The notes below the pieces were generated by a model. It saw only the letters and a program-made list of their open reading frames with translations. It ran no database searches and was not told where the DNA came from. Position numbers and translations under genes: made by a program. From the NCBI GenBank assembly GCA_965242965.1, contig OZ251518.1, positions 3,136,001 to 3,200,000 of the forward strand: a stretch of 64,000 bases of DNA. Reading direction: 5' to 3'. This DNA comes from Candidatus Poribacteria bacterium (GTDB lineage: Bacteria > Poribacteria > WGA-4E > WGA-3G). Of the stretch, positions 1-64,000 are shown one piece after another (positions within the stretch are counted from its first letter, which is position 1; each line of letters begins with the position of its first letter).

Positions 1-1556
1 TAAAAAGTGAACGTTCGTCTCAAAATGCTCCGATGCCCCTGTTCATTTTCAAGGCGATAGATGACGGTATACACCCCCGGCATCGTCCGAAAGGCGGTGC
101 TGTCAAGCGCAGGGTTCAGTTCTATCACCGTTGTGTCATCATCGGGAATGTCTCGATGTTCTGTGACGGGACCGAGGCATCTCTCGCCTCGCGGGTTGAG
201 AACCTTCCATGTCAGCGTCAACCGTTTCGGACGCGGCGGATTGTTGACATACACCGTAATTTTATCCCCTTTCAGGCCTTCGTCAACGCCGAGTGTGCCG
301 AGTTTCGAGAGCATCTTCTGCGTCAGCGTCATCGTCGGGATGTATTCAAGGTAACCTTTGCCGGGGATGGCGCGCCACGTGCCGCCTGTTGCCAAGGCGA
401 GCTGCTTGATAGGGAGATAGTCAATCCCGATGACATCCACGCGGATTCGCTGGTGTTGGAGCGTCTCAATCACCTCGTCTAAACTGTAGCGAGAGCGGCC
501 GTCATAATCTGCATCGTGAAACGCCGCATCGCTGGCGAGGAGGAAGAGGCGTTGCGCGCCTTGTCGGACAGGGCATTGCACAGCCGTCATGAGTGCGTCT
601 AAACCGGCTTCTGCCAAATCACCGCCTCCCTCAACGCCTATCTGAAATAGCCAGTTGCGGAAGATGCCCGAATCATCGGTAGGCTGGCGGAGAAAATCTG
701 TCCGCACCTTATCGCTGAAAGTGACGAGGCTGAAGGTGGCATCGTGGCCATCGTGTGCCATCGCGTCAAACAAGAACTGAACGTAGCCGCGGATGCCGCG
801 GATATTGTCGCTCATGCTTGCCGTTTCATCGAGGATGAGGACGACATCAACTTTTTTGGCGGTGGCGGCGGCTGCGAGTTCATGCGCAATCGCTTTCATC
901 AGCGAGTAAACACCGCCTGCGTTGGCAGAATTCGTAGCACTTCCTCCACCTCCTCCGCCGCTACTACCCCCCCAAGAGTTGCCCATTCCTGAGGTGCGGA
1001 AAACGTCGCCGCGTGTGCCGGCATAAAAGACGTTCGGCGCGCCTACCGTCGGCGAAGAGACGTTGTTAAGGGATACGCCGTCATCGCCTAATGCGATGGG
1101 TGTCGTTTCGCCGCGCGGTTCTACGTAGGCCGTGGTATGTTTCGGTGGTGGCGCGACGCGGTTGGGTTGCACGTTCACTGGGGTGGCGCGCGGTGCTCCC
1201 TCAGTAAGCGCGGGTTCCGATGCGGTGTTCGCGTCTCTGCCAATAGAATCTTCATGGGCGCGGTGGGAGGTAGCGATTTTCTCGCCGCGCCATTCAGTGT
1301 TCAAACCGGGAGCCGGTCTGGGGGCCACGGGCGTTTTCTTTACTGCCTCTGCCTCCGTAGGTTTAACATCGGGCGGTGGCACCGGCTGTTTCACGATAAG
1401 TGGGGTGACGCGGCGAATCCACGGAACGTCGAATTTGCCATCAAACGGCACCAGAATTTCCTGCTCCGGCACTAACTGCCAGATACCCAGCAGCAGCGCG
1501 ATGTGGATAAGGAGCGAGTATAGCAGATAGTGATGGGAGGTTTTTCGGTTTTTCAT
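1..1556 (-). CDS. Membrane-anchored vWA-domain protein (not in ORF track; stop falls at the window edge)
   Basis: Hand translation from ATG 1556: MKNRKTSHHYLLYSLLIHIALLLGIWQ (TM), Pro/Gly-rich linker, then VDVVLILDETASM (MIDAS-like), FSLVTFSD, GGGDLAEAGLDAL, LLASDAAFH; frame stays open to position 3, followed by TA at the edge. Confidence 0.8.
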   Translation of the reverse strand, partial: MKNRKTSHHYLLYSLLIHIALLLGIWQLVPEQEILVPFDGKFDVPWIRRVTPLIVKQPVPPPDVKPTEAEAVKKTPVAPRPAPGLNTEWRGEKIATSHRAHEDSIGRDANTASEPALTEGAPRATPVNVQPNRVAPPPKHTTAYVEPRGETTPIALGDDGVSLNNVSSPTVGAPNVFYAGTRGDVFRTSGMGNSWGGSSGGGGGGSATNSANAGGVYSLMKAIAHELAAAATAKKVDVVLILDETASMSDNIRGIRGYVQFLFDAMAHDGHDATFSLVTFSDKVRTDFLRQPTDDSGIFRNWLFQIGVEGGGDLAEAGLDALMTAVQCPVRQGAQRLFLLASDAAFHDADYDGRSRYSLDEVIETLQHQRIRVDVIGIDYLPIKQLALATGGTWRAIPGKGYLEYIPTMTLTQKMLSKLGTLGVDEGLKGDKITVYVNNPPRPKRLTLTWKVLNPRGERCLGPVTEHRDIPDDDTTVIELNPALDSTAFRTMPGVYTVIYRLENEQGHRSILRRTFTF

Positions 1557-1613
1557 GATACGATGCATCCTCGCTTGGACAGGACTTCCTTTCCGATAAC
1601 TTCGCGTTCACAT

Positions 1614-2219
1614 TTACGCTTTTTGTGACACCATGCTTGCAAGAATGCCGAGCAGTTTGTCGCACCGTTCAATTGTGTAGGTAGCCAAATCTACGTGGAG
1701 TTGCTGTCCTACGAGTTTAAGGAAGAGCCAGTCTATGCCAGTCGTGGTTGCGCCGTAAATGCACGGAATGTCGTTGCCTTTTTCGGCATTGAAGCGTTGG
1801 GCGGCCACCATCTCCGCGATGCACTGTCCGAGGCCGTCAGTAAGATTATCCCGTTTCGCCTCAACGAGGATGATGACAGGTGCCTTGAGAGAAACCTGGT
1901 CTGCCGACAGACTGACGAGGAAACCGCACACCCCGGCGAGTCCCTTTTCGTCGTCAACGTTAAAGTCAATGCCAGAAAAGAGGCTGATGCGATAGTCAAA
2001 ATGCACACAGAGTTCGACGAGTATATTGACGACAAGGAGTTCGGATTTCGCCTTTTCTGTGCCGATAGCGACGGCGAAAGGGACGTTTCGCTTCAGTCCT
2101 TCTGTGAGATATGCGCTCGGTTTCACCGGCTCAGTGTCTGAAAAGGTGCCGCGGGTTTGAACTGTTTCCAATTGAAACGTCTCGCGCACCGAGTCAAAGG
2201 TAAAGTTGCTATAGGGCAT
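1614..2219 (-). CDS. 201-aa PD-(D/E)XK / type I restriction HsdR-N-like hypothetical protein
   Basis: True start MPYSNFT at 2219 with AAAGGAG RBS; ILVEAKRD, GLGQCIAEMVAAQRFN, YGATTTG motifs; close paralog of 9553..10158. Confidence 0.7.
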   Translation of the reverse strand: MPYSNFTFDSVRETFQLETVQTRGTFSDTEPVKPSAYLTEGLKRNVPFAVAIGTEKAKSELLVVNILVELCVHFDYRISLFSGIDFNVDDEKGLAGVCGFLVSLSADQVSLKAPVIILVEAKRDNLTDGLGQCIAEMVAAQRFNAEKGNDIPCIYGATTTGIDWLFLKLVGQQLHVDLATYTIERCDKLLGILASMVSQKA

Positions 2220-2292
2220 GCGCAGTTCTCCTTTGGGATAAAATACTTTGGTATTCGTCGCGGTTTGCAACCGCGCCCATGGCCGGTACCAG

Positions 2293-2561
2293 TTATTGCG
2301 GTGGTGCCGGTGGCGTGCTTGATGGCGGCGGTTCCTTGAAGGGTTGTCCTTTCGCGGCTGCTTGCAGTCGCCGTTGATTCCACGCTGTCCACTCCCGGTC
2401 GCGCTCGGCGATGCCCTGGGCGATGCCTTGGCTTTCCCTTCGGCGATGCCTTGGGCTCTCCCTTCGGCTTTCCCCTGGGCGATGCCTTGGGCTCTCCCTT
2501 CGGCTTTCCCCTGGGCAATACGCTGTGCGCGTTCCTCCATGAACATTTGATACTTAATCAT
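2293..2561 (-). pseudogene. Duplicated C-terminal cassette of the 2638..3114 gene, with a 1-nt frameshift in the GKA repeats
   Basis: Own AGGAGG (2569-2574) and ATG 2561, MIKYQMFMEERAQRIAQGKAEG...; the shifted frame continues ERDREWTAWNQRRLQAAAKGQPFKEPPPSSTPPAPPQ* to TAA at 2293. Confidence 0.75.
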
Positions 2562-2637
2562 CAGCCAGCCTCCTATTTCAAAACCAAATAATTTGGTATT
2601 GGGCGCGGTTTGCAACCGCGCCTCTAGCCGGTGCGTG

Positions 2638-3114
2638 CTATTGCGGTGGTGCCGGTGGCGTGTTTGATGGCGGCGGTTCCTCGAAGGGTTGTCCTTTCGC
2701 GGCTGCGTCCAGTCGCCGTTCATTCCACGCTGTCCACTCCCTGTCGCGCTCGACAATGCCTTCGGTTTTTCCCTCGGCTTTTCCTTCGGCTTTCCCCTCG
2801 GCTTTGCCCTGGGCGATGCCTTCGGCTTTTGCCTTGGCAATGCGTTGCGCGCGTTCATCCATGAACATTCGATACTTAATCATTAGCCAGCCTCCTATTT
2901 CAAAACCAACCATCGTCAAGAAGAAGGCATACGGCAGGCAGTTCGTCATATGTCCGACGATGGCGATGCACGTTTCCGTAAAACCTTTCCCTTGCTCAAT
3001 TTCATACCATCCTACGAGGATGTTGTAAGCGATAACCAATGCCGAGAATACGAAAATGCCCGGCTTCTCCCAAACTTGCCTGAGGCTCAAGAGGGATATC
3101 CGCTGTTCTTTCAC
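2638..3114 (-). CDS. Two-TM membrane protein with EGKA-repeat coiled-coil tail and internal start at 2883
   Basis: GTG start 3114 with AAGGAG; two hydrophobic segments; internal AGGAGG (2891-2896) + ATG 2883; tail WTAWNERRLDAAAKGQPFEEPPP. Confidence 0.75.
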   Translation of the reverse strand: MKEQRISLLSLRQVWEKPGIFVFSALVIAYNILVGWYEIEQGKGFTETCIAIVGHMTNCLPYAFFLTMVGFEIGGWLMIKYRMFMDERAQRIAKAKAEGIAQGKAEGKAEGKAEGKTEGIVERDREWTAWNERRLDAAAKGQPFEEPPPSNTPPAPPQ

Positions 3115-3255
3115 TAAAACTCTCCTTATTATATTATAGCATATTCTGCAGGATTCATGCAAGACGGTTCTGACTTTTTTCAGGACAATTCAATTGCGCT
3201 GCCCCGCGCTCAAACAGGTTGGGACAGCTGCGAATTTCCACAGAATCTTGTGTTT

Positions 3256-4203
3256 CTACAAATGAAATTCGACTACGTCTCCATCGTAAATGACCTGGGT
3301 GCGGCTAACAGGTTGCCCATCGTGCCAGTGCGCGCCCCAGATTCGTGCGAGTCGGAATTCGGCGAAATCTTTGTGCAGCCCAGTGGCGGCATCCAGCACC
3401 GTCGCGCCAATGGGGAGGACAATCGGAGCATCGCGTTCGACCGGTTTGCCGGGTGCTTTCGGATAGACTCGCAGGATGTTTAGCGCGCCGTATAACGCTT
3501 TTAACAACTCCGCTTTGCCCTCGCCAGTTTGGGCAGAAATCGGGTAGAGCTGCACCGATTGTCCGTAAAACTCCGAGAGAATCTCCAACCGTGCATCGGC
3601 ATCGACTGCGTCTAACTGATTGGCAACGACGAGCGGTTTTTCTTCGCGCTGTCCTGCTTCGTCTAGCACGGCAAGCACCATCTCCAAGTCGTCAAGCAGT
3701 TCATCGCTGGCGAGGCTGAGAACAGTCAGCACCAACTCGGCGTTTCGGACGAGCGTCATCACCGTCGACGAGACGAAATCTGGCATGAGTGACGGCGTGT
3801 CGATGAGTTGGAATTGGATGTTTTCGTAAGGGAGCATCCCGACGAGCGGTGCGGTTGTCGTGTAAGGCGTGGGGGAAACGACGGGTTTCGCTTTCGTGAA
3901 AGCAGCGAGTATCTGCGATTTGCCGCTGTTCGGTGGCCCGAGCAACACGATTTGTCCGGCACCTTGTTTGGGGATGTGTTCGCTATATCCCTTCCGCGCG
4001 CCTTTTTTACCGCCGGTTGCGGCCGCGCCTTTTTTGATTCGGGCGATGCGCCGACGTAGATCAGCGACAACCTTCTCTGAGCCTTTGTGCTTGGGAACGA
4101 TGCGCAGCATTTCCTCAAGGAGAACGAGACGTTCCGCGTCGGTTTTCGCCGCTTCGTGCTCATGTTTGAGTTTGTAATATGGCGGTGGCAGATTTGCAGG
4201 CAT
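3256..4203 (-). CDS. DRG/OBG-family GTPase with C-terminal TGS domain
   Basis: MPANLPPPY N-terminus, GPPNSGKS P-loop, PYTT, DTP, NQLD, and C-terminal DGDVVEFHL. Confidence 0.85.
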   Translation of the reverse strand: MPANLPPPYYKLKHEHEAAKTDAERLVLLEEMLRIVPKHKGSEKVVADLRRRIARIKKGAAATGGKKGARKGYSEHIPKQGAGQIVLLGPPNSGKSQILAAFTKAKPVVSPTPYTTTAPLVGMLPYENIQFQLIDTPSLMPDFVSSTVMTLVRNAELVLTVLSLASDELLDDLEMVLAVLDEAGQREEKPLVVANQLDAVDADARLEILSEFYGQSVQLYPISAQTGEGKAELLKALYGALNILRVYPKAPGKPVERDAPIVLPIGATVLDAATGLHKDFAEFRLARIWGAHWHDGQPVSRTQVIYDGDVVEFHL

Positions 4204-4226
4204 GGTGTGCCTCCGAATTTTGGGGT

Positions 4227-4601
4227 TTAGGAATCGCGGGCTTCTAACTTCTGAATCAGCATATCAATCTGCTGTTGTTGCGCGGCAATTTGTTTTTGCT
4301 GCGCGTCAATTTGCTGTTGTTGCGCGATGAGCTCCTCGCGTGCGGTGGATTCCCTTTTCCACTCCTTTACGATGAGCGCGAGAGGAATACCGACGGTAGC
4401 AGCGACAAACGCGAGCAGTACCAAGGTCATCGCAAAATCCCGGTCCTGCTGTCTCTCAATAGCCACGAGTTCCGCACGCAACCGGTTTTCAGATTCTCTG
4501 ACAATTTCACGGATTTTGTTGAAGTCTTCGACATCCAATGCGCCGAATGCCGAAGTGCTGATGAGAAGTAAACCGATGAGTAAACTGAGTCCAAGTTTCA
4601 T
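4227..4601 (-). CDS. Signal peptide + coiled coil + TM + Gln-rich coiled-coil protein (paralog 3)
   Basis: MKLGLSLLIGLLLISTSAFGA signal, AAAGGAG RBS, similar to the two upstream genes. Confidence 0.75.
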   Translation of the reverse strand: MKLGLSLLIGLLLISTSAFGALDVEDFNKIREIVRESENRLRAELVAIERQQDRDFAMTLVLLAFVAATVGIPLALIVKEWKRESTAREELIAQQQQIDAQQKQIAAQQQQIDMLIQKLEARDS

Positions 4602-4665
4602 GTGTGTCTCCTTTGGTAGGGCACTGCGTGAGGTTGCGGTGCCCTATGAGTTTGCGTTGCACGCT

Positions 4666-5067
4666 CTATCGGAACATGCTGTGCTGTTTGAGCGTATCTA
4701 GTTCGCGGTTCATGCCTTCAATCTGCTGTTGCAGCGTCTCGATCACGCGTTGTTGCTCTTGGAGTTGCTGCTGTTGTGCGTTGTGCTGTTTGTCCCTGTC
4801 GCGCTCTTTGCGTGCCTGTAACATCGTCAGTGTCAGGGGGATACCGATGATAACGGCGATAAACCCGAAAAGGGCAACGAACAGCGTTAAGTTCCGGTCC
4901 AACTGCTTACTCGTCCGAGCCTCGGATGCGGCATTTTCCGCGCGCAGCCGGTCTTCAGATTCTTTGACGATTTCACGGATTTTCTCCAGATCATCCACAC
5001 TGAGTGCGCCGAATGCCGAAGTGCTAATGAGGAATAAGCCGATGAGTAAACTAATGCCAACTTTCAT
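4666..5067 (-). CDS. Signal peptide + coiled coil + TM + Gln-rich coiled-coil protein (paralog 2)
   Basis: Same architecture; 3' half nearly identical to 5132..5674. Confidence 0.75.
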   Translation of the reverse strand: MKVGISLLIGLFLISTSAFGALSVDDLEKIREIVKESEDRLRAENAASEARTSKQLDRNLTLFVALFGFIAVIIGIPLTLTMLQARKERDRDKQHNAQQQQLQEQQRVIETLQQQIEGMNRELDTLKQHSMFR

Positions 5068-5131
5068 GTGTGTCTCCTTTGGCAGGGCACTGCGTGAGGC
5101 TGCGGTGCCCTGTGAGTTTGCGTTGCACGCT

Positions 5132-5674
5132 CTATCGGAACATGCTGTGCTGTTTGAGCGTATCTAGTTCGTGGTTCATGCCTTCGAGCTGCTGTTGCAG
5201 TGCTGCAATCACCTGTTGTTGTTCGTGGAGTTGCTGTTGTTGCTCCTGAATCTGCTGTTGTTGTGCGTTATGCTGTTTGTCCCTGTCGCGCTCTTTGCGT
5301 GCCTGTGACATCACCAGTGTCAGGGGGATGCCGATGACCACGGCGATAAACCCGAAGAGGGCGACAAGCATCGTGAAGTTCCGATCCAGCTGCTTATTCG
5401 TCCGAGTCTCGGATGCAGTGTTCTCTGAATGGAGTTGTTCTTCCACGGCGACAATCTCCGTACGTACGAGTGCAATCTCCGCGCGCAGCCGTGTTTCCAC
5501 AGCCATAATCTCCGCGCGCAACCGCTTTTCCACAGCCACGAGTTCCGCATGCAACCTATCTTCGGATTCCTTAAAAATGCCGCGGATTTTTTCCAAATCT
5601 TCGGTATCCAATGCGCCGAATGCCGAAGTGCTGATGAGGAGTAGACCGATGAGTAAACTAATGCCGATTTTCAT
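5132..5674 (-). CDS. Signal peptide + coiled coil + TM + Gln-rich coiled-coil protein (paralog 1)
   Basis: Start MKIGISLL at 5674 with AAGGAGG; internal 11-aa repeats (RLRAEIxAVEx). Confidence 0.75.
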   Translation of the reverse strand: MKIGISLLIGLLLISTSAFGALDTEDLEKIRGIFKESEDRLHAELVAVEKRLRAEIMAVETRLRAEIALVRTEIVAVEEQLHSENTASETRTNKQLDRNFTMLVALFGFIAVVIGIPLTLVMSQARKERDRDKQHNAQQQQIQEQQQQLHEQQQVIAALQQQLEGMNHELDTLKQHSMFR

Positions 5675-5789
5675 GTGTGCCTCCTTTTGAATTAATATGA
5701 TTTTAGTATAACATATATTTCCGCGCGTTGCAAGCAAATATTGCAATCTCTTCTGAAATCGGTTAGAATGACTGTCTGAAAGCCGGAGT

Positions 5790-5985
5790 TGGAGCAGGAT
5801 TTACAAGATTTGCAAGAGATGAGCAGGATTTCCACGATTATCACGATTATCACGATTTTTGGTTTCTGATGCATCGAATACCCCGTGGCCTGCCAAAACA
5901 GTGCTAGTGCGTCAGAGCCCTCATCCTGAAAATCTTGGAAATCCTGAAAATCCTGCTCCGGATTTACAAGATTATCACGATGAGC
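5790..5985. repeat. 9-bp periodic repeats (CAGGATTTT/CACGATTAT type) flanking a hairpin core; single unit of the 17835-18620 family
   Basis: gagcaggatttacaagatttgcaag..., then core with tgatgcatcgaataccccgtggcctgccaaaa, then inverted aatcctg repeats. Confidence 0.7.
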
Positions 5986-6036
5986 AAGAGGGAGTTTGAC
6001 GTTACGCATGGGAAAGGATACGAAAAAATAAAACTT

Positions 6037-7641
6037 ATGCCAAGGAAAATTAGTTACGCAATTTTTGTCTTCATGTTTATAGCCGCCAGCACCGGTTGGG
6101 GGGAACGGGGGGATGAACTGCTCTCTCTCGTGCAGTCGGCGGCACTGGAGGCGCATGTCCTCACGCTGCAGGAAAACGTGCGGCAGTTTCCCTATCCGCT
6201 CGCTTATCGGACACGCAGCGCACACCATCGGGAGGCAACTGATAATGTGGTGCGTTATCTTATCAGCCAGTTTCGGCGCGCGCCGCGGTTGGAAGTCAGT
6301 GAGCAGGTTGTCGGAGGGATACGGAATGTGGTGGCGGTGTTGCCGTCCGTAAATCGAGACCGGGAGGGTGAAAATCGAGCCCGGGAGGTCTCTCCTACTG
6401 ATGCAAATCAAGACCGGGTTTTTGTTATCTGTGCGCATTATGATACGCAGGCAAGCCGCGATGCAGGCTGGAATCCCCTCGCATCAGGCGCGCCGGGGGC
6501 AAATAAGAACGGCACAGGCATCGCAACGCTGTTGGAAATTGCGTATCTGCTGAGTCAATATGAATACGAACACGAACTCCGGTTCATTGCGTTGGGCGGC
6601 GAGGAACTCGGGTTTCTGGGGAGCCGGAATTATGTGAAAGCAGCGGCGAGAGAAGCACGCTTGGAAAGCGGACTAACCACAAGCACCAACATCGCCGCAG
6701 TTTTTAACCTTGATATGCTTGGGTTCAATTGGAAGAACGATTTGGTTGAGGTGATCACGAACAAGGATTCGGCGTGGATGAGCCGCGCGCTGACGATTGC
6801 TAATACGTGGTTTGACATCGGGCTCAAAATCCGCCGAACGCAAGACGAATTTGTCGATATTTCCTCGCATAAGCCGTTCTGGGATGCGGGTTACAATGCG
6901 GTTACGCTTATTGAGAGCTCCACACCGTGGCGCGACTCGCAGAACTACGATGCCAATCCGTTCTATCGGACATCCCGTGATACCGCCGATAAGGTGAACT
7001 TTGAATTGGTGCGGAAGGTCGCGCAACTGGTGCTAGTGACGGTGGATAGCCTGCTCACGGATATGTTCCAACCGACGCGGTGGATGCCGAAGATTACGGT
7101 TGAAATCGCGCGCGAACAGCGAGTAACTCCCGTTGAAGTGCGCGGCACGTTTGATGCGGATTTCCCTATCGACATCATCGTGCATCCGAGTCGGGTGACA
7201 GCCGAAATAGACAGAGAGACGCGCACCTATTCGGCGATGGTGCCGTTGGCACCGGGGGAGAATGCATTGCGAGTGACAGCGCGGTATCCCCTCGGGGCAA
7301 CATCGGTGGCACAGCAAGTCTTTTTGGAACAGCCGTTCGCGTGGGAGGAGGTGGTGGTATTCCCGAACCCTGCGCGCGACGATGCGCTCACGGAATTCCG
7401 CGTGCAAGCGAACATCGCGATGAACGCAATGGAGGTAGCGGTTTACGATGCACACGGCAATCTGATTAAGCGCATCGAAGGTGTGGCGGACAGGCTTGAC
7501 AGGCGTGTCTGGCGGACATGGTGGAATCAGCGGACATCGTATGGGTTGGCGGTTTCGGCGGGGATGTATGTCTGTTATATCTCGGTAGTTGCGAACGGCG
7601 AGAGGTATGGGTATGTGGAAAAGTTGGGGATTTTGCGGTGA
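6037..7641 (+). CDS. Secreted M28-family peptidase-like protein with C-terminal FlgD-Ig/sorting-like domain
   Basis: Signal peptide; AHYDT, GGEELG, NLDM motifs; C-terminal VVFPNP...VYDAHGNLIK...WWNQR...GMYVC. Confidence 0.8.
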   Translation: MPRKISYAIFVFMFIAASTGWGERGDELLSLVQSAALEAHVLTLQENVRQFPYPLAYRTRSAHHREATDNVVRYLISQFRRAPRLEVSEQVVGGIRNVVAVLPSVNRDREGENRAREVSPTDANQDRVFVICAHYDTQASRDAGWNPLASGAPGANKNGTGIATLLEIAYLLSQYEYEHELRFIALGGEELGFLGSRNYVKAAAREARLESGLTTSTNIAAVFNLDMLGFNWKNDLVEVITNKDSAWMSRALTIANTWFDIGLKIRRTQDEFVDISSHKPFWDAGYNAVTLIESSTPWRDSQNYDANPFYRTSRDTADKVNFELVRKVAQLVLVTVDSLLTDMFQPTRWMPKITVEIAREQRVTPVEVRGTFDADFPIDIIVHPSRVTAEIDRETRTYSAMVPLAPGENALRVTARYPLGATSVAQQVFLEQPFAWEEVVVFPNPARDDALTEFRVQANIAMNAMEVAVYDAHGNLIKRIEGVADRLDRRVWRTWWNQRTSYGLAVSAGMYVCYISVVANGERYGYVEKLGILR

Positions 7642-7685
7642 GTTGCCGCTGGCGGATAGAGGCATCACGGCACGATTAAAAAACG

Positions 7686-7714
7686 CGCGGGCCATCCTGA
7701 TGAATGGCCCGTGC
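7686..7714. terminator. Hairpin between convergent genes
   Basis: gcgggccat-cctgatga-atggcccgt; a similar hairpin lies at 10183-10212, also between convergent genes. Confidence 0.5.
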
Positions 7715-7731
7715 AGTTCGTTTCCAACCCG

Positions 7732-8100
7732 CTAAGGCGCGGTGGAAACTCGTTCTAATTCAACGGTGCGCGTTACGAAATTGACCTGAAGCCGATAGTC
7801 GCGCAATAAATTCGTCCCAAGCAGAATTTGACTATCTGGGGCGAATGTCGCCCGCGCCCGAATGACTTCGCCATCAAAAGGAAATTCCACTAAATGGACA
7901 TCTTCTTCAATGGTTTGGCCCCCGGCTAACGCAAACTTGGTGAGACCGGCGTAACCGACAATGTTCACCGATGCGCGGAGTGCTTCCGGTAATTCCAAAT
8001 CGCCGTTGAATCCGGTATCAATGGTGGCCGGCCATTCTTGATTGGCAATTGGGAGGAGAATCGTCGGCACACCCTGTGGTGAAACGACTCCCTGAATCAC
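7732..8100 (-). CDS. Clan AA (retropepsin-like) aspartic protease
   Basis: ATIDTGFNGDL catalytic motif and ILLGTNLL; GTGA overlap with the upstream small gene. Confidence 0.85.
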   Translation of the reverse strand: MIQGVVSPQGVPTILLPIANQEWPATIDTGFNGDLELPEALRASVNIVGYAGLTKFALAGGQTIEEDVHLVEFPFDGEVIRARATFAPDSQILLGTNLLRDYRLQVNFVTRTVELERVSTAP

Positions 8101-8348
8101 CGTCGGCCCCCTTTCAGAAAATAGGTTTCATGCCCGACGCGTTCAAAGAAAAGCGGATTCTTCAAGCCTACAGCCGCGCGTTGGTCGACGACATCTTCAA
8201 TCGACTCCCCGAACCAAATGCGTCCGGTTTTGGGATCGATGCCGGCGGTTTGTCCATACCGCTCTGATAGGTCATGTTCTTGCTGATAGTCTGCCCAGAT
8301 CTGCTTGCATTTAGCAGAATCCCCTGGACCCCATCTCGGGTCTCTCAT
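8097..8348 (-). CDS. Small DUF5678-like protein coupled to the protease (copy 1)
   Basis: Start 8348 with GAAGGAGG; YGQTAGIDPKTGRIWFGES...FFERVG. Confidence 0.7.
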   Translation of the reverse strand: MRDPRWGPGDSAKCKQIWADYQQEHDLSERYGQTAGIDPKTGRIWFGESIEDVVDQRAAVGLKNPLFFERVGHETYFLKGGRR

Positions 8349-8381
8349 GAGAAATCCCTCCTTCAATTTGAGTTAATAAAT

Positions 8382-8410
8382 AGGATACCATCTTTTCTAC
8401 CGTTTGTCAA
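8382..8410 (-). promoter_or_regulatory. Sigma70-type promoter (TTGACA-17-TATCCT); repeated at 8909-8937 and 9423-9451
   Basis: Reverse strand reads TTGACA aacggtagaaaagatgg TATCCT. Confidence 0.7.
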
Positions 8411-8439
8411 GAAAAAATGGATAGCGCGCGGTTTTCCTT

Positions 8440-8517
8440 TTCAACGGTTCGCGTTACGAAATTAACCTGAAGCCGATAGTCGCGCAGCAGATGCGTCCCG
8501 AGCAGAATCTCACTATC
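8440..8517 (-). pseudogene. Remnant of the aspartic protease 3' end
   Basis: Encodes DSEILLGTHLLRDYRLQVNFVTRTVE versus DSQILLGTNLLRDYRLQVNFVTRTVE in 7732..8100. Confidence 0.8.
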
Positions 8518-8776
8518 TGCGCCGAACGCCGCCTCTGCCTCTGATATAATAGGTTTCATGCCCGACGCGTTCAAAGAAAATCGGATTCTTCAAGCCTTCA
8601 GCCGCGCGTTGCTTGACGACATCTTTCATTGACTCCCCGAACCAGATGCGTCCGGTTTTGGGATCGATGCCGGCCGTCTGTCCATACCGCTCTGATAGGT
8701 CATGTTCTTGCTGATAGTCGTCCCAGATCTGCTTGCATTTAGCAGAATCGGCGGGATCCCATCTCGGTTCTTTCAT
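8513..8776 (-). CDS. DUF5678-like protein (copy 2)
   Basis: MKEPRWDPADSAKCKQIW..., GGAGG RBS, near-identical to copy 1. Confidence 0.7.
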   Translation of the reverse strand: MKEPRWDPADSAKCKQIWDDYQQEHDLSERYGQTAGIDPKTGRIWFGESMKDVVKQRAAEGLKNPIFFERVGHETYYIRGRGGVRRR

Positions 8777-8999
8777 TGTTAAATACCTCCGTTTTATGAG
8801 CAGGATTATCACGATTATACAAGATTTACCAAGATTATCGTGATTATCGTTCTGTATTCAAACTCTGCCTGTGGTGGGCCACAGGCGGTTGAATACGAAC
8901 GTATAAATAGGATACCATCTTTGCTAGCATTTGTCAAGGAAAAATGGATAGCGCGTTTTTCCCTTGATCAACGGTGGCCAACGACGCTTGACGAGGAAC

Positions 9000-9299
9000 T
9001 CACACCTGAATTGTTGGCACCCCGGCCTCCGAAACCTTTCCCTGAATCACCGAACGGCCCTTCTTGAGAAAATAGGTTTCATGCCCGACGCGCTGCCAGT
9101 ACATGGGTGACTTCAACCCTTCTGCCTCGCGTTGCGTCAGAACATCTTCAATGGACTCGCCGAACCAGATGCGTCCGGTTTTGGGATCAATGGCTGCTGT
9201 CTGTCCATGCCGCGCGGAGAGGTCATGTTCTTTTTGATACGCCTCCCAGATCTGCTTGCATTTGACAGAATCGGCGGGATCCCATCTCGGGTCTCTCAT
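9000..9299 (-). CDS. DUF5678-like protein (copy 3) fused to a remnant of the protease N-terminus
   Basis: Ends VIQGKVSEAGVPTIQV*, matching the protease start MIQGVVSPQGVPTIL. Confidence 0.7.
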   Translation of the reverse strand: MRDPRWDPADSVKCKQIWEAYQKEHDLSARHGQTAAIDPKTGRIWFGESIEDVLTQREAEGLKSPMYWQRVGHETYFLKKGRSVIQGKVSEAGVPTIQV

Positions 9300-9552
9300 T
9301 GTTAAATACCTCCGTTTTATGAGCAGGATTTACACGATTATACAAGATTTACCAAGATTACCATTCTGTATTCAAACTTTGCTTGTGGCGGGCCACAGGC
9401 GGTTGAATACGAACCTATAAATAGGATATCATCTTTTCTAGCGTTTGTCAAGAAAAAAAATGGATAGCGCGCGGTTTTTCCTTGACACCTCAATTCAGAA
9501 TAGGGTATCATAAGAAGTTGGGAAGACTCTCCAAGAATGAGGTGATTTTATC

Positions 9553-10158
9553 ATGGCATATAACAGTTGGACCTTGGATACAGTGCAGGAAACATTTGAA
9601 CTCGAAGAGATTGATGCTCAAGGACTCTTTGCTGATATTGAACCGGTGACACCAAGCGCGCATCTGATAACAGCACTGGAACGAAAAACCGCCCTCGCCA
9701 TCGCTATCAGCACGGAAAAAGCGAAATCCGAACTCATTGTCGCCGATGTGCTGGTGGAACTCCGGGAACATTTTGAACGACGCATCAGCTTTTTCTCCGG
9801 GATTGAATTCAACGTTGATGCGGAAAACGAATTGAACGGAGTCTGTGATTTCGTCGTCAGTCTCTCGCCACGGCAATTTTCTTTGAAGGCACCTGTCATC
9901 GTCCTTGTTGAAGCCAAACGGGATAACCTTACCGAGGGGCTCGGGCAGTGTAGTGCCGAAATGGTAGCCGCGCAACGGTTTAACGCAAACGCCGGGAATG
10001 ACATCCCGTGCGTCTACGGCGCGACGACTTCGGGCACGGCGTGGCTCTTCCTGAAATTGGAGGGGCAGCGGCTCTCTATTGACATGAACGCTTATCATAT
10101 CGAGCGGTGCGATAGGATTCTCGGCATCCTTGCGAGTATGGTAGCCCAAAAGGCGTGA
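9553..10158 (+). CDS. 201-aa PD-(D/E)XK / HsdR-N-like hypothetical protein
   Basis: GVCDF...VLVEAKRD motif; GAGG RBS; TTGACA(9482)-18-TATCAT promoter; paralog of 1614..2219. Confidence 0.75.
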   Translation: MAYNSWTLDTVQETFELEEIDAQGLFADIEPVTPSAHLITALERKTALAIAISTEKAKSELIVADVLVELREHFERRISFFSGIEFNVDAENELNGVCDFVVSLSPRQFSLKAPVIVLVEAKRDNLTEGLGQCSAEMVAAQRFNANAGNDIPCVYGATTSGTAWLFLKLEGQRLSIDMNAYHIERCDRILGILASMVAQKA

Positions 10159-10225
10159 ACGGCATCATAAGCAATGAAAACCGCGCGGGCGATTCTGATG
10201 AATGGCCCGCGCTGTTTCGTTTGCG

Positions 10226-10873
10226 TTATGCGCGCCGGTCTTTTTCCGCTTCCGCTTCTTCAAGGCGTTGGCGGTATATCTCGGCACTTTCCCGATAGCT
10301 GTCGGCGCTGTGCCGGTAGGCTTCCGCGCTTTGTTGGTAGTCGTCAGCTCGGCGTTCGGCTTCCTCAGCTCGGCGTTCGGCTGCCTCGGCGCGGCGTATC
10401 GCTGCCTCAGCGCGCTGTTCTGCTGCCTCAGCGCGCTGTTCTGTCGCCCCAGCGCGCTGTTCTGTCGCCTCAGCGCGCTGTTCTGCAGCCCCAGCGAGCC
10501 GTATCGCTTCCGCAATGCTCTGTTCTTGCTCGTCGAGGCGCTGCCGGTATTCGGCATTCAGTTTTTTCACATCTAAATAATACATGATTCGCTCCAAAAT
10601 TTTACAGATAATCAGGATGAGGACCGGGAATCCAAATAGGAACTCCGACAGATGTGTCCAGATGGCTCCGGCGATGTCAACTGCTGGCGTGCCGGCTGTT
10701 ATCCCACTCCGCACCTTCATAATCACAACCCAAGCGGTATAGAAAGGTGAGACGAAGAGGAAAATCGCCACGGCGGGATTTAACCATCTTTTCGGTATGC
10801 CGCCGGGGAATGCGACGTATTCTTCGTCATCTTTTTCTTTCGCGTCTTCTCGTGCATCGCGTGCATTTTTCAT
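10226..10873 (-). CDS. Two-TM membrane protein with heptad-repeat coiled-coil tail; internal GGAG-ATG at 10585
   Basis: EEYVAFPGGIPKRW resembles the VNFLGIKQSW/VQFLGVRRAW of relatives; two TMs; AEAAEQR 21-bp tandem repeats at about 10340-10500. Confidence 0.75.
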   Translation of the reverse strand: MKNARDAREDAKEKDDEEYVAFPGGIPKRWLNPAVAIFLFVSPFYTAWVVIMKVRSGITAGTPAVDIAGAIWTHLSEFLFGFPVLILIICKILERIMYYLDVKKLNAEYRQRLDEQEQSIAEAIRLAGAAEQRAEATEQRAGATEQRAEAAEQRAEAAIRRAEAAERRAEEAERRADDYQQSAEAYRHSADSYRESAEIYRQRLEEAEAEKDRRA

Positions 10874-10939
10874 GGTGATAGGATACCATGTTTTGATATG
10901 AAATGTCAAGGGGAAAAATCGGAGATGTTTAGTTGTTTG

Positions 10940-11425
10940 TGTTCGGGAGCGGGGGCCCTGTCTGTAGTTTAGGAGCACCTGCTCCGAATCCGTTTCGGGA
11001 GCAGGCCTTGTCTGTAGTTTAGGAGCGCCTGCTCCGAATCCGTTTTGAGCACCTCCCCTCTGTAGTTTAGGAGCACCTGCTCCGGATCTGTTCGGGCACC
11101 TCCCCCCCTCTGTAGTTTAGGAGCGCCTGCTCCGGATCTGTTTGAGCACCTCCTCCCTCTGTAGTTTAGGAGCGCCTGCTCCGAATCCGTTCGGGAGCAG
11201 GCGCTCCCGAACTACAGGGCCTGGGGTGCGCAGTCCCGAACTCTAGGGCCGTAGCGCGGTGGCTCCGGATCCGTTCGGGAGCAGGTGCTCCCGAACTACA
11301 GTGCCCTGGGGTGCAAGCCCGCAATACAGTGCCTGGGGAATGCGCGCCCGCGATAGGCCTCCCTCTGTAGGTTCGGAGCACCTGCTCCGAATCCGTTTCG
11401 GGAGCAGGCGCTCCCGAACTACAGA
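10940..11425. repeat. REP array (GTAG-TT[C/T][G/A]GGAGC[A/G]CCTGCTCC..GA) on one side of the RAYT gene
   Basis: About ten copies of a GTAG-led imperfect palindrome in both orientations. Confidence 0.85.
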
Positions 11426-11498
11426 CAGAGGCGAACCCCCGAATGACAGGACCTGGCAAGGCGCGCCTGAATGACAGCACCGAATTGGAGAACCGATG

Positions 11499-11963
11499 TC
11501 AAAATCCCATATCGAATTTGCAATACCAATACGGATACTCCTTCGCCGAGGCAACAAGACCTTTTCTTACCGGATTCTGATAGCAATAGCGGATAATCGT
11601 ATTTAATGCCGAATCATCACGGATGCCTTGCGCAAAATAGCGCGGCTGCCAAAAAGGACCACGGCGACCCAAACGTTCATTTATGTTCTTCGCTGTAAAA
11701 CTCTTGAGACGCTGCATCAGTTTCTCTAAAGGCAATTCGCTGCCTAATTGAATCACGGCGTGAAGGTGATCTGGCATGAGCATGAGACATTTCCAATTTA
11801 GATGTCCTTTGGATTCACGCCAGTTAAATGTATTGAGGATAACCGTCGCAGCCTGCGGGTTCGCCAGAATTGGGGCTCGGTCCCATGTTACGATGGTTAG
11901 GGCATAGTAGGTGCCAGGGACAGAACGGTGTTCGTTTTTGATTCGGTTTGAAGCGCGTTGCAT
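11499..11963 (-). mobile_element. REP-associated tyrosine transposase (RAYT, IS200/IS605 TnpA-like HUH Y1)
   Basis: Start 11963 with GGAGG; YYALTIVT, LMPDHLH (HUH), KSFTA, FWQPRY, IRYCYQNPVRKGL; flanked on both sides by GTAG palindromes. Confidence 0.9.
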
Positions 11964-11984
11964 GGAGGTTCCTCCAATATTTTT

Positions 11985-12520
11985 TGTCGTTCGGGATGTC
12001 CCGAACCCGGTGGGGCCATTATTTTGTAGTTCGGGAGCACCTGCTCCCGTTGGTGTTCGGAGCGGGCGCTCCGAACCTACAGACGATAGGGGCCTAATCC
12101 CCCAGGTTTGTAGTTCGGGAGCACCTGCTCCCGAACGGATTCGGCGATGGATGCCCGTTCCCGCGCGTGTTCGGAGCAGGCGCTCCGAACCTACAGAGGA
12201 GGAGGTGGCCAATCCCCCAGACCCTGTAGTGCCGATCCCCCCAGGTTTGTAGTTTGGGAGCGCCTGCTCCCGATACAAAAAAAAGAAGAGTAGTTCGGGA
12301 GCGCCCGCTCCCGAACGGTTCAGGAGCAGGTGCTCCTGAACTACAGATGACGGGCCCCATCCCATCGGTGTTCGGAGCAGGCGCTCCGAACCTACGGACG
12401 ATGACGATGGGAATGCCCAATCCCGATACGACCCCCAGGCCCTGTAGTTCGGGAGCACCCGCTCCCGATACAAAAAAAGAAGAGTAGGCCCTGTAGTTCG
12501 GGAGCGCCCGCTCCCGATAA
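11985..12520. repeat. REP array on the other side of the RAYT gene
   Basis: Repeated gtagttcgggagcacctgctcccga and the inverse ttcggagcaggcgctccgaacctac, forming paired (REPIN/BIME-like) units. Confidence 0.85.
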
Positions 12521-12566
12521 TAAAAAAAAAGAAGAGGGCGGGCAATTTAAAAAATTGCCCACCCTC
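12521..12566 (-). terminator. Rho-independent terminator of the large surface protein gene
   Basis: Minus strand reads gagggtgggcaattt-tt-taaattgcccgccctc followed by a T run. Confidence 0.8.
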
Positions 12567-12597
12567 AAGCGTTAGATGAGACCCCCCTGAGGGAGAC

Positions 12598-15500
12598 CTA
12601 CTCACGTGATTTCAAATCCCCCCACGTCGTCGTCGCTTTACCCGCAGCACCAATATAACCGCGTAAACGCGTGGTCCGCAAAGTGCGATGATCACCCGCT
12701 AAGGAGACATCTTCGATTTGATAGAAATACAGGACGTTCGGCTTCGCACTGGTGTCCGTCCACGTATACGCGGTCTTCTCACCCGTAGTACCAGCACCCG
12801 GAATTAACTGCGCATTGATACGCACAAACTCACCCGTCCGAGACTGACTCCGCAGAATGTTAAACCCTGCATTGTCTAACTCTGACTCCGTCGACCACGT
12901 GATGACAACCGCACCCGAATCGTTACGCTTCGAGTAGAAACTCGATAACTGAACAGGCAGCGGACCGCCTGCACGATAACCCGGCGTGCCGAGATCGTCT
13001 TCATCGCCGTAGTAGAGATCGTTGATATCAACTTTCTGCAGTCCATCAACTATTGCTGCGGAAATCCAGGCATCCTCTACCGTGCCGTCACTGAAGGAAC
13101 CTTCACGGCGAATCATGGAAGCACGTCCGCCTTCTTCAAGGTTACCACCCGGCAAGACCCAATCAGGATCGTCGTTGGTGCGCTTGTTACCGTCAGTGTT
13201 ACCCACCTCATCAACGACCTTATCTTTCGGGTCAGAAATGCTGAGGTAGAACCCTATGGAACTCAGCACGGCATCGCGCCGACTTGACATATCCAGCTCT
13301 GTCTTGTGATTATTCCAGAGGTTGTAAACTCGGGAAGCTGGGAAGTGCTCGCCTTTAGACGTACTCCCATGCGTCGACACAATCAGAACCGTCTGATTCG
13401 GGTGAACCTGAATCTTCTTCAGTTTGAGCGTGGCGTTAGTCGCCGTGCGCAAATCCTCATCGGGAGATTTAGTGTTCTGGATTTCCAGTGTCCAGTTCTC
13501 CAGATTCACTGTCTGCGTCATGGACGGGTTAAACAACTCGATCCACTGCGGCACGCGGCCATTGCCTGAGCCGAACATGATCTCGCTGATAACCACCGGA
13601 TTCGCATTCGTCAGACCGTCGGATTTCACCTCGCCCTGAACGGCGTTGTTCGGATAACCCGGTGTGCCGCTATTGAGGGTGTCTGCGCTCCGCTTATAAC
13701 CAGGTCCTTTCACGTCAGTCGTTTTCCACTCCTCGTGGTGGAAGAGTCCCTTGCCGAAATCACGGACCCAGGATTTGCCATCGTCTTTCTTCAAATCGTT
13801 GAGCGCGTCGGCATGAACCGGTTTCCTCGTCGATCTGAGCGGCCACACTTCCGTGGCACTCGCGGTATTCGCCACAAACTGATTGCCCGCGATATCCGCA
13901 ATCTTCTCATGCGAACCGAGTTTGGGCTCGGTGCGGAGAACCAGCATGAATTTGTCGTCAGGTATATTCAACTTATCTGTCTGATAATACCGGACAGACG
14001 AACCACCCCTGTTGCCTTTGTCTTCGCCATTCGGGTCATTAACGTCTGCACCCTCAGCGATGTTCGTTGAACTCGGATCGGTGTTGACGACTAACAGGTA
14101 GCCTTTGCCAGGGATGACAACGTCCTCATCACTCGCGAACTGGAACAACTTCTCATCCTTGCCATTATCGCCGACTTTGCTCAACTCATACTTGTTGATT
14201 GTGACATCGGAGCTGCCACGGTTGTGAAGTTCGATCCAGTCATTCGTAGCCCCACTACGGTTGGCAATCTCGTTGAAGACGATACCGCCGCGGTTGACTG
14301 TGGTCTTCCCAATAATCGCGAGAGGCTTCTCACCCGGTGTCCCTTTGCGCGTGCCGCTCAGGTTCCTACGTGAGGTGGAGGCTTCCCAACTACTATCTAA
14401 GGTCCCGTCGGGAACACCGTTCAACTGCTCCTTCCGGTTGTCCACACCGTTCGTATCGGTTAGGCCTGTGCCGCCTTTGTGATCAATTTTCTCAACTTTG
14501 TTGTAATCAATCTTACGCCGCATTGAGACGAGATCTCTCAGCGTCCCCGCGACACCAGGACTAAGCTTCGTTCTGCCACTCTGACCGTATTTGCCGCCTG
14601 AGGTATCAGAGATAGTCCAGTGAGACTGGCCTAACTGCCGATTGCTAAACCTATCGCTAACATTAGCAGCAGAAGTAGCACCGGAGATGAACTCAATTGT
14701 CCAATCCAAATCACCCGTGTCAATGATGCCGTCGGCAGTACCACGCGTGGTTTTGGTATTGTAGAGTTCAATCCACTGACTCATTGTCGGATCCGACAAG
14801 CCGTTATCGCTACCCCACATTACCTCACTGATAACCAGGTCTTCCGCTGTTGTTCCAGACGGACCGATTAAATCAATGGTGCCACCATCGTAAGCCAAGA
14901 AGTCTCTGATGTCTTGCCACAGGTCGTCGCGAATATCAACAACCGGGTAGTTAGTTCCAGAGACACCGTTCATGGCAGCATCTGCAGACTTCGCAATCAC
15001 CACAAAACGCGAACCATCATCAGCACTCGGCGTGATTTTGGGAAGTTTAAACGTAAATCCTTTTTTACCCCCGGTAAGTTCCCCCCCAATGCCTGTTGTT
15101 TGCTCGGAGGGATCTGGTGTAACCGGTGCCGTGAAACCAGTCAGAATGTCTCTACTGGATGTCACTGCATTGCCGTTACCAGCAGCATCCTCCACGGCAT
15201 TCGCCGCCACGGTGATAACCACCTTTTCGGCACCCGCATTCGGCGTGACGGTCGCTATGTAGGATTTGAAATCCTCAGGATTCGCTTTAAAGCCGGTGAT
15301 AGACGCATTAGAAGCCGTAACTTCATCCTCGGCCAATTCGTCATCGCCGAAGGCATCCCTATTAAGGGTTGGGTGTGTCGCATCATCCCCCGATCCCATC
15401 TGGTCGGTAAAGGTGAATTTTGCCGTAAAACCTACACCAACTGGCTGGTTGCCTTCCGGAACCTCAATGACTGCCACCGGCAAAACGGTATCAACCATAA

Positions 15501-16443
15501 CCTCTACCGCACCGTCTGCAAGTTCATCGTCGGTTTTAGTTGCCGAAATTGCAGCGTTGGATTTACCGCCAGCATCAGTAACGACTCCTGCCTTTACCCC
15601 TATAACTACCGACGAAGCACTAGCCTTAATGAGTGTGGCAACCGTATACTTGGACATGAGAGGAGATCCAGTGGACAATGCAGCAGATGTTTCGACCTCT
15701 GTAACCGTGCCAACATCCGTAACGCTTCCTCCAACAATATCAACAAGATCAGAACCATCATTCATGAACGTTGGTTCGGTCTTAAAGTCGGCATTATCGT
15801 AAATTGTGAAAGTCACCTCAAAAGGAGCACTACCTGCCTCTTCCGGGGCCGTAATTGTCACTACCGGTACCGGATTGTAGGTGTTATAGTGCACTATATG
15901 AGAAGTTCCAGATGCCGGCTGATCCGCCGCTGTATTCCAAGCATCTCCAGCAGCATCCTCAAATGCACCGGCGGGCGTGCTACCAGTAGTACCTCTAACA
16001 ACTAATGTTATAGTACCTGTTCCGTTCGCAGGAACTGTCACACCCACTGTAAACCACGTATTCGTTGTGGAAGGACCTGCATCAGCAATCGGCATTGGAG
16101 TTAACGTGATGCCTGCCGCCGCTACCTCACCGGTTGCAGTTGTCGCGGCCGGACTGCCATCAGTAATGGTAACCTTAAGATCTGCGGCATCAAATTTCTC
16201 GCTCGCCGTGGCACTAGCCACGTTTAGAGCCGTGTTAAACTTAATGATGAACAGATTCTTGGCACCGCCTGTGGTCAACGCCGTACCGGTACCTGCTCCA
16301 GTGGGTGTCATTGTGACCCGCTCTATCGAGCTAACGGTAGGCACAGTAGCCTGCACGTCCTCCACTGGCACCGCGAGGAATGCGATTCCTGCGATCAGCA
16401 GTAAGACGAAGAAACTCGGTAAGGAAAGTAATTTCCTTTCCAT
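12598..16443 (-). CDS. Large secreted surface protein: Ig-like repeats, three lamin-tail-like domains and a C-terminal sorting-type module
   Basis: Signal peptide; DAAG/DAGG Ig-like strands; VISEVMW..QWIELYN, VFNEIAN..DWIELHN, VISEIMF..QWIELFNP; LPVQLSSF..WSTESELDNAGFNILRS; ends GKATTTWGDLKSRE; GGAGG RBS. Confidence 0.85.
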   Translation of the reverse strand: MERKLLSLPSFFVLLLIAGIAFLAVPVEDVQATVPTVSSIERVTMTPTGAGTGTALTTGGAKNLFIIKFNTALNVASATASEKFDAADLKVTITDGSPAATTATGEVAAAGITLTPMPIADAGPSTTNTWFTVGVTVPANGTGTITLVVRGTTGSTPAGAFEDAAGDAWNTAADQPASGTSHIVHYNTYNPVPVVTITAPEEAGSAPFEVTFTIYDNADFKTEPTFMNDGSDLVDIVGGSVTDVGTVTEVETSAALSTGSPLMSKYTVATLIKASASSVVIGVKAGVVTDAGGKSNAAISATKTDDELADGAVEVMVDTVLPVAVIEVPEGNQPVGVGFTAKFTFTDQMGSGDDATHPTLNRDAFGDDELAEDEVTASNASITGFKANPEDFKSYIATVTPNAGAEKVVITVAANAVEDAAGNGNAVTSSRDILTGFTAPVTPDPSEQTTGIGGELTGGKKGFTFKLPKITPSADDGSRFVVIAKSADAAMNGVSGTNYPVVDIRDDLWQDIRDFLAYDGGTIDLIGPSGTTAEDLVISEVMWGSDNGLSDPTMSQWIELYNTKTTRGTADGIIDTGDLDWTIEFISGATSAANVSDRFSNRQLGQSHWTISDTSGGKYGQSGRTKLSPGVAGTLRDLVSMRRKIDYNKVEKIDHKGGTGLTDTNGVDNRKEQLNGVPDGTLDSSWEASTSRRNLSGTRKGTPGEKPLAIIGKTTVNRGGIVFNEIANRSGATNDWIELHNRGSSDVTINKYELSKVGDNGKDEKLFQFASDEDVVIPGKGYLLVVNTDPSSTNIAEGADVNDPNGEDKGNRGGSSVRYYQTDKLNIPDDKFMLVLRTEPKLGSHEKIADIAGNQFVANTASATEVWPLRSTRKPVHADALNDLKKDDGKSWVRDFGKGLFHHEEWKTTDVKGPGYKRSADTLNSGTPGYPNNAVQGEVKSDGLTNANPVVISEIMFGSGNGRVPQWIELFNPSMTQTVNLENWTLEIQNTKSPDEDLRTATNATLKLKKIQVHPNQTVLIVSTHGSTSKGEHFPASRVYNLWNNHKTELDMSSRRDAVLSSIGFYLSISDPKDKVVDEVGNTDGNKRTNDDPDWVLPGGNLEEGGRASMIRREGSFSDGTVEDAWISAAIVDGLQKVDINDLYYGDEDDLGTPGYRAGGPLPVQLSSFYSKRNDSGAVVITWSTESELDNAGFNILRSQSRTGEFVRINAQLIPGAGTTGEKTAYTWTDTSAKPNVLYFYQIEDVSLAGDHRTLRTTRLRGYIGAAGKATTTWGDLKSRE

Positions 16444-16639
16444 TTAAATTTACCTCCGTAAAGAGTATAAAAAACTAGAATCAATCATTATCATTGGGTA
16501 TCCGCCGTTCTCCTAACGCTTTGAGTTCGGTTTCTCCCAACGATCCTCAGGGAATTAGAAGAGTTTGCGTTTTTTGGCTTTCGCCGTGTTGCGTTTTCTT
16601 CTAATTGGCTAGAGAGCATTATTCGTTTCACGTTTTGTG

Positions 16640-17235
16640 CAAGAGCAGGTGCTCTTGCTCTACGGGTCGGGTATTTCCCCGTTTGGGGTGTTCCCCGTTC
16701 TGTAGTTCGGGAGCACCTGCTCCCGATTCGGGGTCTTATTTCCCCTCTGTAGTTCGGGAGCGCCTGCTCCCGATATGCAAGAGCAGGCGCTCTTGCTCTA
16801 CGGATGGGGTGTCATTCCCCTCTGTAGTTCGGGGTCTTATTTCCCCTCTGTAGTTCGGGAGCGCCTGCTCCCGATTGCAAGAGCAGGCGCTCTTGCTCTA
16901 CGGATGGGGTGTCATTCCCCTCTTGCTCTACGGGTCGGGTATTTCCCCGTTTGGGGTGTTTCCCTCTCTGTAGTTCGGGAGCGCCTGCTCCCGATTTCGT
17001 GAATCGAAATTCATGTTCTCTAGGGTAAACATCATCTAGAGCGTCAATCGCTCTAGTTGTCATCTAACTTATCCTAACTTCCGTTTTGATTTTCGTTCGA
17101 TCTGTAGGTAAAGAGCGCCTGCTCTTTACATCTTCGGGATCAGGCGATCCCGAACTACAGATGTGATGCCGTTCGTTCCGTTTCGGGCTCAGGCGATCCC
17201 GCACTACGTTTGGGTTGCGCCGATTCCGTTTCGGG
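16640..17235. repeat. REP cluster of the RAYT-linked family in the upstream region of the surface protein gene
   Basis: Multiple gtagttcgggagcgcctgctcccga and gagcaggcgctcttgctctac copies. Confidence 0.8.
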
Positions 17236-17544
17236 AATGGATACATCCATCTAAACGGGGTTAGGTCATTTAGGTTTGGATTGCGCGTTCGTGTGTCCGG
17301 TTGCTACGTGATAGAGTAGCCGTTGACACGGGTTAGTTCCGCTTTTGTTTTCGTTAGCGGCGATAAGTTGCGCGTTTCCGCACCATGATATTAAGTTGTC
17401 AACACACTCTAAAACGTGAGATATGAAAAGTCGGTTACAAAAAAAGTTCTGTAAAATCCGATTTTTCGTCATTTTTTTCACAAATTTTAGAGATTGGGTG
17501 GATTTTTGCGTCAAAAGTCGCGTTTTTCCACCGTGTTATGGTTA

Positions 17545-17812
17545 ATTATACCACAAAAAGTGTTGGATGTCAAATTTTTTGTGAAAAAAACTTGCATCGT
17601 TGGTTAATTTATCACAATTTGCGTTTTTTTGTCAAGAATTTTATCAGAAAAAATTATTATTCTCGAAAAAAGTTAAATTTTCGTAGATTTTGGTTAATCT
17701 GATTGCGCTTGACGAGTTAATTATACCATAAAAAGTGTTGGATGTCAAATTTTTTTTAGAAAATTTGCATCATGTTGGTTAATTTATCATATTTTGCGTT
17801 TTTTTGTCAAGA
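17545..17812 (-). promoter_or_regulatory. Duplicated pair of leftward sigma70 promoters
   Basis: Perfect TTGACA-17-TATAAT (with extended TG) at 17573-17545 and 17748-17720; a second TTGACA...TAAATT element upstream of each. Confidence 0.75.
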
Positions 17813-17834
17813 AAAAATGATAAAAAAATAATTT

Positions 17835-18620
17835 GAAGCAGGATTTGGAGCAGGATTTTCACGATTTTCCAAGATTTCGCAAGATATGAGCAGGATTGAG
17901 CAGGATTTGAAGCAGGATTTTCAAGAGAAGACAAGATTTCGCACGATTAGGTCTCTGATGCGCCGGATACCATTTTGGCAGGCCACGGGATATTCGGTGC
18001 ATCAGACCCCCAAAATCGTGGTAAATCGTGATAATCGTGCAAATCCGGAGCAGGATTTCCAGGATTTCGCACGATTTCGCAAGATTAGGTCTTTGGTGCG
18101 CCGGCGCGGTTTTGGCCTGTCCCCGCGGTGTTGGTGCACCAGAATCTATAATCTTGGTAATCTTGTATAATCGTGATAATCCTGCTCCGGATTTCCAAGA
18201 TTGTCAGGATTAGGTCTTTGAGGCACCCGCACCGTTTTGGCACACCACGGGGTATTCGGTGCACCAGACCCTATAATCTTGCTAATCCGGAGCAGGATTT
18301 TCAAGAGAAGACAAGATTTTCAGGATTAGGTTTCTGGTGCACCGGATACCATTTTGGCAGGCCACGGGATATTTGATGCATCAGACCCTACAATCTTGCT
18401 AATCTTGCGAAATCTTGTAAATCCTGCTTCAAATTGTGTTAATCCGGAGCAGGATTTTCACGATTTCCAGGATTTCACAGGATTTAGGTTTCTGATATAC
18501 CGACACCGCCGTGGCGTGCCAAAACCGCGCCGGTGCCTCAAAGACCTAATCTTGCGAAATCTTGTATAATCTTGTAAATCCTGCTTCAAATCGTGTATAA
18601 TCTTGTAAATCCTGCTCCTG
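17835..18620. repeat. Array of about five composite units: 9-bp tandem repeats, a ~60-bp hairpin core, then inverted 9-bp repeats
   Basis: Runs of caggatttt/caagattt, cores taggt(c/t)t..g.tgc.cc..ttttggc..cc.cgg..ggtgca.cagacc, then aatcttg/aatcctg runs; last unit inverted. Confidence 0.8.
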
Positions 18621-18623
18621 CTC

Positions 18624-18995
18624 CTACCTCCGCGGCCTGAAGATGCGTTTAACCTCCAGACTGTCGCCCCCGAAATTGATAAGCAATCCGAGGTCCAGAT
18701 CATAGGCGTGCAGATAATTTTTCGCCTGCACGATGTGCGCATTTTCTAGGGCGAGGACTGCCTTCAGTTCGACAACGATGCGATTGTCGACGATAAAATC
18801 GGCGCGTCGAGTGCCGACTTTATTACCTTTATAGTAGATAGGCTGTTCCACTTCGCGTCCGAATGGGAGTCCTTTGACCCCCAATTCGATTTCGAGGCAT
18901 CGTTGATAGATAACCTCCTGAAATCCTGCGCCGAGTTGTCGGTGGATTTCCATGGCACATCCGATAATTTCGTGGGTAATCGGGTCCTTCTTCAT
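18624..18995 (-). CDS. GxxExxY protein (PD-(D/E)XK nuclease family)
   Basis: IIGCAMEIHRQLGAGFQEVIYQRCL, RADFIVD...VELKA, GLLINFG; start 18995 with GAGGA. Confidence 0.9.
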   Translation of the reverse strand: MKKDPITHEIIGCAMEIHRQLGAGFQEVIYQRCLEIELGVKGLPFGREVEQPIYYKGNKVGTRRADFIVDNRIVVELKAVLALENAHIVQAKNYLHAYDLDLGLLINFGGDSLEVKRIFRPRR

Positions 18996-19144
18996 TTCAG
19001 ATTCCTCTGATCTAGTTGTTTGGGCACGGGATAGCCCTAGTCTCGATTTTTCCGGTAGGAGAGACCTCCCGGTCTCGATGCAACCTCCCGTTTTCACCGT
19101 AGCGCGGGGGCCTGTCCCCCGCGATCGTCCATCGTCAAGATACC

Positions 19145-19324
19145 CTCTTAGGTCCTTTAGGACCTTAATGTCTATAGAAACCCGTTGTCGTTCCATTTTC
19201 AAGGTCCTTTAGGTCCTTAATAAAAAGCAGGCGGCGAGTCAAAGCCTATTAAGGATCTAAAGACCCTTAGTATTCTTCGCAGGCGCGCGAGCTATAGACA
19301 TTAAGGTCCTACGGACCTAAAGAG
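19145..19324. mobile_element. MITE-like element with ~28-bp terminal inverted repeats
   Basis: AGGTCCTTTAGGACCTTAATGTCTATAG ... CTATAGACATTAAGGTCCTACGGACCT; other copies at 23571-23738 and 37652-37751. Confidence 0.65.
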
Positions 19325-19364
19325 AAGGCGAGGGCCTGTCCCTCGCCCTACGGTGAAGGGAGAC

Positions 19365-20057
19365 TTAGGTCTCCTGCGTACCGTCCGTGCCATTATTCGG
19401 CGGCGGTTCGTCAAACGGTTCGCCATTTTCCGCGGCGGCGATACGGCGTTCATACCAATTAAGCCATGCATCCCGTTCATCGCGGAGGTTTTCCACGATG
19501 TTGAGATGATTGCCATTAGGCATAGGTTCATCGAAACGTTCGCCATTTTCCGCGGCAGCGATGCGGCGTTCGTTCCACGCCTGCTGTTCTTCGCGTTCGG
19601 CTTGGAACTGCGCGATGGTCTCGGCAGCGACGCGCGCTTCTTCTTCCGCAGCGCGTATCGCCTCTTCTGCGACGAGTCTCGCTTCTTCAGCGACTCGCTG
19701 TCCTTCTTGTGCCTCGCGAATGAGTCCGTCGCGCCATTCGCGATACTTGTCATGAATCATCATCAGAATAGCTCCTGTATGGATAGCGCAAAACATGAGG
19801 AACATCACGCCGCCGCTCACGGCTAGGAGGTGGACAGCAGCACTGCCGATAATCTCGGCGGGATGTTTGTCATACTTTACGACAAAGATAAAATACCAAG
19901 CGATATAAGCATCCATCACTAACGAATAGATGGGCGAAGTCACGCGCCACCAGCTCTGCTTGATGCCGAGGAAGTTGACGATTTTCTCCTCAACGTCCTT
20001 CTCCTCTGCATCGTTTGCTGGTGGCGTGTCGGGTTTATTTCGTGTGTTCAAAGTCAC
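19365..20057 (-). CDS. Two-TM protein with coiled-coil tail (array copy 4); internal AGGAG-ATG at 19763
   Basis: IVNFLGIKQSWW, two TMs, MMIHDKYREW..., twin WxxRRIAAAENGExFDEPxP motifs. Confidence 0.8.
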   Translation of the reverse strand: MTLNTRNKPDTPPANDAEEKDVEEKIVNFLGIKQSWWRVTSPIYSLVMDAYIAWYFIFVVKYDKHPAEIIGSAAVHLLAVSGGVMFLMFCAIHTGAILMMIHDKYREWRDGLIREAQEGQRVAEEARLVAEEAIRAAEEEARVAAETIAQFQAEREEQQAWNERRIAAAENGERFDEPMPNGNHLNIVENLRDERDAWLNWYERRIAAAENGEPFDEPPPNNGTDGTQET

Positions 20058-20138
20058 TCCTTCTTCTCTGGCGTGAGGGCCCCTGTCCCGCGCCGGGCGG
20101 CATGCAACACTGCAGCGCGACGCGGGACACGTCTCACC

Positions 20139-20810
20139 TTACAAGGCATCGGGGCCGTTGGTGCCGTTGTTGGGTGGCGGTTCGTCAAATGGTTCGCCAT
20201 TTTCGGCGGCAGCGATGCGGCGTTCATACCAATTAAGCCATGCATCCCGTTCATCGCGTAGGTTTTCCACGATGTTGAGATGATTGCCATTAGGCATGGG
20301 TTCATCGAAACGTTCGCCGTTTTCGGCGGCGGCGATGCGGCGTTCGTTCCATGCGGTGATCTGCGCGATAGTCTCGGCGGCGACGCGCACCTCTTCTTCC
20401 GCAGCGCGTCTCGCTTCAGATTCGGCGAGTCTCGCTTCTTCAGCGACTCGCTGTCCTTCTTGTGCCTCGCGAATGAGTCCGTCGCGCCATTCGCGATACT
20501 TGTCATGAATCATCATAAAAATAGCTCCTGTATGGATGGCGCAGAACATGAGGAACATCATGCCGCCGCTCACCGCTAACAGGTGGACAGCCGCACTGCC
20601 GATAATCTCGGCAGGATGTTTGTCATATTTCACGACAAAAATAAAATACCAAGCGATATAAGCATCCATCACCAACGAATAGATGGGCGAAGTCACGCGC
20701 CACCAACTCTGCTTGATGCCGAGGAAGTTGACGATTTTCTCCTCAACGTCCTTCTCCTCTACATCGTTTGCCGGCGGCGTGTCGGGTTTGTTTTGTTTAT
20801 TCAAAGTCAC
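20139..20810 (-). CDS. Two-TM protein with coiled-coil tail (array copy 3)
   Basis: Near-identical to 19365..20057; AAGGAG RBS; start GTG 20810 or TTG 20804. Confidence 0.8.
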   Translation of the reverse strand: MTLNKQNKPDTPPANDVEEKDVEEKIVNFLGIKQSWWRVTSPIYSLVMDAYIAWYFIFVVKYDKHPAEIIGSAAVHLLAVSGGMMFLMFCAIHTGAIFMMIHDKYREWRDGLIREAQEGQRVAEEARLAESEARRAAEEEVRVAAETIAQITAWNERRIAAAENGERFDEPMPNGNHLNIVENLRDERDAWLNWYERRIAAAENGEPFDEPPPNNGTNGPDAL

Positions 20811-20969
20811 TAACTCCTTAGACTGTCGTCTGTTGTAAGGCGAGGGATACCTGTCCCTCCATGTTACGACTCTACTTAACATTTTACACGATGGGACAGA
20901 AAAATGTCAAGGGACATCCGTGTGCCGCCCGGAGAGATTCCGTTTTTCCCTTTAGGCGCGTCTTCCCTG

Positions 20970-21165
20970 GTCTCGATGTTCCCGTAGCGCGGGGGCCTGT
21001 CCCCCGCGATCGTTCGGTAACCCGCAGCATGGCGAGGGACAGGCCCTCGCCCTACGGTGACGTGGCGTTTTTTTTCGTAACGCGCGCCGTTTTTTTTTCG
21101 TAGCGCGGGGGCCTGTCCCCCGCGTTGGCCATCGTCATAGGAGAGCCCTCCCTGTCTCGATTCTA
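20970..21165. repeat. REP cluster (GTAGCGCGGGGGCCTGTCCCCCGCG family)
   Basis: Repeated palindromes; part of the block is duplicated at about 23775-23880. Confidence 0.75.
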
Positions 21166-21171
21166 GCGAGA

Positions 21172-21495
21172 CTAATCTACAGTTGGCGTGCCGGATGCGA
21201 CATTCGGCACGTTCTTTGGCCGGCTTTCCTCAACAAAATCGGAGAAAACCGCGACTGACACGGGATGCTTCTTCTCCGTGCTCAGGCGCAGGCGTTTCAG
21301 ACGTTCAATTGCATGCAGCGTGCGCGCCGTTAGATAACTCTCCCCACATTCGGTGCAGCTCATCACAGGCACATCTTTAATGACGAAGCGCGCCTCGTCT
21401 TTGCCGTAGCTGCGTGAGACATAACGTTGGCGGATGCCTTCTTTCCCGCACATATCACATATCATTGGTTGGCTCCTTGTTGCTTTATTTGACAT
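21172..21495 (-). CDS. YgiT/MqsA-type zinc-finger protein (putative antitoxin)
   Basis: CDMCG...VIKDVPVMSCTECGESY; start may be the internal MICD. Confidence 0.75.
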   Translation of the reverse strand: MSNKATRSQPMICDMCGKEGIRQRYVSRSYGKDEARFVIKDVPVMSCTECGESYLTARTLHAIERLKRLRLSTEKKHPVSVAVFSDFVEESRPKNVPNVASGTPTVD

Positions 21496-21766
21496 AAACG
21501 GTAATGATAACTAATACCCCTGTGAACGTGAACTTCGTCACGACAACGGCGATTTCAGCACCGAGCGTTTGTCCCTCCACAACATACTTCCATTCATCAG
21601 ACTGCCGGTCCTTCTGCCGGTCAGTGATTTTTCCAGTGAGAAGGGCTTGTTCCACGTCAAAAATTGTGAGTCCATCGTTCTCCATTTCCACAAAAGCGTG
21701 GTGCGTCATGATGTATGCGAGAGTGTGGACTTGCTCGTGAATTCGCTTGAGTGTTTGTTCAAACAT
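21485..21766 (-). CDS. DUF4258-like protein (RelE/BrnT-like putative toxin)
   Basis: MTHHAFVEM...DVEQALLTG...KYVVEG...VIITVY; directly upstream of the zinc-finger gene. Confidence 0.7.
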   Translation of the reverse strand: MFEQTLKRIHEQVHTLAYIMTHHAFVEMENDGLTIFDVEQALLTGKITDRQKDRQSDEWKYVVEGQTLGAEIAVVVTKFTFTGVLVIITVYVK

Positions 21767-21873
21767 AAGCGAGGTAGATCCCTGCAGTGTGATGGGGGAA
21801 CAGCCCCTGTCGTCGGGGTTGCAGCCTCCCCCCGTGCATCCGGTGCATGAGGGAGGCTGTTCCCCGGCGATGT

Positions 21874-22560
21874 TTAGCTGCCGTTCGTTCCGTCGGTGCC
21901 GTTATTAGGCGGCGGTTCGTCGAAAGGTTCGCCATTTTCCGCGGCAGCGATTCGGCGTTCATACCAATTAAGCCATGCATCCCGTTCATCGCGCAAGGTT
22001 TCCACGATGTTGAGATGATTGCCATTAGGCATGGGTTCATCGAAACGTTCGCCGTTTTCCGCGGCGGCGATGCGGCGTTCGTTCCACGCTGCAATCTGCG
22101 CGATAGTCTCGGCGGCGGCGCGCGTTTCTGCTTCCGCTGCAAGTCTCGCCGCTTCCTCAGCAAGTCTCGCTTCCTCTGAAACGAGTATCGCTTCTTCGGC
22201 GACTCGCTGTCCTTCTTGTGCCTCGCGAATGAGTCCATCGCGCCATTCGCGATACTTGTCATGAATCATCATAAAAATAGCTCCTGTATGGATAGCGCAA
22301 AACATGAGGAACATCATGCCGCCGCTCACCGCTAACAGGTGGACAGCCGCACTGCCGATAATCTCGGCGGGATGTTTGTCATATTTCACGACAAAGATAA
22401 AATACCAAGCGATATAAGCATCCATCACTAACGAATAGATGGGCGAAGTCACGCGCCACCAACTCTGCTTGATGCCGAGGAAGTTGACGATTTTCTCCTC
22501 AACGTCCTTCTCCTCTGCATCGTTTGCCGGTGGCGTGTCGGGTTTGTTTTGAGTATTCAA
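21874..22560 (-). CDS. Two-TM protein with coiled-coil tail (array copy 2)
   Basis: Near-identical N-terminal half to copies 3 and 4; variable EEARLA repeat length. Confidence 0.8.
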   Translation of the reverse strand: MNTQNKPDTPPANDAEEKDVEEKIVNFLGIKQSWWRVTSPIYSLVMDAYIAWYFIFVVKYDKHPAEIIGSAAVHLLAVSGGMMFLMFCAIHTGAIFMMIHDKYREWRDGLIREAQEGQRVAEEAILVSEEARLAEEAARLAAEAETRAAAETIAQIAAWNERRIAAAENGERFDEPMPNGNHLNIVETLRDERDAWLNWYERRIAAAENGEPFDEPPPNNGTDGTNGS

Positions 22561-22644
22561 AGTTACTCCTTCTGTGGCAGTCGTCGGGGTGCCAGCCTCC
22601 CCCGTGCATTCCGGTGCATGAGGGAGGCTGTTTCCCGGCGGTGT

Positions 22645-23319
22645 TTAGCGGCCGTTCGTACCGTCGGTGTCATTATTCGGCGGCGGTTCGTCAAACGGTT
22701 CGCCTTGGCGTGCGGCAGCGATACGACGTTCAAACCACGCGAGATAGTCGGCTTGTTCCTGCTCCAACTGCGCCACGATATCAATCGGGTGTCCGTTGGG
22801 CATGGGTTCGTCGAAGCGTTCGCCATCTTCTTGCGCGCGGAGTCGGCGTTCGTTCCACGCCTGCTGCGCCTCGCGTTCGGTTTGTAGCTGCGCGATGGTC
22901 TCAGCAGCGGTGCGCACTGCTTCTTCTGCTGTGCGCGCTGCTTCTTCAGCGGCAAGTCTCGCCGCTTCGGAGGTGCGGACGCTCTCTTCAAGTGCCCGCC
23001 GGCGCGCCGATAACTTATTTCGATACCATTCATGTAACATCATGGTTAAAACTCCTAAGTGTATGCCGGCGATCATCGCCAGCATCGTTAACCCGCTAAC
23101 AGCGAGCATGTGAACCGCGAAACTGTGAATCATATCACTGACGCGGCCTTCCCTATCTAACTGAAAAGCGATATACCACGCACCATACAGCACCATCAGC
23201 ACCGCATGGATAATGGAAGTAGTTTGCCACCAACTCTGTTTGATGCCGAGGACATTAACAATCTTTTCTTCCTCGCGTGCGGGTGGCGTGTCGGGTTTAT
23301 TTCGTGTATTCAAAGTCAC
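22645..23319 (-). CDS. Two-TM protein with coiled-coil tail (array copy 1, divergent)
   Basis: IVNVLGIKQSWW; internal AGGAG before MMLHEW; twin tail motifs. Confidence 0.8.
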   Translation of the reverse strand: MTLNTRNKPDTPPAREEEKIVNVLGIKQSWWQTTSIIHAVLMVLYGAWYIAFQLDREGRVSDMIHSFAVHMLAVSGLTMLAMIAGIHLGVLTMMLHEWYRNKLSARRRALEESVRTSEAARLAAEEAARTAEEAVRTAAETIAQLQTEREAQQAWNERRLRAQEDGERFDEPMPNGHPIDIVAQLEQEQADYLAWFERRIAAARQGEPFDEPPPNNDTDGTNGR

Positions 23320-23469
23320 TAGCTCCTTAGACTGTCGTCTGTTGTGAGGCGAGGGATACCTGTCCCTCCATGTGACGACACTCTACTTAACATTTTACAC
23401 GATGGAAACGAAAAATGTCAAGGCAAATTCCACAAGATACAGCGTGAGGCTGGTAGATTGCGCTTGACT

Positions 23470-24030
23470 GAAGGTAGGAGAGACCTCCCGGTCTCGATGC
23501 ATTCGTTCTCAATTGGCCCGTAGCGCGGGGGCCTGTCCCCCGCGATCGTTCGTCGTCAAGATGCCCTCTTAGGTCCTTTAGGACCTTAATGTCTATAGCA
23601 ACCCGTTGTCGTTCCATTTTCAAGGTCCTTTAGGTCCTTAATAAAAACACGCGGCGTGTCAAAGTCTATTAAGGACCTAAAGGACCTTAGTGTTCTTCGC
23701 AGGCGGCGTGCTATAGACATTCAGGACCTAAAGGACCTAAAGAGAGCAAGAGACGTTTTTGTTCGTCGCGCGGATGCTGGCGAGGGACAGGCCCTCGCCC
23801 TACGGTGACGTGGCGTTTTTTTTCATAACGCACGCCGTTTTTTTATCGTAGCGCGGGGGCCTGTCCCCCGCGATCGTTCCGGGAGGGAAGAATCGAGACC
23901 AGGAGGTCTCGCCTACGGGAGGAGAAGACGATAAGATTCGCATCGGTGCCAAGCGGCCCGAATCTTGAAAATCTTGCTAATCTTGTATAATCTTGTAAAT
24001 CCTGCTTCAAATCCTGCTCGCTAATCCTGC
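23470..24030. repeat. Mixed REP, MITE and 9-bp repeat cluster
   Basis: GTAG palindromes, MITE copy at 23571-23738, aatcttg 9-mers at about 23960-24030; 23470-23745 duplicates about 19060-19325. Confidence 0.75.
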
Positions 24031-24036
24031 TCGCGT

Positions 24037-25800
24037 TTAGTCCTCACACGCACCGCATTTCCGGCAAACTGACGTATCACACTCACTCGTCATGAAGCCT
24101 TTCTCATGCTTGTGGAACTCTAATTGCAAGAATTGGGGTTTGACATTCAGATCGAGGTGGGACCAAGGGCTAATTTCATGGAGGGAACGCTGACGGAGGG
24201 CATAAAAATCGGGGGCTAAGCCGTGCTGACGGAACGCTTGATTCCACGACGCACCGCGCGCCAAGGATAAAATCACCTTGCCAAGCCGCCGGTCTCCACG
24301 GGCGAAGACCGCCTCTTGATGCGCCATTCGCGCACTCGCAGAACCAACTTTGATACTGCCGAGTTGGTTAATTTCGCGCTTCAAGAAATCAAGTTTCCGC
24401 GCGATAGTCTTCGGGGGTTCCATCGCTACCCACTGGAAAGGGGTTTGCGGTTTCGGCACCATCGGCGAGATGGTGAAACTGATGCGTCCCATTCTCCCAG
24501 TCTGCTTCGCATAGGGGAGGAGAATGCTACGCATCTCTTTCGCCATGTCGGCGATGGCATGCACATCTGCCGGTGTCTCACCCGGCACGCCGATAAGGAA
24601 ATAGAGGCGCAGGTTGAGGATATCGCGCTTCAATGCCTCTTCAAAAACATAGTAAAGGCGTTCGCGCGGGATGGCTTTGTTCACGACCTTTTGTAGATGC
24701 TCGGTTGCAACTTCAGGCGCAATAGTAATCGTGCCTTGCTCACTATCGGCGAGGGCATCGAGCAGCGGCGCGCGCACCGTCTCCGCACGGAGCGAAGCAC
24801 AGGAGATACGAAAGCCGCGTTCAACTAAACCACTGGCAATCTGATCGATCTGGGGATGGTCCGAAATGGAGGCACCGACTAAGCCGATTCTGTCGGTAAT
24901 GCCGCGAGCGCGTTCCGCCAGTGCCAGCGTGTTCTCGACGGTGCGATGTCTCGGCCAGCGGCGCGCGTAATCGGCGACGCAGAAACGGCACTGTCGCCCA
25001 CAGCCGCGCACAATTTCAATCAGATGCGCGTTGGAAAACTCGGTGTGCGGGGTATGGATTTGCGTGCAGGTTGGAACATCGTCTAGTTTCGGCACCGCGG
25101 CGGCTTGGATGGGGAGTGGTGCATCGGCATCGTGCGCGGGCGAGACCGCGTTAATCGTGCCATCGTCGTGATAGGTAACGTCATAGAAACTCGGTACATA
25201 AAGCCCTGGCACCGTTGCGAGGGTTTCCAGCAATTCGCTCTTCGGTGCGCCGCTCTGTTTCCACGCGTCAAAATGCGCCATCAATTCGTGGATAATCAAC
25301 TCCGCCTCGCCGACGACGAAGACATCAACGAAATCGGCGATGGGTTCGGGGTTATAGGAGATGTTAATGCCGCCGGCGATGACGAGCGGCTCCCAGTCAG
25401 AACGTTCCTCGGCGATGGGTGGGATGTTGGCGAACTCCAGCGTGCGCGGGATGTTCACGTAATCGGATTCAAAGGAGACAGAAAATCCGATGATGTCAAA
25501 CTGATTGAGCGGTGTTTGCGTCTCAAAAGAGAAGAGCGGCGTTTTTTGCGCGACGAGTTTGCGCAGATAGTTTGTCTCTGGCACGAAAGCGCGCTCGCAG
25601 GAGGTATCGGCGCGCCCGTTGAGCGTGGCATAGATAACCTGCACGCCGAGGCTGGACATGCCGAGTTCGTAGGTGCTCGGATAGACAAGCGCGAATCGGT
25701 TGCGTTTCCGGAATTGCCCGCGCGGTTGGTTTTCGTGTTCCTGCTGATAAAGGTGTTGGTAATGTTTTTGTAAATTCAAGGTTCTGCTCCAGTGTTGCAT
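24037..25800 (-). CDS. B12-binding-type radical SAM protein (TIGR03960-like)
   Basis: YPSTYELGMSSLG, RGCGRQCRFC (CxxxCxxC), LYFLIGVPGET, C-terminal CxxCGAC; start may be TTG at about 25776. Confidence 0.85.
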   Translation of the reverse strand: MQHWSRTLNLQKHYQHLYQQEHENQPRGQFRKRNRFALVYPSTYELGMSSLGVQVIYATLNGRADTSCERAFVPETNYLRKLVAQKTPLFSFETQTPLNQFDIIGFSVSFESDYVNIPRTLEFANIPPIAEERSDWEPLVIAGGINISYNPEPIADFVDVFVVGEAELIIHELMAHFDAWKQSGAPKSELLETLATVPGLYVPSFYDVTYHDDGTINAVSPAHDADAPLPIQAAAVPKLDDVPTCTQIHTPHTEFSNAHLIEIVRGCGRQCRFCVADYARRWPRHRTVENTLALAERARGITDRIGLVGASISDHPQIDQIASGLVERGFRISCASLRAETVRAPLLDALADSEQGTITIAPEVATEHLQKVVNKAIPRERLYYVFEEALKRDILNLRLYFLIGVPGETPADVHAIADMAKEMRSILLPYAKQTGRMGRISFTISPMVPKPQTPFQWVAMEPPKTIARKLDFLKREINQLGSIKVGSASARMAHQEAVFARGDRRLGKVILSLARGASWNQAFRQHGLAPDFYALRQRSLHEISPWSHLDLNVKPQFLQLEFHKHEKGFMTSECDTSVCRKCGACED

Positions 25801-25859
25801 CGAGACCGGGAGGTTTCGCCTAGTTGCATCGAGACCAGGAGGGCTCTCCTACCGGGGTT

Positions 25860-26273
25860 TCAGAGTTGGTATTCTGTGCGTTCGCCGCCGTGTGCGGGAT
25901 TATGGATGAGTCCCTCTGTGACACTCACATCCAGGTCTACGAGTTCCATCACCATGTGTCCGACGAGCGCGGGGACGCTGTCCGGGACGCTGCTTATCTC
26001 AATGATGCCTTTTCTGCCCAGCACCGTAAATTGGACAGGCGAATAAAGCGTTCGTGTGACAATGCCGTTCGTGGTGTGGACGAGTGTTGTATCGGTAGGT
26101 GTCAAGCCGAGGCTGTCAACTATCGATTGCGGCAAGGAGAGGCGCGTCGCCCCGGTATCGACAATCGCGCCTTTAATGGTAACCTGCCGAACCTCGTCGG
26201 GTTTGATATTGCCGGCTTCAGCCAAAACCAGGTCTTTCAGGTTTGCGACGTGAATGGTGGTTTTGTGTTGCAT
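25860..26273 (-). CDS. Clan AA aspartic protease (copy 2)
   Basis: AIVDTGATRLSLP motif; AGGAGA RBS. Confidence 0.85.
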   Translation of the reverse strand: MQHKTTIHVANLKDLVLAEAGNIKPDEVRQVTIKGAIVDTGATRLSLPQSIVDSLGLTPTDTTLVHTTNGIVTRTLYSPVQFTVLGRKGIIEISSVPDSVPALVGHMVMELVDLDVSVTEGLIHNPAHGGERTEYQL

Positions 26274-26338
26274 CGTTTTATCTCCTATAAATCGGAATTG
26301 CGAGCGCGGTTGATTTTCGTGCTCCTGCTGATAGTGTT

Positions 26339-26752
26339 TCAGAGTTGGTATTCTGTGCGTTCGCCGCCGTGTGCGGGATTATGGATGAGTCCCTCTGTGA
26401 CACTCACATCCAAGTCTACCAGTCCCATCACCGTGTACCCGACGAGCGCGGGGACGCTGTCCGGGACGCTGCTCACCTCAATGATGCCTTTCCTGTCAAG
26501 CACCGTAAATTGGACAGGCGAATAAAGCGTTCTCGTGACAACGCCGTTCGTGGTGTGGACGAGCGTTGTATCGGTAGGTGTCAAGCCGAGGCTATCAACT
26601 ATCGATTGCGGCAAGGAGAGGCGCGTCGCGCCAGTGTCGACAATTGCGCCTTTAATGGTAACCTGCCGAACCTCGTCGGGTTTGATATTGCCGAGTTCTG
26701 CCGCGACCAGGTCTTCATGATTTGCGACGTGAATGGTTGTTTTGTGTTGCAT
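26339..26752 (-). CDS. Clan AA aspartic protease (copy 1)
   Basis: Start MQHKTT at 26752 with GGAG; near-identical to 25860..26273. Confidence 0.85.
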   Translation of the reverse strand: MQHKTTIHVANHEDLVAAELGNIKPDEVRQVTIKGAIVDTGATRLSLPQSIVDSLGLTPTDTTLVHTTNGVVTRTLYSPVQFTVLDRKGIIEVSSVPDSVPALVGYTVMGLVDLDVSVTEGLIHNPAHGGERTEYQL

Positions 26753-26774
26753 CGTTTTATCTCCAGTTGATGTG

Positions 26775-27060
26775 CCGTAGCGCGAGGGCCTGTCCCTCGC
26801 GATCGTAAATACCGCCCCCGGCCCCGTAGGGCGAGGGCCTGTCCCTCGCGATCGTTGTGTTGTGAAGAGCGTTTTCCTCGACCGATGCATGGCGGGGGAC
26901 AGGCCCCCGCCCTACGGTATATTGGAGGTTTCTTGTCCCTCGCGATCGTAAAGAACGCCGTCGTTTCCGTAGCGCGAGGGCCTGTCCCTCGCGATCGTTG
27001 GGTTATGAAAGCCGTTTTCCTCGACCGAGGCATGGCGGGGGACAGGCCCCCGCCCTACGT
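26775..27060. repeat. REP cluster (GTAG..GCGAGGGCCTGTCCCTCGC family)
   Basis: Several palindromes in two tandem composite units. Confidence 0.75.
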
Positions 27061-27071
27061 CCACAACTCAG

Positions 27072-28460
27072 CTATTTCTCTGTCTTCCCGGAGCTCCCTT
27101 TCTGCACGCGCAAGAAGGCAGGGATATCCCAATCCGTCTCGCCACGGTTTCTGCGGTTCGCCGCGCGAGGAGCAGGAGTTTCCTCAGCAGCCGGTGCGGC
27201 TCTGCGAGCCCGTGTCGGTGCCGGTTCCGCTGCAGGCTGTGCAGGCGCGCCGCGTGCCGGAAGCCCGGCACTCGCGCGTCCCGGACGCGTCCGAGTCTGG
27301 GCTGCTTTGCCCTGCCGGTTGCCAGGAATATGTGAACCAGGCATCGGCGTTCTACGCGGGTCTGCGTATGCCTCCGGTTCGCTGTATTGCCTGCCACCCG
27401 GTGCGGATACCCTCGCATCGCTGCGCAAATCCACCGAATCAAACCCGGTTGCGATGACGGTGACCAGCACTTCATCGCCGAGTTCCATGGCATCTCTGTA
27501 GACAAGCCCGAAGATAATCTGCGCATCGGTAGCGGCTTCTTGGATTACCTGCATCGCCTCATCCAATTCATGCATCATGAAATCGGGGGGTGACGTGATG
27601 TTGACTATCATGCCGTATGCCCCGGTGATGTCTGTCTCTTCAAGGAGCGGCGAGGAGATGGCTTGCTGCGCGGCGATTTGCGCGCGGTTATCCCCGGTGG
27701 CACGCCCCATGCCCATCAGCGCGCTGCCCGCATCCCGCATGATAGATTCCACATCGGCGAAGTCAACGTTAATCTCACCCGACTCCGTAATGATATCCGA
27801 GATACTCTGAACGCCGTGGAGCAAAATCTGGTCTCCGACGCGGAGTGCCTCCTGAATCGGCAGTTTTCTATCCATCGCGTCCATCAACCGTTGGTTCGGC
27901 ACGACGATGACAGAATCAGCAGATGTGCGGAGCTCCTCAAGACCGGTTTCGGCTTGTTCGGCGCGTCGCATTCCCTCAAAATTAAAAGGACGCGTGACAA
28001 CCCCGATGGTGAGCGCGCCGCGTTCGCGCGCGAGGGATGCAATAAGCGGTGCCGCGCCGGTGCCGGTGCCGCCGCCCATCCCAGCGGTGACGAACACCAT
28101 GTTCGCATCCTCAACGATTTCCTCAAGATGCTCCCGGTCTTCTTCCGCCGCTCTGCGTCCGACATCCGGATTCGCGCCGGCACCAAGGCCGTTCGTGGTG
28201 TTAATCCCGATCTGGAGTTGCGTCGCGCCGTGGCACGTCTTCAACGCCTGATGGTCTGTGTTGACAGCATAGAATTCGATGCCCGCCAAACCGGCTTCAA
28301 TCATGCGCTTGACTGCGTTTCCGCCTGCGCCGCCGACACCGATAACCTTAATTTTCGCTCGCAGATCGCCAAATTCTTCTTGTTCAAATTCAATCATGTC
28401 TGGTTTCGGTTGCGCTTGCGGTGCAACCTCATTCCTCCTGTTGTGTGCCTTAATAGGCAC
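27072..28460 (-). CDS. ftsZ: Cell division protein FtsZ
   Basis: [32 protein letters not shown]-terminal DIPAFLR. Confidence 0.97.
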
Positions 28461-28519
28461 GCTTTGACTTTTTTCCGTTGGCTCCTACCTATATAATACC
28501 GATTTTCTTTTCTGTAGTT

Positions 28520-28695
28520 TCTCCTACTGGCTCATCGAGACCAGGAGGTCTCGCCTACCGCGGGGAGTCGAGACCAGGAGGTCTCGCCTACCGGGCGTGC
28601 ATCGAGACCAGGAGGTCTCGCCTACTGGTGCATCGCGACACTGTAGTTCGGGAGCACCTGCTCCCGAAACGGACGCGGAGGAGTCTCTCCTACGG
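28520..28695. repeat. REP cluster (ATCGAGACCAGGAGGTCTCGCCTAC x3 plus one RAYT-type REP)
   Basis: Tandem palindromes ending in CTAC (reverse of GTAG). Confidence 0.8.
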
Positions 28696-28766
28696 GGCAG
28701 CATGGCATCCGAGGGCCCGCCTATAATAACATCACGATGAAATTAAGTCAATAGGAGCAGTTGGAA

Positions 28767-29141
28767 CTACTCATCATTCTGTGCCGCGGCGTTGCGATTC
28801 TCGGCGGGAGTGGGTTCGGTGAAGTCCTCGCCGGCGGCTTCCGCAGCCTTCCGACGATTATACCATTCCACCCATTCACGATTCGCAAGTTCCCAGCCGA
28901 TGGCACCGCCGAGTTTCCTACTGAGTTCTCTGCTGCGTGCTTCGCCGAGCTCCCTAGCAAGTTCTCTGTCGATTGCTTCCCCGATTGCCTCGCCGAGTTC
29001 CCTGCCGCGTGCCTCGCCGAGTTCCGTAGCGAGTTTCCAGCTGATAGCCTCGCCGATAGTCTCGCCGCGGCCATCGCGGCGTGCTTCGCGCCTCCGCCTC
29101 CGCTCCTTAATCTGTTCCATCACCAAATCATACAAAATCAT
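28767..29141 (-). CDS. Stand-alone C-terminal cassette 2 of the 29338 gene
   Basis: Starts MILYDLV like the internal start of the parent; ATGA overlap; GEARGRELGEAI repeats; WVEWYNRRKAAEAAGEDFTEPTP. Confidence 0.75.
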   Translation of the reverse strand: MILYDLVMEQIKERRRRREARRDGRGETIGEAISWKLATELGEARGRELGEAIGEAIDRELARELGEARSRELSRKLGGAIGWELANREWVEWYNRRKAAEAAGEDFTEPTPAENRNAAAQNDE

Positions 29142-29341
29142 TTGTCGTCCGGTGCGCCGTTGCGCTTCTCAGCGGGATTGGGTTCGGTGAAGTCCTCGCC
29201 GGCGGCTTCCGCAGCCTTCCGACGAGCCTCCCATTCCACCCACTTGCGTCGCTCAAGTTTTATGCCGATTTCCTTGCCGCGTTCCTCGCGCTTTCGCTGC
29301 CGCTCCTCAATCTGTTCCTTGACCAAACCATACAAAATCAT
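29138..29341 (-). CDS. Stand-alone C-terminal cassette 1 of the 29338 gene (67 aa)
   Basis: ATG 29341 overlaps the parent TGA; MILYGLVKEQIEER...WVEWEARRKAAEAAGEDFTEPNP. Confidence 0.75.
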   Translation of the reverse strand: MILYGLVKEQIEERQRKREERGKEIGIKLERRKWVEWEARRKAAEAAGEDFTEPNPAEKRNGAPDDK

Positions 29342-29832
29342 TTGTCGTCCAGCGCGCCGTTGCGCTTCTCGACGGGGTTGGGTTCGGTGAAGCGTTTGCC
29401 GGCGGCTTCCGCAGCCTTCCGACGAGCATCCCACTCAAGCCACTCGCGGCTCTCACGTTCCTTGCCGCGTGCTTCGCCGATAGCCTCGCCGAGTTTCCTG
29501 CCACGTGCCTCGCCGATAGCCTCGCGCTTCTGCTGCCGCTCCTCAATCCGTTCCTTAACCAAACCATACAAAATCATCGGAACCTCCACTCCTAGAAATA
29601 GAACCAGCACGGGAATCGCCGCCGCTGTCGGAATCGCCGTCGTGATGTCAACGACAATTGCCCGCACCGTCTCATAGCCAGTCCAGCCTTTGGACAGGTG
29701 ATAACTAATCGCCATGCCACCATAAACCGAGATGAGGATGCAAAACATGAATAGCGCGATACCTACCCATGCCCGCCGGACACCTAAAAACTGCACCCAA
29801 TCTCTATCTTTGTGCTGCTCCTCTTTTTTCAT
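29338..29832 (-). CDS. Two-TM protein with coiled-coil tail; internal GGAGG-ATG at 29577
   Basis: WVQFLGVRRAW, two TMs, then MILYGLVKERIEER...WLEWDARRKAAEAAGKRFTEPNP; own TTGACA promoter near 29900. Confidence 0.75.
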   Translation of the reverse strand: MKKEEQHKDRDWVQFLGVRRAWVGIALFMFCILISVYGGMAISYHLSKGWTGYETVRAIVVDITTAIPTAAAIPVLVLFLGVEVPMILYGLVKERIEERQQKREAIGEARGRKLGEAIGEARGKERESREWLEWDARRKAAEAAGKRFTEPNPVEKRNGALDDK

Positions 29833-29911
29833 ACACAGCTTCCTTCGCCTCGCGCATGGAGGCATAATTGCATTTTAACACAAATCGACAGAGATGTCAA
29901 GGACGGCGCGG

Positions 29912-31156
29912 TTAATAGCCGAACCACTCTTTAACGCGTTGCATCAGCGCGCCGACACCGCTCGGACGTTGCCGTGAAGATAACTCCAGTGCTTGGCGGC
30001 GGAGCGCGCTGCCGTAAAGCACTAATCCGATGCCGGTGGCATACATTGGATGATTCACCCTATCGGTGAGCCCCTTCAGTTCTTTCGGGTAACCTACCTG
30101 CACACGCACCGGGATGAGCTGTTCAGCGAGTTCGGTTAAGCCGTCCATCAGCGCGGTGCCGCCTGTCAGCACCAATCCGGCAGGGAGTTGCATATCAGGG
30201 TGTTGCATATCGCCGAGTTCGTCGGCGAGTGCATCGAAAATTTCTACCATCCGATATTCAATGATTTGCGCCAGATCGACTTTATCAATGAAGCGTGGGC
30301 GGTTCGTGCCGACTACTGTCGGAATCGGTTCGGCATCCTCCGGGCCGACGAGTGCTGTCCACGCGCAGCCGCGGTGGAGTTTCAATTCCTCTGCTTCGGG
30401 GAGCGTTACTTTTAAATACTGCGCGATATCGTTAGTGACGTGTTGCCCGCCTATCGGCAGGACAGCCGTGTGCTGGATGGCATCTTCTTTGTAAATGATG
30501 ATTTCTGTCGTGCCATCGCCGATGTCGGCAAGCGCGATGCCTACCTCGCGTTCGTCTTGCGATAACACCGCTTCTGTTGATGCCAAAGGCGAGGCGACAA
30601 GCGTTTCCACGTGTGTTAATCCGGCTTTCTCGATGCTGTTTAGCAGATTCTGCATCGCTGTCACGCCGCTGGTGATGATGTAAGCATAAGCCTCAAGGCG
30701 CGCGCCCGACATGCCAACGGGCTCCTTGATGCGATTCTGCGTATCCACGACGAAATTCTGCTCGATGACGTGCAAAATATCACGTCCCGCAGGGATAGAG
30801 ACTGCGCGCGCCGCTGTCATCGCGCGCTCCACATCTTCCTGCGAAATCTCTGGCACACTGGCGACAGCAACGACACCGTGCGAAGTCTGTCCGACGATGT
30901 GATCCCCCGAGATACCGACGCATGCAGATTCTATTGTTACACCGGACATCAGTTCCGCATCGGAGATGGCTTTGCGGATGGCCTCCGCCGTTTGCGCGAT
31001 GTCCACGACGCTCCCTCTGCGCACGCCTTCCGAAGTTGCATGGCCAACGCCGATAATCTCCACGCCTTCCCGCTGTCCCTGCCACGTATTGCCGACGACG
31101 ACAGAAATTTTGCTTGAGCCGATGTCTAGCCCGGCGATAATACTTTCCTTAGCCAT
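29912..31156 (-). CDS. ftsA: Cell division protein FtsA
   Basis: GLDIGSSKI, DIGDGTT, VLTGGTA, YATGIGL. Confidence 0.96.
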   Translation of the reverse strand: MAKESIIAGLDIGSSKISVVVGNTWQGQREGVEIIGVGHATSEGVRRGSVVDIAQTAEAIRKAISDAELMSGVTIESACVGISGDHIVGQTSHGVVAVASVPEISQEDVERAMTAARAVSIPAGRDILHVIEQNFVVDTQNRIKEPVGMSGARLEAYAYIITSGVTAMQNLLNSIEKAGLTHVETLVASPLASTEAVLSQDEREVGIALADIGDGTTEIIIYKEDAIQHTAVLPIGGQHVTNDIAQYLKVTLPEAEELKLHRGCAWTALVGPEDAEPIPTVVGTNRPRFIDKVDLAQIIEYRMVEIFDALADELGDMQHPDMQLPAGLVLTGGTALMDGLTELAEQLIPVRVQVGYPKELKGLTDRVNHPMYATGIGLVLYGSALRRQALELSSRQRPSGVGALMQRVKEWFGY

Positions 31157-32113
31157 TTACCTGTTTTCACTCCCCAAATAGATTGCATCCTCAAACCTTG
31201 CGTCTAAATACGTCCATGTTTCTTGCTCGGTAGGCATCCTCCTTGAGCCGTCCACCAATTCCCCACTGCCGGTGGAGAGCGGGGTGCTCTGTCTCCCTTT
31301 TGCCCAGCCCGATTCTTGTTTCAAGAAGAGTTCAGTGTAGTGGAGTCCTCTCGCTATCGCGTCTTCGGCAATCCATGCCTGCACGCCGCCGTGCTCGCCA
31401 AGCTGCAGTTGGATTCTCTGTGCGTCGCGCGCATCGATGCGCATCACCTGTCTCACGAACGGCGTGTCCCGGCGCAACACCTGTTCTAACACGGCGAGCC
31501 CTAGCACCACCGCAGGCGTTTGCACGGCTGTTCCGACTACCGGCAACGCATCCCCTTCGGCGAGGAGCGTCACCGCATCAACAGCGGACGACTCCGCCAC
31601 AGCGGACGACTCAGGCACGATAGATTCTAACACATACCCCTCTCTATCTAACAGAAAAAATTGCGTCTCCACGCTATTATCGTGCGATGCGCTGAATTGG
31701 AGACGCGCGAACGGCGCGCGCTCGGTTACCTCTATCGTCAGCACCCGTTTCATCAAATGCTTTGATATCCGCGCGTCCTTGATATAACTCAGGTTCTCCT
31801 TGAGATACGTCGCCGCCCGTTCTTCGGATTCGGTGACGATATTGTCAAGATTCGCGCCTAAAACATCGTAAATCACACGCTCCGTGTAGTGAACGTTGCC
31901 AGAGACTTCTACTGTGACGTGTTCAACCCGAAAAAAGTTGAGAAGTGTTTTCCCGCCGAATGCTAACGTTACAGTCACAGCGATGAAAACGATGAGCCGC
32001 CGCCAGAGATACACCTTCGCATGCCGACGCGGCGCGCCTAGCTGCTGCGGTGTTGATGATGGCGTGCTGCCGGGAACGCGGCGTGAATGTGTGGGAGTTT
32101 GTATCGTTTTCAT
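31157..32113 (-). CDS. ftsQ: FtsQ/DivIB-like POTRA protein
   Basis: One TM, VEVSGN..POTRA, IEVTER, YLDARF; located between murC and ftsA. Confidence 0.75.
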   Translation of the reverse strand: MKTIQTPTHSRRVPGSTPSSTPQQLGAPRRHAKVYLWRRLIVFIAVTVTLAFGGKTLLNFFRVEHVTVEVSGNVHYTERVIYDVLGANLDNIVTESEERAATYLKENLSYIKDARISKHLMKRVLTIEVTERAPFARLQFSASHDNSVETQFFLLDREGYVLESIVPESSAVAESSAVDAVTLLAEGDALPVVGTAVQTPAVVLGLAVLEQVLRRDTPFVRQVMRIDARDAQRIQLQLGEHGGVQAWIAEDAIARGLHYTELFLKQESGWAKGRQSTPLSTGSGELVDGSRRMPTEQETWTYLDARFEDAIYLGSENR

Positions 32114-32123
32114 CGCTTAAATC

Positions 32124-33539
32124 TCACTGCATCTGTTTGCGCGCTAAGAACTCATGTCCGACTTTATTAATGTCGCCCGCGCCCAACGTCATCACAATAT
32201 CACCCGGACGCGTGATGTCCATGAGGCAATCCGTAACGTCCCCCATTTCGGGAACGTAAATGACGTGCCGATGGCCGTGCGCGCGAATCGCTTCCGCCAG
32301 TTTCTCACCGGTGACGTTCTGAATCTCCGCCTCGCCGGCACCGTAGATGGGGGTGACAATCAGCACATCTGCCTGATAGAAAGAGCGGCAGAATTCGTCC
32401 ACTAAATCGCGCACCCGCTGATGGCGATGCGGTTGGAAGACACCGACGATGCGGCGTTTGTAACCCTCGCGCGCGCCGTTCAACGCCGCTTTCAACTTCG
32501 CCGGATTGTGCGCGTAATCGTCCACCACGATGATGTCATCTGCCTCACCAAGCACCTCGAACCGGCGATGCACCCCTTGGAACGATTCAAGACTCTCCCG
32601 AATCTGCTCAAACGGGATGTCCAATTCAAGCCCAACGGCGATAGCCGCCAGCGAATTCGCGATGTTATGACGGCCCGGCATTTTGAGATGCACTTCGCCT
32701 AAGGTTTCGTTTCGTAGCCCGGCGGTATCGTGCGAGGCGCGGACGCGATAACGAGAAGTCGGTCCTTCCACGCGAATGCCTTCTGCCACTAAGTCTGCCC
32801 GCGTCTCAAGCCCATAGGTAACATACCGCTTCTCCACGCGCGGGATAAACTTCTGAACGTTCTCGCTATCCAAGCAAAGCACCGATGTGCCGTAGAAAGG
32901 CACTTTGTTGATGAATTTGAGGAACGTCTCGCCAATCTCGTCAACGCTCTTGTAATAGTCGAGATGGTCTGCATCAACCGAGGTAACTACCGCAACCGTC
33001 GGATAAAACATCTCTATTGAACCGTATGCCTCGTCCGCCTCAACTATCATGACTTCGCCGTCGCCGCTGCGCGCATGACTGCCGTTGACGAGTTTCCCAC
33101 CGACGACAACCGTCGGATCCAAGCCTCGCAGCACCGCTGCTGTCATCGCCGTTGTGGTGGTTTTGCCGTGCGTGCCGCTGACTGCGACGCTGTAGCGCAT
33201 CCGCGTAATCTCGTTGAGCATCTCCGCACCCCGGACAATAGGGATTTTCTGTATCCTCGCGGCGATGAGTTCCGGGTTATCTGCAGGAATCGCGGGCGAT
33301 TTGACGACGACATCTGCGCCGTTGAGGTTCGCCGCGGCGTGTCCGTAATGGACGGTCGCGCCCCGCGCGCGCAGTTGTTCTGTCGTCTCTGAATGCCGAA
33401 GATCGGAACCGGTGATGTGAAATCCCAAGTCAAGGAGGATTTCGGTGATGCCGCTTAACCCGGCACCGCCGATACCGATAACATGGATGTGTTGCGTTTT
33501 TCCGAACATATTTTTAACCCTTTTCCCTATAGATGGCAT
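32124..33539 (-). CDS. murC: UDP-N-acetylmuramate--L-alanine ligase
   Basis: HVIGIGGAGLSG, GTHGKTTTT, EADE, DDYAHNP, FQPHR. Confidence 0.95.
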   Translation of the reverse strand: MPSIGKRVKNMFGKTQHIHVIGIGGAGLSGITEILLDLGFHITGSDLRHSETTEQLRARGATVHYGHAAANLNGADVVVKSPAIPADNPELIAARIQKIPIVRGAEMLNEITRMRYSVAVSGTHGKTTTTAMTAAVLRGLDPTVVVGGKLVNGSHARSGDGEVMIVEADEAYGSIEMFYPTVAVVTSVDADHLDYYKSVDEIGETFLKFINKVPFYGTSVLCLDSENVQKFIPRVEKRYVTYGLETRADLVAEGIRVEGPTSRYRVRASHDTAGLRNETLGEVHLKMPGRHNIANSLAAIAVGLELDIPFEQIRESLESFQGVHRRFEVLGEADDIIVVDDYAHNPAKLKAALNGAREGYKRRIVGVFQPHRHQRVRDLVDEFCRSFYQADVLIVTPIYGAGEAEIQNVTGEKLAEAIRAHGHRHVIYVPEMGDVTDCLMDITRPGDIVMTLGAGDINKVGHEFLARKQMQ

Positions 33540-34655
33540 CTATGGAATTTGCGCAAGAATCGCCTTCGCAATGTCCTCGCTTGCGTGCGGTTTACCGATA
33601 GCGCGGCTCGCCGTTACCATCTGCTGATACACCTTCTCATCTGTCGTCAGCCGCGTCAGATGTTTCACCAATTCGTCAATCGTAAACGCGCCTTGTTCTA
33701 ACACGATGGCTGCGCCTGCATCGGCGACGGTGTGCGCGTTTAATACCTGATTATTGCCGGTTTGCGCCGGTAAGGGGATGAAAATCGCCGGGATACCGCA
33801 CGCTGTCACCTCCGAAACCGTCATCCCGCCGGCGCGACACACCATCACATCGGCGATACTGTAAACCTCTTCGACGGTATCAAAGAAGGGTTGCACGCGG
33901 TGGATGAGCCTTGTTTCTGCATAAGCCGCCTTGACTTCTTCGGCATCCGCTTCCCCGGTCTGATGCACGATTTGGATGTGCTCGCGCAATGGCGTTAACT
34001 GCGGAAGTGCCATCATGAGTGCTTCGTTGATGGCGTGCGCGCCTTGACTGCCGCCCATCACAAATACCGTTTTCCGGTCTGGACACAAATCGTATTTTTG
34101 ATAGGTTGCCTCCGTTCGTTCATAAGCCGTAATTGCGGGACGAATCGGGTTGCCGGTTACTTTCACGCTCTCCTGCGGAAACTTGGCCGCCGCTGGTGCC
34201 AATGCGAGATAGGCTGCCTTCGTCCAGCGCGCTAAAATCGCGTTCGTCAAGCCGACAGAGGCGTTTTGTTCCTGCACCGCAATTGGCACCTGGCGTAGCA
34301 CGCCGGCGAAAAGCACGGGGCCCGAAACATAGCCGCCCGTGCCAATCACGAAATCAGGGTTCAGTGTTTTGATATGCCGCAGCGATTGTAGCACCCCCCG
34401 AAACGCTTTCCACAGCACCGGTGCCCATTGCAAGGTGAGTCTGCGCGGAAACCCCGCCACGGTAATCGGCAGGAAAGGAAAACCGTGCTTCGGGACGAGC
34501 GTCGCCTCTAATCGGTTCTCGCCGCCGATGAAGGTAATGTCAATATCCGGTTCCAAGCGTTTCAGTGCTTGGGCGATACCGATGGCGGGATAGATATGTC
34601 CGCCGGTGCCGCCGCCTGACATGACGATGCGTTTGTTCTTCATGACTTTCTTCAT
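33540..34655 (-). CDS. murG: Lipid II GlcNAc transferase
   Basis: GGGTGGHIYP, GTGGYVSGP, EQN, GNPIR, GGSQGA, RAGGMT. Confidence 0.96.
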   Translation of the reverse strand: MKKVMKNKRIVMSGGGTGGHIYPAIGIAQALKRLEPDIDITFIGGENRLEATLVPKHGFPFLPITVAGFPRRLTLQWAPVLWKAFRGVLQSLRHIKTLNPDFVIGTGGYVSGPVLFAGVLRQVPIAVQEQNASVGLTNAILARWTKAAYLALAPAAAKFPQESVKVTGNPIRPAITAYERTEATYQKYDLCPDRKTVFVMGGSQGAHAINEALMMALPQLTPLREHIQIVHQTGEADAEEVKAAYAETRLIHRVQPFFDTVEEVYSIADVMVCRAGGMTVSEVTACGIPAIFIPLPAQTGNNQVLNAHTVADAGAAIVLEQGAFTIDELVKHLTRLTTDEKVYQQMVTASRAIGKPHASEDIAKAILAQIP

Positions 34656-35890
34656 GATTGCCTCACGTTTGCCGGCGGTTCGCGATGCACACGGGAGATA
34701 TTGAGCAAAATCCCGACACTGACGAGACTCAGCACAATTGAGGAACCGCCGTAACTGATGAAGGGCAGCGTAATCCCTTTCGTCGGCAAAATACCGGTGA
34801 CAACGCCGATGTTGATGAACGCCTGTAAGCCGATGAGTGTTGTCATGCCGATGGCGAGGAGGCCGCCAAACCTATCATCGGCGTGGCGCGCGATGTGCAA
34901 CCCACGCCAGACAAACAGCATGAAAAGTAACGTGATAGCCGCCGTGCCGATAAACCCGAACTCCTCGCCTAGCACGGAGAAGATGAAATCGGTGTGCGGG
35001 TAAGGCAGTCTCACAATCTTCAGCGCGCTGTTATCAATACCCACACCGAGAAAGCCCCCAGAACTAAGCGCGTCAAGCGAATGCCCTAACTGATAGTTCG
35101 CTGCGTCCGGCGATTTCCACAGTGCGAAGTAATCGAGGAACCGCTGTAATCGATAAGGATCTTTGATAATCAGCACCGCGAGCATGGCGACACCTGCGCC
35201 GGCGAGCAGCAACGTATGCACAATGCGGATGCCGCCGACGAATAGCACAATGCACACCGTCGCCGCGAGCAGGAGAGCCGAACCGAAGTCGGGTTGCGCC
35301 GCGACAAGGGCAAACGCGCCGCCTAAAACCAGCATGTTCGGCACGATGCCGTTAAAAAAACTTTTCACTTTCTCCGGATGCCGACTTAGAAACGTGGCGA
35401 CGTGGATGACGAGGGCAATCTTAGCGAATTCCACGGGTTGAAAGTTTATCGGTAACGGGCCGAGGCGTATCCATCGGTTAAACCTGCCGCCTTCCGCTCC
35501 CTGCACACTCGCGCTCAGCTGCGGCACGAACACTAACGCTAAACCGATAAACGCGAGGATGAGAATCTTCGTCGCATGCCGCGTGTAAAAGCGGTAGGGG
35601 ATATGCGAGACGACATACATGCCGACTAACCCGATGACACAAGCGATAACGTGTATCTGTAGATACCGATAACTGTTCCCTTCATAGATGCGTGAGGAGA
35701 GGAGGTGACTTGCGCTATACACCATCAAAATCCCCGTCGCGAGGAGAAGACAGGTAAGCACACTGAGCCCTTTATCCAATTTCTCAGGAGGGTTCAGAAC
35801 GGCAGCCGCTGGTTGTTCCGTTTTATTGAAGGTGAAAGACGTGAACCGGTTTGTCGACTGGTTCTTGTCCTGTTTAAGTAGGAATTTCAT
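34652..35890 (-). CDS. ftsW: Peptidoglycan polymerase FtsW
   Basis: MVYSAS, RWI..FQPVEFAK, QPDFG, HTDFIF, KGITLPFISYGGSS. Confidence 0.93.
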   Translation of the reverse strand: MKFLLKQDKNQSTNRFTSFTFNKTEQPAAAVLNPPEKLDKGLSVLTCLLLATGILMVYSASHLLSSRIYEGNSYRYLQIHVIACVIGLVGMYVVSHIPYRFYTRHATKILILAFIGLALVFVPQLSASVQGAEGGRFNRWIRLGPLPINFQPVEFAKIALVIHVATFLSRHPEKVKSFFNGIVPNMLVLGGAFALVAAQPDFGSALLLAATVCIVLFVGGIRIVHTLLLAGAGVAMLAVLIIKDPYRLQRFLDYFALWKSPDAANYQLGHSLDALSSGGFLGVGIDNSALKIVRLPYPHTDFIFSVLGEEFGFIGTAAITLLFMLFVWRGLHIARHADDRFGGLLAIGMTTLIGLQAFINIGVVTGILPTKGITLPFISYGGSSIVLSLVSVGILLNISRVHREPPANVRQS

Positions 35891-37361
35891 GAACAGCCTC
35901 TTTGAACGCGTCGCCGCGCGCTTTATAGTCGGTGAACATATCAAAACTGGCATTGGCAGGTGAGAGCAACACCACATCGCCCGGTGCAGCATTCGCGAAG
36001 CCTATCTGCACCGCTTCTGTCATCGATGCCGCGTGAAATATATCTGTCAACCCGCTCAAACTTTCTTCAAGGCGTTGCGTGTGCTTTCCGAGCAGAATTG
36101 CCCCTTTCACGCGCTGCCGAATCAGGGATGTCAGCGGCGTGTAGTCATTGCCTTTATCAACACCCCCGGCGATGAGCCATACATTTCGTGTCCGATGGCC
36201 CGGTTTCTCTCGCGCTCCGGCGGATGATGTGCAAGTCTTCCCGGTAGGCGAGCCCTCCTGGTCTCGATTCCCCCCGGTAGGCGAGCCCTCCTGGTCTCGA
36301 TGCACAGTCCCGCGCGCTACGGTGGATGATGTGCAAGACTCTACCGATTCAAGGGCAGCTTTAACAGCCGCGACGTTCGTCGCCTTGGAGTCGTTGATAA
36401 ATTGGACACCGTTGTGCGTCTTCACGAGTTCAAACGCATGCGCGAAGGCAGGATGCCCGCGGTCAAAATTTTTCAACGCCTCCCGAATCTGGCTATCTGT
36501 CACGCCAAAAATCTTCGCCACGGTGATAGCGGCGAGGGCATTTTGCACGTTATGCACACCCGGTATCGGGACAGAAGCCGCCCATTTTTCGGAAGGTTCG
36601 TCTGTCCAATACATTACCTGCGCCGAGGTGCAGGACGCGAAACGCGCACTGCAATCGTAACGATTTAAGACTAGCCAATCCACCCCAGTCTGGTTCGCGC
36701 ATATCTTTTGTTTCGCCGCGTCATAAGCCGCCATGGAGCCGTGTCTATCAAGATGGTCTGGGCTAATATTCAGCACGACGCTGACATGCGGATGAAACGT
36801 CACGGTGCTCTCTAATTGAAAACTGCTCGCCTCCAAAACGACAATATCGCGGGGTGTTAGGTGCTGCACTTCTGCAGCAAGCGGCACACCGATATTCCCC
36901 GCGACACAGACATGCTTAAACGTGCCGCCGGCTTTAAGGAGCGCGGCTGTCAAAAGCGTCGTCGTCGATTTGCCTTTCGTTCCCGTAATCGCGACGATAG
37001 GCGCGGGACAGACGCGCGCCGATACCTCTAATTCTCCCCAAATTGGGATATTTTTTGCACGCGCCTCGCGCAGTATCGGGATATCCAACGGCACACCGGG
37101 GGAGACGACAATCAATTCGGCATCGGCGATGCACGCAGCTGGATGCCCACCGAGATAGAGCGTGCCGTTCGGTGCAAACTGACGATAGCGCGCGATTTCT
37201 GTCGCTAATGCCGTCGCGGTGCGCGTATCTGTCACCGCTACCCGCGCGCCGAGTGAAACGAGCAATTCCGCTACGGCGAGCCCGCTACGGTTCAACCCGA
37301 ACACTGTGACACATTTTCCATGCCATTCGTTTTCGTCGGCAAAGTGCGCGTTCTTCTGCAT
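35874..37361 (-). CDS. murD: UDP-MurNAc-L-Ala--D-Glu ligase with an in-frame REP-derived insertion
   Basis: GLNRSG, VVSPGVP, ITGTKGKSTTT, EASSFQL, NDSKATN, LSPANASFDMF; start uncertain (frame open to 37454). Confidence 0.92.
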   Translation of the reverse strand: MQKNAHFADENEWHGKCVTVFGLNRSGLAVAELLVSLGARVAVTDTRTATALATEIARYRQFAPNGTLYLGGHPAACIADAELIVVSPGVPLDIPILREARAKNIPIWGELEVSARVCPAPIVAITGTKGKSTTTLLTAALLKAGGTFKHVCVAGNIGVPLAAEVQHLTPRDIVVLEASSFQLESTVTFHPHVSVVLNISPDHLDRHGSMAAYDAAKQKICANQTGVDWLVLNRYDCSARFASCTSAQVMYWTDEPSEKWAASVPIPGVHNVQNALAAITVAKIFGVTDSQIREALKNFDRGHPAFAHAFELVKTHNGVQFINDSKATNVAAVKAALESVESCTSSTVARGTVHRDQEGSPTGGNRDQEGSPTGKTCTSSAGAREKPGHRTRNVWLIAGGVDKGNDYTPLTSLIRQRVKGAILLGKHTQRLEESLSGLTDIFHAASMTEAVQIGFANAAPGDVVLLSPANASFDMFTDYKARGDAFKEAVHEIPT

Positions 37362-37459
37362 AACTGTCCCAAATTTCCTCATCACATCGGAAATGTTGAT
37401 GGCGTTCCAACGGGTTTCAATAATTACCTTACTTGAAGGTGTTTCATACATCACTGCCT

Positions 37460-37835
37460 TCCCGGTAGGCGAGACCTCCCGGTCTCGATGTTCCCGTAGC
37501 GCGGGGGCCTGTCCCCCGCGATTTCTCGATCACCGTAGGGCGAGGGCCCTCGCATGCCACACGCGCATCCGAGCGGGTTTCCCTCGCCATCGTCCGCGCA
37601 ATCCAACCATTGCGGGGGACAGGCCCCCGCACTACGAAAAAAACGTCTCTTAGGTCTGTAAGACCTTAATGTCTATAGCCCGCGCGCCTGCGAAGAATCC
37701 TGAAAACAAGACGACACGTTTTTCTATAGACATGTAGGACCTAAAGGACCTAAAACGCCACTGCTTGACAATGGCGATCGCGGGGGACAGGCCCCCGCAC
37801 TACGGGAAGATTGAGACTAGGGGTCTCTCCTACCG
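37460..37835. repeat. REP/MITE cluster between mraY and murD
   Basis: gtaggcgagacctcccggtctcga, gtagcgcgggggcctgtcccccgcg and a short MITE at 37652-37751. Confidence 0.75.
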
Positions 37836-37859
37836 AACACATTGAAATATGAAACACCC

Positions 37860-38975
37860 TCACCTTACCTTCAACGTGCTCAACGCTATCAACACCAAAA
37901 TTAGCCCGGCAATCCAGAAACGGATGACAACTTTTGACTCCTTCCACCCCGACAGCAGAAAGTGGTAATGAATAGGGGACATCTTAAACACCCGTTTCCC
38001 GAATGTTCGGAAGGACCAGACTTGGATGATAACCGACAGTGCTTCTGCTACAAAAATGGCACCGACAATCACCAACAAGAACTCCTGTTTTATCAGCAAT
38101 GCAACGGTGCCGAGCGTCGCGCCGAGGGTGAGTGAACCGGTATCCCCCATGAATACCTGCGCGGGATGCGAGTTATACCACAGAAACCCTAAACCCGCGC
38201 CGACTAACGCCGCGCAAAAAATCGTCGCAACTTCACCACTCACAGGGAGATGAAAAATGTTCAGGTATTCCGCAATCTGTCCGTGGCTTGTCATGTATCC
38301 AAGCACGCCTAATGTGCCGGCGACAAACAGCGTGCAGCCGATTGCCAAGCCGTCCATGCCATCCGTTAGATTAACGGCGTTTGACGTGCCGACAATCACC
38401 AGTGTCGCGAAGGGAATAAACAGAATCCCTAACGTCGGACGCACGGCTTTGAAAAACGGCAGACTCAGCGCGGTGCGCGTCGTAACATCGTCACCTACCG
38501 TTGGGCCCCAGCCATAAAGATAGACTGCAATCGCCACTGCGCCGAGTGTCTGCAACCCAATCTTGTGCCATCCTCGGAGTCCTAATGATTGCTGTTTGAC
38601 GAGTTTACTGTAATCATCAAGGAAACCGAGTCCGCCGAACCATAACGTCGTCAGAACCATCATGTAGAGGTAAGCCTGGTCCCACCGACTCCAGAGTAGC
38701 ACCGCTACGAGGACAGAGACGATGATGAGGATGCCGCCCATTGTCGGCGTGCCTGCCTTTTCGTCCCATTCGGTAGATTTCGCCCGCGGTCCGTCCTCAA
38801 GGATATGTTCGCCGATGCGGAGTTGCTTCAGCCGACGAATCATGAACGGCCCCAACACGAGTGAGATGACGAGTGCTGTCGCTGTCGCGTAAATGGCCCG
38901 AAAACTGATATAGCGAAAAATGTTGAACGGCGAAAACGCTTCTACCAGATTTTCGTAAAACAGATGGTAAAACAT
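37860..38975 (-). CDS. mraY: Phospho-MurNAc-pentapeptide transferase
   Basis: KAGTPTMGG, GFLDDY, SNAVNLTDGMDGLA, FMGDTGSL, PIHYHF. Confidence 0.97.
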   Translation of the reverse strand: MFYHLFYENLVEAFSPFNIFRYISFRAIYATATALVISLVLGPFMIRRLKQLRIGEHILEDGPRAKSTEWDEKAGTPTMGGILIIVSVLVAVLLWSRWDQAYLYMMVLTTLWFGGLGFLDDYSKLVKQQSLGLRGWHKIGLQTLGAVAIAVYLYGWGPTVGDDVTTRTALSLPFFKAVRPTLGILFIPFATLVIVGTSNAVNLTDGMDGLAIGCTLFVAGTLGVLGYMTSHGQIAEYLNIFHLPVSGEVATIFCAALVGAGLGFLWYNSHPAQVFMGDTGSLTLGATLGTVALLIKQEFLLVIVGAIFVAEALSVIIQVWSFRTFGKRVFKMSPIHYHFLLSGWKESKVVIRFWIAGLILVLIALSTLKVR

Positions 38976-38980
38976 TTTTC

Positions 38981-40201
38981 CTACGAGGTGCCTCCCAACT
39001 TGTCGCCCTTCTTCAACTTCGCGAAACTGGCACCGGCTTGGCTGAGCAGGTTCGTGTTGTAGGAATAGGTGCGGCTGTTTTTCTCCGCATGCACAGCAAA
39101 CGCCAGTTCAATGAGTTGCGAGACAAGCTGCGGAAATTCAACGCCATCGTGCTCCCACAAATAGAAACTGAACGAACCGGGGATGGTATTGATTTCGTTG
39201 ACATAGACGTTCTCATCGGCATCCATGAGGCAATCGATGCGTGCGACACCTGCGCAATCTAACACCTGAAACGTCCGCGTGGCGAGTTCTTGAATATGTA
39301 ACGTCAATTCTTCCGAGATGGGTGCAGGAATTTTCCGTTCCGCGCCGGCCATCGCCGAGGGCGCGTGCTGTCCTTCCGCCGATGAGGTTTCATGGATGTA
39401 TTTATCGTCAAACGTGAGGAACGCCGCGTCTGTCATCGGCTGCTCACAGACAGAAGCGGTTACCTCCCGCGCGCCCATGCCCATCACGGCGCAGTTGATT
39501 TCACAAGGCGTTTGCACTGCTTGTTCTACCAAAATGCGACGGCAGTATTGCGAGGCGACTTCCACTGCAATGGACAACTCCTCGCCATTTTTCACGTGAC
39601 TCACGCCGATGCTGGAACCGCTCATCGCAGGTTTCACGAAAACGGGGTAACCGAGCGTCGCCTCTACCTCTTCTAACATGCCGGGCTGGTGCTGCGTCCA
39701 CCACAGATACGGGACAATGGGAATCTGATTCTCGTTGAGAATCGCCTTCATCATAATCTTATCCATACCGACAGCGGAACCGATGACTCCCGAACCGACA
39801 TACGGCACGTTCATGAGTTCCAACACGCCTTGGAGTGTGCCGTCTTCGCCGTGGGTGCCGTGTATCGCCGGAAAGACGACATCCACCGGCAATACCGTTT
39901 TCTGCGGTGAGCGAAACCAACTGGTGCGTTTCGGTTCGATGACAAACGCGCCCCTGCCGCTGAATTCAACGGTGACAATGTCAAAATCGGCGGCTGTCGG
40001 CAAGTTTCCAGCCGTGAACGCGTCCAATTCGCGAAGTTTCTCACCGGTTAACCACACGCCGTCCTTCGTCACGTAAATCGGGATGACGTTATGGTGCTCC
40101 GCTAAAGCCACGCAGACTTGGTGTGCGGTGACGATGGAGACTTCGTGTTCCGGCGAACGTCCGCCAAAGATGAGGGCAACATTTTTCTTATCGGTTCTCA
40201 A
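38981..40201 (-). CDS. ddl: D-alanine--D-alanine ligase family protein
   Basis: FGGRSPEHEVS, HGTHGEDGTLQG, MDK, VKP..GSSIG, NEINTIPG. Confidence 0.9.
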   Translation of the reverse strand: MRTDKKNVALIFGGRSPEHEVSIVTAHQVCVALAEHHNVIPIYVTKDGVWLTGEKLRELDAFTAGNLPTAADFDIVTVEFSGRGAFVIEPKRTSWFRSPQKTVLPVDVVFPAIHGTHGEDGTLQGVLELMNVPYVGSGVIGSAVGMDKIMMKAILNENQIPIVPYLWWTQHQPGMLEEVEATLGYPVFVKPAMSGSSIGVSHVKNGEELSIAVEVASQYCRRILVEQAVQTPCEINCAVMGMGAREVTASVCEQPMTDAAFLTFDDKYIHETSSAEGQHAPSAMAGAERKIPAPISEELTLHIQELATRTFQVLDCAGVARIDCLMDADENVYVNEINTIPGSFSFYLWEHDGVEFPQLVSQLIELAFAVHAEKNSRTYSYNTNLLSQAGASFAKLKKGDKLGGTS

Positions 40202-40259
40202 AGCGTTTTCTCCTGTCCTGCAGAGCGATTTTGTTTTTCCCCCGCCGGCGCGGTATCTT

Positions 40260-40445
40260 CCCGTAGGCGATCCCTCGGGGCTCGATGCAGTCCCGCCTAT
40301 TGCATCGGGACAAGGATGTCCCTCCTACCGATGCATCGGGACAGGGATGTCCCTCCTACCGGTGTATCGGGACAGGGATGTCCCTCCTACCGGTGTATCG
40401 TGCCCAGATGTCTTCCCCGTAGGCGAGACCTCCTGGTCTCGATTG
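40260..40445. repeat. REP cluster (ATCGGGACA[A/G]GGATGTCCCTCCTAC x3 plus others)
   Basis: Tandem ~30-bp palindromic units ending CTAC; another copy at about 47585-47612. Confidence 0.8.
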
Positions 40446-40457
40446 TCCCTCTTACTG

Positions 40458-42089
40458 TCAAGGCGACACAGCAGACTCATCGTAGTTATCCGGAAGATCA
40501 TTCTCAAAAAGCACGACATCCCCTGGTTTCAAAAGTTTCCCCAAATAGTCCTTAACTTCAGCGAGGTTAGCGGCGATACGCACCTGTTCCTTTGGATAAT
40601 TTGCGGTTTTCAATCCATCGAGAATCGGCGCGGTTCGATTCGGTCCGACGAGAATAACCCTGTCGCAGACTTGCGCGGCACGTTCCCCGAAGCGTCGGTT
40701 CTCTTCATATTCCTGTTCGCCGAGTTCTACCATGCCGGGTGTCACCAGCACCTTCTTTCCGCCGTTTGGTGCGCGTCCGAAGTCGTCAAGGACTTCAAGA
40801 GCGGCTTTCGCGCCGACAGGATTAGCGTTGAAACTATCGTCAATAATCGTGACACCGCCCGCGCCCGCGCTGAGTTGCAAGCGATGCGGTACCGGTTCCA
40901 CCTTCGCAACGGCATCGCGAATTTCTTCGAGTTCCATGCCGCATGCCAATGCAACGCTCGTCGCCGCGAGGATGTTAGAAACGTTATGCCTGCCGAGCAG
41001 TTGCGTTCGTATCTCTATCTCACCGGTAGCCTGTAGCGCGTTGGAATGAACAGTAAATTCCAACCCCGCATCCGTATGCCGAATGTTTGACGCAGTTAAA
41101 TCGCTGTCGGCATCCACGGCGTATCGGATAACCTGTTTGTCATCGGTTTTATCGGCGAGCCCCGCGACGATGTCGTTATCGCAATTGAAGACAGCGAGTC
41201 CGTCGGCGGGGAGCGATTCAATCAACTCATATTTCGTCTTGGCGATAGTCTCGATGCTCTTAAACCGTTCCAAATGTTGCGGCCCGACAGCGGTGAGGAT
41301 ACCGATTTCCGGCGATGCGAGTTCACACAATTCGCGGATATCGCCGCGCCGATACGCGCCCATCTCAACGATAAAGACTTCGTGCGCCGCCGTTAAGTCG
41401 CCACGGATGACTTTGGTGACACCCATCGGCGTGTTGTAACTGTCGGGAGTCATCAGGGTGTTGAATTTTTGCGAGAGAATCTGATGTAAAATGTATTTAG
41501 TGCTAGTTTTGCCATAGCTGCCCGTAATCCCGATGACTTTAGGCATGAGCGTTTTTATCCGCTTTTTCGCCGAGCGGAGATACGCGCCGTTGATAGCGCG
41601 TTCTAATGGATAGATGAGCAGATTCGCCACGGTGAGCGTGATGACGGTTACCTCGCTGAAAAGGAATATGGCGACGCTCCAAGTAGTCGACGTAGTCGGC
41701 GCGCTTTGCAGTGCTAGCCCGACAGCGAGCCCGACGAGGAGAAAAACGGCGAGCCCGAACACCCGTTTGGCACGCGCAGTATAGACGAGCGGTTTCTTCG
41801 CTTCAACTTTCTTGCGCCAAATGAGCGTGGCGACTTGAAACGCGCTCCACGCAATGCACAGCACGGGAAACAGCCACGCGGCGGGATAGAGAATCGTGAG
41901 TAGCAAGAAAGCGGCGACGATTAACACCTCTTTTATCTCAAAGCAGTGGCTGAGATGCTGGCATATCCATCGCACATATCGCGTGGTTTTATAGCCATCA
42001 AGTTGCAGGATATGGAGTCCCCGTGTCGTCCGGAGAATTGCGCGCGCGAGACAGACAGCTAAGGTAACGTAGAAGAGATAAACAGTCAT
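40458..42089 (-). CDS. murF: MurF-type ligase with an N-terminal multi-TM extension
   Basis: KKPLVYTARAKR, GITGSYGKTSTK, YNTPMG, VEMGA, IIDDSFNANP, TPGMVELG, ENDLPD. Confidence 0.85.
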   Translation of the reverse strand: MTVYLFYVTLAVCLARAILRTTRGLHILQLDGYKTTRYVRWICQHLSHCFEIKEVLIVAAFLLLTILYPAAWLFPVLCIAWSAFQVATLIWRKKVEAKKPLVYTARAKRVFGLAVFLLVGLAVGLALQSAPTTSTTWSVAIFLFSEVTVITLTVANLLIYPLERAINGAYLRSAKKRIKTLMPKVIGITGSYGKTSTKYILHQILSQKFNTLMTPDSYNTPMGVTKVIRGDLTAAHEVFIVEMGAYRRGDIRELCELASPEIGILTAVGPQHLERFKSIETIAKTKYELIESLPADGLAVFNCDNDIVAGLADKTDDKQVIRYAVDADSDLTASNIRHTDAGLEFTVHSNALQATGEIEIRTQLLGRHNVSNILAATSVALACGMELEEIRDAVAKVEPVPHRLQLSAGAGGVTIIDDSFNANPVGAKAALEVLDDFGRAPNGGKKVLVTPGMVELGEQEYEENRRFGERAAQVCDRVILVGPNRTAPILDGLKTANYPKEQVRIAANLAEVKDYLGKLLKPGDVVLFENDLPDNYDESAVSP

Positions 42090-42913
42090 TGCGTTCCACC
42101 ATAGGCGCGGTTTGCAACCGCGCTTCCTTCACACGGCGAGCTCAGGCGAGCCCGCGCTACAGGCTGAATTTTCAGAAAACTGGCGACGATGCTGCGGAAC
42201 TGCGGGAACTTGTCAAGGTAAGAGAAGTGTCCCGCCTGTTCAAGAACGACAAGCCCGGCATCCGGTATCTCCTTCTCCATTATCTTCCCGTAGGCGACAG
42301 GCGTATCTTTGTCATCTGCACCCCAGATGAGCAATGCCGGTGCGGCAATGCGAGAGAGAAGCGGCCGAAGATCTTCGTTGACAACCTTGATGAGCGTTCC
42401 ACGCATCGCACCGGCATTCTGATAATCGCTAGAACCGACGCGTTGAGACAGCGCATTGGCGAGTCGCGTGCCATAAGTGCCACAGCGACGCAGCAGTTTA
42501 CCCACTTTCGCGAGGCTCACGCGGAAATGGTATTTTGCAGTTCGGCGCGGTTTAATGCCAGCACTATCGACAAGAATGAGCTTCGCGACTTTTTCCGGGT
42601 GTTCCGCGCCGAGAATAATAGAAATTCTCCCGCCAAACGAGTGCCCGATGAGGTGCGCTTTTCGGATACCGAGTGCCTCAAAAAACGCCGTGACGCACCG
42701 CGCGTAATCAGCGGTGCCCCACGCAGTCGGGGGTGCTTCGCTCGCGCCGAATCCCGGAAGATCCAACGCGTAGACCAGGTGTGACTGTGAGAGCCACTCG
42801 AAGACAGGCTTGAAACTATCGGCTTCACCGCCCCATCCGTGCAGGAGGACGACAACATCGCCTTCTCCCGCGGCTTGATATGCAACGTTAAGATTGTTAA
42901 TTTTTACAAACAT
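42086..42913 (-). CDS. Alpha/beta hydrolase
   Basis: LHGWG, DLPGFG, GHSFGG nucleophile elbow, WGADD, GHF. Confidence 0.9.
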   Translation of the reverse strand: MFVKINNLNVAYQAAGEGDVVVLLHGWGGEADSFKPVFEWLSQSHLVYALDLPGFGASEAPPTAWGTADYARCVTAFFEALGIRKAHLIGHSFGGRISIILGAEHPEKVAKLILVDSAGIKPRRTAKYHFRVSLAKVGKLLRRCGTYGTRLANALSQRVGSSDYQNAGAMRGTLIKVVNEDLRPLLSRIAAPALLIWGADDKDTPVAYGKIMEKEIPDAGLVVLEQAGHFSYLDKFPQFRSIVASFLKIQPVARARLSSPCEGSAVANRAYGGTQ

Positions 42914-44366
42914 GCGCTATCGCCTCAGCCGCCACTTTCCTATCGTCAAACGGGAATCGTTGTCCGTGAATTTCTTGATAATCCTCGTGTCCTTTGCCGG
43001 CGATGACGACGACATCGCCCGGTTTCGCCGTTGCAATGGCATGCAGGATTGCCTCACGTCTCTGCAAAATAGACACATAGTGGGTATCATGTGGTAAATT
43101 TGACACAATCTGCGCGATAATTTCGGCGGGTTCTTCCGTGCGCGGATTATCGGAAGTGATGACGCTGTAATCCGCGAGTTCCGCTGAAATCTGTCCCATT
43201 TTTGGACGTTTGCCAGCATCCCTGTCACCGCCGCAACCGAAAACAGAAATGAGCGAGCGGTGGGTAATGTCCCGCGCCGCACGCAACACATTTTCCAATC
43301 CATCGGGGGTATGCGCGTAATCGACAATAACGGCGAACTCTTGTCCCTTATCCACCAGTTCAAACCTCCCCGGCACAACGGTAGCGGAAAGTCCTTCCTG
43401 AATTGCCGTGAGTGGACAGCCGTAGCGAACCGCCACGCCTATCGCGGCGAGTGCGTTGTAGAGGTTATATTCGCCGAGCAACTGCAACTGCGCAGGCATC
43501 TCGCCGTGCGGCGTAACCGCCGTGAACGCCACGCGGCTCAGCGACAATTCAACATCCTTGCAACGTAAATCCGCGTCGTTCTGAAGCGCGTAAGTCCAGA
43601 CTCGGCGTTTCCCGACAACCTCCGTAATCTGTGCTGAGGCAGGCGCATCGCCGTTCAGTATCGCAACTCCATCCTCGGAAAGTTGCGCAAAGAGCATTAA
43701 TTTCGCCGCGAGATACGCGCCCATGGAGCCGTGGTAGTCAAGATGGTCTTGCGTAAAATTCGTAAACACAGCGGTATCAAATGTGAGTCCCGCCAACCGA
43801 TGCTGCGCGAGCCCCTGCGAGGAAGTTTCCATCACAACATATTCCACACCCGCCTCCACAAACTGCTTGAAAAGCGCGTGCAACTCAAACGCATCAGGCG
43901 TTGTCAGCGCAGTCGGCACAAACACGTCACCGTAATGGTGTCCCACCGTGCCGAGGAGAGCCGCCTTTTTCCCGCTCGCCGTGAGGACGGCGTGGATGAG
44001 ATGCGTCGTAGAAGTCTTCCCATTCGTCCCAGTAATCCCGATGAGTTTCAAACGTTCCGCCGGGTTACCGTGCCAATTCGCCGATAACAGCGAGAGCGCG
44101 TGCCGGCCGTTCGGCACTTGCAGATATGTGATACCCTCGGCTAATTCTACGTCATCGGCAGGTTTCTCGCCGATAACAACGTTCGCGCCGCTCGCAACCG
44201 CCGCGGGAATGAACCCGTGTCCGTCAACGGCTAGTCCCTCATAACAGACGAAAGCGTTCCCCGGTGCGACGTTCCGGCTGTCACTGACGATACCGGTTAT
44301 CTCACGCGCGCGCGAGTTGAGTGAAGCAAGAATCTCTAGTCCGTGAAGCAGGGTGCTGAGTTGCAT
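42897..44366 (-). CDS. murE: UDP-MurNAc-dipeptide--diaminopimelate ligase
   Basis: GITGTNGKTST, TQDHLDYH, DYAHTPD, DNPR (meso-DAP-type specificity), AGKGHE. Confidence 0.96.
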   Translation of the reverse strand: MQLSTLLHGLEILASLNSRAREITGIVSDSRNVAPGNAFVCYEGLAVDGHGFIPAAVASGANVVIGEKPADDVELAEGITYLQVPNGRHALSLLSANWHGNPAERLKLIGITGTNGKTSTTHLIHAVLTASGKKAALLGTVGHHYGDVFVPTALTTPDAFELHALFKQFVEAGVEYVVMETSSQGLAQHRLAGLTFDTAVFTNFTQDHLDYHGSMGAYLAAKLMLFAQLSEDGVAILNGDAPASAQITEVVGKRRVWTYALQNDADLRCKDVELSLSRVAFTAVTPHGEMPAQLQLLGEYNLYNALAAIGVAVRYGCPLTAIQEGLSATVVPGRFELVDKGQEFAVIVDYAHTPDGLENVLRAARDITHRSLISVFGCGGDRDAGKRPKMGQISAELADYSVITSDNPRTEEPAEIIAQIVSNLPHDTHYVSILQRREAILHAIATAKPGDVVVIAGKGHEDYQEIHGQRFPFDDRKVAAEAIAHVCKN

Positions 44367-44380
44367 GCTGGCATCTCCGA

Positions 44381-46147
44381 TTATTCTGTGATAATAGGCG
44401 CGGATGCCTTGTGTGCAGGCGGCGTTCCAAAAAATTCTGTCTGTTTGAAGTATTGCATCGTCTGCGTGGCAACTGCCTTGAAAAGCGGGCCGGCAATCTG
44501 GCCGCTGAAACGCGCCCCTGTCGGTTCATCAAGCATGACAATGATGGAGACTTGCGGGTTGTCGGCGGGAAGGAAGCCCATGAAAGACATCGTCTCCTTG
44601 CCGCTTGCGTAACCTACGCCTTTCTCCGCTTTTTGCGCCGTGCCGGTTTTGCCAGCGACGCGATAGCCTTCCACTTGCGCGCGTCTGCCACTGCCGCTTT
44701 CCACCACACCGACGAGGAGTTCTGTCATCTGTCTCGCAACTTCTGGTTTCAGCACACGGCGCACCGGAATTGGGTATACCTGCTTGATAACCTTCCCGGT
44801 GTTATCCCGAATTTCACGGGTGATATAGGGACGCAGCAGCTCGCCGCCGTTCGCGATAACGTTCAGCGCGCTCACCATCTGCAGCGGTGTAACGAGGATG
44901 CCTTGTCCAAACGGCACAGCGGCGAGGGCGTTCGGATTCCAATTTTTCACGGTGTAAAGACTGCCGCTGTGTTCATACGGAAGATCGATGCCGGTTTTCC
45001 TACCAAATCCATATTTTTCGATGTAGGTGCTGAATTGCTGATGTCCGAGTGCCTTCACAATCTTAATCATGCCGATGTTGCTAGATTTGTGGAGGACTTC
45101 CTCCAGCGTCAGCCAGCCTTTCGGCGAGACATCTTTGACAACCCTCGCGCGGTTTACACGGAACCTGCCGTGTTCGCAAAAAATCTGTGTTTCTCGCGTC
45201 ATGATGCCTTCGTTCAGTGCGGCGGAAGAGGCGACAATTTTGAAAACCGAGCCGGGTTCATACGCGTGCCATACGCCGAGGTTCCGTTTCGCCGCCTCGC
45301 TGGCATCGCCGTAAGCGTTCAAATCATACGTCGGATAACTGGCGAGTGCGAGTATCTCCGCGGTTTGCGATGCCAAGACGATGACGGTGCCCCGCGGCGC
45401 GTTCCACTGCTCGCACGCCTTCTCAAGTTCATTCTCGGCGACGTATTGAACGTATTCGTCAATCGTCAGCACGATGCTGTGCCCGTAATCGGCTGCGGCG
45501 TTTCCGAGCAGGCGACGCACCGGTTCGTTCGCATCGGTGCCTTGTGCGATGCGCGCGCGGCGTTCGCGATGCGCCGCTCGCGTGAGATACGTGTTATATT
45601 GGTATTCAATCCCCTCGCCGCTATTTTCGGTGTTGACATTCCCGATAACCTGCGCGGCAAGCGAGCCCTTTGGATAGGAACGGCTCTGCTCAACGGTGTA
45701 TTTTAACCCGCGATATTTTTTCTGGAGCGCGCGAATCTCATCGAGTGCTTCATAATCGACACCCCTTTTCAGGGAGACAAACCGCCTGTTTTTGCGGGCG
45801 AGTTTCGCTTGCAGTTCGGATTCAGAAGCGTCCAAGATAGGCGCGAGTGCCTGCGCTACCTCCGCCGGTTTCGCTCGCATGTATCTCGGGTCGGCGGCGA
45901 TATGGAGGCGGTGCCGACTCAAGCCGAGGATGGTGCCGTGCCTGTCCAAAATTTTTCCGCGTTTAACATTCGTTGCGCGGCGGGAGAGCTTTGTGTAGTC
46001 ATCGGCATCCCCACCGGCGGTGCCGTCAACAACCTGCAACACATACAATTTACCGAGCAGCACAGCGAAACCTAACTGTAGCACGATAAGCACGAAAACC
46101 AGGCGGCGAATAGATAAATGGGTGTTATTTTTCGGGCTATTTCGCAT
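44381..46147 (-). CDS. ftsI: Class B penicillin-binding protein (FtsI/PBP3)
   Basis: RGKILDRHG, EPGSVFK (SxxK), SSN, KTGTAQK. Confidence 0.92.
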   Translation of the reverse strand: MRNSPKNNTHLSIRRLVFVLIVLQLGFAVLLGKLYVLQVVDGTAGGDADDYTKLSRRATNVKRGKILDRHGTILGLSRHRLHIAADPRYMRAKPAEVAQALAPILDASESELQAKLARKNRRFVSLKRGVDYEALDEIRALQKKYRGLKYTVEQSRSYPKGSLAAQVIGNVNTENSGEGIEYQYNTYLTRAAHRERRARIAQGTDANEPVRRLLGNAAADYGHSIVLTIDEYVQYVAENELEKACEQWNAPRGTVIVLASQTAEILALASYPTYDLNAYGDASEAAKRNLGVWHAYEPGSVFKIVASSAALNEGIMTRETQIFCEHGRFRVNRARVVKDVSPKGWLTLEEVLHKSSNIGMIKIVKALGHQQFSTYIEKYGFGRKTGIDLPYEHSGSLYTVKNWNPNALAAVPFGQGILVTPLQMVSALNVIANGGELLRPYITREIRDNTGKVIKQVYPIPVRRVLKPEVARQMTELLVGVVESGSGRRAQVEGYRVAGKTGTAQKAEKGVGYASGKETMSFMGFLPADNPQVSIIVMLDEPTGARFSGQIAGPLFKAVATQTMQYFKQTEFFGTPPAHKASAPIITE

Positions 46148-46472
46148 GATGTTTTTCCTTGAGGACTCGCGCCGCTTCCGTCGGTTCTACCATGCCGAGT
46201 TCGTCTGCGATGCGTCGGATACGTGCGATGGAGGTTAACGTCGCCTCTTCCAATTCCAGTTGATGGATTTCATCTTGGATGAGGGTTTTCTGCGTTTCGT
46301 AGACAGGCTTCCGTTGCAGTGCCACTTTCTTTGCGTAAGATGAGAACCAGACGCTGCCGGCAAAGATGCAGAAACAGAGCCCCAGCACGACATAGACGAA
46401 CGGAAACTGCCTTTTCGGCTTAGGTTCCTCTGCCCCCGTGCTGCGCGTTGAAAAGTGGTGTGAATTCTGCAT
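46137..46472 (-). CDS. ftsL: FtsL-like protein
   Basis: One TM plus coiled coil, RIRRIADELGM; between rsmH and ftsI. Confidence 0.7.
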   Translation of the reverse strand: MQNSHHFSTRSTGAEEPKPKRQFPFVYVVLGLCFCIFAGSVWFSSYAKKVALQRKPVYETQKTLIQDEIHQLELEEATLTSIARIRRIADELGMVEPTEAARVLKEKHHAK

Positions 46473-46514
46473 GCCGTGTCTTCCTCCTTTAAAGTGTAAA
46501 CGTTGAAATCGCGT

Positions 46515-47465
46515 TTAAGATACAGGGTTTTTCATTATTTTGCGCGCGGCGCGTAATTTGGCACTACGCGCGCGTGGATTGCGCCGCACCTCATCCGCCG
46601 AGGGTTGCACCGGCTTTTTCGTTAAAATCTGCAGCGAGGGACGATGCTCACAAATACAGACAGGCGTTTTCGGCTGACAGATACACGCGCGCGCTTCTCT
46701 CTGAAAGCACTGCTTGACAATCCTATCCTCAAGCGAATGGAACGTTATTACACAGAGGCGGCCGCCCGGTTTCAGCAGCGATATCGCCGCATCCAATCCG
46801 GTGGCGAGGTTCTCCAATTCGGCGTTGACGTAAATGCGCAACGCCTGAAACACGCGCGTCGCTGGGTGGATACGGACGGCTCGCTGTGATGGAACTGCCG
46901 TTGCCACAATCTCCGCAAGCTGCGCCGTTGTGGTTATCTTCCGTTGCTGCCTTGCCTGCACGATGCGATGCGCGATGCGCCGCGCGAACCGTTCCTCGCC
47001 ATACCGCCTAAAAATGTCCGTGAGTTCTTCAGCGGTGCTTTCGTTAACGACTTGCATCGCCGTGAGTGACTGACGCACGTCCATCCGCATATCCAACGGT
47101 GCCGGGTGGCGAAAACTAAACCCTCTCTCCGGCGTATCCAATTGAAATGAGGACACGCCTAAATCGAGCAGTATCCCATCTACGGCATCAACGGCGTGAT
47201 GCGCGAGCAACGCCGCCAGTTGGGCGAAGTTACCGTGGATTAAGCAGTGCCGTTCAGGAAAGGCGTTGAGTTTCGCTTGCGCAATGACGAGTGCCGCCGC
47301 GTCTGCATCAATGCCGAGGACGCGCCCGTTCGGCGCGGCGTTCTCTAATATCGCGAGGCTATGTCCCCCCAATCCCACCGTGGCATCGACATAAACGCCG
47401 TCGGATTTCGGTTTGAGGAATTCAAGCACCTCGTCGCGTAAAACTGGGATGTGCTGCGTCTCCAT
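46515..47465 (-). CDS. rsmH: 16S rRNA m4C1402 methyltransferase
   Basis: HIPVL, DATVGLGGHS, DLGVSSFQLD..RGFSF, HPATRVFQALRI, FHSLEDRIVK, NPRARSAKLR. Confidence 0.97.
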   Translation of the reverse strand: METQHIPVLRDEVLEFLKPKSDGVYVDATVGLGGHSLAILENAAPNGRVLGIDADAAALVIAQAKLNAFPERHCLIHGNFAQLAALLAHHAVDAVDGILLDLGVSSFQLDTPERGFSFRHPAPLDMRMDVRQSLTAMQVVNESTAEELTDIFRRYGEERFARRIAHRIVQARQQRKITTTAQLAEIVATAVPSQRAVRIHPATRVFQALRIYVNAELENLATGLDAAISLLKPGGRLCVITFHSLEDRIVKQCFQREARACICQPKTPVCICEHRPSLQILTKKPVQPSADEVRRNPRARSAKLRAARKIMKNPVS

Positions 47466-47647
47466 AGTGAATTGATAGCAAGAATCGTGCCAATTTACGT
47501 GAGGGTGTTTCATATCTCGATGGCTTCCCGGTAGGCGAGACCTCCCGGTCTGGATTGCTGCTGCCTTGTCCTAATGTGGTGCGTATCGGGACAAGGATGT
47601 CCCTCCTACCGGAGAAACGGAATTGTTCGGGGGCGGGTCACGAAAAT

Positions 47648-48616
47648 TTACGCGCTATCTATCTGATTGCGATAAATGGCTTGCACCAGTTCCATCGTTT
47701 TGATTGCATCGGCGAAACAGGTGAGCGGCTGCCTATCCTGCCGAATGCAATCGACAAAGTGGCGGCTTTCGCCGTAAAAACCGTATGCTTTGTGCATCGC
47801 GGCAGAACCGGCGGCTTCCTCCGGTGTTATTTCAGTGATGCCTTCGCGGGTGTGAAGCGTTGCGCGGCCTCCTGCATCGGGATTAATATAGGCGGAAATC
47901 CCGCGCGCGTGCATCTCAAAAGTGTGGATGCGGCCGCCGACTGCCCAATTGGTGCAGAGATACCCGGATGCGCCGCTCGTGAACTTGACAATCGCGTTGA
48001 AACTGTTCTCGCGTTCCGAATCGAAGCGATTAATGTCGCTCGCGACAGCTTTCACCTCACCGCCGCCGAGCCAGCGGAGCGCGTCCACTGCATGGATGGC
48101 ATCGCACGTCAGCACGTCGATGATGCCATCGTAGTAAAGCGCGCTGGGACTGTTTTTGTGGAAGGTGGCCATGCACTGAATAACCTGTCCGTGCGCCTCC
48201 ACTTTCGCCTTCACTTGTTGCAGAAGCGGGATAAAACGGCGGTTGAACCCTACCATCGTTTTGCAGCCGTGCTTTTCGGCAGCGCGCGCCATCTCCTGCG
48301 TTTGATGGAGCGTTACGCCGGGCGGTTTCTCAATAAAAACATGGTGTCCTTGCGAGAGGCTATGGATAACGAGCGGAAACAGGTGTTGCGGCGGCATTAA
48401 AATATAGACAGCGTCCGGGCTCGTTTTCTCTAGCATCTCCCGATAGTCGGTGAAGGTTTGCGGTATCTCAAAGCGTTCCGCGGTGGCGTGCAGTTTTGAT
48501 GGCACCACATCGCACAAACCGACGAGGTTCACATCGTCACATTCGGCGAGGGACGGGTAGTGGACGCTATTCGCCATCCCTCCCGCGCCGATTAAAGCGA
48601 TATTGACAGATTTCAT
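47648..48616 (-). CDS. Gfo/Idh/MocA family oxidoreductase
   Basis: IGAGGMA, HVFIEKPP, VGFNRRF, HAVD. Confidence 0.9.
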   Translation of the reverse strand: MKSVNIALIGAGGMANSVHYPSLAECDDVNLVGLCDVVPSKLHATAERFEIPQTFTDYREMLEKTSPDAVYILMPPQHLFPLVIHSLSQGHHVFIEKPPGVTLHQTQEMARAAEKHGCKTMVGFNRRFIPLLQQVKAKVEAHGQVIQCMATFHKNSPSALYYDGIIDVLTCDAIHAVDALRWLGGGEVKAVASDINRFDSERENSFNAIVKFTSGASGYLCTNWAVGGRIHTFEMHARGISAYINPDAGGRATLHTREGITEITPEEAAGSAAMHKAYGFYGESRHFVDCIRQDRQPLTCFADAIKTMELVQAIYRNQIDSA

Positions 48617-48753
48617 GATTTTTCTCCAAACATCATTTTTTCTTGCATTTTATGTGATAATGTGTTACAATGCAAATATAGATGATAAAATGGCGGTGTC
48701 ACTTCTGAAAAAGCGGAGTGGCATATTGCCACGACAGGAGGTATTCTTATTTT

Positions 48754-49629
48754 ATGCCACAACAATACGACAACACTGTGAAATATATCATATTTGAACA
48801 CGCCGACGAGTTCGCACGGTTCGTCCTCGGCGAGGTTGATGTCAAGGTGCTTGAAAACCTGGAATCGGAACAGGCAACGCTCAAAGCGCATCGGACAGAC
48901 TGCACCATGCGGGTGCAGTTCCCCGATGAAATTGCCATTTTCCACACCGAGGTGCAGACTCACACCAGTGGCAAACCCATTGGCATGAGACTCGCCGGCT
49001 ACAACGGCTTTCTCACCCACGCCCATGAAATGAACGTCTATTGCAACGTTCTCTATCTGCATCCGCGGGCGGGACTCAATGACACTGGGCTCTACGAATA
49101 TGGGCGCGGCACGGACTATGAATTCAAACTCCGCTACAAGGTGATTCGCCTGGCGGATTTTGAAGGCGAAGCTGTCTTAGAGATGCAGGCACCGGGGCTG
49201 TTGCCGTTCACACCGTTGATGAAACCGCCGGCGCGAATGCAACCAGACCGGTGGTTGGAGAAATGTTTTGATGCGATAGCGACATCTCGGACGGACGAGA
49301 CGACGCAGCATCTGTTATTTGAGGCGGCGGGTGTTTTAGGCGGGTTGGCTCATGACCCGCACCGTATCCGTCATTTCTTACCGGAGGGTATCATGTTAGA
49401 ATCGGCTTTCGTCCAACTTTACATGAAAGAGGCGCGCGACGAGGGAAGAATTGATGCCACGACTGACGCTATCTTGGCGTTGCTTGGCACGCAATTCCAC
49501 CCCGAGGCAGTGCAGACGCTGCAACCGAAACTCGCCGAAATCAAAGATTTGCAACGTCTCCAGCAGTTGCATCTCGCCGCGGCGCGCTCGGAGAGCCTGG
49601 AAGCGTTCATGCAGCACCTCGGCAAATAG
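48754..49629 (+). CDS. Rpn-family (recombination-promoting nuclease / putative transposase) PD-(D/E)XK protein
   Basis: YDNTVK, RTDC..HTEVQT, MRLAGY, VLYLHP, YKVIRL, GLLPFTPLM; CAGGAGG RBS; internal GGAGG-ATG at 49393. Confidence 0.85.
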   Translation: MPQQYDNTVKYIIFEHADEFARFVLGEVDVKVLENLESEQATLKAHRTDCTMRVQFPDEIAIFHTEVQTHTSGKPIGMRLAGYNGFLTHAHEMNVYCNVLYLHPRAGLNDTGLYEYGRGTDYEFKLRYKVIRLADFEGEAVLEMQAPGLLPFTPLMKPPARMQPDRWLEKCFDAIATSRTDETTQHLLFEAAGVLGGLAHDPHRIRHFLPEGIMLESAFVQLYMKEARDEGRIDATTDAILALLGTQFHPEAVQTLQPKLAEIKDLQRLQQLHLAAARSESLEAFMQHLGK

Positions 49630-49675
49630 CCGAAACCGAACCCGAGGCATCCGTCATTTCTTACCGGAGGGTATC

Positions 49676-49924
49676 ATGTTAGAATCGGCTTTTGTCCAAC
49701 TTTACATGGATGAGGCACGCGACGAGGGAAGGGCCGAGGGAAGAATTGAAGCGAGAATCGACGGCATTTTGGCGTTGCTCGGCACGCAATTCCACCCCGA
49801 TGCAGTGGAGGCTCTGAGACCAAAACTGGAAGAGATTGACGATGCGCAACGTCTCCAGCAGCTGGTCCTCGCCGCGGCGCGTTCGGAGAGCCTCGAAGCG
49901 TTCATGCAACACCTCGGCAAATAG
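49676..49924 (+). CDS. Stand-alone duplicate of the Rpn C-terminal domain (RpnS-like, 82 aa)
   Basis: Duplication starts about 25 bp before the internal start and carries GGAGG-ATG; MLESAFVQLYMDEARDEGRAEG...SLEAFMQHLGK. Confidence 0.75.
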   Translation: MLESAFVQLYMDEARDEGRAEGRIEARIDGILALLGTQFHPDAVEALRPKLEEIDDAQRLQQLVLAAARSESLEAFMQHLGK

Positions 49925-50029
49925 GCGCGGACGCAATAACACTATCGGTGGCCGGCCAACGTGCATGCTCTTGGCCACCACCGGTGGTTTATTCGTAGCC
50001 GCCCGATACATCAAGGATTCACCGAACGT

Positions 50030-51640
50030 ATGAACTTCAATGCCATCACATTAGAACTTTACAAAAACATGCTCACCTCTGTCGCGGAAGAGATGGGCGT
50101 GACGCTACAGTGCGCCGCATTCTCACCGAACATCAAAGAACGGCTCGATTTCTCCTGCGCCGTTTTTGACGGCACCGGACAGATGGTAGCGCAAGCCGCA
50201 CACATCCCCGCGCACCTCGGCTCCATGCCGCTTTCTGTGAGTGCCGCAATCGAACACACTCACCTGGCACCGGGCGACATGATTGCACTAAATGACCCTT
50301 ATCGGGGCGGCACGCACCTCCCGGACATTACCCTTGTCTCGCCGATTTTTGTGGGAGAAAACGGAACGGACAACGCTAAAAATCTGTCCTTACCGGTTAA
50401 ACCTACATTTTTCGTGGCGAATAGGGCGCACCACGCCGATGTCGGCGGAATGACACCGGGCTCCATGCCACTTGCAACGAGCGTCATCCAAGAAGGCATC
50501 CGCATCCCACCCATCAAACTCATCCGAGGCGGGGAATTAGACACCGATTTGTGGGAACTCATTCTTGCTAATGTGCGCACACCGACAGAACGGCGTGGCG
50601 ACTTGGAGGCACAACTCGCCGCAAATCGCATCGGCGAACGCCGGTTGCAGGAAATGGCGGACAAATACGGTGTCGCGGAAATGGAGGCATCCATGCAGGA
50701 ACTATGCGCCTATTCCAGCCGGATGGTGCGCGCCTGCCTGCGAGAAATCCCGGACGGCCGCTACACGAACGTCGATTTTTTAGATAACGATGGCATTACC
50801 GATGCCCCCGTTGAAATCCACGTCGCCATTGAGATTAAAGACGATGAGGCAGTCATTGATTTTAGTGGCACGGCGGGACAGGTGCGCGGCTCCGTCAATG
50901 CGATTTACGCCATCACCCTCTCCGCAGTCTTCTATACGTTCCGATGCATCGCGGGCGTGGAGGTGGATGTGCCTTCTAACGCCGGGTGCATGGAGCCCCT
51001 CCGAGTCATCGCGCCGGTGGGTAGCGTCGTGAACGCAAAATTCCCCGCCGCTGTCGCCGGTGGGAACGTTGAAACTTCGCAGCGTATCGTTGATGTGCTA
51101 CTCGGCGCGCTGGCACAAGCGTGCCCCGAACGCATTCCTGCGGCGAGTTGCGGCTCCATGAACAATCTAACGGTAGGCGGTTACGATGCTGTGCGCGGGC
51201 GCGATTTTACTTACTACGAGACCATCGCAGGCGGCATGGGCGCGCGCCCTGATAGAGACGGCATCGATGCCATTCACACGCACATGACGAATACGATGAA
51301 CACTCCGATAGAGGCGATTGAGACGACATATCCGATGCAAGTTGAACAGTACTCTATCCGACGTGGGACAGGCGGTGCAGGGAAGTTTCGGGGTGGCGAT
51401 GGCGTGGTGCGCTCGCTGCGGCTTCTGACAGACGCAGAAGTGACTATCCTCTCAGAACGCCGCACCTTCGGGCCTTACGGTTTGCAAGGTGGTAAGGCGG
51501 GAAAGCCGGGGCGTAACGCTGTCCACAGCGGAAGCGCGGAGCGTCTGTTAGCCGGTAAGGTGAGCATCTCGGCGCGCGAAGGCGACATCGTCCAGATTGA
51601 AACGCCCGGCGGCGGTGGATATGGCGAAAAAAAGACTTGA
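50030..51640 (+). CDS. Hydantoinase B / oxoprolinase family protein
   Basis: SPNIKERLDFSCA, HIPAHLGSM, NDPYRGGTHLPD, HHADVGG, YYETIAGG, TPGGGGYG. Confidence 0.93.
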   Translation: MNFNAITLELYKNMLTSVAEEMGVTLQCAAFSPNIKERLDFSCAVFDGTGQMVAQAAHIPAHLGSMPLSVSAAIEHTHLAPGDMIALNDPYRGGTHLPDITLVSPIFVGENGTDNAKNLSLPVKPTFFVANRAHHADVGGMTPGSMPLATSVIQEGIRIPPIKLIRGGELDTDLWELILANVRTPTERRGDLEAQLAANRIGERRLQEMADKYGVAEMEASMQELCAYSSRMVRACLREIPDGRYTNVDFLDNDGITDAPVEIHVAIEIKDDEAVIDFSGTAGQVRGSVNAIYAITLSAVFYTFRCIAGVEVDVPSNAGCMEPLRVIAPVGSVVNAKFPAAVAGGNVETSQRIVDVLLGALAQACPERIPAASCGSMNNLTVGGYDAVRGRDFTYYETIAGGMGARPDRDGIDAIHTHMTNTMNTPIEAIETTYPMQVEQYSIRRGTGGAGKFRGGDGVVRSLRLLTDAEVTILSERRTFGPYGLQGGKAGKPGRNAVHSGSAERLLAGKVSISAREGDIVQIETPGGGGYGEKKT

Positions 51641-52086
51641 GTTGAGAGTAAGCCGGATTCTGTATACGATGCTCATTCATCTCGGATGAATGTTACCATT
51701 CACCTCTAGCGGTTACCTGAGGACGAGGCGGGCACACCCTTGCATGTCCTCATTTTACCTTGCTCCAGATGGGGTTTACCGAGCTCCATAAGTCACCTTA
51801 TGGACTGGTGCGCTTTTACCGCACCGTTTCACCTGTACACCGTTCAAGTTCACCCGGTATGCGCGGTTTAAAACCACGCATACCCGATAGTGAACGATGT
51901 AGTCTACTTTCTGTTGCACTTTCCATAGCGTCGCCGCTCCTGGCGATTAACCAGCATCCTGCCCTGCGGAGTCCGGACTTTCCTCATCCCATGATATACC
52001 GTGGGGCGATGCAGTATGTGCGATGACAAACCGCACATACCAGCCCACGGATTTGGGACGCGAGCATCTACTCAACTCAAGTCTTT
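51631..52086 (-). ncRNA. rnpB: RNase P RNA (bacterial type A)
   Basis: Minus strand has GAGGAAAGUCCGGAC near the 5' end and ACAGAAUCCGGCUUA near the 3' end; 16-bp P1 inverted repeat 51631-51646/52071-52086; TATCCT -10 just upstream. Confidence 0.95.
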
Positions 52087-52126
52087 CAATAGGATACCAT
52101 AAAGTGTGGATTCAGCGCAACCCGTG

Positions 52127-55100
52127 TTACGAACATCCACTCGTTGCACCGCAATTGGTGCAGCGGTAGCAGACACCGCTGCGCAGCATCAGCGCGCCGC
52201 ATTCCTGACACGGCGGTGAATCGGCGTGTCGCAACGCTACCTCCTTCTCGCGTGCTACCCATGATTCCGTGTCGCCGTTGCTGCCGTGCCCGAACGGATG
52301 CAGTTGTTCCGGCGGCACCATCTGTTCATCGTAATCCGCTTCATCGTCAACTTCCTGCGCGTCTTCGGGAAGGAATTCTTGGCCGAGCCACCGGTAGACA
52401 TAATCCATGATGGATTTCGCCATCGGGAGTTCGGGATTGTTCGTGAATCCAGACGGTTCAAACCGAACGTGGCTGAACTTATTGACAAGCGATTCCAGCG
52501 GCACGCCGTATTGCAACGCCACCGAAGTCAAAATCGCCACTGCGTCCATCAGCCCGGAGATAACCGAGCCTTCCTTGTTCATGCGGAGGAAAACTTCGCC
52601 CGGTTGTCCATCATCGTAGAGGCCGACGTGGATGTAACCTTCGTGTCCACCGATGCTGAACTTGTGCGCGATAGCATTTCGCTTGTCCGGCAGCCGCTTC
52701 CGAATTGGACGTTCAGCCGGGACATTGACAATCTCACTTTCCAGTGCCTCCGCTGTGTCACTCTCGGCGGCATCCTGCTGGCTGCGGGTAGAGAGCGGTT
52801 GACTGCCCTTGCTGCCATCGCGATAGACGGCGAGGCATTTCACGCCACGCTTCCACGCCTCAACATACAACATCTTAATGTCATCCACGGTTGCATCGTG
52901 CGGGATGTTCACCGTCTTGGAAATCGCACCGGAGATGAACGGCTGCACCGCCGCCATCAGCAGAAGCGGTGCCATCTGAGCGATATACCGAGTGCCGTGC
53001 TTGCCGGATTGAACGGCGCAGTCGAAAACCGGATAGTGTGTCTGCGACAGATGCGGCGCGCCCTCAACGGTGCCCGTGCCACAGATTATCTCTTCCGCCG
53101 CCGCAATTTCACTCGCATTGTAGCCGATGGCAGTGAGAATGTTAAAGTTCGGTTCGGATGCTTCCTCCGCGCTAATTTCAAGTCGCTCTAGGCACTCTTC
53201 GCCGAGGAAACCGGGCGCGAATGCGAGGTTCAGATCGAACGAACTTGGCAGCATTTCTTCTACACGGGCAATGTCATCGTTGGTGAAACCCCTGCGCCGC
53301 AGCGATTCCGGGTTGATGTAAGGCGTGCCTTCAAGCGTGCCTGTCCCGACGAGATGCGTGATAATCGCCTCGCACTGCTGGAGCGAATAGCCCAATTTTT
53401 CCAACGCCTTGCGGACACTCTGATTAACAATTTTCATGTAGCCGCCGCCCGCCAGTTTCTTAAACTTAACGAGGGCGAATTCGGGTTCAATCCCTGTCGT
53501 ATCGCAGTCCATCAGAAGCGCGATAGTGCCAGTCGGCGCGATAACGCTGATTTGGGAGTTTCGATACCCCCATTTTTTGCCTAACGCTAAGCACCTATCC
53601 CAGTCTGTCTGCGCCGCTTCCAGAAGTTCCGATGGACAGACAGTTGCATCGATTTGATACGCTGCCTCGCGGTGCATGCCGATAACGTCTAACATCGATG
53701 CCTCGTTTTCGGCGTAGCCGTTGAAGGCCCCGATGCTCTTAGCGATTTCCGCGCTCGTGGCGTAGCCGCGGCCGCTCAGAATAGCGGTGATAGCACCGGC
53801 GTAGGCGCGCGCTTCGGCACTGTCATAAGGGATGCCCAAGCGCATTAAGAACGCGCCGAGATTCGCATATCCGAGCCCGAGTGGCCGATATTCGTGTGAA
53901 CGCTGCGCGATTTTCTCCGTAGGATAGGAAGAGAGTTCAACGATGATTTCCATCGCCGTCGCAAAGACCCGGACGGTTGCCCGGAACCCCTCAACGTCAA
54001 ACGTATCATCTTCTTCAACCAAGAATTTGACGAGGTTGATACTGGCGAGGTTGCAAGCGGAATCGTCAAGGAACAGATATTCACTGCACGGGTTGCTGGC
54101 GTTAATCCGTCCTGTCTCCTTGCAAGTGTGCCATTTCTGAATGGTATCGTCAAACTGCACGCCCGGGTCGGCGCATCCCCATGCGGCGTGCGCGATTTTG
54201 TCCATGAGCTGCCGTGCGTCATATTCGGCGGCGACTTCACCGCTCGTGCGATACGTCGTCTTCCACGAATCGCCTTGGAGATACGCATTCATGAAGACAT
54301 CCGGGATTCGGACAGAGTTGTTGCTGTTCTGCCCGCTGATGGTGCCGTATGCCTCGCCGTTGAAATCTGCAGGGTACCCGGCGGCGATGAGTGCCTTCGC
54401 CTTCTGTTCCTCCCGCAATTTCCACTCAATATAGTCAACAATCTCTGGATGCTCCATGTCAAGGAGCACCATTTTCGCGGCTCGTCTTGTGGTGCCACCG
54501 GACTTGATGCTCCCTGCCCACCGGTCGAACCCTTCCAAGAAGGATAGCACGCCGGAGCTCTCGCCGCCGCTGGAGAGATGCTCGCCTTTTGCGCGCACCT
54601 TGCTGAAATTCGAGCCGGTCCCGCTGCCGTATTTGAAAAGCCGCACCTCCGCTTTTTGGAGCTCCAGCATGGAATCCAAGGAGTCATCAACGCTTTGGAT
54701 AAAGCAAGCCGAATTTTGCGGATATTGATATGCGTTTGGAGAAATCTCCACTTGCTGTGTGGCGGTGTCCCAATAGTAGTTCCCGCCGCTGCCCTGAATG
54801 CCGTATTCGTGCCACAAGCCGCAGTTGAACCAAACCGGCGAGTTAAACGCGCCGCTCTGCGTGACTAAGATGTGCGTGAGCTCCATCTCAAACGTCTCGG
54901 CATCATCGGGTGTGGCGAAATAGCCGCCAAAGTCTTCACCGGCGCGCCTAAGCGTCCGCGCTACGCGCGTCACGAGTTGGCGGACGCTCTTTTCTGCGCC
55001 AGTCTCTGGCACCCCCGCCTTGCGAAAGTATTTAGACGCGGCGATATCCGTTGCGAGTTGGCTCCACGGTTTCGGCACTTCCACCTGCTCCATCTGAAAG

Positions 55101-55234
55101 ATAGCGTCGCCTTTTTCGTTGTAGATGGCAGAATTGCGATGTTCCCATTCAACCTCCTCGTAGGGATGAACGCCGGGTGTAGTGAAGTGACGTGTGAAGG
55201 TGAGTCCTCCCCCGTCGCCCTCCTGATGTTTCAT
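52127..55234 (-). CDS. nrdJ: Vitamin B12-dependent (class II) ribonucleotide reductase with C-terminal TSCPD/Zn-ribbon region
   Basis: FNSPVWFN, SACFI, GGTTRRAAKM, SNPCSEY, ACNLAS, APTGTI, YRDGSK, CQECG..CTNCGATSGCS. Confidence 0.95.
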   Translation of the reverse strand: MKHQEGDGGGLTFTRHFTTPGVHPYEEVEWEHRNSAIYNEKGDAIFQMEQVEVPKPWSQLATDIAASKYFRKAGVPETGAEKSVRQLVTRVARTLRRAGEDFGGYFATPDDAETFEMELTHILVTQSGAFNSPVWFNCGLWHEYGIQGSGGNYYWDTATQQVEISPNAYQYPQNSACFIQSVDDSLDSMLELQKAEVRLFKYGSGTGSNFSKVRAKGEHLSSGGESSGVLSFLEGFDRWAGSIKSGGTTRRAAKMVLLDMEHPEIVDYIEWKLREEQKAKALIAAGYPADFNGEAYGTISGQNSNNSVRIPDVFMNAYLQGDSWKTTYRTSGEVAAEYDARQLMDKIAHAAWGCADPGVQFDDTIQKWHTCKETGRINASNPCSEYLFLDDSACNLASINLVKFLVEEDDTFDVEGFRATVRVFATAMEIIVELSSYPTEKIAQRSHEYRPLGLGYANLGAFLMRLGIPYDSAEARAYAGAITAILSGRGYATSAEIAKSIGAFNGYAENEASMLDVIGMHREAAYQIDATVCPSELLEAAQTDWDRCLALGKKWGYRNSQISVIAPTGTIALLMDCDTTGIEPEFALVKFKKLAGGGYMKIVNQSVRKALEKLGYSLQQCEAIITHLVGTGTLEGTPYINPESLRRRGFTNDDIARVEEMLPSSFDLNLAFAPGFLGEECLERLEISAEEASEPNFNILTAIGYNASEIAAAEEIICGTGTVEGAPHLSQTHYPVFDCAVQSGKHGTRYIAQMAPLLLMAAVQPFISGAISKTVNIPHDATVDDIKMLYVEAWKRGVKCLAVYRDGSKGSQPLSTRSQQDAAESDTAEALESEIVNVPAERPIRKRLPDKRNAIAHKFSIGGHEGYIHVGLYDDGQPGEVFLRMNKEGSVISGLMDAVAILTSVALQYGVPLESLVNKFSHVRFEPSGFTNNPELPMAKSIMDYVYRWLGQEFLPEDAQEVDDEADYDEQMVPPEQLHPFGHGSNGDTESWVAREKEVALRHADSPPCQECGALMLRSGVCYRCTNCGATSGCS

Positions 55235-55400
55235 AATGCTCCCCTTTTATCAATTGTTGGTAACTAATTATCTGCAAAACAGAATAGAAAGTCGTCTCGG
55301 ATTAATAGGATACCAAAAAACGAAAATTATTGCAATGCGAATTTTGCAAAAATGCGTTTTTTCTTGACATCGCAATGCGAATGCTGCTATGATAAACGGC

Positions 55401-58400
55401 ATGCGACAATTAACTCTCAATCCCAATAGCAAGCCTGTCCGTGAATACTACGCCACGCTGCGGCAATACGAAATGCACGGTATCAGCCACGAAGGCGCAG
55501 TTAGCACCCCGTTGCAGACGCTCCTCAATACCTGCGCCAAACAAGTGGATGCCACCTTCGTCTCGCAATATGTCATGCAACCTGCCGTAGACGCGGCGGT
55601 TGCAAACCGCACACGCATTGTCCTTGACGGCGCACTCCTCGACGCGTACGGACTCCCCTTCGCTTTCGTTGAGGCAAAAGACGTTGACGATAACTTGGAC
55701 GCGGAAATCCAACGAAAGTTTGCCGTCGGTTACCCGGATACTAACCTCCTCTTCTGGACACCCCAGCGCGCCGTCCTCTACCAAAACGGACAGAAAGTGC
55801 TTGATGAAGACATCACCGAACCCCACAGGCTAAAGGTGGTGCTTGAACGCCTCTGCTCTAATCCCATTGCCGCCGTGGAGAAGTGGCACGCCGCCGTCGC
55901 CGAGTTCAAGGAGATAGTTCCAGCACTCGGGCGCGAATTGGCAACCATTCTTCAGCACGCACACGAAAATAACCCGCGCTTCAGCACGGCCTTCACCGGG
56001 TTCTACGAACTCTGCAAGAACGCCATCAACCCGAATCTCTCCCAGGCTGCTGTGGAGGAGATGCTCATCCAACACCTGCTGACTATCCGGACGTTTCGCA
56101 CCGTTTTCGCCAATCAGGATTTCACGCGCAGGAATATCATCGCCCGCGAGATTGAGAACGTCATTGACGCGCTCACCTCACAGGCATTTAGCCGAGACGC
56201 ATTCCTTGCAAGTTTAGATGGGTTTTATGAGGCAATTGAGGACGCAGCGCGCCACTGTAAAGCCTTCTCCGAGAAACAGCACTTCCTCAACACCGTCTAC
56301 GAGCAGTTCTTCCAAGGGTTCTCCGTTGAAGTCGCCGATACCCACGGCATTGTCTACACACCGCAGCCGATTGTTGACTTCATGGTGAACAGCGTTGAAC
56401 ATCTCCTCCAAACCGAGTTCAATCGCTCGCTTTCGGATAGCGGGGTGCACATCATCGATGCGTTCGTCGGCACGGGGAACTTCATCGTGCGGCTGATGCA
56501 GGACATCAAGGGGAGCGCGTTGGAACAAAAATATCGCGAGGAGTTGCATTGCAACGAACTCATGCTTTTGCCATATTATATCGCGTGCTTAAACATTGAG
56601 CACGAGTATTTCCAACGGACAGGCGAGTATCTGCCGTTTGAAGGCATTTGCCTAGTTGATACGTTTGAACTGCTGGAAGAACAGCAGAAACGTCTCTTCA
56701 CGCGAGAAAACACCGCGCGTGTTGAACGCCAGCGCGCGGCAGATATGTTTGTGGTTATCGGCAATCCCCCTTATAACGCGAAGCAAATGAACGATAGCGA
56801 TAACAACCGAAATCGGAAGTACCCAGCGATGGATAGACGCGTCAGGGAAACTTACTCGCAGGCATCAGTTGCAACGAATAAGAACGCTTTAGCAGACCCT
56901 TATGTGAAATCCTATCGGTGGGGAACCGAGAAGATTGGCGAAGAGGGAATCATCGTCTTCGTGAGCAACAACAGCTTCCTTGAGGGTATCGCGTTTGATG
57001 GCATGCGGAAACATCTCGCTGAAGAGTTTGACACCCTCTTGTTTCTTGACTTGGGTGGGAACATCCGCAAGGGCCATCCGGGCGATTCCAACGTGTTTGG
57101 CATTCGCGTTGGCGTGAGCATCAATCTGCTCGTGAAAACAAAAACCGGTCGGACTGGGCCCGCCCGCATTTTGTATAACGACGAAACTGCGGACTGGAGT
57201 CGCGACCGGACGTTTGATTTCCTGAACCAGCGGGTGCATGCAGGACAAGTGACGTGGCGAGAACTCACCCCGAACGCGCGCCATACGTGGTTAACGGATG
57301 GGCTTCGCGACGATTTTGGAACCTTCCTCCCTATCGGTAGCAGGGCGGCAAGGCAGGGAAAAACATCCCATGTCATCTTTGGGACTTATGGCACAGGCGT
57401 TACCACGAGTCGAGATGCATGGGTTTACAATTTCGACCCGGGTGCACTCATGATAAACGTCCGGAAGACAATAGATGCCTACAACTTGCAGGTGTTTAAG
57501 TGGGAACGGCGAACGGCACAAGATGCAAACGTTGACGACTTTGTGCCTTATGACGAAACCCAAATCAAGTGGAGTCGCGAATTAAAAACGCATCTGAAGC
57601 GAGGCAGAATCGCCGAGTTCGCTGAAAGCAAGGTGCGGACTTCACTCTACCGTCCATTTACGAAAATGCCGCTGTTCTTTGACAGAGTCCTCAATGATGT
57701 CGTGTCCAGGCTGCCATCCGTTTTCCCGACACCTGAGACAGAGACAGAAAACCGAGTCATCTGTTTTCCAAGCCTGGGTGCGCGTGCTGACTTTTGGTGC
57801 CTCGTCACAGATGTTATCCCGAACAATTGCCTCATTACAACCGATCCGAATCAGTGCTTTCCGTTCTATATCTACGACGAAGATGGCACCAATCGTCGCG
57901 AAAACATTACCGATTGGGCACTCGCGCAGTTCCGAGAGCATTACGGCGATGAAACCATCACGAAGTGGGACATCTTCCACTACATTTATGCCGTGTTGCA
58001 TCATCCCGACTATCGCGAGACGTATCAGGTGAACCTCAAACGCGATTTACCCCACATTCCGTTCGCGCCGGATTTCTGGGGTTTCGTTACGAAAGGGAAA
58101 CAACTCGCATCGCTCCACATTGACTACGAAGCAGCACCGATATACGAAGGGTTGCAGTGGCTTGAAACGCAGGAGATACCGGTAAATTGGCGCGTAGATA
58201 AGATGAAATTCTCCAAAGATAAGACGCGGCTGATTTACAACGAGTTCCTGACGCTGGCTGAGATTCCGCAAGCGGTGTTTGCGTATCGGCTTGGGAATCG
58301 TTCGGCGTTGGAATGGGTGGTAGAGCAGTATCGCATTAAGACACACAAACGTAGCGAGATAGTGAACGATGCGAACCGTGCAGCTGCACCACGATATATT

Positions 58401-58484
58401 GTCGAATTGGTAGGGCGCGTCATCACGGTGAGCTTAGAGACGGTGCGGCTGGTTGAAAGTTTGCCCGAACTCAACAGCACATAG
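55401..58484 (+). CDS. Single-chain restriction-modification enzyme (type IIG / helicase-less type ISP-like: nuclease, N6-adenine MTase, specificity domain)
   Basis: LDGAL..FVEAKD nuclease motif, GIVYTPQPIVDFM, IIDAFVGTGNF (motif I), VIGNPPYN (motif IV), SLYRPF, GNRSALEWV. Confidence 0.88.
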   Translation: MRQLTLNPNSKPVREYYATLRQYEMHGISHEGAVSTPLQTLLNTCAKQVDATFVSQYVMQPAVDAAVANRTRIVLDGALLDAYGLPFAFVEAKDVDDNLDAEIQRKFAVGYPDTNLLFWTPQRAVLYQNGQKVLDEDITEPHRLKVVLERLCSNPIAAVEKWHAAVAEFKEIVPALGRELATILQHAHENNPRFSTAFTGFYELCKNAINPNLSQAAVEEMLIQHLLTIRTFRTVFANQDFTRRNIIAREIENVIDALTSQAFSRDAFLASLDGFYEAIEDAARHCKAFSEKQHFLNTVYEQFFQGFSVEVADTHGIVYTPQPIVDFMVNSVEHLLQTEFNRSLSDSGVHIIDAFVGTGNFIVRLMQDIKGSALEQKYREELHCNELMLLPYYIACLNIEHEYFQRTGEYLPFEGICLVDTFELLEEQQKRLFTRENTARVERQRAADMFVVIGNPPYNAKQMNDSDNNRNRKYPAMDRRVRETYSQASVATNKNALADPYVKSYRWGTEKIGEEGIIVFVSNNSFLEGIAFDGMRKHLAEEFDTLLFLDLGGNIRKGHPGDSNVFGIRVGVSINLLVKTKTGRTGPARILYNDETADWSRDRTFDFLNQRVHAGQVTWRELTPNARHTWLTDGLRDDFGTFLPIGSRAARQGKTSHVIFGTYGTGVTTSRDAWVYNFDPGALMINVRKTIDAYNLQVFKWERRTAQDANVDDFVPYDETQIKWSRELKTHLKRGRIAEFAESKVRTSLYRPFTKMPLFFDRVLNDVVSRLPSVFPTPETETENRVICFPSLGARADFWCLVTDVIPNNCLITTDPNQCFPFYIYDEDGTNRRENITDWALAQFREHYGDETITKWDIFHYIYAVLHHPDYRETYQVNLKRDLPHIPFAPDFWGFVTKGKQLASLHIDYEAAPIYEGLQWLETQEIPVNWRVDKMKFSKDKTRLIYNEFLTLAEIPQAVFAYRLGNRSALEWVVEQYRIKTHKRSEIVNDANRAAAPRYIVELVGRVITVSLETVRLVESLPELNST

Positions 58485-58579
58485 CGCGGGGTTTCCCCAA
58501 CGCCGAAGCATGGCGAGGCACAGAACCCTCGCCCTATGAAGAAAGGGAACCGGTTTCGGAAATAACCCGAGGGTATTCC

Positions 58580-59953
58580 ATGAAAAACGCGCGGGGCGAT
58601 TTAACACAAGGCAATCTCCTAAAACACCTCTTACGGCTCGCAGTGCCGTTAACGCTGAGCAATATCCTGCAAGATGCCTTTAACATCGTGGATATGATTT
58701 TCGTCGGGAGATTAGGCCCCGAAGCTATCGCCGCAGTTGGCGTGAGCGGCAATTTGCTGCGGCTTGTGGGCGTTCTCTCACTCGGCATCTCCACAGGAAG
58801 TGGCGTGATGGTAGCGCAGTATCTTGGTGCAAAGAACCAGGCTCAGGCAGAACATGTCGCCATGCAGGCGATTTTGCTCTCTCTCTTTTTTTCTATCGGC
58901 ATCGCGCTCATCGGCTATCCGCTAGCGGAGCAAGGATTACTTACCGTTCGTATGACAGACCCGGGTGTGTTACGTCTCGGCACAACCTATATGCATATCA
59001 TCCTCGCCGGCATCAGCGCGATGTTCCTGTCAATGACACTCGGTTCTATTTTCCGTGCTGGTGGTGATGCCGTTACGCCGATGGTAGTGCTGATTTTCTC
59101 GACGGTGATTAACATCGCGCTGGATCCGTTGCTGATTTTCGGGATATGGGGATTTCCGAGGTTAGGCGTGGCTGGTTCGGCATATTCGACGCTTATCGGG
59201 AGAGGCATCGGCGCGACTGTCTTGCTCTACTTGTGCTGGAGCGGCCGCGCGCCGCTCTCGTTGCGTAACGTCGAATTCCGCGCCGATTTAGTGGAAATGC
59301 TTGACATTTTACGGCTCGGCATTTATAGTTCTATGCAAGGGTTCTGGCGGCACCTCTCGCGGCTCGGTTTCCTGTGGGTAATCGGGCCGTTTGGGAAGCA
59401 CGTCGTCGCGGCATATACGATTTGCATGCGGCTTCGGATTCTAGTGATGAACCCCGGTTTCGGTATTTCGCACGCCGTCTCGCCGATGGTAGGACAGAAT
59501 CTCGGCGCGAATCAACTAGAGCGCGCCGAGAAATCGACGCGGGTTGCCACCCTAGTCGGCGCGACAGTGATGACGCTGATCGGCGCGCTTTTCCTCTTTT
59601 TCCCGGAGATGTTCATCAGGATTTTCGCGCCCGATGAACCGGATGTTGTTGAGATAGGCGCGGTTTACCTGCAATTTTTAGCCCCGACGTTCGGCTTTAT
59701 CGCTCTTTCGTTGGTGCTAGGGCGCGCCTTAAACGGTGCCGGTGACACATTCTCACCGATGGTGATTACGCTGGCGGCGCAAATCGGTGTCGGTTTAGGG
59801 CTCGTCATCGTGTTATCGCACTTCATCGGTTTGAAAGGGGTTTGGCTCGGCATCGCGCTCTCGAACGTCGTGCAGGGCCTCGCAATGTGGCTCTGGTATC
59901 GCACCGGCAGGTGGAAGAGGAAAAGTGTTATCAAAAAAAGTAGGAGGAACTAA
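58580..59953 (+). CDS. MATE family efflux transporter
   Basis: DLTQGN..LAVPL, VDMIFVGRLG..AIAAVG, NIALDPLLIFG..LGVAGSA; about 12 TMs. Confidence 0.92.
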   Translation: MKNARGDLTQGNLLKHLLRLAVPLTLSNILQDAFNIVDMIFVGRLGPEAIAAVGVSGNLLRLVGVLSLGISTGSGVMVAQYLGAKNQAQAEHVAMQAILLSLFFSIGIALIGYPLAEQGLLTVRMTDPGVLRLGTTYMHIILAGISAMFLSMTLGSIFRAGGDAVTPMVVLIFSTVINIALDPLLIFGIWGFPRLGVAGSAYSTLIGRGIGATVLLYLCWSGRAPLSLRNVEFRADLVEMLDILRLGIYSSMQGFWRHLSRLGFLWVIGPFGKHVVAAYTICMRLRILVMNPGFGISHAVSPMVGQNLGANQLERAEKSTRVATLVGATVMTLIGALFLFFPEMFIRIFAPDEPDVVEIGAVYLQFLAPTFGFIALSLVLGRALNGAGDTFSPMVITLAAQIGVGLGLVIVLSHFIGLKGVWLGIALSNVVQGLAMWLWYRTGRWKRKSVIKKSRRN

Positions 59954-59955
59954 AC

Positions 59956-60789
59956 GTGACTTACAAAGGCTACGAGAACCCGCAGCTGGTGATTACCGCT
60001 GAGGCGTTGAAAGACGAACTGGACAAGGACATGTTCTGTGTCGTTGATACGCGGCCGACGTATGAATATATCCGTGGGCATATACCCGGGGCGTTGCACT
60101 TGGATCTTTTTGGGTTGAGTTTGACAGATACCCGCATGGAGACGTTTGATACCTTTATGGGGATGATGGCGTATCTGTTCCAACAGCGTGGACTTGACCC
60201 GGGTAAGCCCATCGTCTGGTATGAGGACATTTCTGGGACGCGTGCCTCGCGCGGTTTTTGGTTCTGTGAATACATGGGGCATCCTGAGCCGCGGCTGCTG
60301 GATGGCGGGTTTAAAGCATGGCTCGCTGCGGAGGGCCCTGTCAGCACGTCCGGGGCGGCGCCGCCTGATGTGCCGCTGTTTCCCATCCAAGCGAAGCACG
60401 ATACGCACATGAACGTTGACTTGATTCGGCTGCTGTTGCACCGGGACGATTTCGTGCCGTTGGATACGCGCACGCCGGATGAGCACTACGGCAGAGTTGC
60501 TCGTGCAGCGCGCGCTGGCTCCATCCCCGGCTCCATCCACATCGAGTGGATTGACAACCTCGACGAGAATGGTGCCTTCAAACCAGCGGATGAACTTCGC
60601 GCGATGTATGCGGATGTCGGCATCACCCCAGACAAGCAGGTAATGTGTTACTGACAGGGTGGGTACCGCTCTTCCCAGTCCTATTTGGCGTTGCGGCTTT
60701 TGGGCTATCCGAGAGTAAGCAACTACATCGGTTCGTGGAAAGAGTGGGGAGACCGGCTGGATTTGCCGGTCGAAGTGCCGCAGGCGTAA
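59956..60789 (+). CDS. Tandem-domain rhodanese/sulfurtransferase with in-frame TGA (probable selenocysteine) at the active site
   Basis: GHIPGA, LDGG, GSIPGS; TGA at 60652 in [35 protein letters not shown]; frame continues to TAA 60787-60789. Confidence 0.88.
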
Positions 60790-60954
60790 TGAACTACTGG
60801 GGGCGCGCTTGGCAAGCGCGCCCCCCAGTACCTGCGTGGTGACAAACCGCGCTAGCAAAAAAACTTGACAGTTCCCCGGACATCATGATAAAATATTGAC
60901 ATTAGGTAAAACACCGTTAAGGTTCGCGAGTTACCTAAAAAAAGGAGCATTTTC

Positions 60955-61455
60955 GTGCAAGAAGAACGTAAGTCGCTATTCAGCGTCAGAGACGTAGAAA
61001 CCGCTATCGTTCATTTCGGAATAATGGAGTTGATTTATCCGTTCCTTATCATCGGATACGTTCTCATCAAAGGCGGGTATACGCCGCTGGAGACGTTATT
61101 TCTCATTTTGAGAAATTTTCCGCTGTGTATGCAAATAGGGATAGGGCTTATCATCTTCAAGGAGGCAGTAGATATCATGCTATTCAGACGTTGGAGTGAA
61201 GCCAAAGCCGACTTTGCCGTCCAACTTGAACAGGCAAAAACCGAGGGCATCGCCGAGGGCATCGCCAAGGGCAAAGTCGAAGGCATCGCCGAGGGCAAAA
61301 CCGAAGGAAGAGCCGAAGGCAAAGCTGAGGGCAAAGCTGAGGGCATCGCCGAGGGCGTTGCAGAACGGGACCGGCAGTGGGCTGCGTGGAATAACCGCCG
61401 CATCGAGGCGGAAGCCAAGGGCGAACCCTTTCACGAACCACCGCCGCATCCGTAA
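60955..61455 (+). CDS. Two-TM protein with EGKA-repeat tail; internal AAGGAGG-ATG at 61177
   Basis: TTGACA(60865)-18-TAAAAT promoter, AAGGAG RBS, two hydrophobic segments, WAAWNNRRIEAEAKGEPFHEPPP. Confidence 0.75.
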   Translation: MQEERKSLFSVRDVETAIVHFGIMELIYPFLIIGYVLIKGGYTPLETLFLILRNFPLCMQIGIGLIIFKEAVDIMLFRRWSEAKADFAVQLEQAKTEGIAEGIAKGKVEGIAEGKTEGRAEGKAEGKAEGIAEGVAERDRQWAAWNNRRIEAEAKGEPFHEPPPHP

Positions 61456-61540
61456 CAACCCCGGTGCGAGGGGAGAAGAACGGGGGCACTGCCCCCGTTT
61501 CTCGGATAAATCCTGCATCTTCAAGGAGGCAGTAGATATC

Positions 61541-61807
61541 ATGCTATTCAGACGTTGGAGTGAAGCCAAAGCCGACTTTGCCGTCCAGCTTGAACAGGCA
61601 AAAACTGAGGGCATCGCCGAGGGCAAAGCCGAAGGAAGAGCCGAGGGTAAAGCCGAAGGCATCGCCGAGGGCAAAGCTGAGGGCAAAGCCGAAGGTAAAG
61701 CCGAAGGCGTTGCAGAACGTGACCGGCAGTGGGCTGCGTGGAATAACCGCCGCATCGAGGCGGAAGCCAAAGGCGAATCATTTCACGAACCACCGCCGCA
61801 TCCGTAA
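61541..61807 (+). CDS. Stand-alone duplicate of the C-terminal cassette of 60955..61455 (88 aa)
   Basis: Homology begins at about 61516 (catcttcAAGGAGG...ATG); one fewer 4-aa repeat; same downstream hairpin. Confidence 0.75.
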   Translation: MLFRRWSEAKADFAVQLEQAKTEGIAEGKAEGRAEGKAEGIAEGKAEGKAEGKAEGVAERDRQWAAWNNRRIEAEAKGESFHEPPPHP

Positions 61808-61879
61808 CAACCTCAGTGCGGCGCGAGATGAGAAGAACGGGGGCACTGCCCCCGTTCTCTCGCGCCGCTGTCACTCTCG

Positions 61880-63103
61880 CTAAAAAAACTGCGCCATCAC
61901 CGTCTCACCAACTGTTAACGTTGTGCCCGTGGGAATCGTAATCAAGCCGTTCGCTAGCACCAACGAATGGAGGATGCCGGAACCCTGCGGGCCCGTCGTC
62001 CTCGCAGTCCATCTGCCATCTTCCTCGGAGAGGATGGCGCGCATGTAATTCACACGTCCGTCTCTGTTGACGACATTTTCGGCGAGCGTCGCCTTGAAGG
62101 TGGGACGCAGCAACGCCGAATGTCCCGCCATTTTCAGCAGTGCGGGCCGCACGAAAAGTTCAAACACGACTAACGAGGAGACCGGATTGCCAGGCAACCC
62201 AAAAATCGGTTTGCCATCGGCGATGCCGTATGCCTGCGGTTTGCCCGGTTTCATCGCGACGCGCCAGAAGTGCATCTCGCCCAATTTCTCCAAGACAGTC
62301 TTCACCACATCATATTCGCCTACCGAAACGCCGCCGCTGGTGATGAGCGCGTCCGCTTGCGAGAGTGCGGCACGGAAAATCTGTTCTGTTTCTGTCACGT
62401 CATCGGGCGCGATGCCCATGTCTATTGGGATGCCGCCCGCCTCTTTCACCTGCGCATAGATGCCATAGCGGTTGCTATCTCGGATCTTTCCGGGTGCAAG
62501 CGGTTCACCGAGCGGCGTGAGTTCATCGCCGGTTGAGACAATCGCGACGGTGGGTTTTCGATGCACCGTCACTTCGGCGCAATTAAGGGAAGCAAGCATT
62601 GAGATTTCGGGGGGACGGAGATGCTTGCCCAGCTCCATCACCAGCGCACCGTTCTTCACACTCTCCCCGGCGAAACGGACGTTTTCGTTTTCGTCTACGC
62701 CTTCAAAGATATTGACAACGGCAGAATCAGTAGCGGCGTTCTTGTCCATCGCTGTTACTTCTTGCATGACGACAGCATCCGCGCCCCGGGGCATCATCGC
62801 TCCTGTCATGATGCGCGCCGCTTGCCCGCTGCCGACAGGTTTCGTCGGCGCGGCACCGGCGGCGAGCGTCTCAACAATAGAGAGGACAGCCGGTTCTGCT
62901 TCGGACGCGTCTTTCACATCAGCGGAGCGGACAGCAAACCCGTCCATCGCCGAATTGTCAAACGGCGGGATATCTTCGCTAGCATGGAGGGCTTCAGCGA
63001 GGACATAGCCGTGGCAGTTAAAGATGTCGCGTTTTTCTGTCGGTAAAACAGGAATAGTGGCGAGCATCCGCTGGCGGGCTTCTTGAACAGTAAGCATCTT
63101 CAT
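61880..63103 (-). CDS. moeA: Molybdopterin molybdenumtransferase
   Basis: PPFDNSAMDGFA, IMTGA, STGDEL, DSN, TSGGVSVG, MKPGKP, GLPGNPVS. Confidence 0.95.
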   Translation of the reverse strand: MKMLTVQEARQRMLATIPVLPTEKRDIFNCHGYVLAEALHASEDIPPFDNSAMDGFAVRSADVKDASEAEPAVLSIVETLAAGAAPTKPVGSGQAARIMTGAMMPRGADAVVMQEVTAMDKNAATDSAVVNIFEGVDENENVRFAGESVKNGALVMELGKHLRPPEISMLASLNCAEVTVHRKPTVAIVSTGDELTPLGEPLAPGKIRDSNRYGIYAQVKEAGGIPIDMGIAPDDVTETEQIFRAALSQADALITSGGVSVGEYDVVKTVLEKLGEMHFWRVAMKPGKPQAYGIADGKPIFGLPGNPVSSLVVFELFVRPALLKMAGHSALLRPTFKATLAENVVNRDGRVNYMRAILSEEDGRWTARTTGPQGSGILHSLVLANGLITIPTGTTLTVGETVMAQFF

Positions 63104-63104
63104 T

Positions 63105-63626
63105 TTACCGCCCTACCTCCCATGCCAAATGTTGGAGTTCCGGTCCGATGAGTTTTTCCCATGCCAACTGCACGGCGGCGGTGGAACCGGGTGTGGAAAT
63201 AACCACGGTGCCGCGATAGACACCGGCTGTCGCGCGAGAAAGCATGGCAGCGGCACCCACCTGCTCATAACTGAACATTCGGAAAAGTTCGCCGAAGCCG
63301 GGAAGCGTCTTCTCTAACTTGCGGTTGAGGATGTCAAACGTCGTATCGCGCGGGGCGATGCCGGTGCCACCGTTGAATAAGATGACGCGCGCATCGCTGG
63401 CCGCCATCTCATCTAACACCGCCGCCACCTGTGCCGGTTCATCTTTGATAATCTGGTATGCAACCACGCTGTTTCCTTCCGCCGCTAATTGTTCGCGGAG
63501 AAAGGCCGCGTTTTTGTCCGTTTCCGGCGTGCGCGTATCGCTGACGGTGACGATTGCGACAGCAACGGGGCCCTGTTCGGTTGCCATTTCTCGATGTTGT
63601 TGCGTGCTAGTGGAACGTGTTGTCAT
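63105..63626 (-). CDS. moaB: MoaB/MogA molybdenum cofactor biosynthesis protein
   Basis: [36 protein letters not shown]. Confidence 0.9.
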
Positions 63627-63661
63627 ATTTTTCTCCTGAATTTGAGGGGGTAAGCGCGCTT

Positions 63662-64000
63662 TTATTGATTGGGATACCCACGTTTAAGATGTTTGGGCAT
63701 CTGATAAAAACGTCCCCCTGTCTTCCCTGCGAGTGTTGTCTGAAAATCGTTGGGCAGCGGGTGCCCGATGACATACGCACGGATGCCGAGGGACTGACAG
63801 ACTTCAATTGCGCGTTCCGGGGGATAACTGCCTGTCGTCGGTTCATCGGTTAAGATGAGCAGGAAGCGGCTGGCGTAAGGACTGAATTTCACCTTCGGCA
63901 CGCCTTCGACAATGGCATCAATGAGATGTTCGTCGCCGCCGAACGGTGCTTCCATGAGACTCTCCAGCATCGCTTCGTTGAGGGGCATCGGTGTGATAAC
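63662..64000 (-). CDS. vWA-domain protein, C-terminal part (truncated by the window edge)
   Basis: [33 protein letters not shown]. Confidence 0.65.

Follow-up and report, generated by a model that had tools for sequence, protein, structure and literature searches.

The window analysed here is a stretch of 64,000 nucleotides from the genome of a Candidatus Poribacteria bacterium, and it holds several members of a gene family that occupies 16 loci in that genome. These multi-copy genes of sponge-symbiont bacteria appear to have two products each: a protein anchored in the membrane and a short, soluble version of that protein's tail. The sequence-only reading had placed eight full-length genes in the window, each with an in-frame ATG preceded by GGAG, and all were recovered at the coordinates it gave (ATGs at 2883, 10585, 19763, 20516, 22272, 23043, 29577 and 61177, each with GGAG 6-12 nt upstream). 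Together with the downstream copies of their C-terminal parts, which we term cassettes, they are arranged as follows.

2293..2561, minus strand: cassette A, ATG at 2561, the duplicated unit beginning at least 24 nt upstream, parental Shine-Dalgarno (SD) retained
2638..3114, minus strand: gene A, full-length, 158 aa, two-TM hairpin, xEGx four-residue repeats and conserved tail
2883, minus strand: putative internal start (ATG) of gene A, GGAGG at 2895-2891
10226..10873, minus strand: tail-less subfamily member, 215 aa, two-TM half and AEQRAEA-type repeats, without the W..W..RR tail
10585, minus strand: putative internal start (ATG) of the 10226..10873 gene, GGAG 6 nt upstream
19365..20057, minus strand: gene C4, full-length, 230 aa, internal ATG 19763
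20139..20882, minus strand: gene C3, full-length, longest ORF 247 aa, internal ATG 20516
21874..22560, minus strand: gene C2, full-length, 228 aa, internal ATG 22272, two tail motifs
22645..23319, minus strand: gene C1, full-length, 224 aa, internal ATG 23043, two tail motifs
28767..29141, minus strand: cassette D2, 124 aa, ATG overlapping the D1 stop (ATGA), much longer repeat tract
29138..29341, minus strand: cassette D1, 67 aa, ATG overlapping the gene D stop (ATGA), fewer repeats than the parent
29338..29832, minus strand: gene D, full-length, 164 aa, internal ATG 29577 preceded by GGAGTGGAGG
60955..61455, plus strand: gene E, full-length, 166 aa, internal ATG 61177, AAGGAGG at 61159-61165
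61541..61807, plus strand: cassette E, 88 aa, keeping the SD AAGGAGG and the ATG, one repeat fewer than the parent

The translations bear out the architecture that had been described for each of the eight genes, namely two hydrophobic segments, the ATG ending the second of them, and a repeat-rich helix, and the tail W..W..RR..A...G..F.EP.P is present in seven of the eight, the 10226 gene being the exception as reported. Repeats do follow the ATG in all eight, but those of the four genes in 19365-23319 are heptad-like and not of four residues; all four of these genes also carry two tail motifs apiece. In gene E the four-residue tract spans residues ~95-137. A promoter scan assigned each gene its own near-consensus promoter, including TTGACA-17-TAAAAT in front of C1 (the first of a two-gene unit), a match at 29900-29872 for gene D, and TTGACA-18-TAAAAT at 60865-60894 for gene E; the true start of C3 likely lies near 20813, downstream of a second copy of the C1 promoter. 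Gene D sits between ftsA (29912-31156) and ftsZ (27072-28460), an insertion found only in this genus. The neighbours in the window (GTPase, ftsA/ftsZ, MoeA-like, radical SAM and PD-(D/E)XK genes) are mostly housekeeping genes, and no neighbour recurs over the family loci in this genome.

Of 61 genomes sampled from the Poribacteria phylum, 48 have family matches, the number per genome outside the one analysed here being 0-22, and the family extends to a second phylum through Dehalococcoidia relatives. The family has no match in Pfam, NCBIfam, PADLOC or the PDB: six members drew no family from PADLOC-DB v2 (E <= 0.01) and no Rpn nuclease from Pfam and NCBIfam (E <= 1), and no PHROG family of known function was matched, the lone holin match having E = 0.01. 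The loci may quite conceivably represent an undescribed ‘gene-within-gene’ family of Poribacteria and Dehalococcoidia. Their copy number, spread over phyla, insertion between ftsA and ftsZ, and possession of their own promoters are behaviour typical of selfish or defence genes.

By comparative sequence, the internal start is conserved more strongly than chance codon choice would explain. A Met closes TM2 in all 47 full-length members with DNA, 45 of them in the same alignment column and two offset from it. The check that had been proposed, whether the SD exceeds synonymous-codon expectation, came out in its favor: with the SD window defined as GGAG at -18..-5 and a synonymous null of 0.17-0.45 per cluster, the motif stands ahead of the conserved ATG in 19 of 21 clusters where synonymous recoding predicts 4.8, and GGAGG or AGGAG does so in 14 where 2.6 are predicted, the clusters being mutually homologous and hence not fully independent. 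As a genomic background, GGAG in that window precedes 478 of 14498 internal in-frame ATGs of long ORFs (3.3%). Moreover, GGA supplies 31 of the 47 Gly codons within the seven codons before the Met; in the part of these genes upstream of that stretch it supplies 51 of 211, and over the whole genome 17% of Gly codons. In Dehalococcoidia relatives the residue at this position is Val, encoded by GTG; three of the four GTG copies follow GGAGGAGG or GGGAGG at a distance of 7 nt, the remaining one (the L090 cassette) is preceded by GGGGG only, and a fifth relative, L091, has ATG after GGAGGG. Short database homologues with M in the column begin exactly at that Met in 34 of 43 cases, and more distant database members, compared at the protein level, have L (7), I (5) or other residues there. 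No SD was found in one Poribacteria clade (IQ[AV]WDIIM, five sequences) or in one other sequence. Between orthologues, pN/pS is 0.17-0.33 in the TM part and 0.16-0.51 in the C part, which indicates that both are coding. We consider the internal start probably real. Since it falls exactly at the membrane exit of TM2, the short product, S, would be the cytoplasmic part of the long product, L.

The cassettes, which had been read as separate downstream ORFs, number four in the window and 8-9 in the whole genome. The four are real, with the qualifications that a 1-nt frameshift in the repeat tract of cassette A (2293-2561) puts its tail out of frame with its ATG, and that the two at 28767-29341 lack their own Shine-Dalgarno. 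The duplicated unit of cassette E begins at ~61517, and the same hairpin follows both parent and cassette; the junction between spacer and cassette (61474-61605) is spanned by contigs from three other public runs, which disposes of the concern that such copies were assembly artefacts. Among readable cassettes, 11 retain a correctly spaced GGAG or GGAGG, and a further three have an ATG that overlaps the upstream stop codon or lies just after it. Their 5' ends lie 0-28 codons upstream of the Met and, where readable, never downstream of it. The two remaining genomes of the genus also have cassettes at the orthologous ftsA-ftsZ locus, and these resemble the parent of their own species and differ in junction type between species; in neither of the two genomes does the locus orthologous to 60955 have a cassette. 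Over 11 parent-cassette pairs the frames are open, with a pooled pN/pS of 0.31 at pS up to 0.39. Judged from these comparisons, the cassettes recur across species, stay open and evolve under constraint. Comparative sequence thus supports well that part of the sequence-only reading which posited a long two-TM form, a short form from an internal SD-ATG, and downstream cassettes.

The closest known parallel is RpnL/RpnS. These are reported to be intragenic toxin-antitoxin defence systems in which four-residue repeats, variable from strain to strain, set in 8-20 residues downstream of the internal Met, and in which separate downstream RpnSs copies cluster with their own parent and have been lost by fusion (Zhong et al., 2023, PNAS, PMC10400941; commentary PMC10400984). 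The genes described here would likewise use an internal ribosome-binding site and start to make a short protein whose sequence is exactly that of the long protein's C-terminal part. Their four-residue (12-nt) repeats begin ~20 residues after the internal Met (21 after Met75), lie in a long helix, and vary in number among close strains: each of the 17 closest homologues departs in length from the window protein by a multiple of 4 residues (-24 to +16), with every indel within residues 95-131. They also have separate downstream short-form copies derived from their own parent and losable by fusion, as in one metagenome contig that joins parent position 61273 to cassette position 61700, along with tandem duplicates, a high copy number per genome and patchy occurrence. 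With repeats, downstream copies and fusion loss all found here, the analogy is closer than the sequence-only reading had stated.

The layout is Rpn-like with a membrane part replacing the nuclease. The N-terminal half consists of two hydrophobic helices, a two-TM hairpin in place of the PD-(D/E)XK nuclease of Rpn; indeed, PF04754/TIGR01784 is unmatched in six members and PF04754 was not found anywhere in this genome, and identity with the Rpn nuclease was rejected. A W..W..RR..G..F.EP.P tail stands where Rpn has a DUF4351 three-helix bundle after the repeats. The AF2 model (mean pLDDT 65.5) has one long helix, repeats modelled at low confidence and a single helix in the tail, with no three-helix bundle predicted for the C-terminal part and no match to PF14261 (DUF4351), and the dimeric Rpn short-form fold was rejected as well. 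Further differences from Rpn are that some subfamilies have heptad-like or 8-residue repeats and that a simple scan found no internal promoter.

On the Rpn analogy, a mechanism can be proposed. L would begin with a short cytoplasmic N-terminus and a two-TM hairpin, continue in a long cytoplasmic helix with hypervariable repeats, and end in the conserved tail, and S would be translated from the conserved Shine-Dalgarno and ATG/GTG where TM2 exits the membrane. Extra S-only copies would arise repeatedly just downstream of the parent and be translated via a retained SD or by ATGA stop/start coupling. L and S may associate through their shared repeat helix, S thereby capping L or holding it inactive, and L that is freed and self-associated could damage or gate the membrane through its hairpin, the logic being that of a toxin-antitoxin or abortive infection system in which repeat number decides which S fits which L. 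That L and S form an antagonistic pair is a tentative proposal by analogy, and a role in phage defence, resting on the same analogy, is rather doubtful. Cassettes almost never match the repeat number of their parent, so that by the rule that holds for Rpn they would fail to neutralise the L next to them. A complex prediction lends weak support to association of L with S (score 0.51, best control 0.00), with at least 97% of contacts in agreement across runs and a partner pLDDT of at least 84. Of 80 solved complexes, 58 passed the mark applied to such predictions, as did 2 of 110 mismatched pairs, but scores of 0.60 or under accounted for only 7 of those 80 and for both mismatches; these counts hold only roughly here because our own alignment was used.

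Other systems share single traits with the family. The lambda S105/S107 holin/antiholin arises from dual starts two codons apart at the N-terminus, both products being membrane proteins, and class II holins combine two TMs with a charged C-terminus in the cytoplasm. The likeness lies in one gene with two interacting products that potentially act in opposition on a small membrane protein, but the second start here follows TM2 and its product would be soluble; with no endolysin or phage context and only the PHROG match noted above, this identity was rejected. The TM effectors of CBASS/Pycsar are two-TM modules of abortive-infection systems under nucleotide signal control. They too have a small two-TM hairpin fused to a cytoplasmic oligomerising or sensing part, for which membrane disruption on self-association is proposed, whereas the genes described here have no cyclase, sensor or operon partner, matched no PADLOC model, and would be controlled by an intragenic short form instead of a nucleotide signal. 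Lastly, the xEGx tetrads resemble the AxxxG(xxxG)n tracts of FliH/YscL and Yae1, with FliH models matched at E values as low as 1e-8 and Yae1_N below threshold, all scores lying far under the curated cut-offs. This similarity is limited to the repeats (best 35 bits against a curated cut-off of 180), no flagellar or secretion context surrounds the family genes, and FliH/YscL membership was rejected.

The rival to the antagonistic pair that survives best, although we think it rather unlikely, is a non-toxic tether, in which L anchors a conserved cytoplasmic partner to the inner membrane, the repeat helix setting how far from it, with no killing. The invariant tail would bind the partner, and S from gene and cassettes would be a dominant-negative competitor that tunes tethering. 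The tail is indeed the most conserved part of the protein (W145, R148, A152, F159, E161 and P164 are invariant in 80 sequences) and is confined to this family in this genome, where 23 of 25 regex matches are family ORFs and the other two look spurious; such a tail is more readily explained by a common partner in the cell than by an arms-race surface. The periplasmic loop and an N-terminal motif are conserved too, which suggests a specific role and not a generic pore, one locus is kept between ftsA and ftsZ throughout the genus, and a defence-island context is absent. Against tethering stand the high and variable copy number, the span of two phyla, tract lengths that are hypervariable between strains, the fast turnover of cassettes, and the hypothetical nature of the cytoplasmic partner. 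Such traits would be unusual in a tether with a housekeeping role, and the same traits led to the defence reading of Rpn (PMC10400941).

It is improbable, in our estimation, that the cassettes are mainly silent donors whose recombination swaps the tract length of the expressed gene, their own translation being incidental. Parallels exist in pilS/pilE contingency variation and in the orphan C-terminal modules of polymorphic toxins. The proposal accommodates the 10 of 11 cassettes that differ from their parent in tract length, the short 5' (end of TM2) and long 3' (tail) homology between cassette and parent, the metagenome contigs with the 61273-61700 fusion or, in another case, 36 extra nt in the tract, the frameshift in cassette A, and the outcome of the simple scan, which found no promoter before any cassette. 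It fits poorly with cassette boundaries that always keep a usable start, by SD or by stop overlap or closeness, and with frames that remain open under the constraint described above. The equivalent E. coli RpnESs copy is reported to be made as protein (PMC10400941). Donation and a translated short form are, in any case, compatible roles.

Least probable of all, and very unlikely in our view, is that there is no internal initiation, the Met and its Gly/Glu-rich stretch being structural or an SD-like pause for membrane insertion and the cassettes decaying leftovers from unequal crossing-over of a gene rich in repeats: the G, E, V, D and A residues before the Met, which are common at helix ends, do make GGAG likely, one clade lacks the SD, one cassette is frameshifted and the 60955 orthologues have none, yet the excess of GGAG over its synonymous null, the confinement of GGA enrichment to seven codons, the 5' ends of the cassettes and their constrained evolution, and the short homologues that start at the Met all oppose it, as does the retention of a GTG start codon with a stronger SD where the residue has changed to Val.

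Eight full-length genes had been singled out from the sequence alone (2638-3114, 10226-10873, four in 19365-23319, 29338-29832 and 60955-61455), in a host genome of 5.7 Mb on two contigs, of which the window covers 3,136,001-3,200,000, and the translations of all eight match the description given of them. Each begins with a short, basic N-terminus carrying a conserved R.S[LI]..[VIL]R-like motif and continues through two hydrophobic segments of about 21 and about 29 residues, separated by a loop of about nine, to an in-frame Met at the end of the second segment, from which a long repeat-rich helix extends; the tail W..W..RR..A...G..F.EP.P is found in seven of the eight. Averaged over 47 members, Lys and Arg together number 3.2 among the first 20 residues, 1.3 within the loop and 4.9 over the 20 residues that follow the second transmembrane segment (TM2), which fits a predicted N-in/C-in hairpin with helix and tail in the cytoplasm. 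The AlphaFold2 model, built on an 80-homologue alignment (mean pLDDT 65.5; hairpin about 85, repeats below 50), has helices at 14-39, 44-112 and 126-155, and the second of these implies that TM2 is continuous with the cytoplasmic helix and that the conserved Met lies inside it. A PDB fold search with this model gave zero matches at E <= 0.001, the best hit of the family profile in a PDB sequence search was not below E = 0.4, and there were zero matches in Pfam, NCBIfam and PADLOC or to any PHROG family of known function; matches in the ESM Atlas are confined to nameless "hypothetical protein" clusters, most commonly from Chloroflexota. Comparing the species of the genus gives a pN/pS of 0.17-0.33 for the TM part and 0.16-0.51 for the C-terminal part, and both halves are evidently real coding sequence. 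The full-length genes have a near-consensus promoter and a Shine-Dalgarno (SD) sequence at their own start, the promoter (TTGACA-17/18-TAAAAT with TG) lying at 60865 and 29900 and, in the four-gene array at 19365-23319, ahead of two of the genes; a simple promoter scan inside the genes and before their downstream short copies saw none.

The sequence-only reading proposed that the conserved Met is also a start codon, so that each gene would encode a long two-TM form (L) and a short C-terminal form (S). The internal ATGs, at 2883, 10585, 19763, 20516, 22272, 23043, 29577 and 61177, are, as it had described, each preceded by an SD, whose GGAG lies 6-12 nt upstream, and the Met is present in 47/47 full-length members whose DNA was compared. 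Conservation of the SD beyond what synonymous codons predict, which it had proposed as a check, was also borne out: with 45 members reduced to 21 clusters (single linkage, 50% identity) and a null in which the same seven residues were recoded with the host genome's codon usage, GGAG occurs at -18..-5 in 19 of the 21 against 4.8 expected, counts whose independence is overstated by the homology of the clusters. For the longer GGAGG or AGGAG the count is 14 of 21 clusters (2.6 expected); at cluster identities below 50%, synonymous sites should be saturated. As a background, GGAG stands at -18..-5 before 3.3% of 14,498 internal in-frame ATGs in long ORFs of the genome. The internal-start signal lies in the choice of codons. 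Of the 47 Gly codons that fall within seven codons ahead of the Met, 31 are GGA; over the preceding 68 codons of these genes the figure is 51 of 211, and across the genome it is 17%. The residue following that Gly is variable (G, A, V, D, E), but the first base of its codon is always G. The SD is absent in one five-sequence clade (IQ[AV]WDIIM) and in one single sequence.

What we regard as the strongest single evidence for the putative internal start comes from Dehalococcoidia MAGs, reached in a search for related loci with a single distant family protein as query. Full-length relatives there have Val in place of Met, encoded by GTG 7 nt downstream of GGAGGAGG or GGGAGG, and the cassettes (separate ORFs holding the short form only) begin at the same position as this GTG. 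A Val with a GTG codon behind an SD in another phylum indicates that the thing conserved is a start codon and not an amino acid. Among database homologues from two large searches, 203/267 have M in the start column, and 34 of the 43 short homologues that have this M and lack the TM half begin exactly there; the remaining 64, judged at the protein level, comprise 29 alignment gaps, 13 V, 7 L, 5 I and other residues.

Beyond the internal start lies a tract of variable length. Compared with the 60955 protein, each of its 17 closest homologues (69-95% identity, 142-182 residues long) differs in length by a non-zero multiple of 4 residues, with every indel within residues 95-131, in a tract that starts 21 residues past Met75. 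The unit, xEGx, combines one small or hydrophobic residue with charged residues and Gly and is encoded by 12-nt repeats; it yields sub-threshold matches to the GxxxG tracts of FliH and Yae1. Other subfamilies have 8-residue (ERGIKLGE) or heptad-like units.

A search with an HMM of 12 paralogues recovered 30 ORFs at 16 loci of this genome and further members at 29 loci of other Poribacteria. Downstream copies of the C-terminal segment, noted in the initial reading, were indeed found as cassettes at three window loci:

Cassettes at three loci of the window
61541-61807: cassette; copy of the parent that starts 24 nt ahead of the ATG, takes in the SD and extends through the same terminal hairpin
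2293-2561: cassette; same layout, SD included, but one C missing in the repeats, which puts it out of frame
29138-29341 and 28767-29141: two cassettes, head to tail after the gene at 29338-29832 between ftsA and ftsZ; ATGA overlap with the preceding stop, without SD

The ATGA overlaps without SD at 28767-29341 are a predicted arrangement for translational coupling. Additional cassettes occur at four or five other loci of this genome, with many more in other Poribacteria, and in readable alignments their homology to the parent begins 0-28 codons upstream of the Met, never downstream. In 11 parent-cassette pairs from this genome and two other genomes of the same genus, the frames are open at pS up to 0.39, and pooling gives pS 0.169 and pN 0.052, a ratio of 0.31. 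Tract length differs between parent and cassette in 10 of the 11 pairs, a mismatch for which a simple "spare antitoxin" idea does not account.

The concern that the cassettes might be assembly artefacts was allayed at 61541-61807, where contigs from three other public runs cross the junction of spacer and cassette; one public contig joins parent 61273 to cassette 61700 in a fused form, and another has a tract longer by 36 nt. These are Logan contigs, short and broken at repeats, and it was bridging, not depth, that was used. At the orthologous 60955 locus, both genus mates have zero cassettes, so the cassette at 61541-61807 is young. The gene between ftsA and ftsZ is present in both genus mates, with one and two cassettes respectively; the junctions are ATGA in one species and a spacer with SD in the other, and in each species the cassettes resemble their own parent, which indicates that cassettes are repeatedly born or are homogenised with the parent. 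The architectural part of the first interpretation is supported by sequence comparison, which establishes a two-form gene design, a hypervariable, putatively pairing tract, and recurrent, constrained copies of the short form.

This architecture closely recalls that of Rpn, the intragenic toxin-antitoxin RpnL/RpnS. In the parts of the published account that concern us, an internal ribosome-binding site and start yield RpnS; 4-residue repeats start 8-20 residues past the RpnS Met, within a long dimerising helix, vary widely between strains and determine which S neutralises which L; in some systems an additional S copy (RpnSs) lies separately downstream, groups with the parent it belongs to and may disappear through fusion; and the genes occur as tandem duplicates (Zhong et al., 2023; PMC10400941). 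All the architectural traits described there, namely the internal start, tetrad repeats, downstream copies and tandem duplicates, are present in the family, whereas the nuclease domain and the DUF4351 fold are absent. The family thus falls outside Rpn, having the same design in a different protein, and the occurrence of this set of hallmarks on an unrelated membrane protein makes the design look general and modular, not the peculiarity of one nuclease family. A 2023 commentary on the Rpn work raised the question of whether intragenic antitoxins represent the tip of an iceberg (PMC10400984). We found no description of the family in the literature searched; short-form domains joined to different N-terminal domains may appear in Fig. 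S6 and Dataset S1 of the Rpn paper.

By analogy, S would pair with L through their shared helix and prevent self-association of L, and free L would act on the membrane via its hairpin. Structural modelling of such a complex, suggested earlier as a check, lent the pairing qualified support: the prediction passed its controls weakly, with a score of 0.51 against 0.00 for the best control. Of 80 solved complexes, 58 reach the mark applied to this score, as do 2 of 110 mismatches; 7 of those 80 and both mismatches do so at <=0.60. These counts are approximate here because the prediction used a custom alignment. At least 97% of contacts are shared between its runs, and the partner's pLDDT does not fall below 84.

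The main rival explanation is that L is a harmless tether and S its soluble competitor, and both the very strong conservation of the tail and the lack of a defence context favour it. A third reading, compatible with either a toxin-antitoxin or a tether, is that the cassettes might chiefly supply sequence through which recombination alters tract length. Of the toxin-antitoxin reading we would tentatively entertain, while considering it rather unlikely, an extended version: the Rpn-type control module (internal start, tunable tetrad-repeat pairing helix, spare cassettes) would be a portable regulator, here coupled to a membrane-active two-TM effector, and the family a second, single-gene intragenic toxin-antitoxin or abortive-infection class that spreads between co-resident symbiont phyla (Poribacteria, Dehalococcoidia). 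Were this so, repeat expansion and cassette birth would have no need of RpnL activity, since no nuclease is encoded, and a question left open for Rpn would be settled. The family bears in any case on the origin of 12-nt repeats and downstream short copies, which arise here without a nuclease encoded in the gene; it offers a compact test object (150-230 residues, without an enzyme domain) for relating tetrad-repeat number to partner specificity, and, as an abundant family without a previous description, it extends what is known of uncultured sponge symbionts, whose biology is poorly understood.

Of 61 genomes sampled from the phylum, 48 hold the family, with match counts per genome ranging from 0 to 22, and a profile search of 1.84 billion representatives returned 420 clusters (50% identity) at E <= 1e-10. 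Its occurrence with cassettes in Dehalococcoidia MAG records (L087-L091) suggests transfer between phyla. Ten of the 16 loci in this genome lie within 3.085-3.43 Mb. Neighbours in the window include a GTPase, an IS200-like Y1 transposase, a giant lamin-tail-domain protein, a PDDEXK_3 protein, a radical-SAM enzyme, ftsA/ftsZ and a MoeA-like gene; when all ORFs lying up to 4 kb from the 16 loci were compared with one another by BLAST, no family recurred that could be a conserved operon partner. A general role in cell division, as the position between ftsA and ftsZ might imply, can be set aside, as that position is occupied only in this genome and its two genus mates and 0/29 other Poribacteria ftsZ loci have a family member.

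Several further observations concern the surroundings of these loci. At 1614-2219 (-) and 9553-10158 (+), in both cases next to a family locus, lie genes for a protein of 201 aa that matches PADLOC's PD_DExK model (a CRISPR-associated accessory; E 5e-46); the genome holds about 39 close and 11 distant paralogues (C1:1383756-1392125 and elsewhere), including a tandem array of about 14 copies, and in a family of about 50 copies adjacency at two loci is weak evidence of a link. Between the gene pairs of the 19365-23319 array, two small overlapping ORFs of 93 and 107 aa at 21172-21766 (-), the longer with CxxC...CxxC, stand in a toxin-antitoxin-like arrangement; they have no PADLOC match, the 107-aa ORF has no Pfam match, and PHROG matches are all of unknown function. 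The transposase ORF (368 aa, 11499-12605 (-)) has its IS200-like Y1 domain at the C-terminus and adjoins the 1281-aa lamin-tail-domain/Ig-like protein at 12598-16443 (-). An element of about 95 nt between the second cassette and ftsZ (about 28533-28628) has dozens of 75-88% identical copies in one same-genus genome, consistent with a REP/MITE-type intergenic repeat. Many other Poribacteria have a second FtsZ-like domain within very long open frames of about 1350-1450 aa (e.g., G050:C1:51574-52533), which in this genome (C1:2873062-2874012) lies in a 710-aa frame with one TGA.

A canonical Rpn homologue was also sought in this genome, from which PF04754 is absent. The candidate, a 346-aa ORF at C1:1913331-1914371 (+) (L128:332-1372), was not confirmed as one, scoring 16 bits with TIGR01784 against a cut-off of 52 and matching no Pfam nuclease family. 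It carries eight EGRE tetrads close to the C-terminus, and an in-frame ATG some 20 residues ahead of these repeats is preceded by GAGG at a distance of 5 nt; ORFs of 338-434 aa in other Poribacteria match it in the repeat region and may be relatives, and it may represent a second gene-within-gene family.
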